From positions 62,001-126,000 of the forward strand of contig CDMY01000261.1 in the NCBI GenBank assembly GCA_001179505.1: a stretch of DNA of 64,000 nt, in the 5' to 3' direction. Below, piece by piece: positions 1 through 64,000 of this stretch; within the stretch, counting starts at the first letter, position 1; every line of letters begins with the position of its first letter. The DNA comes from Vitrella brassicaformis CCMP3155 (lineage: Eukaryota; Protista; Chromerida). The notes under the pieces are model-generated. The model ran no database searches. It was not told the origin of the DNA and saw only the letters and a list, made by a program, of their open reading frames with translations. A program made the translations under genes and the position numbers.

Positions 1-140
1 TCTTCAGAAAAGACAGGACGTCTTGTTGGCCTCGCTGTTCATGGCGTCATCATCTCAGCCTTCACACGCGATGCTCAAGACCGCCGAAAGGCCTCGGTAG
101 GGTGGTTTTTGACGCCTGGGCGATGTGCGATCGGCAAACA

Positions 141-158
141 AGCTCGCAATTGCAAGCT
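141..158. promoter_or_regulatory. TGCGAGCT motif (minus strand, 141-148) paired with a one-mismatch inverted copy TGCAAGCT (151-158), upstream of the TPS gene
   Basis: Sequence agctcgca-at-tgcaagct, about 510 nt upstream of ATG 658. The same 8-mer recurs upstream of other genes in the window. Confidence 0.5.
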
Positions 159-657
159 CACAAGTGTCACGAAGGCGTGCAGCACGGGACGGTGTGTGGC
201 GAGAGCGTTTGCTGCAGGCAGCGAAAAGGAGGCGTATCTTGGCGTCACATGTGAATCAAGCGTGAGGCTGCTGCCAGAGTGACAGGGCAAACAGCGGCTG
301 ACCAGTGAAGAGGAGCATACGTGCCGGCGGCTCCTGAGCGAGTTGGGCTGAAGATCTCAGCCAGAGAAGCGCATCAGGTGCGAGCAGACAGGCACAGCCA
401 GCAGTCGATGGTGCACTGACTGTTGTGCGTGGGCGCCAGGGGTCAGCCAGCCGGGGGAACCGTGTCAGTGGAGCAGCCAGGCAGTCAGAGGCCCGCGCCT
501 GTGTCATGCGAGTGAATCGTTTTCTGCGTCTGAGACACACTGCACTTACCTGCTGCGTCTGTCTGTGCGTCTGTCTGTCTGCGTGTGTGTGTGTGTGTGT
601 GTGCAGGGCAGGGAGGGGTGCATTCATTGCCCGTCCCAGATTGTGTGCGGACGGCCG

Positions 658-3600
658 ATGATGAAGCTGTACACTAAGGTGTTCTTTCGGGCGGTCTTCA
701 ACACGGACTTCGGGGAGCGGGTGCGGGTCGTGGGCGACTCACCGCTGCTCGGTATGCTCGATGGATGGATGGATGTGTCTGTGTGTGTGTGTGTCATCCG
801 CTGTCTGTGTGTTTGTTCTGTGTGGCAGGTTCGTGGGATCCCAAGAAGGGCCACGAGCTCAAGACCAGCGAAGAGCTGTAAGCACCGAGCCAGCCAGTCT
901 ATCTATCTGCTTCGTCGAGTCCATCCATCCACCGATGCATGTCATGTGTGTGGTGTGTGGTGTCTGTCAGGTTTCCATCATGGTTTTCGCTGGAGCCGAT
1001 CTTGCTGCCGATAAAGGAGAAGGTGCAGTACAAGTATGTGATTGTCGACGAGACCGGCAAGCTCATCAACTGGGAGGAAATCGAAGACAACCGAGAACTC
1101 GTGCCCACCGGTGAGAGAGGGAGGGAGAAAGGGAGGGAGCAAGGCAGGCAACAGGAAGCGAAGCGAAGCGCGCAACCAGCGGTCTGTTGGCTGGCTGGCT
1201 TGTAGGTGTGGAGATGACTGTGGAGGACGACAATGGGCTGTATCGCGAGCAGACACAGAGCCATCTCGAGAGCTACTCGATGGCACTCGACGCAGAACAG
1301 GTGCACACACAAAGCACACACACACACACACGCACGCACGCACCAGATTCACCACACAAAGCACAGACACGTCAAGAATTTATCCGTGGACTCATTTCAT
1401 TGGTGGCTGCAGCAACTGGTGACGGATTCCAAGCAGCGCGAGGACCAGGTGACGCAGGCGCGTGTGACGTACGTGCACCAGCAGGAGATGGACTCCATGA
1501 TCGACGAGAACGACACCCTGCTCGTCGTCAGCTTCGAGCTGCCCGTCAAGGTCTCCAAGTCAGAGGACGGACAGTTCGTCGTCACCCCGGGAAAGGTCAG
1601 TCAGGGTCTGCCTATACGTCTGTGTGTGGATGGATGGGGTGGCTGGCTGCGTGTGGTGTGGTGTGGTGTGGTGTGGTGTGTGCAGACGGCTTTGTTGCCG
1701 ACGTTGTATCAGCAGCGGAAGAAGACCAAGATCCCCGTCAAGACCATCGGGTGGCCGGGCATACACGTGGAGGACCCGAGAGATCAGGAGGAGGTCAGCA
1801 GTGAGTGCATCCATGGGTGTGGGGTGTGTGTTGGTGTCCATCCATATATTGCATTGTCTCGTGTGTGATGTGAGCAGATAGAGCGCTTGTTGGCAGACTA
1901 CGACTGCCACCCGGTGTTTCCCCCCAAGAAGGAGCTGGACGAGTACCTGGCCTTCTGCCACAGATTCCTCTGGCCCCTATTCCACAACGTCGTCATACTC
2001 GACACGCAGTACAGTCACACACACACGCACACACACACACGCACACACATACACGTAGAGAGAGACTGTGTCTGAATGTGTTCACTGATGCCGTCCGTGT
2101 CTCCGCGCGTGTGTGTGGTGTCATTTCTTTCATTCTCAGTTCCCAGCAGCCGTTCAACAACGAGCAGTGGGGTCACTACCAGGCCATGAACCGCCTGTGG
2201 GCCGAGGCGGTCGTCAGGGTGGCGCACGAGACGGACCTCATTTGGGTGCACGACTACCACTTACTTGTCGCACCTCTGGTCAGTCAGTCAGCTGGGCTGC
2301 CTGGGCAACAAACACACCACGTCTACAAGTGATGGCATCAATCACGGTGTACCCTCTGTGCTGTGTGTGTGTAGTTTATCACCCGTCGTATTCGCAAAGC
2401 GAACGTGGGTCTCTTTCTGCACATCCCTTTCCCCTCGTCAGAGATATTCAGATGCCTCCCCGTCAGAGAAGAGGTCAGTCGACACAACACAACCCAAAAC
2501 AACCCACACACACGTGACCGGACCGAGCTGAGCTCTGTAAACACGAATCCAATGTGTGTGTGTCATGGCCATGACTGACAGATCCTGCGTGGGATGTTGT
2601 GTGCGGATCTGATTGGATTTCACTTCTTTGAGTACGCCCGCCACTTCCTCGTCGCCTGCAAACGGCTACTCGGCATCGAACACCACTGCAGGTTGGCACA
2701 TAGACACCCCACCACGTGACGCACCCACCGCACACACCCCACACCAACCACTGTGCACTCACTCACTCCGTCGTCCAATCAGGATGGGTGGGTTTCTGGG
2801 TCTTGAGTACGGCGGGCGCAGCGTGATGCTGCGCATCGGCCACGTGCACATCCAGTATGACGACCTCCGCACCATGATCGAGAGCTCTGACGAAATCAAA
2901 AGGATGACACAAGACATCAGGTCCGTCTCGCAAAGAAAGGACTGCATTAACACGCACAGTCAAGCTGGCGTCGTGTGGTGCATTTCTGTGTGTGTGTGTG
3001 TGTGTGTGTGAATGACGTTGACAGGTCCAAGTATGAGGGTCGTTACATCTTTGCGTCAGTGGATCGCTGCGAGAGGCTGGCGGGGCTGATCCTCAAGATG
3101 CGCGCCTTCCAGAACTTCCTCAACACCTACCCTTATGCACAGGGCAAGGTCGTCCTCATCCAGGTGATGAGCTCACTGAGCCAGCCACGATAGACATCAC
3201 AGATGGACGGATGGATGGACGGCTGGGGGCGTGCAACCAACCATGAATGTGATGTGATGTGCAGTATGCCTATCCGACCATCTCTTACTGGGACGACACC
3301 TCGCGAATGCGGAGGGAGCTGACCAACATCGTCGACAAGATCAACACCGACTTCCAGGACCTTGACGAAGGACGGGGGGCGTCAGGTGAGTGGAGTGAGT
3401 GAGGTCAATCAACACACGCCAGCCACACCTGCCCACACACACCCCCACGCACAGCACAGCACAGGTGGATGAGATGAATGGCTGGCCTGCTATGCTCTCT
3501 CTTTGCCTGTCCTGTCAGGTCACACGTCTGAGTTCCACCACGTGGTGTTCCAGGTCAAGGAGGTGACGCGGGAGGAGAAATACGCACTCTTCCAGGCAGC

Positions 3601-6600
3601 TGACTGCCTGCTCGACACATCCATCAGGGACGGACTCAACCTGGTCAGCCAACCACACCACCACCACCACCACACACACATCATTGCGTCGATTCCCCTC
3701 CCCTCTCTCTCTCTGTGCTGTGTGTGTGTGTGCAGAACCCCTTCGAGTACATCTGTTGCCGCAAGGACGAGCCCGGTGCCATCATCCTGAGTGAGTTCAC
3801 CGGCTGCAGTCGGGCGCTGGCGTCTGCGTTGCGGGTCAACCCCTGGAAGATCGAGAACGTCAGCGAGGCCATGGACCGCGCCATGAACTCCACCTTCGAG
3901 GAGTCGCGCGACAGGTTCCTGCGGGACCAAAACTACCTGCAGCACGGCTCCACACTCAGGGTACGATGGATGCACACACACGGACGGACGTGAGCAGGGA
4001 AGGGTCTAGAGAGAGGGAGGGAGGGAGAGAGGTGTTTGTGTTGTTGTGCAGTGGGCAGAGGAGTTCCTGCTCGACTTGCGTCGGAGCCGGAAGCGCGAGG
4101 ACATGCTGTACGTGTCCTGGGGCTTCGGTGCGGGCTACAGGGTGCTCGGCATGGACCAGCACTTCAGGTACAGCCACGCCTTGCCGTGTGTGGTGTGCGG
4201 CACACACACTGCATGACGTCACGTCTGTCCATGTGTGTGTGTGTGTGTGAGTGAGTGCCTGCAGGCATCTGGAGGTGACCGAGGTGATCCAGGCGTTCCG
4301 GAAGGCCAAAAACCGCATCTTCTTCTTCGACCACGAGGGCACTCTCGCGCCGGACAGACGGCGGATCACAGCCATTCCGGGCGAGGTGAGTGACCAGGCA
4401 GAAATGCCCCTCCCAAATACACATCGACTCTCACTCGAACACGCGTGTCTGTCTGATTCTTTCTGCTTTAAATCAGAATCTGTTTTCTCAAGGCAGCGGT
4501 CCGTCCAAGGCGGTGCAGGCGTGTCTGCAGACTCTCTGCAAGGACCCCCGCAACACTGTGGTCATCCTCAGTGGACGAGACAAGGAGTCAATCGAGGCTT
4601 GGTTCGGAGGTAGGCCTGCCTGCCTGCCTTGAGTGCATTCATGGAATGGGGGCAGGCAGTTGCTCTCATCGGTTGGTCGTCTGTGTATGTGTGTGTGTGT
4701 GTGTCTGTGGCTAGGCATTGAGAACATTGGGTTGGCTGCGGAGCATGGCTTTTACTACAAGGTGCCCACCATCACCGGCAACCAATGGTATATACGCACC
4801 CACAGAGACACTGCCTGCCTGCCTGGTGTCTGTCTGCACGCGTCATGCGTGTATGTGTGTGTGTGTGTGTGTGTGCAGGTACTGCATGTCTCAGAACGTC
4901 GACTACACGTGGAAGCAGATCGCTGTCGAGCTCATGATGCAGTACGTCAAGCGCACACAAGGATCCTTCATCGAGAACAAGGTAGGTGCAGTGCACCTAC
5001 TGGCCCATCAGTCAGTCTATCCGATGCATTGCACCCATGTGTCTCTCTCTCTTTCTGTCTCTCTGTGTTTGTGTGTTCAGGGCAGCGCACTGGTGTTCCA
5101 GTATCGTGACTCCGACCCCGATTTCGGCCAATGGCAGGCCAAGGAGCTCTCCAACTACCTCAGGCAGGGCCGCGGCCACGCACACACAGACATGCAGAGC
5201 TCACACACTCTCATTGGTTGTGGCGCACTGTTTGTGTCTTTTGTGGTGCTGTCCACTCACCTCATCAGTGAGCTGTTGTTCGGCTACCCCGTGTCAGTGA
5301 TGACGGGCAAGGGCTATGTCGAGGTCAAACTCAGAGGCGTCAACAAGGTCAGTCAGACAAAGCCCGCCTGCCTGCCTGACACAGATCCGCGCTCCAGTGG
5401 CTCCAGTGGCGACAACACTCTTTTGTGTGGTATTTATTGCGTGTGGACCAATCCGTTCGGTTCAGGGTGTGGCGGTGCAGAAGGTGCTGTCGAAGCTGAC
5501 CAAGATCAACGGCGAGGTCGACTTCATCCTCTGCATCGGAGACGACAGGTAGATAGACAACAAACACACAGCACAGCGCCCCTCCGTTCAAGGAACGGCG
5601 CCCCCCACATCTCTGCCTGTCTCCCTCTCTGTGGGCGCGTCTCCTCGCCTTCCTTCCTAGGTCTGACGAGGACATGTTCTCGGTGGTCAACAACCTGACC
5701 AGCCAGGACGAGGGCTCGGAGGACTTCCACATCGGCAGAACCACCTCACAAGACCCACACGTGCCACAGCGAAGAAGATCACAGGTACACACACACACGC
5801 ACACGCACACGCACACACACATGCCCCTCATCCCATTCCCCCACACCCACATAAAGCACCCTGCTCTCTCTGTTGCCTGGCTGGCCTGACTGCAGGACCA
5901 CTTTCGGCTCAAGGGCGGTCAGCGCACGCCGAGCGACGGGTTGAGCACCAAGCTGGGGTCGCCCAGCCCGGCAGTAGGTGTGCAGTCCAACTCCCCCTCC
6001 CTGCCGCACAGCAAGCCCCCTCCCTCGCCAATGCTCCCGCTGCCCGCATCTGCACAAGACGGAATAAGGGCAGACACCTCCGCTACCACACTCACGCCGG
6101 GAAAGGTGGGTGCCCTACGAGGGAGGGACGGATGGAGGCGCTGGTGGGTTTGCTTTGGTTGATGCGATGCATCCGTGAGGGTGTGGTGTTGTGTGTGCGG
6201 TGTGGTGTTTGGTAGGCTGCGGCTCAGACGACGTATTTCACGTGTACAGTGGGCAAGAAGCCATCGCACGCTCGGTCAGTGAGAAGAAAGATAGATGGAT
6301 GCTTCTTTGGCTACGCTCTCCGTCCAGTCACTCCATGCGTGGGCGTCCATGTCTGTCTGTCTGTCTGTCTGCAGGTGTTATTTGAATGACACCGACGAGG
6401 TGTCCGAGCTCCTCGAAGCCCTCCAGCTCTTCACCACAAAGGTACCGTACCACCGCTCTCACCAAGACAGGCACACACCACACCCGGAAGAGAGCACTTC
6501 CTTCCCCCGTGTGTCTGTGTGTATGTCAACGTGCAGCACAACGTGGTAGGCTCCTCATCGACAGTGCCGTACCACATCTCCTACATGCAGGGCCACTCGC

Positions 6601-6671
6601 CCCGGCCCCTCGCCGCCGATGTCTTCTTCGGCGTCGAGGACGAGTCAGTCGAGAGGAAAGACAGCCTCTGA
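658..6671 (+). CDS. TPS: CBM20 + trehalose-6-phosphate synthase/phosphatase (TPS/TPP)-like protein, about 28 exons, probably non-catalytic
   Basis: Spliced exons give CBM20-like MMKLYTKVFFRAVFNTDFGERVRVVGDSPLLG..KVQYKYVIVD, GT20 motifs FLWPLFH, IWVHDYHL, FLHIPFPSSE, ADLIGFH, SIRDGLNL, LSEFTGC, VNPW, and HAD-like FFFDHEGTL, VILSGRD, LAAEHG, GKGYVEVK..GVNKG, CIGDDRSDEDMF, FTCTVGKKPS. The last exon (acceptor 6536) ends ..VERKDSL* at 6671. Confidence 0.93.
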
Positions 6672-8168
6672 TCGATCTGCAGATCTGATGTGTAGAGGGA
6701 AGCTCTGGCGGGGGTATAAGTGAGTGTAGAGGGCGGGGGAGGGGACAGGAGGGGATACCCGACAGACACTGGCTAATGCTTGTTGGGCTGGCAGGGTGAG
6801 GTGACAGGAAGGCAGGCAGGGAGGCAGGCAGGTCGCGCCGCGCCTCAGTGAGAGAGAGCCCTTTTATCGTCGGCGTGACACCATGAGACACACACCGCAC
6901 AGCACAGCACACCACCCCTGACTGGTTTTTTGCGCGCGTCAACGGTGTCTGCACCTGCACCTACCCCCTCTCTCTCTCTCTGTCTCTGTCTGTCTGTCTG
7001 TCTATCTGCCGCAATTTTCTCGTTTGATCGAATCACATCTCGATGGATCGATGGCGGCCCCCACCCTTCCTCTGCCTGTCTCTCTGTCTGTCTCTCTCTG
7101 CCTGCGTGGCGCTCTCCCCTCTCTCTCTCTCTGTCTGTCTAAGTATGTTTCTGCTCGTCACGACCGACCATGCCATGCACACGTGGCTATTTGTAGCTCA
7201 GCAGCACGGCAGCAGGCAGGGCTGATGAATGAGGGAACGAACGAGTGAGGGCAGACAGATTTTTCGTGTCAGTGGTCTGCGTGGCGCGGCGTGGCTTCTC
7301 GCATTGCGCATTGCGTATTGCATGGTCGGCACACCGATTCCATGTTTCATTCGCTCTCGTACTCTTATATAGGCGCATCCATCCATGTGTGTGCACGGCC
7401 TGGTGTAGCGTGCCATGGGTTCAGCGGGCAGCAGCCAGTCCATCCATCCAGTTTCTCCCTCGCCCTGTGCCGTTCTTCTTTCCGATGACCCGACCTCCCC
7501 TCCCCTCCCCTCCCCTCCTCTCCCCTCTCGCTGACACGGGTCAAATGCACTATTTTTGTTCGATCGCCCTGCCTGTCTGCCTGGGGGGGGGTTGGGGGTT
7601 AAGAGGTGAGGGGCCATATGGTACACCCCCCCACCCCCATGCCATGTCTGTCATCCTTCCATTGACTTCTATCTGCCTATTTGTCCGCCCTCCTCCTGGC
7701 TGCCTGCCTGTCCGTCCGGGTGTGTGTGTGTGCTGTTCGTGCGCCATGGTGTGTGTTGTGTGTGTGAGGGAGTGAGGTGTCAGAGGGGTGTGGTGTGGGC
7801 TAGTCTGTCTGGTGGATGGACGTCACTTGGTTGTGTGTTGTGAGACTTAAGGCATACATGAATGAGATGGTGTGTGGGTGCGGTGGGTGCGTGCCTTCGT
7901 GACTCACTCCCTCACTCTGTCTGTGTGTGTGTGTGTGGACACTTGTATCTACCCACCGTCAAGGCGTTGTAAAGCAGCTTTGTCTGTCATTCGCCCTCGC
8001 CATCCATCGAGTCATCGAGTCAGTCACTGCACACACAGGTCCATCGGAGCCGCGAGCAGTCTGCCTCACCTGTCCGTCCACTGTACACTCCCACACGACC
8101 CGAAGCCCACACAAGCAAACGCTCTCTACACACCCCCCGAAGACTCATTCCCCCGTCGCTCATCTATT

Positions 8169-9296
8169 CTAGGCCACTGTCGTGACCCCCTGCGTCAGAC
8201 AGGCCACATACTCCCGCCACATGAGCGTCCGCTCAGGAAACCGCAGCAGCCGCCGCAAGTAGTCGCTGATGAACTCAGGAGACGTCTGGTCCCGCCCCTC
8301 TGCCAACAGGTCATACGTCACCACGGCAGCCCCCCGGTCGATCTCTCTGTCCTCCGTCACATAGGGGTTGACGCGCGTCAGCATGCGGACCACGCTCTCG
8401 GGCGACGCCCATATGGGGCGGTCTGCCGTGCGCATCTGCAGCTGCCGCAGGCCGTCCATGTCGGAGGAGGCTTCTAAAGCCTGACGGTAGAGTTCCCCGA
8501 CCAGCCTGGGGCGATCTTCGAGAGCCTCGTATGGGTAGCAGAAGGGGAGGTACGGCAGCAGCTCCACAAACTCGTCACGCGAGATGAACTCTGTCGGGGT
8601 GGCTCTCAGCTTGCGGCCCGCCTTGCCCTTCCTGAAGCTGCCGGGCGGCCGCGGCAGCTTCTTCTCCGCCCGACCCTCCTCATTCAGAAACCGGTTGAAG
8701 GGATTCCGCTCCTTTGAGTCCAGCCCGTGTGTCGCCACCCACGTCAGCAGCGCCTCCCTATCGAGCCCCTCGCCCTCGCCGGCGTCATCCGCCTCTCTCA
8801 GCATCCTCTTCATGTCGAAGAGCTTGAACCACGGCGCTCGGCAGAACGCGGTGGAGTCGGCGGGCATCTGCCACCCCCGCTCGTTGTCCTTGCGGCGGTT
8901 GTCGATTCGCCTGGCGTGTTTGAAGGTCATCTGCTGCATCTCCTTGGTCTGTGCGATGCCCCACGAGAAGCCGCCTGCCTGCTCGGCCAGGCGGCCGAAG
9001 ACCTTGATCATGTCCATGTACTGAAAACCCGGCTCGACCGCCTGTCGAGGTCTGCTGTCTAGTCGACTTGGGAAGCGGCGAGTGGGTGAGCTGATCCTCC
9101 GAGTCGACGCAGCGATAGCCACGGAGGATGCTTCACCAGGCCGAATGGCTGGCGCCAGCAGCAAGCACCACAGCTGGAGAAGAAAGCGACGAAACGGTAA
9201 TGAAGATTTCCTTCCCGCATGCGGTCTTGAGACCCAGGGAGTCGACAGAGGGTCACCGTGTGGTGCTGGATCTGACGTGCTGGCGTCGGCGGGCAT
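8169..9296 (-). CDS. Intronless hypothetical protein with a recessed signal peptide and transit-like leader; EF-hand-like segments
   Basis: 375-aa ORF with a GC3-rich body from MDMIKV. FRRFLLQLWCLLLAPAIRPGEA is followed by S/R-rich SSVAIAASTRRISSPTRRFPSR. Segments DDAGEGEGLDREAL and TEFISRDEFVELL. Confidence 0.7.
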   Translation of the reverse strand: MPADASTSDPAPHGDPLSTPWVSRPHAGRKSSLPFRRFLLQLWCLLLAPAIRPGEASSVAIAASTRRISSPTRRFPSRLDSRPRQAVEPGFQYMDMIKVFGRLAEQAGGFSWGIAQTKEMQQMTFKHARRIDNRRKDNERGWQMPADSTAFCRAPWFKLFDMKRMLREADDAGEGEGLDREALLTWVATHGLDSKERNPFNRFLNEEGRAEKKLPRPPGSFRKGKAGRKLRATPTEFISRDEFVELLPYLPFCYPYEALEDRPRLVGELYRQALEASSDMDGLRQLQMRTADRPIWASPESVVRMLTRVNPYVTEDREIDRGAAVVTYDLLAEGRDQTSPEFISDYLRRLLRFPERTLMWREYVACLTQGVTTVA

Positions 9297-9428
9297 GGGA
9301 TCTGCTGAACAGTCGTCTGTGGACTCGCAACGGATCTCGATGAATGGAGCCCGTCACGGTCTGCACGCGGACAACGGGCACGCGATGACAGCCTCGCCTT
9401 GAGAGGAGATCAGCGATCCCCTGTTGAC

Positions 9429-9436
9429 TGCGAGCT
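9429..9436 (+). promoter_or_regulatory. TGCGAGCT motif in the divergent gap between the hypothetical gene and eIF3m
   Basis: ctgTGCGAGCTaag-like context (gacTGCGAGCTaag) in the 228-nt gap between ATG 9296(-) and ATG 9525(+). Confidence 0.55.
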
Positions 9437-9524
9437 AAGAAGCAGAGATCTGCAGCCGCCAGGCTTCTCACGCTGTGTCCACGGCTGCGTCGGTGTAGGC
9501 TGTTGATTGCATTCATTGAGCATC

Positions 9525-10927
9525 ATGACGACGTTTTTGCCGCTCAACGAGGACACGGACGGTCAGAAGGCCGCGGTGGGCATAGCCGACTGGCTGCTGG
9601 ACAACTGCATCAAGCCGCGGCTGCCGACCGAGGAGGCCAACACCTTCTGGACCGAGTTCTCCGAGACCTTCAAGCAGCAGGACTTCATCCAGATCTTCCA
9701 CCTGCTGCTCAAGTACGAGCCGCAGGTGTTCCAGACCATCACCCTCGCCGAAACCCCCGAGGCCAAGCTCAAGGCCCTCAAGGAATGCGAGGGGTTCTTC
9801 ACCGTGCTCATGTCGATCCTGCTGCGGTTCGAGGATGAGGACGAGATCATGCGGTCCGCAGAGACCCTCGGCAAGGCCCTCTCCCGCGACACCGACACCC
9901 CCGACCTCCGGCTGCGTCTGCTGATGGCCCTATACAACATGTTCCAGCCGGCCTTTCCAGTGCGGTACCCCGTGTTTGTGTCGATAGTGCAGTACGCGGC
10001 CAAGGTGGAGCGGTTCGAGGTGCTGGTGCCGTACCTCAGCTGCCTGGAGGCCTGGATGGCCGACTGGAACCTCAAGCCCAAGCAGAGGAGGGCGCTGCAC
10101 CAGGCCATCGGCAAGAACCTCAAGAAGGCAAACAGGGGCAATGTGGCCTTCAAACACATCAAGGAATTCCTCAAAGGTAGGTTTGTGAGGCAAGGGGCAG
10201 GTGCACATCCATTCCATGCATCCCTGCGTGTTTGGATGTGTTGTGTTGCATCGTGTGTGTTGCAGGTTACCAGGGTGAGAGTGAGTCCGAGTTGGACAAG
10301 GAGGAGGTGATCAGCGCGGCGATGGAGCTGTGCGAGGATGCCATCCGGCTGCCCTCCCTCATGTACTACGACTCCATCCTCTCACTGGATGCCGTCCGAC
10401 ACCTCCAGCACACCCCCTACAAGAAACTCGTCGAGCTCGTCGAGATCCTCACCGAGGGCGGCCTGCCGGAGCTCAAGGCCTTCTACGAAGCAAACGGCAA
10501 GCTCTTCCAGGAGCACGACATCAGCTTTGACGCGTGCGCCCGCAAGATCCGTCTGCTCTCCCTGACCTCCCTGGCGCTCGGCAAGAGTGAGCTCTCGCTG
10601 GACCTGATCGGCGAGACCCTCGACGTCCCTGCTGGTGAGGTGGAGAGCTGGGTGGTGACGGCCATCGGGCAGGGGCTGCTGGACGCGCGCATCGACCAGA
10701 TGAGGCGGGTGGTGCTGATCAAGTCGGCCATGCAGCGGCAGTTCGGGCGGCCGCAGTGGGAGACGCTCAAGCAGCGCCTCGTGGCCTGGCAGAAGAACGT
10801 CGAGCAGCTCATGAGCGTGTGGGAGAGCACGAGACAGAAGAGGGGCGAGGCCATCGGCGAGATGACCAGCGGCATGCTCGCCAACGGCCACGGCGGGCGG
10901 GACAGCAGCAGTGATTTCAGACGATGA
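9525..10927 (+). CDS. eIF3m: Eukaryotic translation initiation factor 3 subunit M (PCI domain), 2 exons
   Basis: Intron 10177-10265 (GT..CAG). C-terminal PCI region KIRLLSLTSLA..VESWVVTAIGQGLLDARIDQ..QRQFGRPQWETLKQRLVAW matches the eIF3m/CSN7-type pattern; N-terminal LRLRLLMALYN is also typical. Confidence 0.88.
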
Positions 10928-11287
10928 TGCGATGGACAGGGGGTGGGGGTGTTCGGTTGTGCAATGCGATACGATGCGAGGTTGGTGTTTTGACGAGGGA
11001 GAAGCTGACTGACTGACTCACCCACCGGCAGGCTGCTGATTTGATCTATCGTCTTTTAAGCAAGCTGTCTGCCTGCCTATTACGTGTGTGTGCGCGTGGT
11101 GCATGAGACTTCCCTGTGCTGTGGATGTGATGTGGGCATCTGTCGTCCACTGAACTGAAGCAATCAATGCTGAGGATTCACGAGTGAGGTTCCTGCACTT
11201 AGCCTGCCTGCCCATCGACTCGACAAACACACACACGCAGGCAGGCCGAAAGACAGCCACTGTCCTTCCTATCTATTTCCTATCGTT

Positions 11288-14274
11288 CTACCGGTGCTGC
11301 CTGAGTTTCCTCTGCATCTGATCGAGTCTGTTCTCCAACTGCGTCACCTGAGACTGAAGCTGCTGCTTCGTCTCAGACAAACTCTACACACACCAACACA
11401 ACCACAACCACACACACATGGCCAATCAATATTCACAACCACCCCCCACCCCCACCCACGCCAGCCCGTGCCCATTCTCCTTCGTGCTGACCGACCTCAC
11501 CTCGAAGGACAGCAGCTCCGCCAGCAGTGTCTCCTTCTCTCTGGTTTTGGCCTCTGCCAGTCGCGCCTCCTCGCGGCTTCGCAACACGGCCTTGTTGAGG
11601 CTGCAGACCAGGGCCTCCTTCTCGCTCACTGAAGACGTCAGCTGCTGGTCGTACGCTCGCAGGACGGCCCTCTCGGTGGCAAAGAGCCTCTCGAGGTCGA
11701 GCAGCCGGTGCTCTACCGTGTGCAGGTCTGGCCAGGGTGGGGGGACACAGACAGAAGAGGTGTCTCCTTCCCTCCCTCTGTGTGTCTCTCTCTCTCTGTG
11801 TCTGTCTGTCTGTCTGGATGGATGGATGGATGTCGTGTGCATACCTTACCCCTGTTGAGTTGGAGCCTTCTCCGTGTGAGCATGTGTATCTCGGTGCCGA
11901 TCAGGACGGCCTCGTGCTGCAGCGCCGCCTCCGCACTCATGCGCTCAAAGTGAAACCGCTGCTCCTACACACACACCACACACACACACACCACACACAC
12001 ACACACACACATATCGGCATTTGCAATGGGAGAGGGGCGGGGGGGGATCCACCTTGAGGATCCACTGCTGTTCCTCCGCGACGAGTTTGGACCTGAGTTG
12101 CTCGCTGGCCTCCTCGGCGGCCTCCACCTCGTGCAGCAACACTCGAATGTGCGACACCGCCTCGCGAGACGCTCCCGCCTCACTCTCGTGACGCAGCAAC
12201 GCCTTCTTGCGCAGATGCACCTACACACCACACACAACACAACACAACACCCCAGTGGCTGGTTGGCTGGTTGGGCGTTCGTGTGTGTTGAATGGCATTT
12301 TTGCCTACGAGCTGGTCGCTGATCTCCTGTTGCTTGAGGGCCTTTTGGTAGCTGGCCCATGAGGGGCTGTGCAGGTGGTCGCCGCAGAGGACCAGCCGGT
12401 CCCTTATGCACCGCTGCTGAGTGCGGTGGAGGTGCTGCAGCTCCTCCAGCAACGACACGGCCTCCATCCCACGACGGCCATACAGCTGATATATCGAAGC
12501 AGGGAGGCGGGAGGCGTGTGAGTTGTGTCTCCGTGTGTGTGTGGCGCGTGCACAGAGATACCTCTTGCAGATGGCGGTGCAGCTCTTGTGGCGTCGGGCA
12601 TGGATACGCCTGGTAAAGGAGGGAGGGGCGACACAGCCCGTCGGTCTGTCTGATAGCTTGGTTGTTTTGCGTGCTCACTGCTTTGACGTGCGTCTGCAGC
12701 AGCTCTCTGATGCTCTCACTGGGCACACCAGGCGGCCCCTCCATGCCCTCACCCTACACACACACACACACACATGCCGGTGACCTCCCCAGCCCCCACT
12801 CAGTGACCACCCACCCACCATGAGTGCCTTGACCAGCGGACCGTCCCCTCCTCCACGCAACACCTCGGCAACAACGTCACACCCCTCAGCAAACTCCACA
12901 ACGAGCCCTCCACTGTCTGGTACATCGGCGAAGGCCGCGGCGCCCAGCAGGTGCAGCGACGACAGCAGGCGGGGCTTGCTCGACATGGCGGCGAGAGAGC
13001 CACCGGGGATGACAACCGACCTGCATGGCAAATGGACGAGTCACTGACGCCTTCATGTGTGTGTGGGAGGGGGGAGGAGAGGGGGATACCTTCTGATCGC
13101 GGCTTTGCGGTCCAGCAGGTCTGCTACCGTGCCTACAGCCACGGCACCGGATGAAGTATCTGAGACGAATGAGCACCACTGAGACAGTCAATATGTTGTC
13201 ACTCCTGCCTGCCTGCCTGCCTGCCTGCCTGCGTCTCTGTCTGACCGATCTGCAGTGCCTGCATCATGTCGGATGCCTTGAGCAGCTCAGGCTGCGTCAT
13301 GACCAACACACCCTGCCACACACCTGCGCGCCATCTCGTCCACACACATAAAATACGTCCACACACCGGGATGAATCTCACCCTAAGGCGCCGCACCTGT
13401 CAGTGCCGTGTCGAGCAGCCGCGCGATGCTGACGATGTCCACCCTGCCGTCCGTCGCAGAATGCTCCAGCCAACCTGCACACACACAAAGAAAGAACCAC
13501 CACAGAAAGCTGCACACACCCTCAATCAAGCCAATGTCTCCGGTGCGCACGATGCGCTCACTCTGGCATTTGGTCCGTCGCTGCTGGTGGAGGGTCCCCA
13601 CGTGTGTGTCGATGGCATCGATGACAGCCGTGACGGAGACCCTCCACTGCCCCCTGAAGTATGTCCGCCATATCTGCTGGAGGGCACCGCTGCAGAAGTA
13701 GTTCTCGGGGTCGAGGCCACGCAGCACTCTAGATAGAGACAAAGCAAAGAGACACACAGACGGCTGGGATGGATGGATGGATGGATGGATGGATGGATGG
13801 CTGGATGGAAAGATGGGCGTGTGACGTCGGCACTCACTCTGCAGGCTTGAGAGGTGGTGACTCCGAGACGGTGTAGTGGTCCAGCGCGCCGATGGACCTC
13901 ACCGCCCACTGCAGCTGACCCGCTAGACGGCGCAAACCGATCAAACACGACTTCGTCACACACACACACACACACAAGCGAAGGGCGCGGCGAATGACAC
14001 GCAGTGACGGCCGGCAGCAGAATCCTGCTTCTCACCTGCAGCTCCCTCTTGACGGGCAGGGCGTCCAGCAGCGCCTGCCGCTCCGTCGGGGCTTCTGGCT
14101 CGGGAGCACTGGCGCTGCACTGCTCGCCGATGCTCTGCCTGACCCGGGCAAACACTTCGAGGAAGGCCAGCAGGAGGAGCCGCACATTTCGCAGCGACTC
14201 CTCGATGGCACTCACAAACACCGACAGAGACGAACTCTGCACACACACAGACATACATACATACATACATACAT

Positions 14275-14308
<34 letters not shown>

Positions 14309-14557
14309 GGCGAGCTGACGTAATTGCACTGGATAGCGCCTTGCATGGCACACTCTCACCGGGGCGCCTTGGCTCCCCTCTGCATCGATCTCCACCACCT
14401 TGTCCACGAGCGGCAGCTTGGCCTCCAGCCGCCGCAGCACCGTCAGTGCTAGCCGGTGGGCGGGGCTGCCACAAAGCCGTGGATGCAGCTCCGGGAGCTG
14501 CTGAACGAGGCCAAGACACGAGCTGGTCAGATCAGCCAGAGACGATGTCGAGCTCAT
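11288..14557 (-). CDS. Multi-exon hypothetical protein: helical N-terminus, EF-hand-like segment, C-terminal coiled coil
   Basis: Exons [21 protein letters not shown].., [28 protein letters not shown].., [13 protein letters not shown].., [14 protein letters not shown].. and final [31 protein letters not shown] (TAG at 11288-11290). Some middle junctions are unresolved. Confidence 0.7.
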
Positions 14558-14689
14558 GATGGGATATATAAGGGGCAGTGAGGGGGAGAGGGGGAGGCGC
14601 TTGACCCAGCTAGATGCACTTAAGGTCACAATGGGGGGCAGCTGAATCGACCGAGACGCGCGTCCCGTGGGCGTCTTGGGGGCGTGATG

Positions 14690-14697
14690 TGCGAGCT
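14690..14697 (+). promoter_or_regulatory. TGCGAGCT motif in the divergent gap between the coiled-coil gene and MORC
   Basis: atgTGCGAGCTgag between ATG 14557(-) and ATG 15080(+). Confidence 0.55.
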
Positions 14698-15079
14698 GAG
14701 CTCGAGATGGATCCACTGGGGGAAGATCAATGGCCTCACACAGCCGGTAGAGTGTGACCACACCGACCCAGCTCAGATCTGACCAAAACCGGATCTCGGC
14801 GCACATCCATCCGCCGGGCAAAAAAGCGACTGGCCGGTAAGGGAGATGCAGGGCCACACGTGACGTGGGGCAGAGAGGAGCCGCCACACCCGCTACATGC
14901 ACCTCTGATGCCACACCCATGCACACCCTCCTCCCTCCCCATGCACCCCACCTGAGTGCTTCCTTCCCACATGTCATGTCAGTCGTGTGTCCTGTCCTTC
15001 CCTCAGGTGATCAGATCAGATCCCGCCACTCACTCTACTCAGTCAGTCGCCAGCCACCAGCCGTCGTATCCTTGGTGTG

Positions 15080-15394
15080 ATGGCGCGTTTCGACCCGTCG
15101 GTTCAGTACTGGGGCGACAGCGTGTCATGCTTCACCATAGTGCTGGACCCCTGCATCAGGACCAAGGCCGACCTCAAGCAGTGCATGGTCAGCCAACCCA
15201 GCGAGTACCCAGCCATACGAGTGTACGCCAAGCGGCGGGACAGTGGTGGCCAGCAGCCAATGCTGGTGGACGGGAGCAGCAGCAGCGGCGCGGGAGCCGC
15301 TGGCGGGGCCGGGAGTGGGGTGTCGGTCAAGGTCGTGGCGGCGCTGTTTGACAACTCGAGGTGGGCTGAGTGTGGGAGAATGGGGAGGCGGTGT

Positions 15395-15425
<31 letters not shown>

Positions 15426-17182
15426 CAGTTTTGAGCCTTCCGAGGCCATCCAGACGGTCATGTCTGTGCTTCCAAACTGGGAGCGACAGTAAGCAGAACA
15501 AAAGCCAACGAGAGCATTGCACATCCCAACCTACCTTGTACACCACCCGTCGCGTGTCAGATTGGGCGAGAAGCTGAGCGCTGCCGAGGGCAAAGCGAAT
15601 GGCGCGGCGGCACAGAACGGCACCATTTCCCACGTCCCCAGCGGAAGTAGGGAGCGGAGCAAACACGCCCCGCCCCCCACACCAACCTACACACACAGAC
15701 AAGAATCCATCCGTTCATCTCTGTTTCTCCCGATTGATTTCAGTTGTGGGGTCGGTCCCTGCCCGTGCAGAGCAGCACGGCCAGCCGCAGGTAAACGGCC
15801 TTCCTGGTCCGCTGCCGCCCCCTCCCCCGCCCCCGCCACCCATCACCAAAGCACACACCCCCACAAGCAGACAGATCGACAAGGGCAGACCTCTTGGTGA
15901 GTGCGTGGGTGGGTGGGTGGGTGGGTGGACGGCCATCCACACAGCCACATATACGTTGATGGCGTCAGGTCCGCGTGACCAGTTGAAGCGTCACATGGAG
16001 TCGTTCCCGAGTCGGCCGCCCCAGGCCACACTCAAGGACCTCGTCGACTACATCTTTGCCGAGAACGTCGTGGGCCCGGACCAGCGCAAAATGATCACCG
16101 AGATCGTAACCTAAAATACTCGTCTCTGTCTGCCTGCCTGTGGTTTCACCTCTAGCAATCAAAAGCATTCCTCCTCCCCCCCTCCCTCCCTCCCTCCCTC
16201 CCTCCTTCCCATGTGTGTGTGTCTGTGCAATGTCATTCTTTCCATCCAGGTGCAGAAGTTCCTCCACGACGAGATCAAACACCAAGACGTCTACATGTAT
16301 GTCAGCAGGAGGAGGACGGCACGGCACACAAGCAGCATAAACAAGACAGACCCACCCCTCCCTCTCCCTCCCTCTTGGCCTCCTCACTCAGGCACATCGG
16401 CAACGTGATAGGCGCGGATTTCCTGCAGTCGTGCATCCGTGTGGTCCACAAGAACATCAGGGACAAGATGACGGCCGGCGGTCACCACCCCCACGCACCA
16501 CAACACGACGGCTACCCACCACCGGGCGGTAGCAGAGGCCTCACCAACGGAGTTGGCAGGAGGGTCAGTGAGGCAGGCTCTACTTTGGGGGCTTAGTGAA
16601 TGGATGGACACCATACGCGATGGTTGTGTGTTCTGTGTGTGTGTGTGTGTGTGTGTAGGAGATGGATGCAAGGAACGTGCGCAGAGGTACACAGGAGCGA
16701 GCGGACTCAGTCACACGGTTCCAGCTGTCTCTACGCGTTGATTATGGTCATTCAGAGAACGTTGTTCTTCCCCGCGCCGGTGCGGCCCCCTCTCATGCGT
16801 CGGCGAACGGCGCCGTCAACGCCGGCCGAGGTCAGGCGGCTGACTGACACCCAATGCCCACACACAGCACTGACTGACACCGGTTGCTTCTGGCTGGCCT
16901 GGCTGTGCAGGCGCCCCCATGCCCAAGAGTCAGTGGGAGAAAACGTCGTGGATCCACGTAGACGCCATCAAGAAGAAGGTGAGTGAGTGACCACAGACTG
17001 ACTGACTGGGAGGGGGAGGGAGGGAGGGAGGGGCCTCGTCACGTGAGCTGCATCATATCGTACGCAGAGCGTGTTGGGTCCGAACGCTGGTCACGCGATG
17101 CTCGTCAACCCCGAGAAGTTCGAAGCCTACTTCTTCGGCGGTATCCTTCCATCCAACCAACCATCCATCCATCCCCCACCTC

Positions 17183-17216
<34 letters not shown>

Positions 17217-20200
17217 CTTGTCTGTCTATGTGTGTGGCTGCAGGCCAGGCCAAAGATGACGCCAGTTTCTCCAATCTGTGGGTGCTCGACCTGGTCGGCT
17301 CGGGTGGTCACAACTCACACATCACATTCAACACACACCACACGGCACCAACCACTCACTGCTGCACTCCATTGGTCTGTTACCATGTGTGTGTGTCTGT
17401 GTGTCTGTGTGTGTGTGTGTGTGTGCAGCGTACGTTCCGCTCCCGTCGTGTCGAGTGCGGCGGCGACCGGCCGCCCAACAGGTCGCTGCACACCGTCAAC
17501 TACATCAGCAGACATGCCGCCGGACAGGTGAGCTGGGAGGGAACCAGCCTTGATGTGTCCATCAAGATGTGGGTGTGGGTGTCCTTCAGGTGCTGCTGTT
17601 CGGTGGCCTGGGTGACGATGGCAGATGTCTGAAAGACATACACTGCCTGGAACTGGCCGAGTTCCGGTGGGTACACACAGTCACAAATGTCACATGCACT
17701 GCACCGGTGTGTGTGTGTGTCAGGTGGACGTTGAAGCAGGCCTTCGGTTCGTCGCAGCCGTCGGCACGCTACGGACACACCGCTGCCGTCTGGCCGCCAG
17801 AGAGCGAAATACCTGGGGTGAGGGGAGGGGGGGGCCAGCCAAACACACTACACTGCCATGCCAGCTCAGCTCACATGGGGGTTGGTCCATGGGATTGTGT
17901 TGTGTGTACCATCCTCCGTCCCAGCGTGACAAGGACAGCGAGTTCCTCTTTGTCTTTGGGGGCCACTCGGCGTAGGTGTAGTACTGTACCCTCACACACA
18001 CACACACACACACCCCACCTCATGTGTCTCTTCTCTCTGTGTGTGTCCATCCATCTAATCTAACCTAATCTGTGTGTGTGTGTGTACTATTCTCTCTCTC
18101 TGCCTGTCTGTCTGCAGCGTGAGTGAGCTGAATGACTTCTTCGCCTTCCACATCGAGTCGTCCACCTGGGTCAAGGTCGACACCGGCAGACAGACCTCAG
18201 GACCATCCAAGAGATTCGCACACAAATGGGTGATATAGAGCCAGCCAGCAGTGGGTGGGCGGGGCCACACACACACACACACACACAGAGACAAACACAA
18301 AGGTCGGTGTGTGTCTGTGCGTGCCATGCGCATGACAACAGGACTGGTCGGGCCTCAAGACCATCATTCTCTTCGGCGGCTGCTGTGGCCGGGCCGACGG
18401 CGGATCCGCGGCACTGCAGGGGTCAAACGAGACCTGGAAATTCGAGGTACGATGACCACACATCACATCAGCACCGCACCCATGGGCACCTTCCTTAACT
18501 GTCCAAACAGGTAGAAGCGGCGGAGCCCAACACTTTGGAGGTACGAGGAACGTGGAGCATCATCCCGACACGCGAGACCCCCGCCGGCAGATGGGGGCAC
18601 GGCCTAGGATTCATGTCGCACGTCATCGAGAAAAAGGGGGTACGCACCGTACCTCACACGCCCATCGCCCTCTCTATCATCAACACAACACACACACGTG
18701 TGCGCGTGTGTGTGTATGTGTGTGTGTGTGTTGTGTGCCCCGGTCGCTATCTGTCTGTCACCAAACACACACACAGCGCAAGAACGTGGATCGTTGTCTG
18801 ATCGTTGTGGGTGGCGAGAGCGAGGACCAGCAGCGGCGGAAGGCCGGCCACGGGGTGGTCGCGCTCAACCTCAAGACGAACCAATGGGAGAAGCTCGAAC
18901 ACGTCAGGACAGCACAGGACAGCCCCTTTTGCCTCCACCACCCACCGCACACACACACCGTGACATCCATCCACCCATATCTGTGTGTGTGTGTGTGTGT
19001 GTGTCCATGCGTCAATCAGATCACACCTGTGGCTGTGGGCGAGGGCGGCGCTGATGGCGCATCCTTCGCGCCGCGCAAGGACTTCGCCTTTCTCTTCTAC
19101 GAAGCCAAGTGAGCCGAACAAGCCACAAGGACAGACCACACCCAGCAGCAGCGCCTCACACACACACACACACCACACCACTCGCAACCGTGGCTGGCTG
19201 GCTGTCGTGTGCATCAGCCCCTTCTGGAGCCCGGTTGAGAATGCGTCAGGTCTGCCGAAGGAGAAGATGGTGCCCGCACCGTGCATTCTGCTGCACGGGG
19301 GCACTGACACACGCAACACTGTAAGTGATGTGATCATGGAGGGAGCCGGGAGAGCGAGAGGAGAGAGAGGGGGGAGGGGAGGGGGTCAGGCTGTCCACAC
19401 GTGCACCTCTATGCTCCACGTGTGTGTGTGTGTGTGTGTGTTGTTAGGTCCTCGGTGACACGTGGATTCTGTCTCTCGTTGGGCCAAACCCTCTCGACGT
19501 GAGTGAAGTGACCCCAAAGCGGCCGTATATATGCCTCGCCTCGTGTTACACGCTCCCATGTCCCTCCCTCCCATTTGTGTGCGCAGTTCTACGACAAGTC
19601 GATGCTGCACCGGCCGCCGCTGACGCCGCGACAGCCAGAGGCATCCCCCACTGAGGGCATGCCAGAGCCTGTGGTCGGTGAAGACACACAGAGCACAGCA
19701 CTCACACAGGTGGACGAGCACAATATTGTTTGTGTGTGTGTGTGCCTGTCTGTCTGTCTTTGCAACCAGGACGACAGTCTGATTCAGCGTACGATCGTTG
19801 AGGCGCAGATGAGTGGGGGCAAGAGGCCCGTCGACTACACCGGATTCGACTGCACACCGAGTATGATGAGCCTGTGGGGACCATCTTCATGTCATGTGTG
19901 TCGGTCGTTGGTGTGGTGGATCCGATCCGCATGGCCTGTGTGTGTGTGCGAGTGGCCGGCAGGTTTGTTGTATTCCCTGACGACGATTCAGCGGTGGTTT
20001 CTGGGCGCAGTGGCGCACCTTGTGGATAACGCCATCACACACCGTAAGCACGCAGACCAGAGACACACCACACCGCGCCACATCCACATGCTCCCATGTC
20101 ATTCTCTCGTGTGTGCGTGTGTGTGTGTGCGTGTGTGTGTGTGTGTGTGTGTCCTCCCTCGCTGGTCAGCCCCCGACCCGCATCGTTCTGAGCGGCTGCT

Positions 20201-22948
20201 CGAGATCCGTATCGAGCACAAGACTATACCCAACTCAGGCAAAACGTGTGTCAGCGGCCCAGGCCAACACATACACACACAAGACGTATGTGATGTGGTG
20301 TGTGGATGATTGTGTGCGCGTGTCTGTCTGTCTGTCTGTGAGGGTGTTTAGGGCGCTGCTGGTGTCTGACAACGGCTTTGGCATGGAGGAGTCGACTTTC
20401 CATCGGTGGGAAGCAGGAATCACCACACTGACATACACACACAGACAGACACGCCAGCCACGGCATCTAGATCTGCCCCTATCTATCTATCTATGTATCA
20501 GGTTTCTGCACTACTGGGGCGACCCATCGGACACCCCTGGCAAGAGCCACCAGTACGGCATGGGCTTCAAGATGGCCTTCGCGCGCATCGCCAGGAACTG
20601 CCTCGTCGTCACCAAAGCCAAACACACCATGAGTGAGTCAGGGAGTGAGGGAGAGAGACAGTGAGTGCCTGCACTGCACACACTATGGCACCGCACCCAG
20701 CCGACTACATAACGTTCTTGGTGTGTGCAGGTGTCGGCTTGCTCAGCCTGGAGCTGCTCGAGGAGGCTGGCGTGCGCAGAGGCATCGGCGCACCGGTATG
20801 CAGCCATACGAAGCGCGCCCCACAGCACCGTGTGTCTTGACACACGTGTGTGTGTATGTGTGTGGGTGGGTGGGTGTGGGTGTGCAGACGCTGAGCTGGA
20901 ACCGCGCCACCCGCAGCCTGACGAGCGGCCGCGACGTCCGTCCGCACCAGAACCTGATTCTGCAGTACGGGCCGTGGCAAGACGCTCGACAGATCAGCGA
21001 AATGCTCGAGCAAATCCACGATGAAGGNNNNNNNNNNNNNNNNNNNNNNNNNNNNNNNNNNNNNNNNNNNNNNNNNNNNNNNNNNNNNNNNNNNNNNNNN
21101 NNNNNNNNNNNNNNNNNNNNNNNNNNNNNNNNNNNNNNNNNNNNNNNNNNNNNNNNNNNNNNNNNNNNNNNNNNNNNNNNNNNNNNNNNNNNNNNNNNNN
21201 NNNNNNNNNNNNNNNNNNNNNNNNNNNNNNNNNNNNNNNNNNNNNNNNNNNNNNNNNNNNNNNNNNNNNNNNNNNNNNNNNNNNNNNNNNNNNNNNNNNN
21301 NNNNNNNNNNNNNNNNNNNNNNNNNNNGGCGTACTGGGCGAACGCATCACTCCCTCACTGACTCTTTCACCGTTCAGGCACCATTATGATGTTCTATGAC
21401 ACCCGGCCCTGGACCGACCTCGACCACCTCTACGAAGCCGACGCCTGCCTCCGCATCCCACACAACGCCAAGACGCACAAGGCTCACACCATGCACCAGA
21501 CGACACCCACCCCACAACCACCACCACCAGCACCAGCAGCGGAAGGGAGGGAGCAGAATGGCGACCATGAGGGCAGCAAGGAGCCGCCGTTGAAGCGCGT
21601 CAAGGACGATTCGGCGACCATGATGGACGTCGATGTGGCTGCGAGTGGGGGCGGGGGCGCGCCTGAGGCCACGAGTGTGTTGGACGTGTGTGAGAGGTTC
21701 CCCTTCTGGAGTGACGCTCGTGGGTCGCCCGACTACTGCATGGCCACCTACCTCTTCTGGCTCTACCTCACGCCGCCCGACCAGACACCCAAAGTGGTCA
21801 GTCAGTGTGGGTCGGCAAATGGATGGATGGATGGATGGATGGGCGGGTGTGTCTGAATCCTTGTGGTGTTCAGGCGTTGTATGTGCAGGGCACCCGGCTG
21901 ACCGACCCCCGGGTGGAGCAGCAGCTGCTCAAGGTGGAGGACTCAGACATGCCGGATGCCGCACCATCACCCGCCCCTGTCCCTGCCTCTGCACCTACCC
22001 CTGCACCGCCGCAAAGCGAAGCCCCACCACCAGCGCCAGCACAAGGACCAACAGCACCAGCCCCGCCCCCCGCAGCAGCAGCTGCTGCTGCAGAACCAGC
22101 CTCCACACCAGCCAGCGAGGCACCGCAGCCGGCTCCAGCAGCAGCAGCAGCAGCAGCAGGTCCCCCCGACATGGAGGCCTACGTGAATGAGTGGATCCGA
22201 GCCGCCAGCACCGACAGCTCCCAGCCCTTCCATCCATACGTCACCAAAGGTGGTGGTCTATGCGCCACCATCGTGCAGGACATGCTCTGTCTCATCGCCT
22301 TCCTGCCCCCCTCACCCGCACCACTGGCCACAATCACCCTCCAACAGCTGGACTCCTTCGTTGCATCGGAGCACCTCAAGGATGCCAGGAGGGAGACAAG
22401 AGCCACGTGGAGCGACGAGTCGATCGAGGAGTTCAAAGGCTGCATCATCCGCTCCAGGCCTGACGAGGTCGAGGGGAAGGAGGAGCAGGGTGCTGCTGAT
22501 GGCGCAAGCGTCCAAGCAGCAGCAGCCGCATCCGCAGCAGCAGCAGCGGCGCCACCCTCACCCTCCTCTCCAGCACCAGCCCGCCCCTCTGGTGACACGA
22601 TGGACATTGACAGGCAGGAGACGACGGACGAGCCTCTCCCGCCGCCACCACCACAGCAGCACCAGCCACAGCAGCAGCAGCAGCCATCACCACCCCCTCC
22701 ATCGCTTCCAGCACCGACCGCCGACCAGCCGCCGACCACCTTGGTGGACGTGCTGACCCACCGGCTGCACTGTGCAGTGGAGCTCAACTACCTCTTCACG
22801 CCCAGCGACCAGGCGGAGGGCGGCTGGGGGATGCTGGGCTTCATCAACAAGCCGCCCAACCACACAATGAGAGCCACCCAAGACCGGCTGTGTGTGAGTG
22901 AGGCAGGTAGGTCATTCGGACAGAAAGACACTGAGGTGTGGGTGTGCA

Positions 22949-22981
<33 letters not shown>

Positions 22982-24129
22982 ATCTGTCTGTGTGGTAGGC
23001 GTGTTGCTGTACCACAAGAAGCGGCTGATCCGTCGGCTTGAGGGCCCCTTCCCGGCCGACCCCGCACTCCTCTCGCCCAAGCCTCAGCCCGCCGTGTGGC
23101 GCAAGGTGGTGGACGGCTCTGAGACGGTGGACCGGCGCTATGTGCACGTGGGTGTTGACGACCCTGCGGCCATTGACTTTGGGCTGACGGCGGTCATCCG
23201 TAAGCAGCTTGGCTGAAGGGGGGGGGGGGAGGGATTGATGGCGGGAGAGAGAGGTGTCAAACGGATGGATGGATGTGTGTGTGTGTGTGTGTGTACAGAG
23301 GTGCCTGATTGGATGCTGGCTACGGTGACGAAGCAGGAGTTCATCTACGAGAACAACCTCGTCTGGCGCACCTTCAACCACAAACGTACTACACACACGA
23401 CGGACGCAAACTGACCTGACCTCAACTGGCAGCCAGCCAACAGATACACACACACACGCACGATCTTTTGCACCCCCTGTCTCCTTTTCTTTCTTCTTCA
23501 GTCCGGAAGCTGCTGCAGAGCTACCTGCGTGTGGCGGCCGATGAGGACCTCCTGCAGCAGTGGAAGGCCAAACGGTAGACACACACACACACACAGATGG
23601 ATGGCGTGAGTCTATCCACTTGCTGTGCTGTGGTGTGGTGCGGTGTGGTGTGTCCATCTGGGTGACGTGCAGGCAAGCCGACTTCGACGCCAGCGGCCCC
23701 ATCTGCCGCCGGCAGCCGTCCCCACCCTGCAACCGCAGTCCGCCCTCAGAGGCGCGATATGCCCCGATGCTGATCCATCCGCGGAGGTCACTCTGGCCGG
23801 AGAAGAAACGCCCAGCACCAGCCAGCAGCAACAACGGCAGCAGCGTCGAGGGCGACAACAATGCGGCCCCTCCCTCCTCAGACAGACCCGCACAGGCGCC
23901 ATCTGCAGCACCCGCAGCTGCAGCGACAGCAGGGGAGAGTGCGCCAGGTCCGCATCAGCAGCCACAGCCCGCCCCGCAGGTGGCGAGAGGGGTGTCGATG
24001 AGGGAACTGCTCGAGAGGGTGAGGCGGGTCAACGATGCGGTGGGGGCGACCAATCCCAATCCCAGTCCAAACCACCCCAATCCCTCGATGACGGTGAGGG
24101 AATGGCTGACGAGGATGGAGGAAGAGTGA
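15080..24129 (+). CDS. MORC: Apicomplexan-type MORC: RST-like helical domain, Kelch repeats, GHKL ATPase, S5-like domain, long low-complexity inserts
   Basis: Kelch repeats (AYFFGG..NLWVLDL; SLHT..VLLFGG..DIHCL; ARYGHT..LFVFGG..NDFFAF; IILFGG..NETWKF; GRWGHG..LIVVGG; LLHGG..VLGDTWIL). GHKL boxes WFLGAVAHLVDNA, VSDNGFGM, QYGMGFKMAF, VGLLS, then DYCMATYLFWLYL, GVLLYHKKRLIR, VTKQEF. Last exon frame fixed by the phase-2 junction to ..WLTRMEEE*. Part of the ATPase region lies in the N gap. Confidence 0.9.
21028..21327. other. Assembly gap (300 N) inside the MORC gene
   Basis: Run of N between ..QIHDE and the exon GTIMMFYDTR. Confidence 1.
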
Positions 24130-24709
24130 CGGATGGCTGACCTGACTCGATCGCCGGGTGGTGGGTGAGGTCAGGTGACGTGTGTGGGTGCCAGTGGGGC
24201 GAGGGGAGCCGAGGGGAGCCGACGGTAGTGAATGAATGGAATGTATTGGTGGATGCGATGCGATCGGCGCAGCCGGGTCAGTCAGTCCCACGGGTCGATG
24301 GGCTGTGTGTACTGTACGACGGACGGACGGTAGGTGCAATGCAATGGGAGAGAGTGGTTAGTCGGTCGCTACGAATCGATGGGACTTTTGCCTAGTACTC
24401 ACGTGTGTGTGTTTGGCACAGACAGACAGACAGACTGGACGACCGAAGTCATGCTCGCTCACTCGTGTGCTTAAGGATAATTCAGTCAGATTTAATCCCT
24501 ACGGAGAATCCAATCCTCACAAACAAAGAAACACAACACGCCCGTGGCCAGGCCACATAGACACAGAAAGCCGCCTGCCTCAAGTCAATCAAGGAACCAA
24601 CCACCCAGCAACCAACCACACAGACAGAGACGTGCAGTGCACACGGACGGCTACACGCATCGGATGCATCGACAGGCATGCCATGCAGAGCGCTGCGCTG
24701 CACGTCATC

Positions 24710-26600
24710 TCATGTCATGTCCCCCATATCCCCCATACACACGTACTTGAGCTCCTGGTAGTCCTCCATGCCATACGAGGACCCCTGCACACACACACAA
24801 ACACACAGAGGGGAGAACTGTACTGTGTCCATCCATCCCTCCATCCCTCCTGGCTTATGCGGCTCAGCTGCTTACCTCCCGCCCGATCCCCGACTCCTTG
24901 ATGCCTGTCAGTCAGTCAGGACACGCGCAACGCACAGACGCAACGGTTGCAACAGGCAAATGGGTCCATTACAACAGGGCGGGGCAACGTGTGTACCTCC
25001 GAAGGGCGCTTCAACCGTCGAGAGTATGCCCGTGTTGACGGCCACCATCCCGTACTCGAGCCTCTCCGCCACACGCCACACACGAGTCACGTCACGAGTG
25101 AAGAAATAACCCGCCAAACCCACCGGTACCTGCACACACACACACACACATACACACACACACACACACATACATACAGAAACACACTGACAGCAGTGTC
25201 TGTCTTGTGGAGTTAGTTGGTGGCTGACGTTGTTGGCCTGTTGGATGACATCTTGCTCGTCCTCGAAGGCAAAGAGAGCAGCCAAGGGGCCGAAGATCTC
25301 CTCCTGCTGCAGATCTGCAGGTGCACTCAGATCCCTGGAGGCACAGACCGAACGACACACTTGATGAGCCAATCAATGGTATGAACGAGTGGAGGGAGAT
25401 TCACCCACCCACCTGCAGTCGAGCACCGAGGGCTCGACGAACGTGCCTTTTGCGAGGCGTGGGTCGTCGAGAGTTGGTGGCTGGCGGGAGGAGCCTCCAC
25501 ACAGCACCTTGGCACCTGAGACGTGAGTGACAACAAGGCAAGGCCGTCTCCCTCCCTCTCTCTCTCTCTCTCTCTGTCTGTGTGTGTATGTGTGTGTGTG
25601 TGCGTGTGCTACCCTTGCTGATGGCGTCTTGCCGCAGCCTGATGACCTTATCCACCCCTTGTTGGTTGATCATCGGCCCCACACTCACGCCCTCATCCAA
25701 ACCATGACCCATCTGACCCCCACACACACACACCTCCATAGACGTCTAACCAGGGGGAAGCATCTCCTCCCTCGCACACACAAGGCAGGCAGGCAGGCTG
25801 ACCTTGAGCTGGTTGACAGCCTCTGTGAGCCGCTGTGCAAACGGCTCGAAGACCGCTTTGTGGACGAAGAACCTGTTGGCGCAGACGCACGTCTGCCCGC
25901 CGCCGCGGAACTTGCACGCCACAGCCGACGCAACTGCGGTACACACACACCCACCCTCAACAGGGCACTCCATTCCCTTCACCCACACCTGACCTGCATT
26001 GTCGAGATCTGCGTCTTCGAACACAATGAAGGGCGCGTTGCCTGCAGTGCACACCATGCCCCGCCCCACACACAGCACAGTGGCCAGACTGACGTTGACG
26101 GATGGATGCGGGCAGCACGGCCACGGCCAGACACACCTCACCTCCCAGCTCGAGGGAGATCTTCTTGACGGTGCTGGCAGCCTGCTGCATCAGCAGCTTG
26201 CCCACCGCCGTGGAGCCAGTGAAGGATATCTTGCGCACCTACCCACAGGCAGGACAGGGAACAGACGGACCTAGACGTGACGTGCAGGTGTGTGTGTCCG
26301 TTGATGTATCCGATGCCTGTGACGCAGGCACCTACCCTACCTTCTGACTGGTGCACAGCTCCTCTCCCACCCTGGGTGTCTGATCATGCCCGCAGGGCAC
26401 CATGTTGATCACACCACTGGCGTCAACACACACACACACACACACACACACAGGCGCCATGGCATGTGTGTGCAGTGTGCCGTGTGCCTGTGTCCGTACC
26501 GTGGTATCCCGGCCTGCTCAGCGAGCTTCGCCAAGGCCAGCGCTGAGTAGGGCGTCAGCTCGGGTGGCTTGCACACCACAGTGCACCTGCGGTGGAGGAC

Positions 26601-26631
<31 letters not shown>

Positions 26632-27849
26632 GCATCCCCCGGGGACTGCAGCAGCTAGGCTGGGTCGCTTACCCTGCAGCAAGAGCTGCTGCCACTTTTC
26701 TCGTTATCATGGCAGAGGGAAAGTTCTGACAACACACACAAGAGACAGCATGGCCCACACGAAGGCACTGCACTGGTTGGCCAGTGGGCCGACGTCACCC
26801 ACCCACCCAAGGAGTGATGATGCCGCACACGCCGACAGGATGCTTCAGGACCACGATGCGCCGATCGGCCTGGGGAGCAGGGATCACATGGCCTGAGCGA
26901 GACAACAACGAAGCGGTGGATGGACACAGTGGGCGGCGCAGGTGTGTGTCTCGTTTGTTTGCTGTCTGGGCTGACTGACTGACCGTAGGCCCTTCTCGCC
27001 TCCTCTGCAAACCACTCGATGTAGTTGGCGGCGTAGGTGATCTCACCCCTGCAGGACCCGTAAACAGGTATACACACACACATACACACACACACACACA
27101 CACGGGTTTCCTTTGCTACGGACGGCAGGGGGGGAGGCAGCCTTGCTTACACGGCCTCCTTGATGGGTTTGCCGTTCTCGAGTGTCATGAGCCTGGCCAG
27201 CTCGTCCTTGCGGCCCATCATTAGCTCATACCACTTGTAGAGGAGTGCTCCTCGATGCTTAGGAGTGGTATCGCGCCAGTGCTTGAAGGCCGCCTCGGCC
27301 GCACTTACGGCGTCGGCTGTGTCCTCCCGGCCCATCGATGCCACACTCCCCAACACCTCACCAGTGGCAGGATCTGAATGAAGAACGAATGAAGCAACCA
27401 AGCCATGCACACAGGTGTGATCGATCGTCTTCCTACCCTTGACGTCGAACGTTTTGCCGCTGCGCGCCGCTCGCCACTCGCCATTGATATACCCCAACTG
27501 AATGAACCAGACAGGCAGGCAGGCAGACATGCACTGTCACGCTTTGCACTGCAGTGGCAGATTTCCACACATATGATCCCACCTGAAGATCTCCAGGCTC
27601 AAAAGATGGGCCCGCTGCTTCGTTGGCCATTGTAGCAACGCCCCGAGCCCCTCCAAGCCGCTGCACGTGCCGCAATGAGTACACAACACGGGGACCACTC
27701 GACGCCGTTGTGTACAGGCGGCGGAACGGTTTGAGAGATGGACGGTGAAAAAACGCTGCGGCGAGTGTGGTGACAAAAGAGAGCGGTGCAGCTGGTGACT
27801 TGGCGGGATGAGCGATGGATAGAGAACGGGAAAGGGTGAGTGCACTCAT
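24710..27849 (-). CDS. SSADH: Succinate-semialdehyde dehydrogenase (ALDH5/GabD family), probable mitochondrial presequence
   Basis: Motifs [126 protein letters not shown]. The N-terminus is R/S/A-rich. Confidence 0.93.
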
Positions 27850-27958
27850 GGGAACATCCTATTTCCGGCTGATCTCCGTCGAAATCGAATCAGCAGTGTA
27901 GATGGGTGGCCGTAGAGCCTTCCAGCAGCTCCCGCACGCTCGAAACCTCCCTCACATT

Positions 27959-27988
27959 TGCGAGCTAAAGGATGTGCGTCTGCGAGCT
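27959..27988 (+). promoter_or_regulatory. Two TGCGAGCT motifs (27959-27966, 27981-27988) in the divergent gap between SSADH and the secreted protein
   Basis: attTGCGAGCTaaag and gtcTGCGAGCTtag in the 254-nt gap. Confidence 0.6.
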
Positions 27989-28103
27989 TAGCGGACACTC
28001 TCTCTTCGCTCTGTTCTTCCACGCGGCGACTCTAGTTCAAGTGTCGCTCTCAAGGCTCTGGATCTTTAAGCTTTTGTAAGGTCAGGGCGTCGCAGCGTCC
28101 GTC

Positions 28104-29118
28104 ATGCTGCTGCTGGCGATGAAGGGCACAGCTGCCGTCCTCTCCTTTGCGTATGTCATGTGCTCTCCTGCAGTCGGCCAGAAGGTGGGTCGCCTTTATG
28201 AGGATGCACAGCACTGCAGTGTGTCATCCATCGGTTGATGTAAGTATCTTCCTATCTTACTGGCGACTTGTTTGTCTGTCTGCAGGTGAGCATTTCCTAT
28301 CCCCCGGCGCGTGAGCACTCCGCCCGGTTGTTGAGAGGCGTGCGAGCGCTCCAAGTCAGCCGAGCGGACAACAACCCTTGCAAACCCTATGAGGGGACAG
28401 GCTGTGAGTACCCCGAGATCTGCCGCGCCTCCCAAGAGAATGGAGAGCCCTGGGTTCTGTGGTGCGAAAACCCAGAAGGTTTGCAATGAGTGCACTCACA
28501 AAGAAATCAAACCGCCACCAATCTGATGCTCTGTTGTGCCGTTGCTTGTCGTGTGTGGTCTGCTGGGCTGGCTTGCCCGCAATCAGATGGTACCCGTCGG
28601 GAGCCGGAGGGCCAGGCCAACGACGGTGCTCTGGGCAGCTTCGTCTCGCCCTGCCACCCCTACAGGGACAGCGGATGCGTCTATCCTGAGGTACCTACCG
28701 ACATACACCCACCCCAACCCAAACACAGGGACTGCACTGTCTGTCACACATGTCATGTTGGCAGGTGTGTCAGGCCAGCCAGGGATATCAGGAAGGCTGG
28801 AGGGTAGTCTGCGAGAACCCAAGTGAGCCCAAACCACCAAAACAATCCCCTGGGTCGGATGCATGCCCATTTGTTGGGTGTGGTGATCGCTTGCAGCCGA
28901 TGGCACGGTTCGCGACCCGACTGAGCCTGGAGGCGGTGGTGGTGGTGGCAACACGACAGAAGAAGACCCCGCGTATTCCACGAGTAACCCGTGTGAGCCC
29001 TGGGAGGAGTCTGGGTGTTTTGGCGAGGAGATGTGCATGGCTGAGAAGCACTGGGACAGCAGCCAGAGCTTCGAGTCAGTGCCCTGGGTCATCTGGTGCG
29101 AAACCGAGTGTAAGTCAA

Positions 29119-29151
<33 letters not shown>

Positions 29152-29821
29152 TCGACCATCTATCTATTCATGGGTCTGTCTGAATCTCTCTCTGTGTGTG
29201 CCAGCTGGCGAGAAGCGCTACATCACGCCCCACATTGACCCTCCCAGCTCTCCGGAGGCATCAGTGGCGGTCACGCCACCGATAGATCCTATCGACCCGC
29301 AGGAAGCCGACCCTGCCCCCGCCCCTCCAACAGCATCAGCGTCAGCAGGATCGTCAGCGACGCCAGACGACGCCCCCGCGACACAGGCAGACCTCCCGGC
29401 CATCTCTTCCGGCACCGCAGACGACCCCACCGCCCTCACTGAGGGCTCTGGGTCGTCTGCGGCGACGTCCGCCCCGCCGGTGACCGACACGGAGGAGGAA
29501 GAGGAGCCCGTTGAGGAGGAAGTCAGTGAGTCGACCGCCCCGCCGCTGGAGGAAGACCCGGACCTGCTGGGCAAGATCACGTCGGGCTCGGATGAGGGGA
29601 CCGACACGGAGACCGACACGGAGGCTGGGGAGGGTGAAAGTGACGGCGAGGGGGAGGGGGAGGCAGCGAGCGATGGAGGCGAGAGTGGCGGCGAGAGCAG
29701 CACTGAAGATGGGAGTCAGTCCTCAGAGGCGGAGGGTGCTGACGGGGCTGTTGCTGGCGCGCCAGGTGCCGGAAGCAGCTCCTACACACCAGCGGGCGGG
29801 GGCATCCTGCCTGCACCCTAG
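28104..29821 (+). CDS. Secreted protein with three 4-Cys repeats and an acidic S/T/P/E-rich tail, 6 exons
   Basis: Exons 28104-28184, 28286-28478, 28587-28690, 28765-28822, 28897-29109, 29205-29821, all phase-consistent. Signal peptide MLLLAMKGTAAVLSFAYVMCSPAVG. Confidence 0.8.
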
Positions 29822-31032
29822 ACAGGCAGGCAGGCAGACGTGAACTCATACATGAAGGCAGTTCTGTGCGGTTGGCTCGTCGCTGTGTGTGTGTGTGTGT
29901 GAGTGTGTGTGTGCATGTGTGTGTGCATGTGTGTGTGAAGGAGCGATGGATGGGCTGGCTGTTTTGTCAATGCATAGACGGTAGCTGGCAATGCAAGCAA
30001 GGCATGTGAATACGTACATGTGACATGTACGTGCGTGCGTGCATGTCCCTCCTCTCTCCACCCACCCACCCTCCGTGTTTTTCCTTCGTGTGCGGCCCAG
30101 CACATACACGAATACACGACAGTGTATGTAATGTGGTGCCCACACAGAGACGTACGTACGGAATTTTGTTTCATGCATGCATCATGACGGTCTTAAGAGA
30201 TGGCTGCCATTGGCTGGCTGGTGGCTGGCGGCTGGGCGTGGGGTTTTAGACGGGTTTGTGTGCGGTGGGTGGGTGGGGCGGTACGTGTATGTGTGTGAAT
30301 ATGGGTGTGGTAGAGTGTTAGTCGTGGGTGGTACGGTGGTGCGGTACGGTGTGCGGTGTGGTGTTTTATAACATTTTTGTCGACGTGTCGGGTTCGCTAG
30401 TCATGCGCACGCTTGCCGGCCGGCGTGATTGTTAGTGATTGATGAAGCAAGCCGTTTTTGAGGGATTGATCAGATCAGATAGATCTGATCAGCAGCTAGG
30501 CGCCTTATTCCACGCATGCCATGCATTTGGTCATTTTGACTCCCAAACAGACAAACACAGACACGGACAAACCGACGAACTGGCATGCACTTTTTGATGA
30601 ATTCCCTGCTGATGGGATTGCAGCCTTTAATTGCCGATTGCTCTGCCACCATACTGCATTAAGAGTGAGGCTGCCAAAGGGTTCGGGTGCAGGGTTCGGG
30701 TTGGGGGGTTTGGCCGGCTGGCGGCGCGAGGGGATTTTCCGCCAGTCGGGCAGCGTTCGTCTCACCTGCGTCTGGTCGTGGCGCAGTGGCCCGCTCCCCG
30801 CCGCCGTCGAGTCCGACCTTCAAGTTGACGGCTAGTTTGTGCTGCACTGAGTCACTCCCTCCCCGTACGTGAGCGAAGCACTGAGTGACACAAGGCAGCC
30901 GGCGACGGTGTGCGTGAAGCAACTATCCCGATTGCAAAGATGCGGCAAACCGTTGGGGGCCTCGGACTGGAGTGACTGTCTCAGCCTCTGTCTGGCTGTA
31001 CCATTGCAGGTTTGAGCTGAGTTTGAGCGACG

Positions 31033-33113
31033 ATGGCCCAGCGTGAGTATCGGAGGGAGTCTGAGCGGCGACAGGGGCAGGAGAGCGTCAGGCTCCGAAT
31101 GCCGATTGAGGAACAGGGCCGACAGGTGGCCCACCAGCTGCAGCTTCAACAGCCTGAGGGTGGCCGGCAGGGGCAGGCCGAGTTGCCTGCTCGCGTGCCA
31201 ACACGGGAGACGGCAGACTATGGGGCCAGGTACGTGCCCGACCAGACGGTGGACGCCGCCCCGTTCCTCGACGGACCGGCTGCAGGAGGGCTCCCCGTCT
31301 CCGTCAACCGCCGCACGGAGTATCAGGGCACAAACCAACGCAATGGCGCCGACCTGTTCTCCGAATACACCCAAGTAGACCAAGTCACCAAACACCTACG
31401 AGTGAATGGATGTCGCCATTCGTCGCTCTCTTTGTGTCTATCGGTCGGTCGTCAGGTGCGCGGCGCAGTGGGCTATGCGCGGCTGACAGGACGAGACGGG
31501 GACGTCAGAGGGGGCTATGGAGACGGTCACATGACGGGCCACCCATACCAGTACACGGCCAGCTACCGTTATGAGGTGAGTCTTCCCTCCTTGTATGCAC
31601 TCACCCATACACATCCATTGCTCTCTCTGCTCCCTCTCACCTTTCAGCCCGCAGCCTACGACGCCTATGAATTCGCCTACCCATATTTGCGTCCGGAGGA
31701 GCCCCAGCGTCCGGCCGGATACCCCAGCCAGATGAGCAGGGAGGCGCAGCAGTATGGCAGCGGCCGCCTCACGTCGACTGGACAGAACGACGCCTACGGT
31801 GGTGCTCCTCTCAGCACTCGGCCACACCGATATGATGGGCGGCTTCCCTCATACTCGCAGCACCAGACCAACCACGGCCTCAGCTGGGACGGAGTGGGCG
31901 GCCAGCCGGACTACTCCTCGCGTCGAGCCTACCGCGTTCCAAGCAACATCAGCAAAGTCAGCAAGTCATCGGTCGTGTCCCGAGGCACCCAGTGCAGCAT
32001 CGTGACCACACAGACGGCAGTCGGGCCCCGGAACAAGACGCGTGGTGCGTCGCGACACCACCACCACCACCAGCAGGTGAAGGAGATGGCCAGTTTGGTG
32101 GGCCGCTACGCGCCGCCACCGGACACCCACAACACCCACAATGGTCAGGACAACGGATCAGGTGGCGGTTTGTTCGGCGGGATGTTCTCCGGCTTGGGCT
32201 CCCTCCTGGGTGGGGGCCGGGCCGCTAGAGGTGAGGAGGGGTGTGGTGAGATGAGAAACACATGGCCCTTCTCTGTCACTATCTTGTACATCGTCGACAC
32301 GTCTGTCCGTCTGTCTGTCTGTCTCTCTGTCTCTCTGTCTGTCTGTGTCAGCGGTGCGAGAGGAGACACGAGAGTCCCCACCGGGCCACCGCACCAATCG
32401 CCGACACGTCGATGACGACCGCTACGCCTATGGTGCCCAGGTGAGTCTCACCAACACAGTGGTCACGTACATACGCCATCCGTTGGTCATGCTGTGTCTG
32501 TTTGTCCTTCTGTCAGGGTGAGTCGTACGAGTCCCGCTACCACCGAGAACCCAAGATGGACAGGCAGCAGGCTATTGAGGCCTACGCGAGGGAGCTGGAC
32601 AATTGGAAGGGCTTCTGGGAGATGGAGCTGCAGGAGCGCTCGGAGATCCAAGAGCGGCTCCGCCGACAACTCGAGGAGCAGGCGGCGGAGCGGGAGAAGA
32701 AAATGGAGCGCTTCCACCGACAACAGAAGGAGAAAATGGAGCGTGAGTGGCGTGAAGTGGAGGCCAAGAAGGACGAAATGCGCCGCAAAGAACAGGAGCT
32801 CGAGGAGAAAAAGAAGCAACTCGACCAGCAGCTGCAGCAGCTGCAACACCAGATGCAGCAGCTGCAATGCCAGCAGCGGCAGCGTTTCAAGAGCGACAAC
32901 GAGACGGCAGACAACCAGCAGCCTTCGAGCGCCTCTGACACCGTCCCCCCGACCCCAACTGGAGCAGTGCAGGAGGCATCCAGAGTGGCTGAAGGAGACG
33001 CCACTGGCGAGCGACAGCGGGCCCGCCAGATGCTGCAGGAGCTCGAGAGCAATCCCCACTTCAAGAACCCCACTGTGCCATCCGCCAGTGGTGGGCGCCC
33101 ACACGAGGTGTAG
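31033..33113 (+). CDS. Hypothetical protein, tandem copy A: Y/G/S-rich disordered region plus E/Q/K/R coiled coil, 5 exons
   Basis: Open spliced frame from MAQREY.. to ..GRPHEV*; coiled coil ELDNWKGFWEMELQERSEIQERLRRQLEEQ.. Confidence 0.75.
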
Positions 33114-34015
33114 GCTGGCCCGTATGCACGGCCGCTCGTTGCAACAGACAGTCTGAGAGTGAGAAGAAGTGTGTGTTCATGAGCCAATGAAATGAATGGC
33201 CGGCTGGCCGTCTGAGTGACTTGCCCGTTGTGTTTGTTTGGACGGTTATGGATGCATAGAGCGCTCGGACAAGTCTATGCCTTGAAGCATTGCAGACGGC
33301 CCTCTCACTGCATGGCGCGTCCCCCCCCTTCTAACACACACGCACGGCATTGCAATTCAGCATTGATTCGATCACCGCCCCGCTCTTCGCCCTTCACTAC
33401 AAGCGCTACATGGCCAGAACACTGACCCAGCATGGACAGGGACCGTTCGAACGGAGTGAATGGGTGGGTGGGTGGGTGACTACTGCCTCACACACGCGGG
33501 ATTGAATCCATGTACTGTACCCTGATCCTCAAGGACTGTGATCCACTTGACATCCTCGGGACTCTGATCTTCGCCTCGCTGCTGACGCGCGACCAGCCCA
33601 TGGGCCCGGCCGACCGCACCTCGACCAGCACCCAACGCCAAGACAGACTAGACGGGCACAGGCTCTCTTCGCGTACGCCGAGACTAATCTACCTTCCTTC
33701 CTTCCTTCCTCTCACTGAGTGTGCCTGTGTGCCGCTGGCCTCCGTGCCGATTGTCTAGCCTCGTGCCTATTTCGATCAAGGAGTGTCGTGCGCTTCGAAC
33801 ATTTCAAAGGAAGCACACGCAGGTATATCAAGGAGTTGCAGTGCGCGCAGGTAAGCCCGCAGACGCCCCCAGGTGTGCATGCACGATCCACTCGTGTTGG
33901 CCGCATGCACAGCTGGGGGCGCAGCTCTCACGGCGCAAAGGCCTGTTGGTGTTGGCCGCAAAACCAAAAGCCTGCTTTCTCCCATCAACCAAAGCCCCCG
34001 TTGTGTGCCGTGACG

Positions 34016-34569
34016 ATGGCCTTCCTGAGACTCCCGCTGTTCGTTGTCGCAGTGGCGCTCGCCGCGGGGCTGGGCGGCAGCCCCGTCTGCGGCAAGCACA
34101 TCCGCACCGAGGGCAGCCAGCTCACAGGTGGGCAGGCACGCATGCAGCACCAACGAGGCTGGTGCATTGCAATGTCACAGTGCACTCGTTGATGCCGTTG
34201 CATGCGCCCGTGAATGATGCATTCAGAGGTGACCGTCAAGGGATGCAAGGACGACGCCGAGTGCCCCAAGCACCCTTTCGAGACGGACAAGTGCTACAAG
34301 GAGGTCAACTCCTTCGGGAAAGTTTCCGCCGAGGGCCGCTGCAAGGTGCGAATTCAATTGTTTGAATTACAGTATTGAGGCAATTGAATCGTCAACCCGC
34401 ATGCGCATTGACCGTCGCTTTGTGCCATGCGTGCATGGCAGGAGGTGACTATGGCGACTACTGTGACACGTTTTTCGGGCACGGGTGTGGCTCGGGGCTG
34501 GTGTGCCTCCCGGTGGACTACCTCGAGCCCCTGTACAAGCTGAGGAAGCTCACCCGCACCTGCGTCTAA
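34016..34569 (+). CDS. Small secreted Cys-rich peptide (Dickkopf/colipase-like Cys spacing), 3 exons
   Basis: Signal MAFLRLPLFVVAVALAAGLGGSPVCG; exon 2 GCKDDAECPKHPFETDKCYKE..GRCK; exon 3 GDYCDTFFGHGCGSGLVCLP..RTCV*. The canonical exon 2/3 phases do not match. Confidence 0.55.
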
Positions 34570-35617
34570 CATCACTGCGGCCAGCGAACGAATTAGAAAA
34601 CCGCCATTTTGTTTTCCTTTTCTTTTGGCGGGGTGCTGAGTTGGGTGGAAGACACGAGTGAGCTGCATGCAGTCTGTCTGTCTGTCTGAATGTCTGTCTG
34701 TCTGTCTGTCTCGTCACGTGGGGGATGTGTGTGTGTGCGCAGGGGGGATGGGGGGGATGAGCAGAGAGAGTAGCGAGGGCCGACAGGCACACCGATTGAC
34801 AGAGAGAACGATGTCATGCAGTAATGATGTGACAGGCGGGTCACAGCCGCGACACTTGCGGTCGATCATCAGCAGTTGGTATCAATGACATTATACAGAC
34901 ACACACGAGAAGTCAGGCTCCCCCACCCCGAGGAATCGACAGACACAGTCGTTAAAGCCCTCACAACCCCCGTATATCAAATCGTTCGCACGTCCCCATC
35001 CCTCGCCTTCACATATGAGATATGTCGCCGCCTTTTTTCAACAGCACCAGGCACAGGGGCATCTACCGACATGAGCTGAGCTGCCCGCCTCACTGCCTCT
35101 CCCCGCCGAAGGCCACAATATCCTCCAGGCCGTCTTCTCTGCCCACGTCAAACACCCACCCATTGCTTTGTACCTCTCCCCACACACGGCACAGCTCCGG
35201 CCCCGCAGCCACGCCTCCACGCTCACAACCGTCAGCCACGTGGCGAACCAGAGGGTCAAGCTGCACTTGCCCGTGTGCCCTGTGACGGGGCACACACAGG
35301 CACTCTCGATGACACGAATGGCCGCCTCCTTCTGCGAATGATCCACTAAAAGACGTCCGATTTCCCACACAGGGGCAGTGACAGCTGGGCTGACGGCGGG
35401 GCCCAGGATGCCAATATATGGCAGATCCGGTAGACGGATAGGAGATTCATCGCCGTCTCGACGGACACACACGGCCGCTGTCTGCATGATTTGCAGCGTC
35501 CACCGTGAGCTGTTGCCGACGCGCTGTCATCTCGCCAGCTGCGGCCCGGAGAAGAACGCTGGCGAAGTCAGCAAGATTGACGCTGTTGTTCTCCTTGAGC
35601 TGCGCCTGGCACTAGTG

Positions 35618-36152
35618 TCAGGAGGGTGAGTGGCCGTGACGCCTTGTGATGCCCTTCAGGTCCACCACCAGAACCCTCAGGATATCCTGACGCACACACA
35701 CAGAGACAGACAGACAGACAGACACGCTCCGAATCACACTCTATTGGGGTAAGCCAATCGTCGGCAAGGAGGCTTGGCACGGAGTGCAGTGAGTTGGGTG
35801 ACAGGACGGCCGTAATCTTGCCCTCGAAGCCCTTATATACTGGCCGTTTCACGAGCCCAGCCACCCACACAACGCTGCCCACAGTCAAAGGCACAGGCCT
35901 GAACACACAACGGCAGCAAGTACACACACGGCTGGCCCCTCTCTCGCCCTCCCTCTTTCAGCCACCTACCTGTCTTGGCCCGTCAGATGTGCGGTCTGCT
36001 TGGGCATTGCAGTGATCTCAACGTCGCGTATCCGTATGGACGCCCTCACCGCCTCCGCCTCGACATCCCTGTACACACACACACGCATACACACGCGCAC
36101 AGACGGACGTGCTGTGTTTGCGGATGAGCAAGCCAGTGCGGTGCCCGCTCAT
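35618..36152 (-). CDS. Possible hypothetical protein with a KOW/SH3-like strand motif
   Basis: Three phase-consistent exons: MSGHRTGLLIRKHST / DVEAEAVRASIRIRDVEI.. / RPVPLTVGSVVWVAGLVKRPVYKGFEGKITAVL. The 3' end is uncertain. Confidence 0.4.
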
Positions 36153-36237
36153 CACAGGATCTATATGATCTGCACTCGGAGGAGTGAACTCATCTTCGCT
36201 GCGGAGGAAAGATGTTCTCACTGTTGAATGGGTTCGG

Positions 36238-36261
36238 GTTTCAGGGTACAAACCCTGAAAC
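36238..36261. repeat. Perfect 10-bp inverted repeat with a 4-nt loop
   Basis: GTTTCAGGGT-acaa-ACCCTGAAAC. Confidence 0.85.
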
Positions 36262-36287
36262 TTCTAAGATTGAGCGGAGTTTCAGCG

Positions 36288-38417
36288 ATGATGGCCCAGC
36301 GTGAGCATCAGAGGGCGGGTGAGCGACGACAGAGGCAGGAGAGCGTCCTGCGGCAGGGAGAGTCACGGACCCGGCTGCGAGTGTCAATTGAGGAACAGGT
36401 CCGACAGGTGGCCCACCAGCTGCAGCTTCAACAGCCTGAGGGTGGCCGGCAGGGGCAGGCCGAGTTGCCTGCTCGCGTGCCAACACGCGAGACGGCAGAC
36501 TATGGCGCCAGGTTCGTGCCCGACCAGACGGTGGACGCCGCCCCGTTCCTCGACGGACCGGCTGCAGGAGGGCTCCCCGTCTCCGTCAACCGCCGCACGG
36601 AGTATCAGGGCACAAACCAACGCAATGGCGCCGACTTGTTCTCCAAATACACTCAAGTAGACCAAGTCATCAAACACCTACGAGTGGATGGATGTCGCCA
36701 TTCGTCGCTCTTTTTGTGTGTATCGGTCGGTCGTCAGGTGCGCGGCGCAGTGGGCTATGGGCGGCTGACAGGACGAGACGACGATGTCAGAGGGGGCTAT
36801 GGAGACGGTCACATGACGGGCCACCCATACCAGTATACACGGCCACCGACCGTTATGAGGTGAGTGTTCACTCCTTGTATGCAGTCACCCATATAGATCT
36901 ATTGCTCTCTCTGCTCCCTCTCACCTTTCAGTCCGCAGCCTACGACGCTTATGAATTCGCCTACCCGTATTTGCGTCCGGAGGAGCCCCAGCGTCCGGCC
37001 GGATACCCCAGCCAGATGAGCAGGGAGGCGCAGCAGTATGGCAGCGGCCGCCTCACGTCGACTGGACAGAACGACGCCTACGGTGGTGCTCCTCTCAGCA
37101 CTCGGCCACACCGATATGATGGGCGGCTTCCCTCATACTCGCAGCACCAGACCAACCACGGCCTCAGCTGGGACGGAGTGGGCGGCCAGCCGGACTACTC
37201 CTCGCGTCGAGCCTACCGCGCTCCAAGCAACATCAGCAAAGTCAGCAAGTCATCGGTCGTGTCCCGAGGCACCCAGTGCAGCATCATGACCACTCAGACG
37301 GCACTCGGACCCCAAAACACGACGCGTGGTGCGTCACGACACTACCAGCAGCAGCAGCAGCAGCAGAGGCCCATCGACCACGCCGGCCTGGAGGTGGAGG
37401 CGACGGCCAGTTCGGTGGGCCGCTACGCGCCGCCACCGGACACCCACAACACCCACAATGGTCAGGACAACGGATCAGGTGGCGGTTTCTTCGGCGGGAT
37501 GTTCTCGGGCTTGGGCTTCTTCCTGGGTGGGGGCCGGGCCGCTGGAGGTGAGGAGGGGTGTGGTGAGATGAGACACACATAGCCCTTCTCTGTCATTCAC
37601 TGGCACATCATCGACATGTCTGTCCGTCTGTCTGTCTGTCTGTCTGTGTCAGCGGTGCGAGAGGAGACGCGCGCGTCTCGTGGCGGTGCGGATCGCCGCT
37701 CCAATCGCCGACACATCGATGACGACCGCTACGCCTATGGTGCTCAGGTGAGTCTCACCAACACAGTGGTCACATACATACGCCATCCGCTGGTCATGCT
37801 GTGTCTGTCTGTCCTTCTGTCAGGGTGGGTCGTACGAGTCCCGCTACCACCGAGAACCCAAGATGGACAGGCAGCAGGCTATTGAGGCCTACGCGAGGGA
37901 GCTGGACAATTGGAAGGGCTTCTGGGAGATGGAGCTGCAGGAACGCTCGGAGATCCAAGAGCGGCTCCGCCGACAACTCGAGGAGCGGGCGGCGGAGCGG
38001 GAGAAGAAAATGGAGCGCTTCCACCGACAAGAGCAGGAGAAAATGGAGCGTGAGTGGCGTGAAGTGGAGGCCAAGAAGGACGAAATGCGCCGCAAAGAAC
38101 AGGAGCTCGAGGAGAAAAAGGAGCAACTCGACCAGCAGCTGCAGCAGCTGCAACACCAGATGCAGCAGCGGCAGCGTCTCAACAGCGACAACGAGACGGC
38201 AGACAACCAGCAGCAGACGAGCACCTCTGACACCGTCCCCCCGACCCCAACTGGAGCAGTGCAGGCGGCATCCAAAGTGGCTGAAGGAGACGCCACTGGC
38301 GAGCGACAGCGGACCCGCCAGATGCTGCAGGAGCTCGAGAACAGTCCGCATTTCTGCAACTTTCCCCCGGCGCCCGGGCAGTCGCCTGCTGAGCGACGCC
38401 GAAGTGTGCAGCAGTGA
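36288..38417 (+). pseudogene. Tandem copy B of the 31033-33113 gene, with a 2-nt insertion frameshift in exon 2
   Basis: Near-identical exons and introns to copy A. A reads cagTACACGGCC, B reads cagTATACACGGCC (about 36834). Splicing at the conserved sites gives TGA at 37017-37019. Confidence 0.7.
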
Positions 38418-38697
38418 CAGCCTTATGGTGTCAAGCAAAGGGAAGAGATGCATGGCTGTGTGTAGTGGTTGAGTGTTTGGTTGGCCGGCTAGTTGTTGAG
38501 TGCCTTGTCATTGGACGCTTGGATGGTCGGTCGTGAGCAGATAGAAAAATGAGACATATCTATGCCATATATGAAGCGTTGGCTTGATGTCCTCCGTGCA
38601 CTCAGCACAGGTCCACATATGCACACACTGATGCATGCCATGCATTGGTCGTCCGTCGAACTGTGGGCTCATCGGTCTGTCACATGCACTGGCACCC

Positions 38698-40368
38698 TCA
38701 GATGTCGTCTCTGGCGTCGATGAGGTCTGCGGGATCGGCGCCCGCGTTGAGTGCGGCGATGGCCTTGTCAGCGCGATGGACGCGGGATGGCCGCGACACG
38801 ACGACATTGAGATGGCCGTATCCGCCCGTCGCCACGTCAGAGATGGACGACACGACAGGCATGTCAGTCAGCAAGGTGATCAGACTTCCAGCCTGCCAAC
38901 GAGCTCTGCATCCAGAGACACACACAGAGAGATGAATGGTTGCCGGATGGTCTGTCTGCACATCCCTACCTGCCCGGTGTGATTTCCCGCGACATGAGGT
39001 TCTTGCACACCATTGTCGTGCCCAGCGATTTCATCAGCTCCTTGGCGAAAGGGCGCGACCACAGCGTTCGAAGCCTGCGTGCACACACATCCACAGGTGC
39101 ATGCCATGCGTGGATGCATACACTCGGTGCTGACTGACCTGGCCATTGCCTGCTGTGCAGTGCGGCCGCCGGCGAGCACTTGACCATTGAGGGCGGCGAC
39201 TTTGGTGCCAAGAGCGACGAAGTACTTGACCTTTCATTCACAAATCCAGGGACGAAGTCATTTGGCTGAGCATTCTGCGTGTGTTACCGATGCCATGGCC
39301 GAGTTGACACACATTCTCTGTGCGATGAAGGTGGGCTTCTGCAGACACGCGATGGCGTTCTTCGGCTTGACGCCTGCACACACACTCACAGACAGACAAG
39401 TGTATGTGGGAGGGAGGGAGACATGGATGGATGCGGGGAGTGAGACATGTGCATGTGCCTACCGAAGGGAATCAGTGCGTGAGCCATTCCCGTGGCTGTG
39501 AGCGCGGCGGGCAGCAGTGTCAGCGTAAACGGCTTCAAGAATGCCTTCGCGAGAGTCTCCTGCATGCGACAACACACAAAAGAATGAGACACATCCATGT
39601 GTGTCGCTCTCTATCTTTGTTTCCAGGCTTTTCACTCACCACCGGCAAGTGCTCTGCGGCGAGGCTGGGCAGCAAGTGGTTGCCGCCGCTCGTCTGCATG
39701 AACCGCGCCTCCTCCTTGTCCTGCTTCTCGAGAGCCCTCATGAAGTCATCGATCACTTTGGCCTCATCGACTGACGTCGCATCGGCGCCAGTCGGCACTT
39801 CCGGCACCTGCATGCCAACGGGAGGGAAGGACGCACCAGTTGACCCGCTGGGCGCGTAGCCGATCGGCAGGCCAGTGTTGGTGTTGATCTGCTGCACCTC
39901 CCGTGACACGTCTGGCGTCTTGTCGAGGTCCTCCTCTTCATTGTCCACGTTGTCCGATGCGGCCTCGAGATCGGCGGCGGGAGATGGTGGCTGCGGGACT
40001 GGCGGCTCGGGAGACACCGACACACTCGCGGGGATGGGAAAAGTGCCTGAGTGAAGGACAAACAAACATTGAGACACACAAAACGAAGACCAACATCGGC
40101 AGTCATGTGAGTGACTGTCTTACCTGTCTTGGGTTCGCCCTTCTTCTGAATGGGCTCTTTCGTGTGCATTGTCGATTTCTGTGGCACCATCACCTCCGCG
40201 TCGCCCATTCTCTCCCAATTCACCACAGATCCGCTCCGGTCGACAGCGCCCGACACATTGGGGACGCCATGTGAGTGCGCTGGCGGGGTCTTTGCGGAGG
40301 GACGCGCCGACCGCACGACAGGTGATGAACAGCACGAGCAGAAGCTCAAGGGTAGAGGTGAGAGACAT
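38698..40368 (-). CDS. Multi-exon hypothetical protein, start uncertain
   Basis: Phase-consistent exons GTFPIPAS..EHLPV / ETLAKAFLKPFTLTLLPAALTATGMAHALIPF / GVKPKNAIACLQKP.. / VKYFVALG..AMAR / LRTLWSRPFAKE.. / ARWQAGSL..DARDDI*. A signal-like MSLTSTLELLLVLFITCRAVGA at 40368 lies in a different frame from the exon that splices onward. Confidence 0.6.
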
Positions 40369-40499
40369 GTGTGCTTCCGTGTTGTGTGGTGTGGTGTGGT
40401 TGGTTGGTTGTTTGCTTTGTGTCGATCAGTCAGTCAGTCAACCAGCCAGCCGACGTTAGCAGGCACGGATTGCAATTGATTGTACCGATATCACACGTA

Positions 40500-43400
40500 C
40501 ATACACGTCCTTCAAAACATGCCAAGCAACACAACAGCTACATAGCAGACTGATTTCTTTGTCATTGACTGCAACGCACACGTGCATGCACAAGAAGGCA
40601 GCCAGGCGAACAAGACAACAAGACTCACAAGCAGGTAGGCAAGATGCAAGAACAACGTGCGCACACTCACATCGTCATGTGGTCAATCATCGTCCATCAC
40701 CATCAGTCACTCAAGGAACGAAAGACTGAATCACTCACTGAGCCATCCGCCCCTCCCTCTCCCTCCATGGCCACCCCCTCTCCATCCATCCATACATCAT
40801 TGATCCATGATGCATCCGTGTCGGTCAGTCATAGTGTACATCGCCTCAAGACAAGTCTGTTGTCCGGGAGCCAGCGACCAGCGCATCAACAGGCCAACCA
40901 CTCCACCCCATCGCCACCCGCCCCAATCTTTCCTCTCGTCCCCTTTGTTTGCGCCCAAAAGACCGAACAACGAGACCATCACACCACACCACGTACACCG
41001 ATAGATGGACGGAAGCAAACAAACGAACCAACGGTACAGATACATCCAGATAGATATGGATATGGATACGTACACGGCCTGGCCCCCTATAGATGACCTT
41101 CCATCCACTCGCCTGCCAGCCAGCTTTCAATTGGAATGCCGACTTGACCTGCGGGGATGGATGGATGGATGGTGCATAGATAGATGTACGTGTGTGTGTG
41201 GACATGCGCATGGATGGTGGAATGGATTGGAATGCGGGAGGGAGTGGGGACACGACGACGACGCGCACAGATGCTCACAGACACACACACACACACACAG
41301 CCCAGCCACTTCCTCTCTCTCTCTCTCTGCATGCAACAGGCACGACCGACCGATCGAGCGGTAACAGAGTTGGCGACCGACAGAGTGTTGGAGACAGAGG
41401 GTGACTAAGGCAGGTAGGTACGCAGTAGGTACGTACGTAAGTCATTGTCTGAGGGTGGGCGGGTGAGACAGAGGGCACAGCACAGCCATCCATATATGCG
41501 CGAAGTGGGAAAGCGTGGACTGGAGGGACGAGTGTGGGCGTGTGTGTAGATGGGATGGGATGACCATGTCATGTGTCGAGGGGAAAAATGGAAAGACTCT
41601 GCGAGCGAGCGACTGAGAACTAAGACAGCTCTGTGAGCAAGCTCATGCTTTACGCAAGGAATAGAGAGACGGAAAAGATACATATGTGACCCCTCCCCCC
41701 TCCCCTTCCCTCAGCTCCACCTCAGAGCCCTACCTCCACCCTCCCCTCCCTCCCCAGAGACAGACAGACAAATGCCACCATTCCAGATCCTCCCTCCTCC
41801 TTCCTTTATTGCCACCACAGATAGAGACCAAAACCGCCGACGCGCCACGCGTCAATCCAGCGAGCCACCCACCCACCAACCACCACACCAGACCACACCA
41901 GGCCAGGCCAGGCCAGAACAGAAGAGAACAGACAGTAGAGAGACGAGGGAGGGGAGAGGGAGGATGGGACGGAGGGAGAGACCAAACAGCAGACGCCGCC
42001 CGCACACGACACACATGACGCACACACCTGTGCTTCATCTATGCGGTATGAGCTGATCCAGCAACCTGGACATCCATGCCATGGATGGGCGTGCGCACAT
42101 GTGTCATGACGCGGCCGCGCGCGACAGACAGACAGGAGAAAAATGGAGGGCAGTGAGATAGATAGAGGGTGGGTACAGCGAAGCGAAGCGAGTCAAGTGG
42201 AGTGTAGAAGCGGGAGGGAGACAAATCAAGGCGAAGGCCAGGCCAGGTAAGGCAGATGAAGTTTGAGGTGGATGGATGGATGGATCGTATGTAAGCAAGG
42301 ATCACCCACGGCACGGCACGGCACGCTATAGATAAATACATGACATGTATATGTATGTGTATATGTGTACATGCATGTGTGTACGAACGAATGCACTCAC
42401 TCCCACCCCATCAGACACAGACAGACGAGAGACAGACAGAGAAACACCCGACGTGAATGAAAGTGGAAGAGTGTGTGGTAAAGACTTGAAGTCGAAGAAG
42501 TGGTAATCTCTGCCCCTCCCCATCCATCCGCCAGACAGAGAGCTCCCCCAGATCAGACCGTCAGTCCAGATTAGTCAAGTGTCCCCGTGCGATAAGTTAG
42601 CTGAGCTGCTCCCCGCCATTCCTTCAAAACCTTCACAGCCTCACAGCCCACCACACCGACCAGCCCCCTTCCGTCACGCAGCATTAGACCTTCCTTCATT
42701 CGTATGTGCACCTACATCGCCACTCATTGCTGCCACTGCTCTGTGGAACATGCATGCCCATCCTCTGCAGGAGGCAGCACCTGCTCTATATCAAGACGAG
42801 ATGCATCCTCAAGCAGCAGACAGACACGCGCGCACCAGCAGCCGCGACCAGCAACGTCGAGGGCGCATCCAGACCGATTCGTGCACGCGTCGTTGAAAGC
42901 AGTATCCCTCGCAGAAGAGATATAGAGACAGCCAGCCCTCCAAAACTGCCGACATGCTCGCTGCTCCCTCCCAGCTACGTAGCACAAAACCTGACTGAGC
43001 CAAACACACACACACATGCATACAAGACAGCACACGACACGACAAGACACGACACGACAAGGCACCACACGACACGCAGGAAGAGATGGATGATGCTTGA
43101 GAGCGAGATGATAAGAGTCGACTGAGCGGGAGAGCGCAGAGGAGAGCAGAGCAGCACCAGAGCACGGGCATTTACGGGAGGACACACTCAGCGACCGACA
43201 ACCTCTCATTCCGACACACAAAGACGCGCATCGACATCAGTTCTTCTTCTTCCTTCCAGCGGCCCTTTGAAAGCCAGCCAGCGTTAAGACACACACGAAG
43301 ACCACCATTACACGACCGGCCAAGGCACACACGCCCCCCTCCCTCTCTCCCTCCCTCCGTCCCTCCCAGACAGTGGTACAAATACTTGAGTATGCACCCA

Positions 43401-46400
43401 CCACCACGCACTCGGGGGCGTGGCCCATGATTCACTCACCATGCACACAATGAGGGAGGAAGACTCCACGTCTTGTCAGTCAGGGGAACGGGGTGGCCGC
43501 TAGAGAACCGACAACATCGTGTGTGAGAGCCACAGAGTCTCACAACCACGGAGTCAGTCAGACAAGTAAGTAGCCAGCCGGAAAATTGATGCAGCACCTC
43601 ACACCACACACCACACACAAGACACAACACCACACGCAGGGCAGCCAGGCGACCACACACATCCATCCACACCTCACACACATACAGACGGTGCCTGCCT
43701 TCAAAACTGCCAGTGCTCCCCCCCGCAGAACACACCGCAACCACACACTGCACCACTTATTCATGCCATGCCTTCGCTTTCACGCACTCAGTCGACCATT
43801 CGCAACGTTGTCTGCTTCGCATCGTGTGCCGTGTGTGTGTAACGCCGCTCCCGCCCCTCCACAGCCGAAAAATAAGTGCGTCCAGGTAGCTAGCTGTGGA
43901 AGAGCGAGCAGGTGCCAATCAGTCAGTCAGTCAGACGGTGGGGCACGCCGGCGGCGACAAAACTGCAGGCCGCACACAGAGTGGGCGGCCGCAGAGGGGC
44001 AAGAGACATGGCAGTGAGAGCGAGAAAAAAAAAGCGTCGACACGCAGACACCTGTTAGGCATGGTGTGCACACACGAGACAGGATGCACCCTGTGGTCCA
44101 GGACGGCTGGGACCTCATTCACCCAACTTCCGCCCTCTCTCTCTCTCTGTGGCGCGTTGTGTGGCCTGGCTTGAAAGCTCAGCCGTCCATCGAGGGGGCC
44201 ACACATGTCAAGAAACACCGATCGGCCCAAATGCACACAGCAACACACTAGCCAGTCAGCTGCCCACCAGGTGTACTTGATGGACGACGAGCGGCTCATC
44301 TCATCTCTCTTCGTCACCTGAGCGGACTGCCAGGGCGTCAGACCAGCACTCGTAGTGAGTGGCCTAGCGCACCGCTCATACGACGAACAGGAGACAAAGC
44401 GCAGCCACCACCACAGGATGCATGGCATGGTGAATGTATGGGATCCCAACCAGCCCAGTGCCCCATGCATGTGGTGAATTGCGGTGCGGTGCAGTGTGGT
44501 GCGGTGTTGCAGACTCACTCGGACACACTGACTGGGCTGCAGGCAGGCAGGCAGGCAGCCAGGGATATACAAAGGCTATCTTTACACACAACATAGTACT
44601 CTTACTTACTTAGATACTTACGTACTTACCACTCACTCACTCAGTAGTCAGTCACACTCAGTGCCCTCCGTGACTCCCTCTCTCGTGTCGGTTAAATCTA
44701 TCTTTCTCTTGTCCCTCCCTCCCTCCCTCCCTCTCTCTGCGGGCTCTCAGGTCTTCTCAAGTGCGCGGCCTGCCTACCGGTTTACACCAACACGTACGCA
44801 CATCGGTGAGCGGGTCAGTCAGTGACTGGGTGAGGTGAGGTGACATGGCGGCGGCTCGGGTCGGCTCGCCGCTGTTTGAAAAAAGCGCTACACGCATCCA
44901 TTCGTTCCTTTCCTCAGTCCATAACGCTGTCTGTCTTGCTGTCTGTCTCTCTCTCTGCGTTGCCGCCACAAATAAGAGTGAGTGAGTCATACATAAGCCA
45001 GTTAGTTCGTCATCAAGGTTAAAAAGAAAGAGGCGCGTGAGGCGATGAATGGGAGTGTGCGCACCAGTGAGTAAGTCAGTCAGTCTCTGATCGGTTGGTG
45101 CACTGTGCAATCAGTCAGTTTGTCGTGAATCGGTCGGTCGGTCGGTCTGCCAGCCAAAATTGCCCCAGACGCACGCACGAACACACTCACACGAACGAAC
45201 GCACACACAACACAGCCGTCTCTCTGCTGAGCACACCACGCACTCATCATCCACACACGCGCGCACTCCCCACCATCTCAGCTCGTTCGTCAAGTCAGCA
45301 CCAAAACTGCTTGTACGTGTGTGCCTGCCTGGGTGTGTGTGTATCTGGCTGTGTCAACGTGCAGCCGCGCTTGCCTCGACAAGAAAATTGGACGACAGAG
45401 AGCACAGCCGGCCGGACCAAGCCAAGCCAGGCCAGGCGGGAGAAAAGGGGCGGTCATGAGACGAACGGACAAAGCAGTCAGACAGTCAGTCAGTCAGTCC
45501 AACCTTCCAGCGAGGCAGCCCCTTCCAGCCAGGCAGTCATCAAGCAAGGAGGGCACACAGGGCCACCCACCCGGCACCGGGGCTTCTGCCGGCGCTTCAT
45601 GCATTTATTCACGCGTCACGTACGCTAGGCATGTATGTATGTATGGTACACACACACACATGGATTCAACCTGTCAGCACCAAGCAGCCAGCAAGCCAGG
45701 GAGGGTAGCAGACTTAGTGGGCGGGCGACCAAGCCACACTCACACACACGATCAGTCAGTCGGTCAGTCAGCGACGCTGTGCTCTCTCTCTTTCTCTCTT
45801 TCTCTCTCTCTCTCTCTCTTTCTCTCTCTACTAGCGTAACAGAGACCGTACAGAGGCCTCCCAGCAAGAAATAACTTGTCGGGCCATGTCAGCTGATCCA
45901 TGTATGGTATAGAATCGAGTAGGTAGACAGGACATGACGTGACGAATGTATGTATGCCGCCGCCGAGTGAGTCCTCAGTGAGCAGGCACAGCATAGCATA
46001 GCATAGCAGCCAGCCAGACAGCCAGTAGTGAGCACCACCCAGGGATGTCAACAAAAGGGCCGGGTGGAATCGGCCAACGCTCTGTTGTTCATCGATCGCG
46101 GTGGAGTCGGCACCGAAAACATCCCGTTGGTCGGCCCAGCCGCATCCATCCATGTGTGTGCAAGCAAGTACGTACGTGTCCGGCAGACCAAAGGCAAAAA
46201 GACACACACACATACACAGACAGACAGACATGAGAGCGGTCAGGCAGACAGAGATAAAGCCTAAAACGATGGACCCCCGGACGGTCCACGCACCTGTGTA
46301 TGACAGGCGGCGCAGTCATGCATATGTATGCATATGCATGGCATGGATGGCATCCATGTAATGTGCGCATGTACCCACGTACGTATTCCCAGCCGCATCA

Positions 46401-48702
46401 AGGGACACCCACACACATACAGACACACATACACACACACCGAGACAGGCAGGCAGGCCATGCAGTGGCATGAAATGGCGTGGCGTGTTCGGGAGGGTGG
46501 GGAGGGAAGGGAAAACTAGGCAAGCCAAGCAGACTAGAGGACGGGACACCGAGCCACCCACCCCGCCAGCCGCGCACACAAACATACAACAGCATACAAC
46601 CGACAACCGACAACAATCAAGTAATAACGACCAAAAAGTCCGAAGGAAGACTCACCTCACTCGACTGCACCGGATAGGCAGACAGGCAGGCAGGCCTCTT
46701 GCCGTGCATGTGCATCAGTCACGCGCCATGTGCCCCCACGCCCTCCCTGCCCCTCCCCTCCCCTGCCGTTCCTCCTCCCAGGCAACACCGTATTCGAGAG
46801 AGTGAGTACTCATCATTCTTCTGTCATTGATATCATGGGTGGGTAGATGGCCGGATGGACCGATTAATTAGCACGGTAGGTATGCAACGCATCATTCACA
46901 GCAGAGGGAGGGAGGGAGGGAGAGGCGGCCATCGAAGGAGTGAGCTTGGCTCAAAGGGGAAGAATCGACAGGGCGGGGAGAGGAGAGATGGGGGAAAAGA
47001 GCGCGGGCACGACAGCACAGCACAGCACAGAGGGCTCTCTTTGTTTGTCTCAGTGGAACGAACGAATCGAATTAGCACCACCTGCCTCTGCCTGCCTGGC
47101 AGACTGACTGACTGGCTCAACCGCGCGTAGAAGAATACGTACGTTGGTACGTATGGCAGTATGGGAGGGAGGGAGTCACTCACTTCGGACAAACAGATGC
47201 ACAAGCAAGAAAGCAACAACAAGCGACAACAGGCAACAGACACCCATTCATCAACACGACAGCAAGAGATGCCAACACGGATACACTCATTACAGACATA
47301 TCGACACACACGGCATGAGACGAGACGAGACAGACACACTTGACAAAATGCGACGGCGAGGAAGGAAAAGTGAGTACGCGACAACCAGGAAAGGCAGTGA
47401 GTTAAGTGGTGAATGGGTGGATGACGACTCGGGAAAACAGGCAGGCTTGCATCGTGCCGTCATCAAGCGAGCGAAAGAGGTGTGCCATGATGGATGGCTC
47501 ATGGGTGGCAAAACTGCAGCAGCCGGGCGCATACCTATCTAAGCACGCACTCATCGATCATCCTCTTCATGCCTCCTGCATGCCATCCTCTGTCACATCC
47601 ACGGCAAAACACTGAGTAAAGGAAAAATGGTAAAGGAGCGGGCCGCGTGGTGCTCACTCTCGCTCTCCCTCTCGTCTCTGGTGCTCGTGTGCATGTCTGA
47701 TTCGTATACGCAAGTCCGCCCAATCCATCCATCCACACTGTGTGCTCACGTCAGCCGGCACCCTCCCCTGTCTGCGCGCCGGCCCATCCCAATCTGTGGG
47801 AGGCGGCACACAGCCAAGGAGGGAGGCGCACACGCCTATAGGCAGGCAGTCAGGCAGTCAGGCATCTAGGTAGGCAACGGACAAAAATAATAACGGTGCG
47901 CCCCATGTCATGCCGTGCCATGCAATGAAATGTAGTGTAATGCAATGAAATGCAAAGCAATGGTGTCGGACATTAGTTGAACCCTCGACAACAATCAAAG
48001 ACAGCCAGTCTGGGTGAGTGAGTGAGTGAGAGAGTGATATGGCGCGTCGGCCTGCCATCGACATGGTGTCTGTGCTGTGGTGGTGCGTCGGGTTCGCCCA
48101 CTCCAGTAGCGGAGGAGCAGCGCACCACCGCAGCACAGCAAGGCAGTACTTACGGCTGGTCGGTCAGTCACTGTGCTTCGCCCACCCACCCCCTGTATGT
48201 GTGTAAGTATCCAATCCATCCATCCATCCATCCACCCAGTCAGCCAATCAGGCAGGCAGGCAGGCAGGAAGGGAAGGATGCATCAACAAATGAAGAAAAG
48301 ACGTCGGCGTCTGTGTGTCTCTGTGAGTGTCTGTGTGAGTGTGTGTGTGGATGTGTGTGGATGCGTGTGGGTGCAGGCAGGTACAGGACAGATCGGAGGG
48401 CACAGCGAAGAGTCAGTGAGCATTAGCAGGCACTCACGCACACACACACACACACTTACAAGCAGCCTGAGAGGAAGACAGTAAGCAGAAACAAGTTTCG
48501 TTCGTTCGTCCGAGTCAGTCAGTCAGTCAGTCCGTCAGTCGAGCCAAATATGACGCCAAAAAGCTCATTCGAGAGGGACACCCAGGCGACAGACAGAGAG
48601 ATCGAGACAGAGGGCGGATATACAAGTGGACAGGTGGTGCAGAGAGGGACAGAGCTTATGAAGGTCTCCACAGCGATACGATAGAGCGATATAAACACAC
48701 AC

Positions 48703-48737
<35 letters not shown>

Positions 48738-49800
48738 CAGGCAGAGAGTTCTCTTTCCTTCCCGTTCGTTCCTTGCTGATTCATCCATCCGTCCATCCGT
48801 CAATCGGGTCGACACTAGGCAGCCAGACACACACACGAGAGGCCACAGACAGAGGCGAGCCAGCCAGCCAGCCTGCCTGCCATCTTTGCTTTCTCTCTTT
48901 CTTCCTCCCGGTAGCTATGTTACAGCTCACCACACGTACGTCACTCACTCAACGATCGACCAACCCACTACGCACACGCTCACGGCCACGCGCACGACGA
49001 CACGACATGACACATCCAGGCTCAGCGCAACGGCAGACACATCGGCGGCACTGACCAAGGACGGTCGCACGTATGCAGGTGTATGTGTATGTATGTATGC
49101 ATGTCTGTGTCCCTGTTTCCTCTTTCCTGTGTCTCTAGTGAGACGGCCAGCAGCATTGAAACGGCCATACCATGACCATCACCGTCACCAGCAGGCAGAC
49201 AGGCAGAATAGCTGAGGTGAGATGAGGGGAGATGAGATGAGATGAGATGGCTGCCCGACGGAAGATAACCGCGACCACACATCCCTCTCTCCGCAAACAA
49301 GACGTATTCATTCAGTCATGCAGGCAGCCACCCCTCCCCCATTCAGTCAGTCAGGCAGTCAGTCCCAGTGAGTGAACGAGTCGAATCGACTCTCCTGCAT
49401 CGGTCGAATCCGATCTGCATCCGTCCGTCCGTCCCTCTTCTACGGGCGGCAGGCATCGTGTAGATGGCTGGATGAATGGATGGATAGATGGATAGATGGA
49501 TGGGCATGCTCTCATCATCCAACAGGCCACAAAGAGCATTATAACAGCCAGCCAGGCAGCCAGGCAGACAGACGGACAGACATCAGCCAGTGGAGCGGAG
49601 GAGTGGAGGGAAAACAGGACATAGGCAGGCAGGCAGTCAGTCAGGCAGTCAGGGAAACGGCATGGAAAATTCCCGGATAACATCACTACAATCAATCATT
49701 CAACCAGACAGACACTCAGACGAGACGACACAGGTGCAGACCCTCCTCCCCTCCCTCCCTCCCTCCCTCCGCCCTCTCACACACACCACTCAGTCAGTCC
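40500..49800. repeat. About 9 kb microsatellite-rich region with no credible coding exons
   Basis: Dense (CA)n, (GACA)n, (GGAT)n, (CAGT)n, (GGCA)n and (GA)n tracts; all ORFs are low-complexity (HTHT, CVCV, RQTD). Confidence 0.75.
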
Positions 49801-49878
49801 TAACGCACCACAAAGTGAATGCAATGCTACCATCCCATCTGGCCCGGCCCCCTCCATCCGTCCACCGATCCATCTGCC

Positions 49879-52800
49879 TCATGCGCCCCCTCGGCCCACG
49901 GGCAGTTGGCTCCTGCGAGACGACGACACCTCCCCAAACGAAGAAAACCAGCTCCGGAGGGACATCCGCAGCCGGGGCGCGCTATTAGCCCCGGCCGCCT
50001 GCCCATCCTCGCCACACGCGCCACTCTCCCGCTCAGTGTCGCGGCGCTCTATCGGCTCGTCACACTCGGGGATGCTCGGCAGCACCGTCAGTGCCTGTGA
50101 GCGGCACCGCGCCCCTCGTGTACCGCCCTTGGCCCGCCTCCCGCCACCATAGCTGCGCGGCAGCACCGACGGCCGCGTGTTGGTGTAGTGGTAGGTGGAG
50201 TAGAGGACAGCGGCATGGCGAGCTTCAGCCGCCGACTGGAGGTCCGGCAGCGAGGAGCGACGGTGGGTGTGGGGCTGCATGAGAGGGTGGAAAGTGGTGC
50301 TGGTGGTCCGGGCGCCGGGAGGGGGGAACGACTGGTTGACAGACGGCAGCGACCGCGACCGCTGCACGGGCATGGTGGGCGCGTGCTGCTGCTGCTGCGG
50401 TTGTGTGTCAGTGTGGTGGTCGTCGAATGCCTCATCCTCCTCTGGCGTCCACCAGGGGTCGATGTCGTCATCATTGCCGGAGCTCAGGGGGTCGCTCGAT
50501 GGCGTGTGGGGCGACTCGTCGCCCTCATTGTCACAGAGGCCGTCATCGTCGGGAAGGCATGACAGGCCGCTGCCGTAGAGATGAGGACTGTCGCTCATCG
50601 ACCGCCAAAGGACCCGGGCCCCCTCTGCCGCCTCGCCGTCATCCTCTGGTCCGTCGGGCGACACGCCGAGGGGCTCCAGCGGGACAGCTGGGGTGGTGCC
50701 GTCACTCCTCACGTTGTCTGTCTGAGGAGCGGCCTCCCGCTCCCCTTTCTCCCTCTCCTGCCTCTCCGGTAGACTGTTGCCGTCGGCGGTGTTCTGCTGT
50801 GGCCTCATCCACGCCTCCAGGAACTGGGCCATGCCCCTCACCTCACCCTCCTGGCCGCCCTGCTCCTGCCCCAGCCGGCGCTGCGAGAGCTTGAGGCTGA
50901 GCAGACTGGTGGGCGGCTTCTCCGGCAACGAATGACACATAGGAAAGGTTGCGCTGGTCGACGCCTCGTCCAGCCCGAGGGCGAGGGGAGGGAGGGCGAA
51001 GGAGCCGCACGCCGCCAGGCCCTGTGGGGGCATCTCCGCCTTGGCCACAGGGTAGGACGCCGGCTGTGCGAGGCAGCCGCGCGAGAGTGCGGCGAAGATG
51101 GTGCGGGGTGGGAATGGCGGCGAGTCGTCGCTGGACGTGGAGCACGACTCGGCGCACGACAGTGGCGACGGGGTGGCGACCATCCGGCACATGGATGGGG
51201 GCGAGGCCGGGATGGGCTCCGTTAAAACCTTGAGTGTCTTGCGCAGCTGCTTCTGCCCATCCGCCACGGCACGGCGACCCTCGGGCGACAGCAACCCACT
51301 CCGCAGAGTGTCCTGAAATGCACATACATACACATTGCACACGTGATCGATGCACCGCACCCAACCAAGTGTGTGGTCTGACTCGCCGGTCACTCACTCA
51401 CTCACCTCGAGGGCCTCGATGTTCTGCCTGAGTTGTGTTTGCGAGTGGCATGCAATCGGGATGTTGAGGAAAAAAGGAATCGCACCTTCCACGAGGTAGC
51501 GTTCCTGCAGCGCCCTGTCCTTCTCCTCCACCATACTCACCCCCACTCCCATCCCCACACCACTGATGCCCTGAGCGATATCCAAAACTTCAGCAGTGAC
51601 CGACGCCACCAGCACCTCCAGCGCGGCACCCACAGGCCCCTCACACAGCCGGCCGCCCGGCGGCGACAATGGCTCCTCGTCACTGCCATTGGTAATGCTA
51701 GACAGGGCGGCTCGCGAGAGCGGAGAAACGGCGGGGCATGTGGGGGCTGGTGGGGAAAACGAAGCGGACGGGAAGGATGTGGCGAGTGAGGATGGGGTGG
51801 AGGCAGACGTGGAGAAGGACGACGGGGAAGGGCAAGCCGTCAGCGATGGCGACGCCTTGGGGTTGAGCGACGGCCCCACCGAGTCGGGGGACGACGCGTG
51901 CACCGTCCGCTGGGACAGGGGCGAGTCCGGCCACAACATCTGACACACATATGACACACACGTCAACAGCACGTAATGGGGATCAGTTGTGTGTGAGTGT
52001 GTGTGTCCCTGGCCCACTCATTCCCTGCCTCTCGGCTCACCAGTTTGGAGCATGTGGAATCGACGGGCGACTCCATGGCACATGCGCATGACGGCCCACA
52101 GAGGCACTGGCCGACACACCGGCCGCAGCACCCGCTCTGTGGCCGCAGATACACCTTGAGCAAAAGAACCAGGCACGCCAGCTTCAGCTTTCGCGGAATC
52201 TGATTGAACCATCAAGCAAAGCAATCCATCAACACGAGCCGTATGAATGAATGCATGGCTCATACGTCAGATGCCGCTCCGTCCCATTGCCACTAACTGA
52301 CCTGTTTACGCCTCTCTTGCTCGAGGTGCGCATGTACGGTCACGAGTTTGGCCAGCCCTGGGCCCGTGAGGAGCCTCTGCACGTCCTCTAGGCAGCCCTT
52401 GGCTCCCACACACAGACTCGACAACAGCGACATGATCGTCGCATGATACGAATACGCCTGGACAGGACAGGACAGGACAGGACAGGCAAGGCACACAACA
52501 CAGACAGGACAGGACAGGCAGAGGAGAGAGGCAACGCAACACGTCCGTCGAGGCCATGCCGGCAGTGAGACACACATGCATTTGCACATGTCCGCTCATG
52601 TGAGCGCGTGAGACATGTGTCTGTGCACCCACCAGGTCGAGATGTCTTGCGTCCAGCTGGCTCCACCAGTCAGCGTCCCCCAGCGACTCGAGCAGCTCCC
52701 CCCTGGCAGGCATGAGCGCCTCCAAGACGGCCTTGTTAAAATGCCGACATCCCCTGGCGCGATGCCCAGCAGCAGGGGAGCCACTCGTCATGGACCGGAG

Positions 52801-52920
52801 GTGCCGCAACAGCTTCGTGCGCCCTTTGAGGGACGACCGCACCAGCTCCCCCACCACCTCATCCGCCTGATCCGCCCGGGCCTCATCAGGGACCCTCTCA
52901 GCGCTCAGTGAGCTCCTCAT
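49879..52920 (-). CDS. Protein with an N-terminal RIH (RyR/IP3R homology)-like helical domain, a Cys cluster and a long disordered C-terminus, 5 exons
   Basis: Exons 52920-52633, 52457-52302, 52199-~52041, ~51941-~51406 and ~51314-49879 join in phase 0. The RIH resemblance is by recalled IP3R sequence (see findings). Confidence 0.7.
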
Positions 52921-53093
52921 GGCGGGGGTGGCGATGTGCTCCGAGTGCGGGAAGCGCCACTCGCCGTGAGGCTGCCGCCTTCCCCTCGACGGGTGCGGCA
53001 GAGTCCGGAAGATGTGGATCTAAGCAACGCCCTCCCTGTGGCATAGACGTCGTCGGAGGAGTCGGGAGCGGGCCTGTCGCTGTCGAAAATCCG

Positions 53094-53120
53094 TGCGAGC
53101 TCAAGAGGCTCGTGCGAGCT
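53094..53120 (+). promoter_or_regulatory. Two TGCGAGCT motifs (53094-53101, 53113-53120) in the divergent gap between the RIH-like and plastid genes
   Basis: ccgTGCGAGCTcaag and tcgTGCGAGCTtgc in the 224-nt gap. Confidence 0.6.
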
Positions 53121-53144
53121 TGCAGAAGAGAAGAAAGGAACGAG

Positions 53145-53914
53145 ATGGCTGGACCTACAACAACCACTGCCGCGCTGTGCTGCGCGATTGTCGTTGCCTC
53201 TGCGGGCCACGCCATGGACAGCTCCTCATTCGTGAGCCCCTTTGCGAGAGTCACGGCGCTGAAGACGTCATCCAGGCAAGCAACCAATGGAGGAGGCCCT
53301 CACTCACCTCTTCTGCCATTCATCGGTTGAGATCTTATATATGCGCATTGTTAACAGGCCCATTATTCGGCATCGGGGCACCTCGCTTGAGATGCAGTTT
53401 GGCTTTGGCAGCAAGGAGAACGAGGAGCAGAAGCAGAAGCGATTTGAGATGCAGCAGGTGATCACACACATACCAAGCCAACCCACCACACGGTGCTGCA
53501 ATCAACCGCTGGTGACTCCCTTGCTCACAGGAGATCCTTCGTAAGCGTCGCGAAGGCGATCCCCTGAAGAGCAAGTACAAGCCCAAGGAAGCCGCCGAGG
53601 GCATGCCGGGCAAATCGGAAGGAGGTGAGTCGGCCCGCGTGTGGCCTGCAAGAAACGGTCGGCCCACTCATCGTTGGTCTGACCGTCTGGCTGTGTGTGT
53701 GTGTGTGTGTGTTGTTACGGCTGCAGGATCTGTCAACTACCAGATCGGCACGTCCTTCAAGTCGCAGCCGGGTGGGGAGGACGACGGTTGGGTGCTCGTC
53801 AAGGGCAAGTGGCGCTACTACCCACAAAACGTCAAGGAAGGCGGGGGGGAGAGCGGGGCTGCCCAAGGCAAGAAAGAGGAGAAGAAGAAGACGGGGCCTT
53901 TCGGCCTCTGGTGA
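53145..53914 (+). CDS. Small probable plastid-targeted protein, 4 exons
   Basis: Exons 53145-53275, 53358-53457, 53531-53624, 53727-53914. Signal AALCCAIVVASAGHA, transit-like SSSFVSPFARVTALKTSSRPIIRHRGTSLEM, mature QFGFGSKENEEQKQKRFEMQQEILRKRR..KKTGPFGLW*. Confidence 0.8.
53276..53357 (+). other. GC-AG intron
   Basis: Donor CAG|GCAAG and acceptor AACAG|G is the junction I found that puts the signal-peptide exon in frame with the downstream exons. Confidence 0.65.
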
Positions 53915-54770
53915 GGGAGGGATGATTTGCGCCGCAGAGTCAGTAAGTCAGTGAGTCAGTCAGTCAGTCAGTCTTGAGAGAGATCAGCGAAGGTGAGTCA
54001 GGTCAGGCCATCATCTGCCCACATAACGCTAATTAGAGACAGAGAGTGGGGAGTGGGGAGTGCGGAGCAGGGGCCAGTCTGTTGGCCACCCGCCTCCTAG
54101 GGCGTGTGGATGGATGGATGGATGGATGGATGGACGGATGGATGGTAGTACTGACTAGGAGGGTTTTTTCCGTTGTCATCTGTCTGCCTGCAGCCGTGCA
54201 GCCATCTGGTTTTCCGACCGCGCCACTCAATTTTCGTGCCGTGTGTTGTGTGCTGTGCCCGTGATGTCATCACCCGCCAGTGTTTATGGTTACTACACCG
54301 GTCTCCTGCACGGTGGACGGATTTTTTCGGTCGGCAGGACTGCATATGGGTGCACTGCCGACTTCCTCTGCTCGTGCGTACGTGCCGTGAGTGAAAGAAT
54401 GGCTTCACACATATCAGCATCCCCACGCTGTCACGCACGCCTCTATGTAAGGAATGCAGAGACACCAACACCAACACGTGCATGAAGTTGCGGCTGGCAT
54501 GGGTAGCACGCAGCACAGGGAAGCTACACACGCAGACACGTACAGACAGACAGACAGACAGACAGACGGACAGACTCATAAAAAAAACGATAGGTAACAG
54601 AAATGCGCACGTACGACTCCTCCCTCCACGGATATCCACATATCAACAAGGCATGTACCTATCTACACGCATCGCAGAGCACCACAGCAAGAGACCACCT
54701 CAAACAAGACAGACACCAGCACACATATGGATCAAGCACATATATTATTCACGGGCCGCCTTCCTTTTGG

Positions 54771-55775
54771 TCACTTCCTCTTGCGAATCATCTGCTCGGC
54801 GCCCCAATCGAGGCCCTCAAACAGCCCATCACCGGTGCGGGCACACGCAGCCTGCATGGCATTCATCCACACACAGCAGCCGAGCCATCAGTGACATGCG
54901 CACGTGTCTCGCCGTGTTTGCTCTGCCTCTCCGCATGTGGTGCGTGTGCGCGGTATGTGTACCTGGATGAACCAGGGGCGTCTGGTGATGGTGTTGAGTG
55001 CCAGGCGGTCGGCCAGCTGGGCGGCAGACAGGGCGCCAGGCAAGTCCTGCTTGTTGGCGTACACCAGCAGAGCCGCGTCGGCCAACTCCTGCACAACAAG
55101 CCAGGCCAGACAAGGTGGCAACGAACAAGACGTGCCAGCTGTGGGATCAGCGGCTGGCTCACCGGCTCCCTGAGGGTGCTGTGGAGCTCCTCGGCTGACT
55201 CGTCCAGACGCTCCGCTGCATAAGGAACGACAACAAAGAGAATGATGCTTGCCTCAAAGTCGGCTGGAATGTGTGTGTGGGGGATTTCTGTGTGGGGATT
55301 GCTTCGTACCGTCAGAGCTGTCGACCACCCAGATGATCAGATCGATGTTGGGGTAGTAATAACGCCACAGCTGAAAAATGAGCACACACACACGGACGGG
55401 CGCCAACTCGGGCTGCTAGGTGTCTCCGCCCCTTCCGCCCTCCTGTCTTCCCTTCCCGTAGGCACCTGTCGTATCTTGTGCTGTCCGCCGATATCCCACA
55501 CAGTGAAGTTGAGGTTGCGATATTCCACCGTCTCGACATTGAACCCGATCGTGGGCACAGTAGTGACCACTTCGCCGAGGCGGATTTTATACAGCAGCGT
55601 CGTCTTCCCAGCGGCATCGAGGCCTACCATGACGGCACGGCAGGGCTTCTGGCTGCTCACCAAGGACAACAGCTGAATGGACACATACACACACACACAC
55701 ACATACGCCGGCAGGCAGAAGATATCAAAACATATGAGAGGTGGGGGATGGTACTTCGGAAACGAAGAGACCCAT
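54771..55775 (-). CDS. ARF: ADP-ribosylation factor family GTPase (divergent Arf paralog), 6 exons
   Basis: MGLFVSE / [69 protein letters not shown] / [20 protein letters not shown] / [12 protein letters not shown].. / [16 protein letters not shown] / [16 protein letters not shown]. Confidence 0.92.
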
Positions 55776-56019
55776 GGTTGACGGCTGAGGAAGACGGAAC
55801 AGGTACCTCGGGCAAGAAGCGGGGGAACAGGCACCGAGGGACAGAGTCTATCCGCAAGTATAGCACCCCAGATGCCAACAGATGATCAGCCACAGGGCGA
55901 TTGAAGCGGAGAACAGGACAAACACGAAAGGTGTGGGGCAGCTGCCGATGCGTAGACAGTCTGAGCTCCATCTCCGTCAAATTGCGTGGCTCCTACACTT
56001 TCTGACGTCACGCCAGTCT

Positions 56020-56027
56020 TGCGAGCT
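56020..56027 (+). promoter_or_regulatory. TGCGAGCT motif in the divergent gap between ARF and the coiled-coil gene
   Basis: tctTGCGAGCTcg between ATG 55775(-) and ATG 56112(+). Confidence 0.55.
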
Positions 56028-56111
56028 CGTCTGAGTCTGCGGGCCCCCACCCACCCCCAACTGGAGGCAATTGACTTGAGGAAGCACGTGCCATACACAC
56101 AATATGCGAGG

Positions 56112-57533
56112 ATGACAGGGCAACCTTTCAAGCCGCCAGCGGTGCGGCCGCAGCTTACCACCCCCCTATTGCCAAACATCCGCGAGAGGAGGCGCAGGCA
56201 GGATGAAAGGAAACACCGCCTGGCCATCGAGAGGGCGGCGCAGGTGGGGAAAGACATTCTTGTGTACGACATGCACTTATCCATGCCTTGCACTGCAGGC
56301 TACGATGGCAGAGGAGGATTTGGCAAGCTCTGAAGGTTCCTCCTCTCCCCCAGTCGCCATATGTGCGCCAGCCACCCACCCCCAATTCCCTTCGATTCAC
56401 CAGCACAGGACGCCAAACAGCCGCCGTCTCTACGCGACAGAAAGAATGCCAGCGGTAGACAGAAGTGACTACTTGTCGTCGCATTCATGCCCGACACTCA
56501 CTTCTGTTTTCTTTCTTTCCCTTCCGGTCCATTCAGGGACATCATCACACTCGTGGCTACAGCACAATGACGTCCACACACATGGTACCCTTCGGGTACA
56601 GCAACCACCGCGACATGGTCACCCGCTCAACCGACAATGACGGCAGCATATGTCTGCTGCCATCGCCGGAGCAGCTGGGGGACTTCATGAATGAGCAGCT
56701 GAGGGACCTGAGACAAGAATTGACGAACCTCCTGCACGCCAAGAAGACACTGGTCGGGTCACTGGTCGAACCATCCCACTTTCCATATTCTTCTCTGCCA
56801 TCTGAGTCACGTCGTTTCTGTGTGCGATGCGATGCGATGCGATGCGATGCAGACGCGTCGCGTGCGTTTCCTGCAGGACCGTTTGGATGCGGTGAGCAGT
56901 GCGCGTGACGACGAGTCTCAATCGGGTCGGCACTACCTGAGGGCACTCCAGCAGGAGATCCGGACACGGGAACGACTTGAGGAGGAGGTTGAAGAGCTGA
57001 GGCTGCACGCCAAGCAGCAGCAGAGGAATGTGGAAGCTCAGAGGGGCAAGTGGCTGCGCGAGTTTGGCAGCTCAGGGGCGTTTCTGACGGCCAAGGGCGG
57101 CCAGGCTCACTATGAAGCACTGCAGGTATCCATGAGGGTCGACAGGGCAAGGAGTGCAAATATCAACGCCCCTGACGGCGGCATTGCGTGCAGGCTGAGG
57201 TGCGGTCACTGCGTGCGCAGCTGCAGAAGTTCCGCACCGATACGGAGAAGGAGGAGACCCTTGCCCGCCTGGAGCATGACAACCACGTGCAGGCTTCGAT
57301 GATACGGAAGCTGCAGGAGGCCCTCGGCGAGGCGCAGGCAGCCGTTAAGATCCTACAGACGAAGGTCAGTCAGGTGTCGTGCAGCCTGACAATACACCGA
57401 ATTTTCAATGGCGTTGCGTGTACCGCTTTACCAGCTGCAGAGATCGTACCAACAGGCAGAGCTTGTGGAAGGGGTGGCAGAAGAGACACACAGACAGACG
57501 CTGCCTGCCGAGAGTGACCCAAGAGACACATGA
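56112..57533 (+). CDS. Hypothetical coiled-coil protein, 6 exons
   Basis: Phase-0 exons MTGQPFKPP..ERAAQ / ATMAEED.. / ..NEQLRDLRQELTNLLHAKKTL / DRLDAV..YEALQ / AEVRSLRAQLQK..LQTK / LQRSYQQ..PRDT*. The start could lie further upstream. Confidence 0.7.
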
Positions 57534-58212
57534 GCTGGCGGAGAGTGCGCTGATTGGTTGAAGAGAGATTCATGTGCGTACGTTCCCATTGTGGTGTCTT
57601 CTCCTTGCTGACGTCGAGTGGGTGTGCGGCGAGTGTATGTGCGTGTTGATATGCACAAGTCCGTGTGTGTACCTATGTACGTGTGGACAGGACGGGCAAG
57701 CCGGCCTTCTCTGATTGACTGTCTGTCTGTTGATCTGCCCTCTACTGAATGATATGCATGCCATGTGTACACATCCGGTAGGCCGCATCCGTTCGACCAT
57801 CCATTCAGAAGCTCGGGTCCCAAGTCCAGTAGCGAGAAATGCATTCAGAGGGCATAGCATACAAGGATTGGCGTGTGGGGTGGGGGGTGGGGTGGAGTGG
57901 ATTCCATTGGATAGATAGACAGGCAGACCAACCGCAGCGAATGGTAAGAGCCGATACATTGATACATCATGAGACAGACAGACAGACAGACAGACAGAGA
58001 GACAGAGAGACACACAGATCGGCCTATGTGCTGCCCTGCACGCTCTGACAAATCACTGGATGGAGAAAAAGATGGCAGGCAGGCAGGCAGGCAGGCAGCC
58101 TCTCCCCTCTCTCTCTCCCTCTTCCCGATGTACGCATCTCATCACCCACTCGCTGTGCACCAACCCAGCCGCCCCCCCACCATCCCACCCACATATATCT
58201 CCCTGATCGCAA

Positions 58213-59471
58213 TCAGATCTCCCACACCGGCTTGTTGGCGTCAGTGGTTTTCTTGGCCTTCTTCTTCTGCACAACACGACGCACAGCACCTCGGTACAGT
58301 GTGTTGCCATGTGTGTGCCATCTGTGTGTGCGTACGTTTCTGTCGAGGTATTTGTGTATGTGTGTCTTGATGGCGTTGGTCTTGGCCACGTCCAAAGGCG
58401 TCAGGCGCTCGTTGTCCTCCATGTCAGCAAATACCTGCTTGTCGGGAAAGTCAGACAGCAAACACTTCACCTACGCACCATAGACACCAGAGAGGGAGAT
58501 CCAGAGACACGTGATCATCCCGCCAGCCTTCCTCTCCTCCTGTGTGTGACCGCGTCCTCTGCGCCACTTCGCGCCGCCAGGTGTAGGGGAGTCAACCTGC
58601 ACGCAGCCACAGTGATTGCGCGCGTCCATATGTCTACGATGTGTCATGTCTCCTCACTTACAGTGCGATTGTCGGTTTGTTGATGTCGGCCCCATGGTCC
58701 ACCAGCCACTTGATGGCGCGGGGATGGTTGCCGACGCACGCAAAGTGCAGTGCCGTGCGGCCCAACTTGGTCTCAGCATTCACGTCAACACCTAACAAGA
58801 ATTATATGAAGCCACGTCTCAGCCCATCATCAGCCAGCCGACCGACCGACCAGCGCTGAGTGCGAGTTGAATGATGTCGACCTCCCCTTGCCAGGCGCCA
58901 TGGTGCAGCAACGTCTGAGTGGAGAGACAGACGCACACATGACGGAACGCCCGTGTCCGCGCCGAAGCGCGCACGCACCATCTCGCTCTCTGGGTCTTTG
59001 ACGGAGAAATCCACGTCAAAAGCCTGCAATGCCCTGCGTTGCAGAACGGTAGGAAAAGAAGACAGTAATCGATCAGAGGGCCCAACATGGAGGAGAGAGG
59101 AGATTTCACACACCGGATCTTCTCAAAATCTGGCTTCTCCTTCGTGATCTCCTGCATCAACTGCACCCATCCATCCATGCGCCAGCACAGACAGAGGCGC
59201 ACACACGTACACACGCAAGATTCCCCAGCCCCCATGAATGAATGAATGCTTTCTATACCTGCCTAGTACCTACCTTCATCTGGAAGCGTCTTGCGAGTGT
59301 GACGGACTGTCTGGCCTCCGACGAACGCTTCCCCCCCATCGGACTCTGGGCCTCCTTGATCAACTCCTCCGCCTCATGATCGATCTCGTCGTCATGACCC
59401 TCATCCCCACCCTTGCTCAGACGTACACCTCGCAACTCCTCAGCGATGAGCGACACATCTGCTGCTGCCAT
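58213..59471 (-). CDS. Small ankyrin-repeat protein, 8 exons
   Basis: Ankyrin motifs TLLHHGAWQGEVDII, GRTALHFACVGNHPRAIKWLVDHGADIN, LTPLHLAARSG, LTPLDVA; exon phases are consistent. Confidence 0.88.
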
Positions 59472-59647
59472 CCTCCCGACACTCAGCCTGCATGCCAAGA
59501 CAGACATCGGTGGGAAAGACAGTCACTGACAGTCACTAACATGGGGCCGTCAAGAAAGCGCGAAGGGCCTGCGTTTCCTCTCACCTATGCGATCAACGGG
59601 GGAAGTTGATATTCCTCCTCTCCTCTCTCTCTTTTCTTGGCTTCTTC

Positions 59648-59655
59648 TGCGAGCT
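59648..59655 (+). promoter_or_regulatory. TGCGAGCT motif upstream of the ankyrin gene
   Basis: ttcTGCGAGCTaag, about 177 nt from ATG 59471(-). Confidence 0.5.
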
Positions 59656-59869
59656 AAGCTAGGGGGCCCCCAAATGGCGAGAATCGTCGCGACTTTCTGT
59701 CTCTGTCTTTCACTCCCTTTTCTTGTTCGTTTCTCTGCGTTCGCTCAGCCTGCTATTTCTTTCTGCGTTTTCCACTCTGCAGCCACCCTGCCGCCAAAGG
59801 CCTCAGCGCCAGGGATAAAGAAAGAGGCAGTCATCCGACCTTGGGCGACGGCCACGTGAGCCTGATGGA

Positions 59870-61040
59870 GCCCGCGATGCCCGAATGGAGGCGCGCGCCA
59901 CCCGGCCTCAAGAGTGTCACGGTGCGCCAGCTGTAGCCAGCTGCTTTCGTCGGGCAAAGTTTCTCTGCGGACGCCTTAAAGGGTTGGAGGAAGGCATTGA
60001 GGTACTCACGCACACGCCATCGCTCCGTCGTGAGTGGCGTTTCAGGTCAAACACTCCGCCAGTGTGGTGAGCACTGTACTTAAACTCGCACAGTGTGAAG
60101 TTGTAGAGGGCAGAGAAGATACACCGTGGTCTGGTGCTCTCCTCTTCTCTCTTGCCCTCTCTGCGGTTCTGCACGGCCAGCCATGTCAGTGCCGATTAGT
60201 GTCACAGGTCGCCTCCCTCCCCCTTGTCCCCGGCCGCCGCCGCCAATCGATATCGACGCCGACATCCACGTGGAAAAACACAAGACCGGTACGCAGGAGG
60301 GAGGGAGAGACGCCATTCAACAATCGGACGCGTGCAGATTCAACTTGCACGGACATGCCGCAGCGCCCGTGGGAAGGGCAGGAGAGCCAGGTGAGTAAGT
60401 GTCACACACACACACACACGCACACACAGAGAGAGAGAGAGAGAGAGACAGGAGTACGGCGTACGCTCCTCACCTGGGATGGGCGTCTGTTCCAGATGAC
60501 CTCCACGTGGGAGGTTGAGCGGCGCCTGGCAGCCGTCTGTATTGAACTGGGGAGTTCCCGAGGGGTGGAGAGAGAAGTCATACAATTGGACAGGAGGCAG
60601 GTCGGGGAGAGGGAGGAGCGGCGTGACCCCTGGATGAGGAAATCGTATCTGGAGGACAAGCGGGTGCTCCCATCACAGCAGCAGCGCGCCCGTGGACAGG
60701 GCAGGGCCGGCAGGCAGGCAACTCGACAGACAACGGCCGACCGTCATGGCCGCTTTGACGATGACCTGTGTTCTGTGGAGAGCGAGGTGAGTGAGTGGGG
60801 CTCGTATGTCGATGCACGCTCCTCACCTGCGATGGGCGTCTGTTCTTCGTCCATTCAGATGAGGTCCAGGTGAGAGGTTGAGCAGCTGGCGCCAGCGGTC
60901 CGTGTTCCTGTTGCTGGAGCCTGCAGAAGAGGTGTAATTGGAAAGCAGGCAGATTGGCGAGAGCTGGATGCGAGAGCTGAAACAGGGAATTCCTTCCTTG
61001 TACGCGGGAGCAAACACAACAGGCGGAAACAGCGGCTGAG
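59870..61040 (+). pseudogene. Decayed coding-like segment with an internal degenerate duplication
   Basis: In-frame TAG in the first exon-like block. The segment near 60465-60640 (TLLTWDGRLF..EVE..LDRRQVGE..WMR) recurs near 60815-60980 (TLLTCDGRLF..) with frameshifts and stops. Confidence 0.4.
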
Positions 61041-61062
61041 AGCAGATAGGAAGAGCAGCAGC

Positions 61063-62600
61063 ATGTCGGAGACCCCAGCAGAGCCCACCCTTCCCTCCGC
61101 CACTCTGATCCTTGATAAATGCGAGGTGGAGCTGTCGCACGAGCTGGGGAATGGCACGGGGCGACGGTGCGTGGCGGCGTGCTCAACGGCCACTACCTGG
61201 CGTTCAAGATATGCGTCCAGACGGCCGACATGTCCAAGGTGGCGCACCATTGAGAGGGAGACGAGGCTGGAGGCAGGGCGGCTGCAGCACCTGCAGCCGG
61301 AGAAGCGGCAGCGGAGTATGCCCGGCTTGTTTGTCGACATCTATGCCTATGGCACGGCGCACTTCCGCGAGGCCGGCTCCATTGAGCCGCACGAGTGCGT
61401 CTACACACCCTGGCCAGCCTCCTCTCGAGGAAGGGGAGAGCCCACCCACCCACACAGCCCCCTCACCAGAAGGCCCTCGGCATCGCCAGCAAGATGCTCG
61501 AGACACTCGAGATAATGCGGCTGGCCGTGCGCGCCCACCGGGTGGCGATTCGTGAGGCAAGCCTGTTGTGTGGGGACCACTGCCTATTCAATGTCTTCAT
61601 CAAGCGGTCCGCCATCAACGGTGGTGAGCAACCGGGAGGGAGGGGTCCACTAGGACAATGGGAATGTGACTCAGTGCACCTACTTGCTGTGTCCTCACGC
61701 ATTCATTCAGACTCGTCGCTGCCCGAGCTGAGCGCGGCATCGGCCGGTCCCGACTCAACCACCAACCAGGAGCCGCCCCTCGTCCGCTTCATCGACCTTG
61801 CCAACGCCGTCGACCTGCCCGCCCCCACACCAGACGCCCCCGATCACCATCCGGGCGCATTCGTGCCGACCAAGGCATCGCAGCAGCAGGCCGAGCAGCA
61901 GGAGCCCGCCACGTACACGGCCTACCACGGGGCACCGGAGCAGTCATATCTGCTCTTTTGCCGCTCTTCGGGAGAGGCGGAGGCGCTGATTGACTCCTCA
62001 CGGGACGCACGCAACGCTGGCCACGAGGCGAAGGCCGAGGAGATGATAGATGAGGCATGCCGGGCAAAATGATGCGGTGGGGTGGTGCTGCGTACGAGAA
62101 GTGGGTGAAGACCGGTGAGTTGTGGCCTGCCGCGGAGCAGATGGAGGGCGAGATGAAGAGGGGCGGCGTGCTGAAGGGCCAGTGGCATGGCAAGGGCCAC
62201 GACGCGGAAAAGGTGCTGCTGAGCGAGGAGACTGTCAGCTTCAACTTCGGCATCACCATGCACAACCTGCTGAGTCCGCCGATGCCGCAGCTTTGTCCCT
62301 GCGTGAGTCCGCCTGCCCCATCCCCGTCGCTTCCGTCGACGGCCGCGTCGCTTCGCTCCCGTCTGCTGCCGAGCTGCCGTTGGTCTTCCCGCCCCCGTCA
62401 CCACAGCCCGAAGCCAGTGATGCATGTAAGCAGCTGCCTGCATCTGTAGGCAACACTACAGGAGAGGGGCTGCAACAAATGGGGGAGGGAGAGGGGGAGA
62501 AAGAGGATTCTCAGAGGCCGGTGGTCCCCCGGACGAGCAGGCAACCCCCACCACTCGCACCAGCGCCAGCCGTAGGAGCAGCAGGAGTGGTGGAGGGCAC
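61063..62600 (+). pseudogene. Intronless divergent protein kinase-like sequence with several frameshifts
   Basis: Stitching frames recovers ELGNGTGATVRGGVLNGHYLAFKI (Gly loop + VAIK), IERE (helix C), CGDHCLFNVFI (catalytic loop D/N), VRFIDLAN (DFG-like), YHGAPEQ (APE) and SEETVSFNFGITMHNLL (subdomain IX). Confidence 0.7.
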
Positions 62601-63056
62601 ACCGCCGTCGATTGGCGGCCGAGAGCAGGCGGCAGAGAGCGTTCATCGGCTGGAGGGGGAGAGGCCGCCACCATACGCGTGGCACATGTCAGGGAGGAGA
62701 CAAGGTGCCCGGCTGCTGCGAGTGCATCCGTCCAGGTACTAAGGACACTCAATACATGGATGCGCCTTATGTGTATTGTTATGCTTGTGTCAGAAGACGT
62801 TGGAGGACATTTGTGGCCCCGTCCGAGCGCAACACAATGCCCCACGTCTTGTGTCACCGTATTGGCTGCCCCCCGGCGCTCTGCCAACTCAACATTCGCC
62901 CCCGCCCCCACCGCCTCCACCACCCCCGCCACCCGCACCGCTCCCACCGCCTCTGCATCCGTACAGGGCTGGCCACGCCATCCTGGTGCGCGCGGCGGCG
63001 CCCACGACAAGAGTGAAGAAGGGGTGGCGATTGAACTATGTCACGGAGGAATATGA

Positions 63057-63752
63057 GTGGTGGTGGCCGAGTCGCAAGGAGCGAGGTGTGTGGGAGGTGA
63101 GGTCTGCGCGCCAGGACCTCCAGATGAGGGCATGGACGCTCCTGACAACCCTGGTGGGCAGAAGTCCGCAGTCAGTCGCTGGAGAGATCCCTGTTTAGGA
63201 GGGATGCGTTGCGCCACCTGCTGCGTGGCCCTATTAGTAAATGACAAGATGATGTGCCGACCCGAGGAAATTCATGCAGGGAGGGAGGGAGGGGTGATGG
63301 CTGACGGACGTGTACGGGTGCGACTCGACGGCGTGACCAGCAGGCGGCCGGCAGCGAGCGACAAATCTGCAATGCGCCTGCTGTACGGCCTCATCAACGC
63401 AGGCGCCCTCTACCTGGCCTTCGACGTCTCGACCGCACTCCCCAACGGCAAGACCGTCGACATCATGACCCTCGGCATGGTCACCATCAAGGTCACCATG
63501 TGCACCCAGAGGTGGACTGTGGTGTGGTATGTGCAGATTCTGAACGCGTTGGTTGCTGGTGGTGCGAAGGTCGTTGGTTTGACACACCACACGCAAGGCA
63601 GAGACAGCATCGATCCGGTGTTCGTGTTGGGTGGTGGCGAGTGGTGGAGGGGACACCGCCGTCGATTGACAGAGACAGCAGGCGGCATATCGCTGCGTGC
63701 ATTTTATATTTCTGAGTCTCATTTTTCATCATGGATATCTGCTTATGTGTGA
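63057..63752 (+). CDS. Possible ankyrin-like hypothetical ORF or fragment
   Basis: 231-aa ORF with MRLLYGLINAG..IMTLGM..QILNALVAGGAKV, resembling the ankyrin helix-GA motif. Whether it is intact is unclear. Confidence 0.3.
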   Translation: MVVAESQGARCVGGEVCAPGPPDEGMDAPDNPGGQKSAVSRWRDPCLGGMRCATCCVALLVNDKMMCRPEEIHAGREGGVMADGRVRVRLDGVTSRRPAASDKSAMRLLYGLINAGALYLAFDVSTALPNGKTVDIMTLGMVTIKVTMCTQRWTVVWYVQILNALVAGGAKVVGLTHHTQGRDSIDPVFVLGGGEWWRGHRRRLTETAGGISLRAFYISESHFSSWISAYV

Positions 63753-64000
63753 ATGAATGTGCGCGGACATGAAGCGTCAGCCAATTTATGTGAAGGTGCT
63801 TGACGTCAGTCGACAACAATCACTCACTCGCTCACTCACTCACTCACGCCCATCCATCCATCCATCCGTCGTCTGTCCATTTATCTGTCTGTCTGTGGTA
63901 TGCACACACTCACTCTTTGTCTTGTTCTGTTGCAATCACGCACACGACAGGCAGCATGATGCTCAACACAGGATCGACCATAGAGTGATCAGGGCAGGAA

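Follow-up and report, generated by a model that had tools for sequence, protein, structure and literature searches.

Occurrence and sequence specificity of TGCGAGCT in the window

The window analyzed here, a stretch of 64,000 nucleotides of contig CDMY01000261.1 from Vitrella brassicaformis CCMP3155, contains nine exact copies of the 8-mer TGCGAGCT when both strands are counted. The first-pass annotation had named these nine copies by eye (141 on the minus strand, all others on the plus strand), and the exact both-strand count recovered the same nine and none that had been missed. The copies, the transcript ends mapped near them and other features of the locus are listed below.

141..148, minus strand: exact copy of TGCGAGCT, reading AGCTCGCA on the plus strand, located between a signal-peptide protein gene on the minus strand (ATG near window position −2) and a plus-strand trehalose-phosphate synthase/phosphatase gene
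151..158, plus strand: TGCAAGCT, one mismatch from TGCGAGCT; together with 141-148 it makes up an imperfect everted palindrome
163 and 171, plus strand: starts of the trehalose-phosphate synthase/phosphatase mRNA contigs (L059 and L060, two runs; protein P0011)
163..378, plus strand: non-coding first exon of this mRNA
379-603, plus strand: leader intron of this mRNA; ATG near 656
9415 and 9423, minus strand: mRNA contig ends of an orphan gene (282 aa)
9424, plus strand: mRNA contig start of the eIF3 subunit M (eIF3m) gene
9429..9436, plus strand: TGCGAGCT, between these two genes, at positions +6 to +13 of the eIF3m mRNA
9446..9451, no strand: companion palindrome AGATCT, 9 nt past the 9429 copy
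14665, minus strand: end of spliced RNA contig L052 of a multi-exon gene (~11.4-14.67 kb)
14690..14697, plus strand: TGCGAGCT, between this gene and a long plus-strand gene
21028..21327, no strand: assembly gap, unrelated to TGCGAGCT
27959..27966, plus strand: TGCGAGCT, forms a direct pair with the next copy (gap 14); flanking genes: aldehyde dehydrogenase (minus strand) and a plus-strand gene
27981..27988, plus strand: TGCGAGCT, second of this pair
53090 and 53104, minus strand: ends of transcript contigs X1 and X6 at the 53094 copy
53094..53101, plus strand: TGCGAGCT, forms a direct pair with the next copy (gap 11) and coincides with the minus-strand mRNA 5′ end
53113..53120, plus strand: TGCGAGCT, second of this pair, 11 nt ahead of a plus-strand mRNA contig start
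53131, plus strand: this contig start; ATG at 53145
56020..56027, plus strand: TGCGAGCT, flanked by an Arf GTPase gene (minus strand) and a plus-strand gene
56051 and 56070, plus strand: starts of spliced contigs X7 and X6
59648..59655, plus strand: TGCGAGCT, head-to-head gap; the plus-strand gene has its first ATG (59674) 18 nt further on

In dinucleotide-preserving shuffles of the window, 3.13 ± 1.81 copies were expected and none of 100 shuffles attained nine. One-mismatch forms were not enriched (38 non-exact matches versus ~68 expected), and all 24 single-base variants occurred at chance level. Thus, across the reversed-word control, the shuffles, a Markov model and the single-base variants, the excess was confined to the exact word, which contradicts a composition artefact. 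The inverted pair that the first-pass annotation had seen at 141-158 is indeed present as AGCTCGCA, AT and TGCAAGCT, an imperfect palindrome; the variant TGCAAGCT was not generally enriched.

The assembly gap lies within a long plus-strand gene, for which exons are predicted at 20867-20983 and 21377-21496. Since it is >6 kb from any copy, it does not affect the observation, and at the genome-wide density its ~300 unread letters would hide ~0.03 copies. Protein searches found no relatives of the orphan 282-aa gene and no recognizable Chromera protein among the matches of eIF3m and the trehalose-phosphate synthase.

Genome-wide abundance and extended forms

The V. brassicaformis CCMP3155 genome contains 7,692 copies of TGCGAGCT and 2,061 copies of the reversed word. 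The copies above background thus number ~5,600, against 22,817 Vitrella genes. By chance alone ~1/4 to 1/3 of all copies are expected, and several copies lie inside exons. In a 264-kb sample, TGCGAGCT was the top-ranked non-periodic 8-mer (31 copies versus 8.8 expected); periodic words had been removed from this ranking, which tetranucleotide microsatellites otherwise dominate.

The fuller form of the word is (ATC)TGCGAGCT(T/A)AG. Two extended versions were each ~55-fold more frequent than their controls, TGCGAGCTWAG with 1,389 versus 25 copies and ATCTGCGAGCT with 451 versus 8. Beyond this, the sequence around the word was unrelated between copies, with at most 0.19 bits at flanking positions over 54 copies. 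Because the flanks vary from copy to copy and share no extended sequence, a dispersed repeat or transposon end was rejected.

Location relative to genes

All nine copies in the window lie in head-to-head gene gaps, seven in number. Tail-to-tail gaps contained no copy and, in agreement with the first-pass annotation, neither did exons, introns or the gene-free stretch at 40.4-49.9 kb. A Pfam and tandem-repeat search gave no explanation for this stretch, and no exact-protein matches were found to two ORFs and one spliced product.

Positional statistics covered the 264-kb sample and 30 motif-centered loci. Predicted divergent gaps account for 5.5% of the sample sequence but for 19 of its 31 copies (P = 9e-17), and convergent (tail-to-tail) gaps for none of them, as judged on a self-trained coding-potential map, which is not an annotation and with which same-strand promoters cannot be counted. 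Of the 50 classifiable copies, 34 had neighboring genes pointing away from them on both sides (minus strand to the left, plus strand to the right). First-ATG and ORF-length heuristics were uninformative, because first exons are short. In an unbiased comparison of k-mer content between divergent gaps and the remaining sequence, sub-words of TGCGAGCT ranked first at k = 7 and second to fourth at k = 6, where AGATCT was ahead of them. On a second sampled scaffold (C7), about half of the predicted divergent gaps had no exact copy; hence, the word is not universal. A "housekeeping" role as proposed was not apparent; the flanking genes are a mixture of conserved genes (eIF3m, Arf GTPase, aldehyde dehydrogenase, trehalose-phosphate synthase) and orphans.

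RNA ends near the word

The ends of 11 assembled RNA contigs, representing eight genes and five of the seven gaps, lie 3-43 nt from a copy of TGCGAGCT. As these are contig ends and not cap-selected reads, the true start sites are uncertain by tens of bases. At the two gaps mapped from both sides, the divergent RNA ends were ~1-40 bp apart. Relative to the transcribed strand, the word was found either way round, with offsets from about −32 to +13 when the contig ends are taken as approximate starts. The untranslated leaders of the eight genes range from 14 nt to >400 nt and one contains an intron, which indicates that the landmark of the word is the transcription start and not the ATG. The first-pass annotation had tied the element to start codons, within 25-510 nt of an ATG. 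This distance is true but uninformative alone, the tight relation being with mRNA 5′ ends: the trehalose-phosphate synthase ATG is ~510 nt away from the 141 copy, whereas the mRNA starts 15-23 nt from it. A spliced leader was also rejected, since the RNA contigs align to the genome from their very first base and hence no leader has been added. One observation speaks against the word as a promoter center: RNA contig L052 crosses the 9.4 kb promoter uninterrupted.

Orientation, pairs and a companion word

The orientation of TGCGAGCT was unrelated to which gene is nearer. In same-strand gene contexts, seven of nine copies pointed toward the downstream gene. Genome-wide, pairs of copies with a gap of 0-19 nt were found in all arrangements (459 direct, 183 facing and 97 everted, versus 2, 0 and 0 for the controls), with part of this excess expected from the crowding of copies into narrow promoter regions alone. 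The spacing within pairs was non-random, with preferred gaps of 1-2 nt for facing, 4-8 nt for everted and 4-5 nt for direct pairs. Composites of TGCGAGCT and AGATCT numbered 438 genome-wide, versus 2 for the control.

Interpretation of the word

The most likely reading of these data is that TGCGAGCT is a previously undescribed promoter signal at the starts of back-to-back gene pairs. The earlier suggestion of an element typical of bidirectional promoters is well supported by the genome-wide counts, the location in divergent gaps and the RNA contig ends. More specifically, we consider it probable that the word is a DNA-level cis-element at the center of compact, mostly bidirectional promoters, where it would be bound by a sequence-specific protein in either orientation. 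That a protein binds the word, and that the word helps to cause initiation, is what we infer. A putative DNA-binding protein would recognize TGCGAGCT in either orientation, often as two adjacent copies, and would mark where RNA polymerase II departs in both directions, so that divergent mRNAs may start inside the word or within ~5-40 bp of it on each side.

The closeness of the RNA contig ends to the word, which even lies inside the mRNA twice (eIF3m from 9424 and X6 to 53104), could also be expected of a directional, initiator-type core-promoter element with a fixed start base, each copy of which serves the gene that it points to. The alignment of most same-strand copies with the downstream gene fits such an element as well. 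However, the word occurs in both orientations on the transcribed strand with a spread of offsets, a single copy serves two-gene gaps, facing, everted and direct pairs are all present, and the orientation does not follow the nearer gene. We therefore regard a directional element as rather unlikely. Even less credence is due to the possibility that the word acts in RNA as a 5′ leader element for translation or stability, comparable to a 5′ TOP tract. Although the eIF3m mRNA contig contains the word and one minus-strand contig has its complement at the very start, most mapped mRNAs are without it (starts at 163, 53131 and 56051; ends at 9415, 9423 and 14665), and its orientation relative to the mRNA is variable. 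Moreover, the palindromic pairs suggest recognition of double-stranded DNA, which makes an action in RNA highly improbable.

The evidence is positional and does not separate chromatin opening from polymerase recruitment. Hence, TGCGAGCT might mark promoters but have another job there, for example as a boundary or insulator, in nucleosome exclusion or in replication, with transcripts starting nearby from open chromatin. With RNA ends only tens of bases from the word and with empty tail-to-tail gaps, initiation is the simpler fit, and we deem such another job very unlikely. That the word has no function and simply reflects composition, codon usage or a dispersed repeat is hardly credible: chance would account for ~8.8 of the 31 sampled copies and some copies do occur in exons, but only the exact word is in excess, its flanks are unrelated, and its copies are packed into a small fraction of the sequence.

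The bidirectional cis-element that we favor could be extended to a bolder proposal, in which a single master factor specific to the lineage, perhaps from the expanded ApiAP2 cluster, would bind TGCGAGCT and define a large share of promoters. If this factor fired both ways by nature, the head-to-head and ultra-compact genome layout would rest on one element. We regard this extension as possible but doubtful.

To our knowledge, no publication addresses how chromerids turn on their nuclear genes. The presence of one exact word at many promoter hubs offers a concrete handle on the factor that sets the starts. It could also aid start-site prediction and the correction of gene models, and promoters carrying it could provide a compact bidirectional promoter for genetic tools in chromerid algae.

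Comparison with known systems

The first-pass annotation had viewed the element in an apicomplexan frame, but its source, V. brassicaformis, is a chromerid alga and a free-living relative of malaria parasites. Chromerids are the photosynthetic sister group of the apicomplexan parasites. In animals, TATA-less and bidirectional promoters carry start-proximal, orientation-independent motifs such as ETS/GABP, NRF1 and TCTCGCGAGA. Like these, TGCGAGCT is a short, exact, start-proximal word that occurs in either orientation and is enriched between head-to-head genes, although sequence and organism are unrelated. The divergent RNA ends are also far closer in Vitrella (~1-40 bp at two gaps) than at animal bidirectional promoters. 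Apicomplexan ApiAP2 proteins bind sites such as TGCATGCA and GTGCAC, to which TGCGAGCT is similar in length and in being partly palindromic. With regard to the possible ApiAP2 site raised by the first-pass annotation, a literature search for ApiAP2 together with the 7-mer cores GCGAGCT/AGCTCGC found no paper linking them and no published ApiAP2 specificity that fits the word, logos in figures not being searchable, and a search for the word and for Vitrella promoter motifs returned only primers and unrelated papers, with no description. According to Woo et al. 2015 (PMC4501334), the ApiAP2 family of Vitrella is large, with 50 paralogues in one of its clusters. The same study reported a median intergenic distance of 92 bp and head-to-head neighbors in excess, the architecture that houses TGCGAGCT, but did not describe a promoter motif; "upstream" occurs in it 0 times and "promoter" once.

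According to Markus et al. 2021 (PMC7854901), the motif gCATGCa of Toxoplasma gondii is found in 44% of start-site windows, with a peak ~82 nt upstream of start sites, and is located in the nucleosome-free region, while its binding factor is unknown; bidirectional pairs comprise only ~1/4 of Toxoplasma genes. In Vitrella as in the related Toxoplasma, one short word marks many promoters. In contrast, the sequence is a different one, and the RNA ends in Vitrella lie ~3-43 nt from TGCGAGCT. Comparing TGCGAGCT with the equally unexplained gCATGCa could inform how gene regulation evolved toward parasitism.

Copy number and sequence specificity

An exact search of both strands recovered all nine copies of the eight-letter word TGCGAGCT that the first-pass annotation had located in the window, each in its place, and no others. 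Dinucleotide-preserving shuffles gave an expectation of 3.13 ± 1.81 copies, with no shuffle out of 100 reaching nine. One-mismatch variants were, if anything, depleted (38 in the window vs ~68 expected). In the 264-kb sample, which combines the window with 200 kb of a second scaffold (C7), TGCGAGCT was the top non-periodic 8-mer (31 copies vs 8.8 expected under a third-order Markov model, z = 7.5). All 24 single-base variants occurred at about the expected number, so all eight positions of the word are constrained. The window and C7 are extremely rich throughout in tetranucleotide microsatellites (GACA, GTCA, GGAT, GAGT, and similar), which dominate naive k-mer ranking.

Genome-wide counts were taken over 72,700,666 bases in 1,064 scaffolds and yielded 7,692 copies of TGCGAGCT compared with 2,061 of the reversed word. 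The flanking bases are informative, as TGCGAGCTWAG occurred 1,389 times vs 25 for its control, and the extended form ATCTGCGAGCT 451 times vs 8. Outside these few adjacent bases the flanks are unrelated between copies, which shows that the copies are not a repeat family; an origin of the excess as a composition or repeat artefact was excluded. An assembly gap at 21028–21327, inside a long plus-strand gene, lies more than 6 kb from the nearest copy and has no bearing on the finding.

Location relative to genes

All nine copies in the window lie within seven head-to-head gaps. For the 264-kb sample, genes were mapped with a coding-potential model trained on the sample itself, which recovered the strands of the genes confirmed by RNA contigs. 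Predicted divergent gaps make up 5.5% of this sequence and contained 19 of the 31 copies (binomial P = 9e-17), whereas convergent gaps, 10% of the sample, contained none. The copies at 53094 and 53113, misplaced by the crude gene map, also lie in a divergent gap and are additional to the 19. Several copies within gene blocks are exonic, as expected of the ~9 chance copies in the sample. Within a larger set, 34 of 50 classifiable copies had a left-hand gene neighbor on the minus strand and a right-hand one on the plus strand. In a blind comparison of k-mers between divergent gaps and the remaining sequence, sub-words of TGCGAGCT took first place at k = 7; at k = 6 they stood second to fourth, after AGATCT.

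None of the genes earlier listed as lacking the motif (31033, 34016, 36288, and 40368) belongs to a head-to-head pair. Those at 31033 and 36288 are tandem duplicates of a plus-strand gene (31091–33062 and 36373–38354; 91–95% identical over ~2 kb, period ~5.3 kb), neither with TGCGAGCT upstream. The ~9.5 kb at 40400–49900 showed neither coding potential nor Pfam hits nor tandem repeats, and its plus strand is much richer in A than in T (AT skew 0.06–0.28); candidate explanations are a long non-coding transcript and a very long intron.

RNA contig ends

Transcript ends were taken from RNA contigs aligned to the window and from contigs identified via exact proteins, and are assembled ends rather than cap-mapped start sites. 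Eleven ends, from eight genes, fell in five of the seven window gaps with TGCGAGCT.

Copies of TGCGAGCT and RNA contig ends in the window
Gap 141: copy 141–148; plus-strand ends 163 and 171
Gap 9429: copy 9429–9436; minus-strand ends 9415 and 9423, plus-strand end 9424
Gap 14690: copy 14690–14697; minus-strand end 14665
Gap 53.1 kb: copies 53094–53101 and 53113–53120; minus-strand ends 53090 and 53104, plus-strand end 53131
Gap 56020: copy 56020–56027; plus-strand ends 56051 and 56070

Every end lies within 43 nt of a copy (median ~14 nt), and the leaders of the eight genes range from 14 nt to more than 400 nt. In the trehalose-phosphate synthase gene, ~510 nt separate the ATG from the copy at 141, but the mRNA, whose leader contains an intron (379–603), starts only 15–23 nt from that copy. 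TGCGAGCT thus tracks the transcript start and not the ATG: the placement originally described, upstream of start codons, holds for the 5' side of genes, but the start codon is not the landmark. Divergent RNA ends, which approximate the starts, are separated by only ~1–40 bp at the two gaps mapped on both strands.

One spliced contig (L052, 7103–14665) spans three adjacent genes on alternating strands and reads through the 9.4 kb promoter, which indicates that eIF3m and its convergent neighbor overlap at their 3' ends, and that some RNA covers this bidirectional promoter. The minus-strand gene at 8169–9296 has an mRNA leader of ~400 nt; its database protein has 282 aa (ATG near 9017) and no detectable relatives, and the open frame, counted from an ATG at 9296, has 375 codons. 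In the plus-strand gene starting at 53145, the donor of an intron at ~53273–53354 appears to be GC rather than GT (GC..AG), with the joint found in two RNA runs.

Pairing and companion words

At gaps of 0–19 nt there were 459 direct pairs of TGCGAGCT, 183 facing pairs and 97 everted pairs (controls 2, 0, and 0). Among the pairs listed, direct pairs peaked at a gap of 4–5, facing pairs favored a gap of 1–2, which yields the 17-letter palindrome TGCGAGCT-W-AGCTCGCA, and 38 of 50 everted pairs had a gap of 4–8. The excess is partly due to the crowding of copies into narrow promoters, which leaves the uneven spacing unexplained.

A second word associated with promoters is the palindrome AGATCT (for example at 9446–9451): 11 of 45 sampled copies lie in divergent gaps (~2.5 expected), and its enrichment within 80 nt of TGCGAGCT is 9.5-fold. 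Genome-wide, TGCGAGCT was followed by AGATCT at 0–19 nt 438 times vs 2 for the control, with a favored gap of 8–9 and often as TGCGAGCTTGNNNTGCAGATCT; AGATCT also frequently abuts the 5' side of TGCGAGCT, as AGATCTGCGAGCT. In several promoters the plant-type telomere-like word AAACCCTA adjoins or separates copies (window 28382; G000:C7:4678; G000:C240:148360–148384), as in TGCGAGCT-CAAACCCTA-AGCTCGCA.

Interpretation and comparison with known systems

The TGCGAGCT element is real and strongly supported as a start-proximal promoter motif. A strictly directional, initiator-type element fits poorly, since both orientations of TGCGAGCT relative to the transcribed strand were observed, at offsets of about −32 to +13 from the contig ends. 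An element active in RNA fits poorly as well, because the majority of mapped mRNAs begin after TGCGAGCT. The data are most simply read as a site in double-stranded DNA to which a protein binds; this site would form the hub of compact, mostly bidirectional promoters and would set the position of initiation on both sides. For the bidirectional promoter element initially suggested, the location in divergent gaps and the nearby RNA ends are in agreement; that a protein binds the word and that the word has a causal role we infer.

In its behavior, TGCGAGCT resembles words known from bidirectional promoters of animals (ETS/GABP, NRF1 or TCTCGCGAGA). Vitrella brassicaformis CCMP3155 belongs to the chromerid algae rather than to the apicomplexans, and our literature search found no paper describing TGCGAGCT or tying it to ApiAP2; the element is apparently undescribed so far. 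The Vitrella genome has a median inter-gene distance of 92 bp and an excess of head-to-head neighbors, and no motif was described for it in that report (Woo et al. 2015, PMC4501334). Within the lineage, the closest counterpart is gCATGCa of Toxoplasma, which occurs in 44% of start-site windows, ~82 nt upstream, with its factor unknown (PMC7854901), and which differs from TGCGAGCT in both sequence and position.
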